DNA of 13,423 bases from an uncultured Deinococcales bacterium (GTDB taxonomy: Bacteria; Deinococcota; Deinococci; Deinococcales; JAAFIG01), in the NCBI GenBank assembly GCA_964247135.1, contig CAXTTL010000133.1, positions 1 to 13,423 on the forward strand, written 5' to 3'. The notes beneath the pieces were generated by a model. It ran no database searches. It saw only the letters and a program-made list of their open reading frames with translations, and was not told the DNA's origin. This document shows positions 1-13,423 of the stretch, one piece after another. A program made the translations under genes and the position numbers. Each line of letters begins with the position of its first letter. The first letter of the stretch is position 1.

Positions 1-1415
1 AAAATAATCACGGGCAACGCCGAGAACACCGCACCCGCCAAAATCAAACCGTAGTCGCCGGTCGAACCGTAAAAACGGTTAAACGAGTTTAAGCCGATGG
101 GCAGGGTGTAAATGTCTTGAGGGTTGGCGAGCACCACCAACGCCCAGAAATACTCGTTCCAGGCGCCCTGCGCGGTGGTAATCACCAGTGCGCCCAGCGC
201 CGGTCCAGCCAGGGGCATGATCACGCGCCAAAAGGTTTGCGAGGTGGTGGCGCCGTCTATTTTGGCGCTTTCCTCGAGTTCGCGGGGCAGGGTTTCAAAA
301 AATTGCTTCATCAAAAACACCGCGCCCGCACCGACCAAACCAATCAACCACAAGCCGACGATGGAATTGAGCAAACTTTGTTGTCCCCAGAGTTTTGAAA
401 GTCCCCAAATGCCGTCTTTGAGCACCAGATAATTGCTGATGAACGTGACCTGCCCTGGGACGGTCATGGTGAAAATAACGAACACGAAAAATGCGTTTTT
501 GAACGGAAAATTCAATCGCGCCATCGCGTAACCCGCCATCGATGCCAGAACGATGGTGCTGGCAATTCGCAAGATCACGAACAAAAACGAATTGATGACC
601 CAATTGAAAAACAGGCTCTGACCCGTGGTGATCGAACGGGTTTCTTTAAACACCCGAGTGTAATTACGAAACACATAACCGATCACGCCAGGCGCAAGAT
701 TGTCATACGATTGCACCCGAGGGTAAGGGTACGGGCGGCTGGCAATTGGCGCGAAGATACGCTCGAGCCGCGTTGGGTCGAGGGTGGCGCTGGTGTAGAC
801 GTGCTCGTTCGGGCTGTTGATGTCCAGCGGCACGCGGTCCATGAAGGGAGCGGGTTTGCTGGGGTCGGTCACGTTTTTGGCGTCTTGCGGGTAATCGACC
901 GTGATTTGATAGGTCACTTTCTGCCCTGGTTTGCCGTCTGGCATACTGGCAGGTACGAGCGCGGTCTGTTTTAACGGCTCGAGTTTGGCGTAATCGGCGG
1001 CGTAATCGGTGGCGGCGAATGCGCCCGCACCCGCGCCGGCGCGGCGTTTGGGGATGGTCACTTCTGGGGCGGTCGGCGTGACGCCCTGGGGCACAAGGTA
1101 GGAGACATTAAAATTGATTTTCGCCCCAGGTTTGAACCCGCCCAGGAAACCGTCGCCACCGCCAGCCGTACCCAGTTGAAATGCCGAAACCCAGTTTGAG
1201 GGGCGCAGTTGTTCAAAGAAAATCCGTGGCGGGTACTCGTCGGGATTGGTTTTGAGGCTCGAGATGGTGCCCATCAACAACGGTCCGATAAAGACAAATG
1301 AGAACAGAATCAGCATGAAGTAAACCCAGCCGGCTCGCGCCCAACGTCGGCGTGCCAGCCAATTGGTGTCTGCTTTTGGATTGGGTTTCAAATTCATTGC
1401 GGCTGTGGCTTCCAT
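1..1415 (-). CDS. Carbohydrate ABC transporter permease (MalG-like, CUT1), 3' end truncated by window edge; carries a large extracytoplasmic insert
   Basis: Missing from the ORF track because no stop lies in the window. Hand translation from ATG 1415, 1 nt after the upstream permease stop, gives MEATAAMNLKPNPKADTNWLARRRWARAGWVYFMLILFSF...INSFLFVILRIASTIVLASMAGYAMARLNFPFK...FLMKQFFETLPRELEESAKIDGATTSQTFWRVIMPLAGPAL...AWNEYFWALVVL...LPIGL...ILAGAVFSALPVII. It has an EAA loop and is open to base 1. Confidence 0.93.
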   Translation of the reverse strand, partial: MEATAAMNLKPNPKADTNWLARRRWARAGWVYFMLILFSFVFIGPLLMGTISSLKTNPDEYPPRIFFEQLRPSNWVSAFQLGTAGGGDGFLGGFKPGAKINFNVSYLVPQGVTPTAPEVTIPKRRAGAGAGAFAATDYAADYAKLEPLKQTALVPASMPDGKPGQKVTYQITVDYPQDAKNVTDPSKPAPFMDRVPLDINSPNEHVYTSATLDPTRLERIFAPIASRPYPYPRVQSYDNLAPGVIGYVFRNYTRVFKETRSITTGQSLFFNWVINSFLFVILRIASTIVLASMAGYAMARLNFPFKNAFFVFVIFTMTVPGQVTFISNYLVLKDGIWGLSKLWGQQSLLNSIVGLWLIGLVGAGAVFLMKQFFETLPRELEESAKIDGATTSQTFWRVIMPLAGPALGALVITTAQGAWNEYFWALVVLANPQDIYTLPIGLNSFNRFYGSTGDYGLILAGAVFSALPVII

Positions 1416-1416
1416 G

Positions 1417-2556
1417 TCAGCTCCCCGTATCCGAAACCACAAAGCGTCGTTGAATCATGACCATGAGGGTGGTGATGACCGCCAAAAAAATCGCGCCAGC
1501 CGTGGCAAGCCCAATTTTGGGCAGTCCGCTCGGGTCAAAGGCTTTTTTGAAAACATAAAACGCCAATGTGACCGTGGACTCGAGCGGGGCGTTTGCGCCC
1601 TCAAAAATTGAGACCTGGTCAAACATTTGCAGTGTGCCGATCACGCCGACGGTCACGACATAAAAGGTGACCGGACGAAGCGCTGGAATGGTGATGTAAC
1701 GAAGTTGCTCTTGCGGGGTTGCGCCGTCAATGCTCGAGGCTTCGTACAAGCTTTTGGAAACGCCTTGCAAGCCTGCCAGGAAGAACAGCATGAGGGTTGG
1801 AATGGTGGTGAAGGTATTTTGAATGATGATAACCAGCAAGGGGTAGGGAATGATGCCCAAGAATTTTTCTCGGGTGGCGATCCAATTTAAGGGTTGCGCA
1901 GGTAGGTCGCCAACCCGAACAATATTGAGTGCGTTTAAAATCAATGTGATGACCAGTCCCACAAAGACCGACGTGAACAGAAAAGCTGGATCAAAAGCCG
2001 TGGCAGGATAACCTTTTGATCGGTCAAACACAACTTGTGCCGCCTGCAAAATTGCGGTAACCACCAAGAATGCCAAAATCAGGCTCGAATGATTGCTAAA
2101 CCAGTTGAGCACAAACGAAAAAATGCCGGTCGGTCTGAACAACCAAATAAAAATCAGGGTAATCACGACGCTCGAGGTGATTGAGGGCATGTAATAGGCG
2201 GTGCGGAAAAACAGCATTCCGCGAAGTTTTTGATTTAAAACCACCGCCAGCACCAGAGCGCCTATGGTTTGCAAGGTGGTGACAATGAGCGAAAACAATA
2301 AGGTATTTGCCAGTGCAATGTTAAAGAGTTGTTCGGTTAAAATATTCTTGTAATTGTCCAAGCCCACAAAATTGGGCGTTTTGAACAAGTCATAATCGGT
2401 AAAGCTGTAATAAATGGTGCGGATGAAGGCGTAACCGAAAAACACCACGATGGTAAATACAAACGGTGCCAGAAAACCGTAAGCCGCCAACGCCTCACGG
2501 TTTTTTTCGTTCCAGAAGGTTTTGGTTGGTTTGTTTTGGGAGCTTGCTTGTGCCAT
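1417..2556 (-). CDS. Carbohydrate ABC transporter permease (MalF-like, CUT1)
   Basis: 379 aa hydrophobic ORF with FVGLDNY, FFRTAYYMP and EAA loop LYEASSIDGA. SD-like GAGGGGAG lies just upstream of the ATG. Confidence 0.95.
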   Translation of the reverse strand: MAQASSQNKPTKTFWNEKNREALAAYGFLAPFVFTIVVFFGYAFIRTIYYSFTDYDLFKTPNFVGLDNYKNILTEQLFNIALANTLLFSLIVTTLQTIGALVLAVVLNQKLRGMLFFRTAYYMPSITSSVVITLIFIWLFRPTGIFSFVLNWFSNHSSLILAFLVVTAILQAAQVVFDRSKGYPATAFDPAFLFTSVFVGLVITLILNALNIVRVGDLPAQPLNWIATREKFLGIIPYPLLVIIIQNTFTTIPTLMLFFLAGLQGVSKSLYEASSIDGATPQEQLRYITIPALRPVTFYVVTVGVIGTLQMFDQVSIFEGANAPLESTVTLAFYVFKKAFDPSGLPKIGLATAGAIFLAVITTLMVMIQRRFVVSDTGS

Positions 2557-2656
2557 GATCTCCCCTCAATCTTTGCTGTGAAAGCCGCTCGAGACGAAAA
2601 AACTTGGTTCGAGCGCGAAATACAGTCTTAAACTCGAGTTTCAAACTTAAACTTTG

Positions 2657-2685
2657 GCTCGAGGCTGAGTGTTTCAGCCTCGAGC
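2657..2685. terminator. Perfect 12-bp stem hairpin just downstream of the solute-binding protein gene (mRNA-stabilising or attenuating element)
   Basis: GCTCGAGGCTGA-GTGTT-TCAGCCTCGAGC, 9 nt after the SBP stop. There is no clean U-tract on the minus strand, so it is more likely a stabiliser than an intrinsic terminator. Confidence 0.6.
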
Positions 2686-2694
2686 GCCTAGAAC

Positions 2695-3915
2695 TTACTT
2701 GATTTGGTCGATCTTGCCTTGAGCGCGTTTCAAAGCCTCATCGACGGTTGAGGTACCGTCCATCACGGATTTGAGCGCCTCATTGACCGCATCGGTGAAA
2801 ACCGGTGGTTGATTGAACGCCACCACATTGCCCGAAGATGCACCGCGAAAAACCGTGTTGTTGGCTTGCGGTTCGGCACCTGGTTTTTTGAAGTACGCGT
2901 TGGCTTGCAGTGACTTGCGGCTTGGCAGTGCCAAACCATTCTCGAGCACGTACTCTTGGGCGGCTTTGGAGGTCAGAAGATTAAGCACTTTGACGGCGGC
3001 ATCGGTGTTTTTGGTGCCTTTGTTGATCGCCCAGGCGACACTGAACAACAGGTTGCCGCGACGTTTGGTGGTGGGGTCGAGCGGAATCAAGCTTGTGCCG
3101 TATTGAAGGTTTGGCGCGTTGTCGCGCAAGAAACCGAGCGCCCAGGCGCCCTCGAAGGCGGTGGCGACTTTGCCAGACTTGATGCAGTCGCCGCCCCAAC
3201 CTGCCGAGATGGTTGAAGGCTGAACGGCAACTTTGGATTTAACCAAATCGGTGTAAAACTGGAACGCCCGCACGAAGCTGGGATCGGTGACTTTTTTGGT
3301 GGGCTTCCAACCCGTGCCGTAGGCGAACGCCGCAAACCTGGCGTAATCGGCTGGGAAACACGTGCCGTAATAGCCTGCGCCGAGCGCCTTTTGCACCTTG
3401 GCGAGCTTGTCCGAGAAGGTGTTCCAATCGTCTTTGTCGTTTGGATAAGCGACTTTTGCTTGGTCGAACAAATCTTTATTGTAATACGTGGCGAGCGTGT
3501 TGAAATCCTTGACGATGCCGTACAGTTTGCCGCCAAAAGTGTACGTTTGGTTGAGGCTCGAGATAAAGTCTGCGCTGCTGACCAAACCGTTCAAAGCCAG
3601 AACCTTACCGCTCGAGACCAGACCTTTGGCGGTGTTGTCTGGCAGGTAAAACACGTCGGGCGCTGTTCCAGCCGAGAGTTGATTGACGATGGCTTTGTCA
3701 TAATCGCCAATCGGCGTGTATTTCACGTCGATGCCGTCTTTGGCGAGTGCGGGTTTGAGAAATTTGTTGATCAAATCGTTGACCAAACCAGTGTCGGTCA
3801 CACCGTCACGACCACCGATCACGATGGTGGTGCCCGTTTGACCCGACACCAAACTCGAGCCTGCACCTGCGACCAGTAAACCAAAAGCTGCCAGTAGAGC
3901 GTATTTCTGTTTCAT
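2695..3915 (-). CDS. Carbohydrate ABC transporter solute-binding protein (family 1)
   Basis: Signal peptide MKQKYALLAAFGLLVAGAGSSLVSG, plus motifs AGTAPDVFY, YYNKDLFDQAKV, AFEGAW and AWAINKGTKN. Start placed at ATG 3915 (GGAGG 7 nt upstream) rather than 3921, which abuts the SD. Confidence 0.93.
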   Translation of the reverse strand: MKQKYALLAAFGLLVAGAGSSLVSGQTGTTIVIGGRDGVTDTGLVNDLINKFLKPALAKDGIDVKYTPIGDYDKAIVNQLSAGTAPDVFYLPDNTAKGLVSSGKVLALNGLVSSADFISSLNQTYTFGGKLYGIVKDFNTLATYYNKDLFDQAKVAYPNDKDDWNTFSDKLAKVQKALGAGYYGTCFPADYARFAAFAYGTGWKPTKKVTDPSFVRAFQFYTDLVKSKVAVQPSTISAGWGGDCIKSGKVATAFEGAWALGFLRDNAPNLQYGTSLIPLDPTTKRRGNLLFSVAWAINKGTKNTDAAVKVLNLLTSKAAQEYVLENGLALPSRKSLQANAYFKKPGAEPQANNTVFRGASSGNVVAFNQPPVFTDAVNEALKSVMDGTSTVDEALKRAQGKIDQIK

Positions 3916-3970
3916 GTTCATTCCTCCGTTGAGTGTGGGCGAATTGCCGAAGGTCGGATAAAAACTGCGT

Positions 3971-4018
3971 GAAGAGAATTGTGGTCTTAATTTGGAAGAG
4001 AATTGTGGTCTTAATTTG
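3971..4018. repeat. Perfect 24-bp tandem duplication spanning the lacI stop codon
   Basis: GAAGAGAATTGTGGTCTTAATTTG at 3971-3994 and 3995-4018. Confidence 0.95.
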
Positions 4019-5000
4019 TACGTGCTCCACTCGAGGCTCTGACAATCAATTTGACCGGCACGAGCGCACTCGAGACTTTTTTGCCTGCCATGCTTTCCAA
4101 GAGCATTTCGGCGGCGCGGATGCCAATGGTGCTGATATCTTGGCGCACGGTGCTGAGGGCTGGCTTAAATCCAGCCGCACTCGGCAGGTCATCAAAACCG
4201 GTTACGGAAACGTCCCAGGGAATTCTTAAACCCTCGTCCTCGAGCGCCATGATGGCGCCGAATGCCATTTCGTCGCTGGCGGCGGCAATCGCACTGAATT
4301 CGAGTTGGGCAGCCAGCGCACGGCGCACCGCGCGGTAGCCTCCGACTTCGGTGAATTCGCCGTCCCAGACAAGTAAATTGTCAAAAGGCAGTTGAGCCTC
4401 GAGCATTCCTTTGCGGTAGCCTTCGATCCGTTGCCGCGAGGCTTGACCCGTCGATGCGCCCGTCAAGTGCGCAATGCGCTTGTGACCCAGTTTGGTCAAA
4501 TGGCGCACCGCCTCAAACAAACCCGAGATGTTGTCCACGTCCACCCAGGGCGCCCTTTCGGCATGTTCCAAACTGTGCCCAACCATCACAAACGGCACGC
4601 CCCTCGCCTCGAGTTGATTTGGGCGCGAATCGTCGAGATGCACGCCGAGCAAAATCACGCCGTCCGATTCAGCCTCAAGCATGGCTGGGTCGTAACCCGA
4701 GAAAATTCTGGTGCTGTACCCCTCGCTCGAGAACCTGGACTCGAGTGCGTCGCGCAAAATGCCGTAATAGGTGTTGCCGCGCCGCTCGTCGCCGTCGAGG
4801 GACAAGCCGATCACATGCTTGCCGCGCCGCGCCAAGTTTCTGGCTCCTGGGTCGGGCACATAACCCAACTGCGTCATCACATCAAGGACACTGCTGCGGG
4901 TTTCACCATTGACCCCGTCTCGGGCGTTTAAAACCCTCGAGACGGTGCCTTTGGAGACACCGGCAGCGCGTGCAACTTCTTGGATCGTGACTTTCGCCAT
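4011..5000 (-). CDS. LacI/GalR-family transcriptional regulator
   Basis: N-terminal HTH MAKVTIQEVARAAGVSKGTVSRVLN, with HLTKLGHKRIAH and IPWDVSVTGFDD downstream. The true start is ATG 5000; the ORF-track extension to 5078 runs over the promoter. Confidence 0.96.
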   Translation of the reverse strand: MAKVTIQEVARAAGVSKGTVSRVLNARDGVNGETRSSVLDVMTQLGYVPDPGARNLARRGKHVIGLSLDGDERRGNTYYGILRDALESRFSSEGYSTRIFSGYDPAMLEAESDGVILLGVHLDDSRPNQLEARGVPFVMVGHSLEHAERAPWVDVDNISGLFEAVRHLTKLGHKRIAHLTGASTGQASRQRIEGYRKGMLEAQLPFDNLLVWDGEFTEVGGYRAVRRALAAQLEFSAIAAASDEMAFGAIMALEDEGLRIPWDVSVTGFDDLPSAAGFKPALSTVRQDISTIGIRAAEMLLESMAGKKVSSALVPVKLIVRASSGARTN

Positions 5001-5033
5001 GCGAAACCTTTCAGACTGTTTGATGGGTTTTTT

Positions 5034-5045
5034 GTAACCGGTTAC
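5034..5045. promoter_or_regulatory. LacI-type operator palindrome
   Basis: Perfect palindrome GTAACCGGTTAC with central CG, typical of LacI-family sites. It overlaps the predicted transcription start of the lacI-ABC operon. Confidence 0.8.
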
Positions 5046-5049
5046 GGAA

Positions 5050-5078
5050 ACTTTACTCCCCGGATTCTCAAACGTCAA
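5050..5078 (-). promoter_or_regulatory. Sigma70-type promoter of lacI-ABC operon
   Basis: TTGACG (5078-5073), 17 nt spacer, TAAAGT (5055-5050) on the minus strand, directly upstream of the operator. Confidence 0.75.
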
Positions 5079-5133
5079 GAGGAAATTTGAACAATTTCAG
5101 AACCGAAATCGGTTTCTGCTCCGAGCCAAGTCC

Positions 5134-5162
5134 TTCTCAGCGCGAGAAAACCCGAGTAGACT
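5134..5162 (+). promoter_or_regulatory. Putative promoter of riboswitch-purH
   Basis: TTCTCA (5134-5139), 17 nt spacer, TAGACT (5157-5162). The predicted TSS near 5168-5169 coincides with the 5' end of riboswitch P1. Confidence 0.5.
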
Positions 5163-5167
5163 AAAGC

Positions 5168-5241
5168 CGTTGAAGTGACTGGCGATAAACACGGGAAACC
5201 GTGGGGAAATTTCAACGCATCACAGATCGCTCGCCTGGGTC
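5168..5241 (+). ncRNA. ZMP/ZTP riboswitch (pfl motif) aptamer
   Basis: P1 CGTTGAA/TTCAACG, conserved GACTGGCG, P2 CACGG-GAAA-CCGTG followed by GGG, and P3 GATC-GCTCGCCTG-GGTC with CGCC able to pair with GGCG (pseudoknot). It lies upstream of purH, a canonical target. Confidence 0.92.
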
Positions 5242-5289
5242 GGACAACTCGAGAACATCAAATTCGCCCCTCGAGCCACCAGGAGATGT

Positions 5290-6798
5290 ATGAAGCGAGC
5301 ATTGTTAAGCGTGTCCGACAAAAACGGTCTTGAAGCCTTCGCCAAAGGTTTACTCGAGCAAGATTTTGAGCTGGTCAGCACGGGCGGAACGTTTAAAACC
5401 CTCCAGGCGGCTGGTTTGAACGTCACTTATATTTCCGATGTCACCGGTTTTCCAGAAATTCTCGAGGGGCGCGTCAAAACCCTCCACCCGAACGTCCACG
5501 GCGGCATTCTGGCAAAACGCAATCCCGAACACTTCAAAGAACTCGAGGCGCAAAACATCAAACCGATTGACTTGGTGTGCGTCAATTTGTACCCGTTTCG
5601 CGGAACGGTCGCCAAAGTCGATGTCACCCTTTCAGACGCGCTCGAGAACATTGACATCGGTGGTCCGACCATGATTCGCGCCGCCGCCAAAAACTTCCCG
5701 AGCGTCTGGGTTGTGGTTGACCCAAGCGATTACAGTTTGGTGCTCGAAAAACTGGAAAGTGACGATCAGACATTGCGCCAACGACTGGCGTTCAAAGCCT
5801 TCTCGCACACCGCCAGTTACGATGCCGCAATCACCGAATATCTGGGCGACAATGAACTTTTGCCAAGTGAAAAACCGCTCGAATTGAGCCGCGTCAAAAC
5901 CTTGCGTTACGGCGAAAACCCGCACCAGCAAGCCGCGCTGTACCGTCAAGGAAGCTCGAGCGGCGCGGTCTTGGATGCCAAAGTCTTGGCGGGCAAAGAG
6001 ATGGGCTTTAACAATTACGCCGATGCCGACGCCGCCTGGTTGCTGGTTTCAGAGTTCTCGGGTCCCGCCTGTGTTGCCGTCAAGCACGCCAACCCTTGCG
6101 GCGTGGCGCTTGCCGACAACGCCAAAACCGCCTGGGAACGGGCGCGAGATGCCGACACGCTCTCGGTCTTTGGCGGCGTGGTCGCACTCAATCAAGCCGT
6201 CACGCTCGAGGTTGCCATGTCCACCAAAGGCACGTTCTTGGAGGTTTTGATCGCGCCAAAAATTGAAGCCGACGCGCTCGAGTGGTTCAAAACCAAAAAA
6301 CCCGATTTGCGCGTGCTCGAGGCGGGAAGTGCCAAATTTGGCAACCTCGAGTTAAAACCGATCTCGGGTGGTTTCCTGGCGCAAGACCGCGATGCCAGGG
6401 TTTGGTCGGATTTATGCCCCGAAGTCGTAACCAACCTACAACCCACCAAACAACAATGGCTCGACCTCGAGTTTGCCTGGTACGTCGGCAAGCACGCCCG
6501 CAGCAACAACGTGGTGCTGGCAAAAGACGGCGTGACCGTCGGTTTGGGGGCGGGGGCAGTCTCGAGAATCTGGGCTGCCGAGCGAGCCATCTTGAACGCA
6601 GCAGACCGCGCCATTGGTGCCGTGCTCTCGAGCGAGGCGTTTTTTCCATTTGACGATGTGGTGCGGGTTGCCGCCGCCGCAGGCGTCAAAGCCATCATTC
6701 AACCTGGCGGCGCGAAACGCGATCCCGAGGTGATTGCTGCCGCGAACGAACTGGGCATTGCGATGGTGTTGACAGGCTCGAGACACTTTAAGCATTAA
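5290..6798 (+). CDS. purH: Bifunctional AICAR transformylase / IMP cyclohydrolase
   Basis: MKRALLSVSDK, STGGT, GRVKTLHP, ENIDIGGPTMIRAAAKN, LRYGENPHQ, VKHANPCG, AFFPFDD, IIQPGG and C-terminal RHFKH. SD AGGAG at 5281-5285. Confidence 0.98.
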   Translation: MKRALLSVSDKNGLEAFAKGLLEQDFELVSTGGTFKTLQAAGLNVTYISDVTGFPEILEGRVKTLHPNVHGGILAKRNPEHFKELEAQNIKPIDLVCVNLYPFRGTVAKVDVTLSDALENIDIGGPTMIRAAAKNFPSVWVVVDPSDYSLVLEKLESDDQTLRQRLAFKAFSHTASYDAAITEYLGDNELLPSEKPLELSRVKTLRYGENPHQQAALYRQGSSSGAVLDAKVLAGKEMGFNNYADADAAWLLVSEFSGPACVAVKHANPCGVALADNAKTAWERARDADTLSVFGGVVALNQAVTLEVAMSTKGTFLEVLIAPKIEADALEWFKTKKPDLRVLEAGSAKFGNLELKPISGGFLAQDRDARVWSDLCPEVVTNLQPTKQQWLDLEFAWYVGKHARSNNVVLAKDGVTVGLGAGAVSRIWAAERAILNAADRAIGAVLSSEAFFPFDDVVRVAAAAGVKAIIQPGGAKRDPEVIAAANELGIAMVLTGSRHFKH

Positions 6799-6820
6799 AA
6801 AAAGGGCTAAAAATAACGTG

Positions 6821-6847
6821 AGGCTCAAGTTTTAACCACTCGAGCCT
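6821..6847 (+). terminator. Probable purH terminator hairpin
   Basis: AGGCTCAAGT-TTTAACC-ACTCGAGCCT (9/10 pairs) followed by TATGGTTTTT. Confidence 0.5.
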
Positions 6848-6857
6848 TATGGTTTTT

Positions 6858-6947
6858 GCGTATCGCCTGTGGCATGGACACGCGGTAAAATCACACCAGA
6901 AAAATTGCCTTCAATCCAGCTCAAGCGCAGTGGCGATGCGCCGCTAC
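6858..6947. repeat. Degenerate GTAG-type REP-like inverted repeat
   Basis: GCGTATCGCC (6858-6867) pairs with GGCGATGCGC (6932-6941). The right end reads GTAGCGGCGCATCGCCACTGCGC on the minus strand. Confidence 0.35.
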
Positions 6948-7027
6948 AGAACAACGATTTTGAAATTTGAGACTCGGGCTTTTGATTTCATGATTGGTTT
7001 GCATAAAAATGCTATGCCAATTGTTTT

Positions 7028-7936
7028 CTAAAGATTCAAACCCATCGCTTTTGCCGCCCACGGACCAATAAACCAGACCGCCATCATGGCAAAACCGATG
7101 TACGGAATGGCGTTGATCACGGGTTCGTTGGCGTTGACCTTTGATCCGCTACGGATGCCTTTGATCACGGCTGGAATGAAGATGGTGGCGACCAAAGTCA
7201 GGGCAAAGATTGCCACCCAAACTGGCACGAGCCTGTTGATGGTGATGGCATAAACGCCAGCCAGCACGCTCAAACTGACCAACAACATCATGACTTGGTG
7301 CGTGAGGTGCTCGCCGAGCAAACTGGCGGTGTGGTTGACGCCCGCTTTGATATCACCCTCGAGATCGCGGACTTCGTTAAACAGTTGCCCGTAAGAGCTG
7401 GCGGCAACCATGCTGATGAACGGCGCGAGCCACAGGTCATTCAGGCTTTGGTTGTAACTGAAATAGGCTGCCAGAAATTGCAGTCCCGCCAACATCAAAC
7501 CGTGCGAGATCACGTCCACAATTGGCACGCTTTTCAAACGCAAGGGACGCCAGGAGTAAAGATGCCCAAAGATCAGACACAAAATTCCAAAAATGGTTGG
7601 GTACAAACCGAGCGGAATATAAAGCAGAATTGACAGTCCGGCAACGCCAAACGAAATCAAGTTGCCTTCGGTTTTGGTCAACATCCCGTTGGTGATCGGG
7701 TTGCGCAGGGCTTTCTCGGGCGTGTGGGCATCGTCCGGGGCATCTTCGACATCGTTAAAGGCAAAGGCAAAACCGACGCTCAGCCAATTGGCGAGCACCA
7801 ACAGAAATATGCGCCCATCGAGAACACTTTCTCGAGCGCCAGCCACAGCACCCAAGCAGGTGGTGAACACGACCGAACCCGCATAATCCTTAAACCGCAT
7901 CAAACGCCAGAAACCTGCGAACTTGCTCAATCCCAT
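7028..7936 (-). CDS. UbiA-superfamily membrane prenyltransferase, substrate unknown
   Basis: 302 aa multi-TM protein with Asp-rich motifs NDVEDAPDD and NEVRDLEGD, plus YSWRPLRLK. Confidence 0.88.
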   Translation of the reverse strand: MGLSKFAGFWRLMRFKDYAGSVVFTTCLGAVAGARESVLDGRIFLLVLANWLSVGFAFAFNDVEDAPDDAHTPEKALRNPITNGMLTKTEGNLISFGVAGLSILLYIPLGLYPTIFGILCLIFGHLYSWRPLRLKSVPIVDVISHGLMLAGLQFLAAYFSYNQSLNDLWLAPFISMVAASSYGQLFNEVRDLEGDIKAGVNHTASLLGEHLTHQVMMLLVSLSVLAGVYAITINRLVPVWVAIFALTLVATIFIPAVIKGIRSGSKVNANEPVINAIPYIGFAMMAVWFIGPWAAKAMGLNL

Positions 7937-8074
7937 CCCCCTCGAGACGCCACATCTGTTGACGCCTTGACCTGACGAAGAAGCTTTACCAGCTTCAAAT
8001 TCTCAAGAGTTTACCCCACAAACCGCATGAGAGTGTTCAGTACAGTTTTAAAGTCTTATGAACACAAACGCTCG

Positions 8075-8707
8075 TTATGGTTTCAAGTCTGGCTCGAGAT
8101 GCCCCAAACGGTGAATCAATGCCCTTAAAGTGCTGGCTTTGAGTTTTAAGGCGGCGCGGTTGACGATCAAGCGATACGACAGATGCGCAAAAACCTCGAG
8201 TTCGTGAAGGTTGTTCTCTTTTAAGGTGCGCCCCGTTTGTACCACGTCAACGATTGCGTCCACCAAACCCGTTAACGCCGCCAGCTCGAGTTTACCGTTC
8301 AGTTGGATCACATCCGCCGGAATGCCGCGCTCACCCAGCATTTTTCGGGCGGTGCGGGCGTATTTGCTGGCAACGCGTTCGATGCGGCTGCTCGAGTTTT
8401 GAATCCCGATCAAGCTGAGGCGGTAACTGTCGCCGCCCAAATCGAGTGGCTCAAAAACGTCGCGCCCAGACTCGAGAATCCAGTCCTTACCGACGATGCC
8501 GCAGTCGGCAACGCCCAAATCCACATACACTGGAACGTCGGGGTCTTTGACCTCGAGAATGCGCAAATTGCCAAATTCGTGGCTGAGGCTGCGCGAACCC
8601 TGAAAATCTGGTATCTCGAGTCCAGCGCGGCGCAAGAGTTGCAAGGCGTAATGTTTGCTGCGTTCGCCGCTCGGCAGGGCGACGGTCAGTTTCTGCTCGG
8701 GTTTCAC
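8075..8707 (-). CDS. hisG: ATP phosphoribosyltransferase, short form
   Basis: DVPVYVDLGVADCGIVGKD, EPLDLG and ELAALTGLVDAIVDVVQTGRTL. Start is GTG 8707 overlapping the hisZ stop (GTGA), giving 210 aa with no C-terminal regulatory domain. Confidence 0.93.
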   Translation of the reverse strand: MKPEQKLTVALPSGERSKHYALQLLRRAGLEIPDFQGSRSLSHEFGNLRILEVKDPDVPVYVDLGVADCGIVGKDWILESGRDVFEPLDLGGDSYRLSLIGIQNSSSRIERVASKYARTARKMLGERGIPADVIQLNGKLELAALTGLVDAIVDVVQTGRTLKENNLHELEVFAHLSYRLIVNRAALKLKASTLRALIHRLGHLEPDLKP

Positions 8708-9864
8708 AGGTTCTCCAGGACGGTGCCGAGGTTTTGGGTTTCTCGAGTGGCAAGGTTGAGCACTTGATCGCCCATCGCAAGATATAAAATACCGCGCTTT
8801 AACGCGTAAGCCTCGAGTTCTGGCGTCTCGGGCGTCCAAGCATTTTCGACCCGCCAGCCTTTGGCGCGAAGGAATGTTGCAGCGCTCGAGTCGGCGATGG
8901 CTTGCGGCGGTTTGATCGGTTCCAAGCCGCCGAGTGCGGTCATGATGCGTTCCAAACCCAGCGCGAAACCGCAGGCGGGCAGGCTAGCGGTTTGCTGATT
9001 TGCGCCGTCGTAACGTCCACCGCCGACCAGCGGCTGACCGAAATCGGGCGTGTACGCCTGGAAAATCATGCCCGAATAATAATCGAGCCGTCTGGCAATG
9101 CCCACATCGAACAAGACCCCTTTTTGCGGCAGTTGTTCGGCGACCGCGCTAAGTTCCTCGAGCGCCAGTTTGGCGGCATCGTTTAACGCATATTGTTTTG
9201 CCTCGAGCAGCACTTCTTGGCTGCCGTACAGGTCAATGAGCGCCATCACCGAGGCTCGGGTCTTGCCGCCGATACCGTGAAGCTCGAGTTCGGCTGCCAG
9301 CTCTGGGGCGTTTTTACGATGAACCAAGGCGCGTAACTTTTCAATCCCCTCAGCCTCGAGTTTGGTCTCCGTGAGCACCGCGCGAACAAAACCAGGATGC
9401 CCCAATTCGACGGCGACGCTCGAGAATCCGACGGCTTGCAAACACTCGAGCGCCAAAGTCACAACCTCACTGTCGGCGAGCGGGGTGCTGACGCCCAAGA
9501 GTTCCGCCCCAACCTGGGTAAATTCGCGTTGCCGTCCAAGTTCTGCATCTCGAGCGCGGGTCCAAAGCTGACCGGCGTAGCGCAATCGCAAGGGAAACGG
9601 ACCTTGAGGGAAGTTTGCCCGCACCAAACCCGAGATGGCGGTGGTGTACTCGCCGCGAAGTGCCAGCACCGTGCCGTCACGGTCCACCAATTTGAAGCTC
9701 TTGTCGGCTTGAGGGTGATTGGGGTCATACACCTCGAGCGAAGGGGTTTGAACGGCTTCGTAGCCCCAAGCGCTTAAAACACCCTCGAGTTTGGAACGAA
9801 GTGTTTCGCGCCATTCCCATTCGGGCGGCAAGGTAAAACGGGTTCCATCGGGAATCAATCGCAT
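8704..9864 (-). CDS. hisZ: ATP phosphoribosyltransferase regulatory subunit
   Basis: HisRS-like motifs IPDGTR, WGYEAVQTPSLE, GRQREFTQVGAELLG, DYYSGMIF, GGGRYD and ACGFALGLERI. Coupled to short hisG; AAGGA upstream. Confidence 0.95.
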   Translation of the reverse strand: MRLIPDGTRFTLPPEWEWRETLRSKLEGVLSAWGYEAVQTPSLEVYDPNHPQADKSFKLVDRDGTVLALRGEYTTAISGLVRANFPQGPFPLRLRYAGQLWTRARDAELGRQREFTQVGAELLGVSTPLADSEVVTLALECLQAVGFSSVAVELGHPGFVRAVLTETKLEAEGIEKLRALVHRKNAPELAAELELHGIGGKTRASVMALIDLYGSQEVLLEAKQYALNDAAKLALEELSAVAEQLPQKGVLFDVGIARRLDYYSGMIFQAYTPDFGQPLVGGGRYDGANQQTASLPACGFALGLERIMTALGGLEPIKPPQAIADSSAATFLRAKGWRVENAWTPETPELEAYALKRGILYLAMGDQVLNLATRETQNLGTVLENL

Positions 9865-9934
9865 GAAAAATATCCTTTAACTCAAGATACTTTGGGAATT
9901 TTCCCTCACAACCTCAAGAATTCGTTGTCACTCA

Positions 9935-9995
9935 GGGCGCAGCAAGCGACTGTGCCCATTAGGTGCATTTTACAGTCAAAAAGCAGCGCCCCTAC
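9935..9995. repeat. Degenerate GTAG-type REP-like palindromic element
   Basis: Hairpin GGGCGCAG-CAAGCGA-CTGTGCCC (9935-9957) and GCAGCGCCCCTAC (9983-9995; GTAGGGGCGCTGC on the minus strand), which can also pair with 9935-9943. Confidence 0.4.
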
Positions 9996-10046
9996 GAACC
10001 CATATGTTAGGGGATACGAATTTAGCTCTCCACCCTCTATCATCCC

Positions 10047-11684
10047 TTACTCGACCACCACAGGAATAATCACAGGATTGCGCCCCGTGGCTTTGCGCAC
10101 AAAACGCCGTACCGCAAAGTAAATATCGTCCCTGGCATTTTCGAGCGAGCGTTTTTCTCTTGATGCACGTTCCAAGCTGGTCAGGGCATCCTCTTTGATC
10201 GCGTCGAACAGTTCGTTGTTGTGCGTCACAAAACCCCTCGAGCTGATTTCGATGTGCGGCGTCGGGTGCATCACGCCAATCACCACCAGCACACCGTCGC
10301 CCGCCATGCTCTGGCGATCCTCGAGGATGTCGTCGGTGACATCGCCAACGCCCAGACCATCGACGTAAACCGCGCCAGCCGTGACCTTGCCCGCAATCAG
10401 GAAATCGTCTTGTGAGACGCGCACCACGTCGCCGTTTTTGGCAATGATGGTCCGTTTTGGTGGCACCGGAATGCTTTCGGCGAGGCGTTTGTGATTGGTC
10501 TGCTGACGTGCCTCGCCGTGAAATGGCAGGAAGAATTTGGGTTTGGCAAGGTTCAGAATCATTTTCAGTTCTTCTTGCGAACCGTGACCCGAGGCGTGAA
10601 CTTTATAGGTCGGCGGGTAAAAGACGATTGCGCCAAGTTCATACAACCTGTTGATGACAGCATTGACCGCCTCTTCGTTGCCAGGGATCGGACTCGAGGA
10701 CAAGATGATCGTGTCGCCAGGCTTGATGTGCAATTTCGCGTGGTTGCCGAACGCCAACCTCGAGAGCACGCTCATCGGTTGCCCCTGGCTGCCCGTGCAA
10801 ATAAATAAGGCTTGCGAATCTTGCAAGTCCACCAGTTCGTCGGTGCTGATGAGGCGGTCTTTCAACTCGAGGTAGCCGAGTTCCTGGGCGAGTTGCGCGT
10901 ATTTGAGCATACTGCGCCCCTCCATGACCACGCGCCGCCCGTTTTTCTCGCCGCTCGAGATGATGTTTTGCACACGGTGAATGTGGCTGGCGAAGGTCGT
11001 GACAAAAACCCGCCCTTTGGCTTGGGAAATCAGTTTGTCAATTTCGACAGCAATGTCGGCTTCGGATGGGGTCAAACCGACCCGTTCGGCATTGGTCGAA
11101 TCCGAAATCAGCAGCAGCACGCCGTCCGCCCCAGCCTGCGAGATTTTCTCGAGGTGGCTGGTTTTACCGTCGGCTGGGTTTTGATCGAGCTTGAAATCGC
11201 CGGTGTGAATCACGCGCCCGATGGGGGTGTGAATGATCAGTCCAGAGTTGTCGGGGATGCTGTGGGTCATCAAAAACATGTCCACGGTAAAGCTCTTGCC
11301 GATTTTGATGCGGGCGTCGGTGGAAATCTCGCGCATGTCCACGTCGGAACTGGGAATGCCAAACTCGGAAAATTTCTCGCGCAGCAAACCCAAAGTCAGT
11401 TTCGCGCCGTAGAGCGGCACTTTTGGCAGACGCGGCAAAATGTACGGCAGTCCGCCGATGTGGTCTTCGTGACCGTGCGTGATGATAAAGGCTTTGATCA
11501 GATGCGCATTCTCGAGCAAATAATCAATTTTGGGAATAATCAGGTCAATGCCTGGCTGGTTGGAATCCGGAAACGCCAGACCGCCGTCCACCACAATAAT
11601 TTCGTCATCGTAACGAAAGCACATCATGTTCTTGCCAATTTCGCCGAGTCCACCGAGTGGAATGACATCCAAGTGTTTGCTCAT
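10047..11684 (-). CDS. rnj: Ribonuclease J
   Basis: IPLGGLGEIGKNM, ITHGHEDHIGG, HSIPD, HTGDFKLD, SDSTNAE, FASHIHRVQ, CTGSQGQP, SPIPGNE and VHASGH; 545 aa. Confidence 0.97.
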   Translation of the reverse strand: MSKHLDVIPLGGLGEIGKNMMCFRYDDEIIVVDGGLAFPDSNQPGIDLIIPKIDYLLENAHLIKAFIITHGHEDHIGGLPYILPRLPKVPLYGAKLTLGLLREKFSEFGIPSSDVDMREISTDARIKIGKSFTVDMFLMTHSIPDNSGLIIHTPIGRVIHTGDFKLDQNPADGKTSHLEKISQAGADGVLLLISDSTNAERVGLTPSEADIAVEIDKLISQAKGRVFVTTFASHIHRVQNIISSGEKNGRRVVMEGRSMLKYAQLAQELGYLELKDRLISTDELVDLQDSQALFICTGSQGQPMSVLSRLAFGNHAKLHIKPGDTIILSSSPIPGNEEAVNAVINRLYELGAIVFYPPTYKVHASGHGSQEELKMILNLAKPKFFLPFHGEARQQTNHKRLAESIPVPPKRTIIAKNGDVVRVSQDDFLIAGKVTAGAVYVDGLGVGDVTDDILEDRQSMAGDGVLVVIGVMHPTPHIEISSRGFVTHNNELFDAIKEDALTSLERASREKRSLENARDDIYFAVRRFVRKATGRNPVIIPVVVE

Positions 11685-11734
11685 GCGAAACAGCCGCTCT
11701 GTTTGAAAGCTCGAGGGTCAACATATTGCTTCAT
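11681..11734 (-). CDS. Putative 17-aa leader peptide MKQYVDPRAFKQSGCFA coupled to rnj
   Basis: AAAGGAG-TTTT-ATG at 11734. Its TGA (11683-11681) overlaps the rnj ATG as ATGA, and rnj has no good SD of its own. Confidence 0.6.
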   Translation of the reverse strand: MKQYVDPRAFKQSGCFA

Positions 11735-11803
11735 AAAACTCCTTTGGAACGTTTGAGCCTAAAACTCAAGATTGCTGCTCGAGATTCCCCCTCGGGCGAC
11801 TGG

Positions 11804-11831
11804 GGTCTAACTGGTTTGAGGTCTAACTGGT
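11804..11831. repeat. 12-bp direct repeat, 16-bp period
   Basis: GGTCTAACTGGT at 11804-11815 and 11820-11831. Confidence 0.85.
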
Positions 11832-11879
11832 ACGGCGTGCGCATCAATTTGCTGCGACCGATGCCGTCGCGGTGTTGGC

Positions 11880-11907
11880 AGTCTACCAGACCCGTCAAGC
11901 CTGCCAA
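11880..11907 (-). promoter_or_regulatory. Putative promoter of leader-rnj transcript
   Basis: TTGGCA (11907-11902), 16 nt spacer, TAGACT (11885-11880) with extended -10 TG. Same -10 hexamer as the purH promoter. Confidence 0.4.
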
Positions 11908-11928
11908 ACGGCTTGGAAGGTTGAGCGC

Positions 11929-11934
11929 TAAAAT
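11929..11934 (+). promoter_or_regulatory. -10 element of probable leaderless GNAT transcript
   Basis: TAAAAT ends 5 nt before ATG 11940 and there is no SD. Confidence 0.5.
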
Positions 11935-11939
11935 GAGCC

Positions 11940-12797
11940 ATGACCGAATTCAATGTGCGCTCCATACTCGAGTTTAACGCCGTCCAAATCGCGTCTATTT
12001 TGAACGATTGCTTTGAAGGCTATTTGATGCCCGTGCAGTTCACGGCGCAGGCGGTGAATTTGCGGTTTCGGGCGGAGCATCTGGATGCCGCCGCGAGCTT
12101 TGTGTACCTCAAAAACGACAAACCTCGAGGCATCATTTTGGTCGCAAGGCGCGGCAAGACCAGCCGCATTGCCGCGATGGGCGTGGCGACCGAGGCTCGA
12201 GGGCAAGGTTTGGGGCGCTTGATGCTGACTGAAGCCCTAAATACGGCTCGAGATCGGGGCGAGGGCAGCCTGAAACTGGAAGTCTTTGAACAGAACACTC
12301 GAGCGCTGGGCTTGTACCAATCGCTCGGTTTTGAAATTTCGCGGCGTTTGGTGGGTTACCAAAGACCCGCAAGAACTGGTCAACCCGAGGATTTGCTGGA
12401 AACAGACGCGCTCGAGTTCTCGCGGGTCGCGGCAATCGAAGGCGAAGCCGACCTGCCTTGGCAACTGATGCCAGAAAACTTCGCGGGTCAAACGTTTCAA
12501 GCCTTCCAACTCGAGGATAAGGCGTTCGCTTTGGTGTCGCTGGCTGGCTCGGGTTTTGTCCTGTGGGCAATCGTGGTGCGCCGTGCCTTCAGACGTCAAG
12601 GTTACGGGCGGCGCTTGCTGGAGGGTCTAAGCAATGATTTTGAAGGCAAAGAATGCCGAATTATTCAAGTGGTTCCCGAAAATCTTGCGCCAGGGTTTTT
12701 CTCGAGCTTGGGTTTTAAAGTGCTAGAATTAACGCAATTCGAGATGAAGCATGGTTTGGGATCTAAATTCGGCAAGGACGGGTCGAACGAAACCTGA
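11940..12797 (+). CDS. Tandem (two-domain) GNAT-family N-acetyltransferase
   Basis: 285 aa with two acetyl-CoA-binding motif A sequences (ARGQGLGRLML, FRRQGYGRRLL) and motif B sequences (NTRALGLYQSLGF, FFSSLGF). Confidence 0.9.
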   Translation: MTEFNVRSILEFNAVQIASILNDCFEGYLMPVQFTAQAVNLRFRAEHLDAAASFVYLKNDKPRGIILVARRGKTSRIAAMGVATEARGQGLGRLMLTEALNTARDRGEGSLKLEVFEQNTRALGLYQSLGFEISRRLVGYQRPARTGQPEDLLETDALEFSRVAAIEGEADLPWQLMPENFAGQTFQAFQLEDKAFALVSLAGSGFVLWAIVVRRAFRRQGYGRRLLEGLSNDFEGKECRIIQVVPENLAPGFFSSLGFKVLELTQFEMKHGLGSKFGKDGSNET

Positions 12798-12965
12798 AGG
12801 CTCGTATCTTGGCGTGCCCATGAACACGCTCACCCGAGGGCTGCAAGCTTGTATGAAGTGGATTTTGCGTTCACAATGTGAAAAAAGCTCGCAAAAGCCG
12901 TTTGTGCAGTTGTAAGCTGTAAAAATCTTGTCATCGGTGCCGACAAACAATTTGGGAGAATTGCT

Positions 12966-13423
12966 GTGTCAGAAAAAAAACCAAACAGCTCCAAGAACCT
13001 GTCAAAACACGAACTTGATCGGCGCTTAAAAGAAGCCACCATGCTCAAACAAATCGTCTCGACGGCAGGTGCGCCACTCGAGCCGGTCACGGTCTTGAAC
13101 GTGATCTGCGCCGAATTGGTCGAGGTGGTCGGCGTCGAACACGCGGGTTTCGCCCGTTTGGACGACGATGGGCTGGCGCTCACCGTGGTTTCGGAATTTG
13201 GTTTGCGCGGCGCGATCAACCTTGGGTTGCGAATTGGACTCGAAGGCAACGAGATCACCAAACAGGTGATCGGAACGCGCCAACCGATTGGCGTTTTGGA
13301 CGCCCAGAACGACCCCCGAATGGGTGCAGGACGCGAAGCCACCCGCGCTTACGGCGTCTCGAGTTTGCTGATCGTACCGATCATTGCGGGCGAGCGTGTG
13401 GTCGGCACGCTTGGACTGGACAG
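12966..13423 (+). CDS. GAF-domain signalling protein, N-terminal part (truncated by window edge)
   Basis: Not in the ORF track. GGGAG precedes GTG 12966. Translation: VSEKKPNSSKNLSKHELDRRLKEATMLKQIVSTAGAPLEPVTVLNVICAELVEVVGVEHAGF...QVIGTRQPIGVLDAQNDPRM...YGVSSLLIVPIIAGERVVGTLGLD. It has the GAF signature (DxxxDPR...SLLxVPI...VVGxL) and is open to the end. Confidence 0.85.
   Translation, partial: MSEKKPNSSKNLSKHELDRRLKEATMLKQIVSTAGAPLEPVTVLNVICAELVEVVGVEHAGFARLDDDGLALTVVSEFGLRGAINLGLRIGLEGNEITKQVIGTRQPIGVLDAQNDPRMGAGREATRAYGVSSLLIVPIIAGERVVGTLGLD

Follow-up and report, generated by a model that had tools for sequence, protein, structure and literature searches.

Introduction

The USS of Pasteurellaceae and the DUS of Neisseriaceae are asymmetric words of 9–12 bases that occur about once per kb and whose uptake specificity has been shown experimentally. 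These words are found family-wide in genes and in spacers, and form inverted pairs in terminators (in Neisseria, DUS pairs form terminator-like stems), and recently imported DNA has few of them; their spread is generally put down to molecular drive. HIP1 of cyanobacteria also recurs about once per kb. Restriction target sites are usually avoided, and the Dcm/Vsr very-short-patch repair of E. coli raises the frequency of the methylase target word, a small effect that requires Vsr and depletes the T-containing neighbour word.

HIP1 increases transformation, an effect that depends on methylation, and has recently been proposed as an uptake sequence, according to the portion of that literature available to us. 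In the available excerpt of Elhai 2015 (PMC4390886), each alternate cyanobacterial HIP is accompanied by a methyltransferase specific for it, and methylation-linked repair is proposed. Here we describe a 13,423-nucleotide stretch of DNA from an uncultured Deinococcales bacterium, referred to as the window, and the genome around it, in which CTCGAG belongs to the highly iterated palindromes of the HIP type: its excess is genome-wide, codon usage does not account for its presence in every frame and in non-coding DNA, it is conserved and it is shared across the lineage. Our literature search found no report of CTCGAG iteration.

Results

Density and placement of CTCGAG

An exact count of the window gave 81 CTCGAG (6.0 per kb, spanning 273–13363), the same as the original prediction had obtained approximately by hand, whereas 200 dinucleotide-preserving shuffles of the window contained 2.30 on average and six at most. 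The copies start at 273, 762, 978, 1258, 1579, 1733, 2171, 2588, 2633, 2658, 2679, 2941, 3557, 3611, 3854, 4030, 4069, 4239, 4398, 4608, 4726, 4740, 4936, 5248, 5270, 5353, 5461, 5542, 5641, 5955, 6205, 6277, 6316, 6346, 6466, 6561, 6627, 6777, 6839, 7358, 7831, 7941, 8093, 8195, 8285, 8391, 8471, 8552, 8615, 8742, 8812, 8885, 9157, 9202, 9283, 9355, 9419, 9445, 9549, 9733, 9784, 10237, 10320, 10693, 10759, 10866, 10954, 11148, 11511, 11710, 11778, 11967, 12124, 12196, 12247, 12298, 12411, 12510, 12701, 13077 and 13358.

The enrichment extends far beyond the window. The whole genome (5.09 Mb) holds 33,925 copies against 1,371 expected, a 25-fold excess (6.7/kb), and CTCGAG is its most frequent hexamer. 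Copies lie about one per 150 bases in genes and spacers alike and make up 4% of the genome's bases, and each of the 386 contigs of the assembly carries at least 2.56 per kb (median 6.8/kb). A Markov model built from 5-mers gave an O/E of 1.24, a value without information here, since the signal is already present in the 5-mers. The window has few one-mismatch variants, as had been remarked, but this rarity is not special: their counts are those of chance and their genome-wide O/E is 0.5–1.8, with no depletion. CTAGAG and CTCTAG are low genome-wide, presumably owing to their CTAG content. The reverse word GAGCTC has no copies in this genome, which avoids many other palindromes too.

Gaps between nearest neighbours, the only gaps considered in this 386-contig assembly, are near exponential (CV 0.96). 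Close second sites, within ~20 bases, are scarce in coding DNA, where gaps of 10 bases or less amount to 0.8% vs 6.5% expected. The longest CTCGAG-free gap in the genome is 2,644 bases; the longest gaps fall in accessory genes, and CTCGAG is scarce only in accessory-gene islands, some of them site-free over 1.5–2.6 kb. Intergenic flanks are symmetric: 47% of copies have A at −3 and 46% have T at +3, against a background of 27.5%. Past ±3 the flanks of CTCGAG copies are close to random. Flank preferences vary by lineage, the 6-base core alone being in common. No repeats of at least 600 bases were found in the assembly.

Two of the window's sites, 2658 and 2679, occupy the two arms of a terminator-like hairpin (2656–2690, minus strand) with a perfect 12-bp stem and a 5-nt loop, directly downstream of a sugar-binding-protein gene (2698–3921, minus strand). 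Its centroid fold is at −24 kcal/mol (z −3.9), and one of 200 shuffles was as stable. Genome-wide, close CTCGAG pairs lie in perfect stems of at least 9 bp in 204 of 802 intergenic cases and in 268 of 4,936 coding ones.

Frames, codons and proteome

By our own gene calls, 41 of the window's sites are read CTC GAG (Leu-Glu), 7 are xCT CGA Gxx, 23 are xxC TCG AGx and 10 are intergenic. Four of the xCT CGA Gxx sites (12124, 12196, 12247 and 12298, together spanning 12124–12303 on the plus strand) lie within a GNAT acetyltransferase gene (11940–12794) and use CGA, otherwise an uncommon Arg codon; the gene calls place these four and the xxC TCG AGx site at 12701 in the frames originally assigned to them. 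All nine sites that had been listed as intergenic are so, but the list was incomplete, 11710 being the tenth. Besides the hairpin pair, the intergenic sites include 2588 and 2633 (2588–2638) in the spacer that separates the permease gene and the binding-protein gene, 5248 and 5270 (5248–5275) upstream of purH, and 11710 and 11778 (11710–11783) in the spacer between the RNase J and acetyltransferase genes.

Genome-wide, the three frames hold 18,509, 4,424 and 6,779 copies and intergenic DNA 4,201, so that 88% lie within genes, at densities of 6.61/kb in coding and 7.02/kb in intergenic DNA. When synonymous codons were shuffled within each gene, keeping the protein and the per-gene codon usage, 4,110 ± 45 copies were obtained vs 29,682 in the real coding DNA; the shuffle thus accounts for 14% of the coding copies and a 7-fold excess remains. 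The cause acts on the DNA word and not on proteins: intergenic DNA is as dense in CTCGAG as coding DNA, each of the three frames is used and the excess survives the synonymous shuffle.

CTCGAG dictates codon choice in all three frames. TCG reaches 87.9% of Ser codons in the motif context only. Among Arg codons flanked by xCT and Gxx, CGA accounts for 82.7%; its share is 30% after xCT if the following codon begins with a letter other than G, and 11–13% after codons with any ending but CT. Outside the motif, CTC is 13–19% of Leu codons and GAG 30–34% of Glu codons, and yet 77% of Leu-Glu pairs are spelled CTCGAG, vs 5% from context-free codon use. The shift to CTCGAG over its one-transition synonyms is 20- to 31-fold; provided that these alternatives are at equilibrium, its natural logarithm would give each site a scaled advantage of about 3. 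The proteome contains 24,022 Leu-Glu pairs vs 10,252 expected (2.3-fold over), while Glu-Leu pairs number 10,326, as expected; CTCGAG has added a surplus of ~13,800 Leu-Glu pairs.

Conservation and distribution

Conservation was tested pairwise over this 13-kb window in four genomes of the same genus at 86–88% nucleotide identity. CTCGAG was kept at 72/81, 66/78, 38/50 and 22/29 sites (76–89%), compared with 44–52% for control hexamers of the same frame class and 32–46% for intergenic controls. The intergenic copies were kept 10/10 in G001 and 9/9 in G005, those at 2588 and 2633 in both. Across three genomes, 61 of 96 site positions were common, vs 33.6% for controls, and other hexamers disappear two to three times faster than CTCGAG. 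Sites are therefore maintained between species well beyond control hexamers. Shared one-mismatch pre-sites had turned into sites in 5/25 cases in G001 (small numbers), 0/16 in G000 and 0/19 in G005. The RNase J gene (10050–11684, minus strand), with eight CTCGAG sites, served as the marker for an alignment of 28 genomes, 16 of the family and 12 outgroups; some of its sites are found in 12–14 of the 16 family genomes and in none of the outgroups. Column 543 of the alignment shows Leu-Glu in the family and Leu-Ala or Leu-His in 11/12 outgroups. The view that the word is HIP1-like, independent of frame and beyond what coding can explain agreed with every test run, from frames, intergenic density and the synonymous shuffle to conservation and codon context. 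The ~34,000 copies are produced and preserved by a force that acts on the word as DNA.

Throughout this uncultured Deinococcales family, in 19 of 19 genomes and whatever their GC content, CTCGAG is present at 4.3–6.8 per kb. A weaker signature with off-frame and intergenic excess was seen in four other sampled lineages of the phylum (G196, G025, G165 and G019); in GC-rich G025 the codon-preserving shuffle already yields 199 of 360 in-frame copies. In genus g9, CTCGAG is roughly as common as the reverse GAGCTC, and in genus g7, the largest of the phylum, it is avoided (0.01–0.25/kb in 83 sampled genomes).

CRISPR spacers, mobile DNA and candidate enzymes

CTCGAG occurs at 8.5 per kb in the family's 91 unique CRISPR spacers; the targeted DNA is therefore as CTCGAG-rich as the host, and like the host it is without GAGCTC. 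One of the 91 matches the chromosome of this genome, and among 51 spacers that were inspected, 3 have matches in self or kin chromosomal genes, indicating that kin DNA reaches the CRISPR machinery. The CRISPR repeat itself contains CTCGAG, and 11 of 12 mobile methyltransferase genes of the family carry 3.6–7.5 copies per kb.

That some system acts on CTCGAG, as originally proposed, is a reasonable idea, but searches for XhoI-family, Vsr and methyltransferase genes found no such system. A XhoI/PaeR7I-like or a Vsr-like gene had been suggested; the XhoI endonuclease family (PF04555) and Vsr (PF03852) were each found in 0/19 family genomes. Relative G021 has a true XhoI-family gene with an adjoining N6/N4 methyltransferase, a close homologue of which is absent from this genome (best match 25% identical). 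Methyltransferases are common in the family, the C5 type in 18/19 genomes (all but G008) and the N6/N4 type in 17/19 (all but G011 and G015). No methyltransferase family or orthologue among those searched is universal to the family genomes, a search that non-orthologous enzymes of like specificity would escape. In the one-contig genome G011, only one of seven methyltransferase genes has a close homologue in G000; a search of 10 further genomes of the family did not find this gene, which is part of a SacI-like restriction pair. ComEC and DprA were present in 5/5 family genomes tested, which says little because 10–11 of 14 control genomes also match. The deamination products are not depleted (O/E 1.76 for TTCGAG and 1.16 for CTTGAG).

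Discussion

Among the forces that could act on the word, we tentatively favour a signal for uptake or recombination of kin DNA over methylation-linked repair and over a self mark encoded in sequence, and regard it on our analysis as possible rather than probable. By analogy with uptake sequences, and with what has been proposed for HIP1, a DNA-handling system of the lineage would read CTCGAG on DNA that enters the cell or recombines, kin DNA would preferentially be taken up or recombined, and CTCGAG would spread by molecular drive; CTCGAG methylation may form part of the recognition. The close intergenic pairs in terminator-like stems, the spacers that match self or kin, the presence of ComEC and DprA and the location of the longest gaps in accessory genes fit this proposal, as does the effect of HIP1 on transformation. 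Against it stand the lack of an identified reader protein, a palindrome of 6 bases that is several times denser than known uptake signals, and near-exponential gaps without a sign of regular placement. A cultured member of the phylum is described as taking up DNA independently of sequence, which also counts against an uptake signal. Moreover, if the CTCGAG-rich spacers derive mostly from phage, which enter by injection, an uptake drive cannot explain their richness, and an in-cell process or mimicry would.

Such an in-cell process is offered by Elhai's HIP model, in which a methyltransferase would mark CTCGAG and methyl-dependent short-patch mismatch repair would turn near-sites into sites and restore decayed ones, the word accumulating in every resident replicon; this would explain why spacer-sampled DNA and the family's mobile methyltransferase genes match the chromosome in richness. 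We consider this doubtful but worth keeping in view: the pairing of HIPs with methyltransferases in the available part of Elhai 2015 (PMC4390886), the richness of the family in methyltransferases and the few pre-sites converted in G001 speak for it, while the missing conversions in G000 and G005, the lack of Vsr, the undepleted TTCGAG and CTTGAG, contrary to what a Vsr-type process should leave, and the lack of a common methyltransferase (the SacI-like one of G011 included) speak against it. A self mark or nucleoid site seems rather unlikely. Here an abundant protein would bind CTCGAG about every 150 bases and organise the chromosome or shield DNA from a host nuclease, selection would act on local density, and mobile elements would have to mimic the host. 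The even coverage of contigs, with no gap above 2,644 bases, the symmetric intergenic flanks and the host-like spacer DNA without GAGCTC are consistent with this, and the deficit of close sites in coding DNA fits a footprint or diminishing returns; it is nevertheless without a candidate protein, flank preferences depend on lineage, spacing is otherwise near random, and site-free islands persist.

Two simpler accounts are hardly credible. A by-product of codon, dipeptide or base composition, such as common Leu-Glu in the favoured codons of GC-rich genomes, explains part of the count in GC-rich relatives, which favour CTC and GAG (the G025 shuffle and the parity with GAGCTC in g9), but in this genome it is refuted by the intergenic density, the synonymous shuffle and the use of codons in motif context, and GAGCTC has no copies. 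Copies of a small mobile or REP-like repeat are just as improbable: some intergenic sites lie in hairpins and the CRISPR repeat holds the word, but flanks are near random beyond ±3, the copies lie mainly in genes and in all frames, and no repeats of at least 600 bases were found. A REP- or MITE-like dispersed repeat is thereby refuted.

More speculatively, and with little confidence, one could imagine that Deinococcota have an old, phylum-wide system that reads CTCGAG, with saturation in this family, a moderate excess in several lineages and near absence in genus g7. Own DNA would here be labelled by how densely the word occurs, not by a chemical mark, this family's chromosome being covered every ~150 bases, and entering phages, plasmids and kin DNA, as sampled by the spacers, would bear the same label. 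If true, CTCGAG would amount to a self mark encoded in sequence, or else to a code for uptake and recombination strong enough to rewrite ~14,000 amino-acid pairs.

As regards known systems, XhoI/PaeR7I-type restriction-modification has the same recognition word, and avoidance as for a restriction target is seen for CTCGAG in genus g7 and for GAGCTC and other palindromes in this genome; here CTCGAG is 25-fold enriched and PF04555 was not found in the 19 family genomes, and we rejected it as a target of this type. A product of Vsr-type short-patch repair was rejected because PF03852 was not found in the 19 family genomes and the deamination products are undepleted. Like USS and DUS, CTCGAG is family-wide, lies in genes and spacers, forms inverted pairs in terminator-like stems and is scarce in accessory islands; unlike them, it is palindromic, six bases long, almost random in its flanks and present at 6.7/kb, and is known here from sequence.

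Like HIP1 (GCGATCGC) and the alternate cyanobacterial HIPs, as portrayed in the available portions of PMC4390886 and PMC5861425, CTCGAG is a short GC-rich palindrome, hyper-abundant across a lineage, present in all coding frames and in non-coding DNA, and conserved beyond control words and beyond its codons elsewhere. It too lies inside a CRISPR repeat, as the accessible part of PMC6604393 describes for HIP1-related sequences in Synechocystis. A long-range periodicity has been reported for HIP1, while for CTCGAG the nearest-neighbour gaps, alone examined, are near exponential, and no cognate orphan methyltransferase was found in the searches of family genomes. Unlike HIP1, CTCGAG is another word in another phylum, of six bases instead of eight; it reaches 6.7/kb, where HIP1 abundance can exceed one motif per gene according to the available text of Xu et al. 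2018 (PMC5861425), and it has visibly reshaped the dipeptide composition of the proteome.

Results

The original prediction had put the number of CTCGAG copies in the window at about 81 and likened the word to HIP1, the highly iterated palindrome of cyanobacteria. We counted exactly 81 copies, whereas 200 dinucleotide-preserving shuffles gave a mean of 2.3 and a maximum of 6. The window corresponds to contig C133 in an assembly of 5.09 Mb (G000; 386 contigs, 52.7% GC), and the excess extends beyond it: the assembly contains 33,925 CTCGAG vs 1,371 expected from base composition (O/E 24.75), the density per contig has a minimum of 2.56/kb and a median of 6.8/kb, and the word accounts for 4.0% of all bases. 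CTCGAG ranks first among all hexamers of G000, and the next ranks are taken by its own one-base extensions. The 66 tRNA genes found with aragorn (5,129 bases) held 10 copies, or ~2/kb, which is lower than the genome average but higher than the ~0.27/kb predicted from composition. After the words derived from CTCGAG, the most enriched hexamers were GGTTTT/AAAACC and CAAAAA/TTTTTG, at 5–6 times expectation. Judged by eye from translations, the genes in the window are ordinary and include those for two sugar ABC permeases and their binding protein, a LacI-type regulator, purH, a UbiA-type prenyltransferase, hisG, hisZ, RNase J, a GNAT acetyltransferase and a GAF-domain protein.

The force behind this excess acts on DNA and not on proteins. 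A crude self-trained caller gave 4,715 genes in G000 (88% coding) and placed the eleven genes of the window sensibly. The argument that protein coding cannot explain the word held genome-wide, as CTCGAG occurred at 7.02/kb in intergenic DNA and 6.61/kb in genes. All three frames were used, with 18,509 copies as CTC-GAG, 4,424 as xCT CGA Gxx and 6,779 as xxC TCG AGx, in addition to 4,201 intergenic copies. When synonymous codons were permuted within each gene (10 shuffles), keeping the protein and the codon usage of the gene, a usage that is itself inflated by the word, 4,110 ± 45 copies remained vs 29,682 observed in coding DNA. Composition and codon usage were excluded as the source of the excess.

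Codon choice depended strongly on the neighboring bases. CTC made up 92% of Leu codons ahead of GAG vs 13–19% elsewhere, and GAG made up 94% of Glu codons after CTC vs 30–34% after a non-Leu residue and 39% after other Leu codons. Likewise, Arg between xCT and Gxx was written CGA in 82.7% of cases vs 11–13% when the preceding codon did not end in CT, and Ser between xxC and AGx was written TCG in 87.9% vs 15–23% otherwise. Relative to context-free codon use, the spelling CTCGAG for Leu-Glu was favored 31-fold over CTCGAA and 20-fold over CTTGAG; under an equilibrium model, an advantage of ~3 scaled units per site would be implied. The proteome of G000 is altered by the word as well. Leu-Glu is its most over-represented dipeptide (24,022 vs 10,252 expected), the count of Glu-Leu matches expectation (10,326), and two other pairs ending in Glu, Met-Glu (O/E 0.51) and Val-Glu (0.73), are under-represented. 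In one column of the RNase J alignment, the family of G000, an uncultured family of Deinococcales represented by 19 genomes, has Leu-Glu spelled CTCGAG, and 11 of 12 outgroups have Leu-Ala or Leu-His.

CTCGAG sites are maintained between species. We aligned the window to four congeneric species (86–88% identity; 70–74% at third codon positions), and all conservation and gain/loss counts come from this one 13-kb window. Aligned sites were retained in 72/81, 66/78, 38/50 and 22/29 cases, and control hexamers of the same frame class were identical in 44–52% across the four species. The intergenic sites were retained in 10/10, 9/9, 3/4 and 2/2 cases vs 32–46% for controls. In the trio G000, G001 and G005, 61 of 96 site positions were common to all three genomes vs 33.6% of control positions, and the loss per branch was 9/70, 5/66 and 9/70, respectively. 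The differences between species were chiefly single transitions. Shared pre-sites with one mismatch had turned into CTCGAG in 5/25 cases in G001, 0/16 in G000 and 0/19 in G005, counts too low to demonstrate a bias toward active creation of sites.

The flanks of the word in G000 were near random, with G at −1 in 39% and A at −3 in 37%; at intergenic copies, A at −3 (47%) and T at +3 (46%) were more frequent than the background of 27.5%. An extended motif was rejected because these preferences vary among lineages, so the hexamer alone, rather than some longer sequence, is the unit. The one-mismatch neighbors showed no depletion in G000 (O/E 0.5–1.8; highest for TTCGAG/CTCGAA, ~1.7, and CCCGAG/CTCGGG, ~1.4). 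Gaps between sites were near exponential (mean 148, CV 0.96, longest 2,644 bases). Genic pairs less than ~20 bases apart were rare, gaps of at most 10 bases making up 0.8% vs 6.5% expected, and a spacing of exactly 6, which would make GAGCTC, was never seen. In intergenic spacers close pairs were over-frequent, and 204 of 802 such pairs formed perfect stems of at least 9 bp vs 268 of 4,936 genic pairs. One hairpin in the window (2656–2690) has a 12-bp stem directly after the stop codon of the binding-protein gene. No repeats of at least 600 bases were found in the G000 assembly, and mobile repeats were excluded as the source of the word.

The nearest named records were "Deinococcales bacterium" MAGs, whose RNase J loci carried 5–9 CTCGAG/kb; 18 RNase J loci from other phyla carried 0–0.4/kb. 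All 19 genomes of the family had 4.3–6.8/kb, and they span five genera in which the GC content of the RNase J gene ranges from 47% to 62%. We then scanned 201 Deinococcota genomes and fetched 40–140 kb from several of them for shuffle tests. A moderate excess, up to 3.6/kb, was seen in several genomes of genera g13–g15, families f4 and f2, and G196. In G196, there were 426 in-frame copies vs 130 in shuffles, 13 and 31 off-frame copies vs 2.4 and 8.7, and 51 intergenic copies vs 6.3 expected, with a Leu-Glu O/E of 1.85. The corresponding values were 360 vs 199, 21 and 25 vs 2.2 and 3.6, 43 vs 7.0, and 1.46 for G025; 188 vs 86, 24 and 48 vs 1.6 and 11.4, 42 vs 7.3, and 1.26 for G165; and 40 vs 28, 5 and 11 vs 0.8 and 3.4, 9 vs 1.8, and 1.24 for the 40 kb taken from G019. 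This graded excess in other lineages indicates that the family is the extreme of a tendency running through much of the phylum. In the 30 sampled genomes of genus g9, CTCGAG occurred at 0.6–1.6/kb, about equal to its backward reading GAGCTC. The largest genus of the phylum, g7, has gone the opposite way, against CTCGAG: the word is avoided in 83/83 sampled genomes (0.01–0.25/kb), and 100 kb of one of them (G028, loci L243–L247) held 5 copies, 4 in frame vs 20 expected. Three g7 genomes were searched for an XhoI-family gene, and none was found.

Our searches of the family for enzymes of the kind suggested by the original prediction turned up no CTCGAG-acting system. An XhoI-family endonuclease and a Vsr-like gene were each found in 0/19 family genomes. 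Methyltransferases of the C5, Eco57I, N6/N4, N6_Mtase and D12 families were each present somewhere in the family and none was universal; C5 enzymes were missing from G008, and N6/N4 enzymes from G011 and G015. Most of the family's methyltransferases resemble restriction cassettes. In a genome of another family that still has 1.7 CTCGAG/kb, a true XhoI-family endonuclease gene lies next to an N6/N4 methyltransferase gene (L028, G021:C1:75199-76562); G000 lacks a close homologue of this methyltransferase.

G011, a one-contig genome, has seven methyltransferase genes, of which a single one had a close homologue in G000; it lies beside a gene matching RE_SacI, and the two form a SacI-like restriction-modification pair. 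In G000 (L255, C320:1064-2985), a D12-class methyltransferase gene adjoins a 364-residue gene matching Pfam RE_SacI (E 8e-7). Judged from these matches, the putative SacI-like pair fits the complete absence of GAGCTC from the 5.09 Mb of G000 (0 copies vs ~1,370 expected); among the other 18 genomes of the family, 15 have 3–25 copies. The SacI-like nuclease occurs in 11/19 family genomes, its sequence identities showing no relation to genus, its partner methylase was found in 0/10 further family genomes, and RE_SacI matches 3/201 phylum genomes with no correlation to GAGCTC avoidance. We rejected this pair as the CTCGAG system because its distribution in the family is patchy and it is exchanged between family genomes. 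Other 6-base palindromes are also nearly gone from G000, each vs an expectation of 1,100–1,700 copies: GGGCCC (1), CGGCCG (3), AGGCCT (4), CGTACG (5), GGATCC (7), CCGCGG (11), CAGCTG (15), GCATGC (17), ACTAGT (18) and AGATCT (25). The pattern is suggestive of long exposure to many restriction systems.

G000 carries a CRISPR array of 17 repeats (C221:6963-8141) and a fragment (C9:1-170), and the 37-base repeat includes CTCGAG. Related arrays were present in G002, G003, G007 and G008, and related repeats in four or more of the family's genera. In 91 unique spacers (2,707 possible positions) we found 23 CTCGAG, or 8.5/kb, vs 0.74 sites expected by composition; they were spread across spacer positions 1–28, and GAGCTC was absent. 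One of the 91 spacers matched G000 outside the arrays, with 35 identical bases of 37 in a thioredoxin-like gene (C25:927-961); it is possibly self-targeting or taken from kin DNA. Of the 35 spacers in one G002 array, two matched chromosomal contigs elsewhere in the family, in one case within a PAS/GAF sensor gene. Without these three spacers the density was still ~7.7/kb. The richness of the spacers suggests that the DNA met and recorded by family cells is as rich in CTCGAG as the cells themselves, and this DNA could be phage, plasmid or kin DNA. Spacer cores gave no match (three cores against IMG/VR, two against metagenome contigs). A three-site CTCGAG pattern searched in IMG/VR hit, among the matches listed, mostly phages of high GC content in whose genomes GAGCTC is frequent too, and no HK97-type capsid or portal Pfam was found in 5 family genomes. 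A match in G002:C222 was rejected as a protospacer, being a solitary CRISPR repeat. That chromosomal contig carries genes for an extracellular contractile injection system (eCIS core, Pvc16), with the solitary repeat in a nearby spacer (L210, G002:C222:820-5248 and 6150-6188).

Methyltransferase genes of the family had 3.6–7.5 CTCGAG/kb in 11 of 12 cases, the remaining one (39% GC) having none. The longest CTCGAG-free stretches carry accessory genes, namely ORFs with no Pfam match, an O-antigen ligase, a reverse transcriptase-protease fusion and sugar-uptake operons. The fusion, of 542 residues with a trypsin-like protease, lies beside a tRNA gene (L081:1107-2732, G000:C4:51606-53231) and may be an imported defense gene.

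Discussion

We infer that a hexamer-specific factor favors CTCGAG by ~3 scaled units in genes, spacers and the local mobile gene pool. The tentative interpretation that we favor of three, although we consider it somewhat unlikely in itself, is that the word would serve as a signal of kin DNA in uptake or recombination and would have spread by molecular drive. The parallel with uptake sequences, the terminator pairs, the spacers derived from kin and the scarcity of the word in imported DNA are in line with it, as is HIP1 itself: recent work, in the parts available, describes transformation increased by as much as 100-fold when HIP1 is methylated and proposes HIP1 as an uptake sequence. However, CTCGAG is short and symmetric, there is no known receptor, and phage-derived spacers, if such they are, would be left unexplained.

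A CTCGAG-rich mobilome is accounted for if the word is produced inside the cell by methylation-linked repair, the model of Elhai as outlined in excerpts of PMC4390886. We regard this as rather improbable, as Vsr was found in none of the 19 family genomes, no methylase among those searched is universal in the family and no neighbor word is depleted. Selection on local density, with the word as a sequence-encoded self mark or nucleoid site that mobile elements mimic, would fit the evenness of coverage, the redundancy at short range and the CTCGAG-rich spacers, but it comes with no candidate protein and seems to us quite unlikely. The remaining probability belongs to causes other than uptake, repair or a self mark.

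Within one phylum, saturated, moderate, neutral and avoiding lineages form a series that permits phylogenetic profiling for the responsible genes, an approach already taken for HIP1 (PMC13756078). The series includes complete genomes of one or few contigs (e.g., G025 and G165), and methylome, transformation and pull-down experiments might be feasible if these prove to come from cultured strains. The extent to which a DNA-level force overrides protein coding is seen in Leu-Glu as the top dipeptide and in one word occupying 4% of the bases. CTCGAG density also separates resident from imported DNA in family genomes, and it may help to assign metagenomic phages and plasmids to family hosts.

Full-text literature searches returned no report of CTCGAG hyper-abundance, one of them yielding HIP1 papers alone; the passages retrieved with both CTCGAG and Deinococc- concern methylated motifs and not abundance, and a term search of Elhai's survey of alternate HIPs (PMC4390886) did not find CTCGAG. 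A second HIP1-like case now exists in this family, and it differs from HIP1 in that CTCGAG is another word, is denser and occurs in an unrelated phylum. HIP1 itself has resisted explanation for three decades and was viewed as a cyanobacterial peculiarity. The two cases are alike in that the CRISPR repeat of the family contains CTCGAG, just as HIP1-related sequences lie within a Synechocystis CRISPR repeat, according to an excerpt of PMC6604393.
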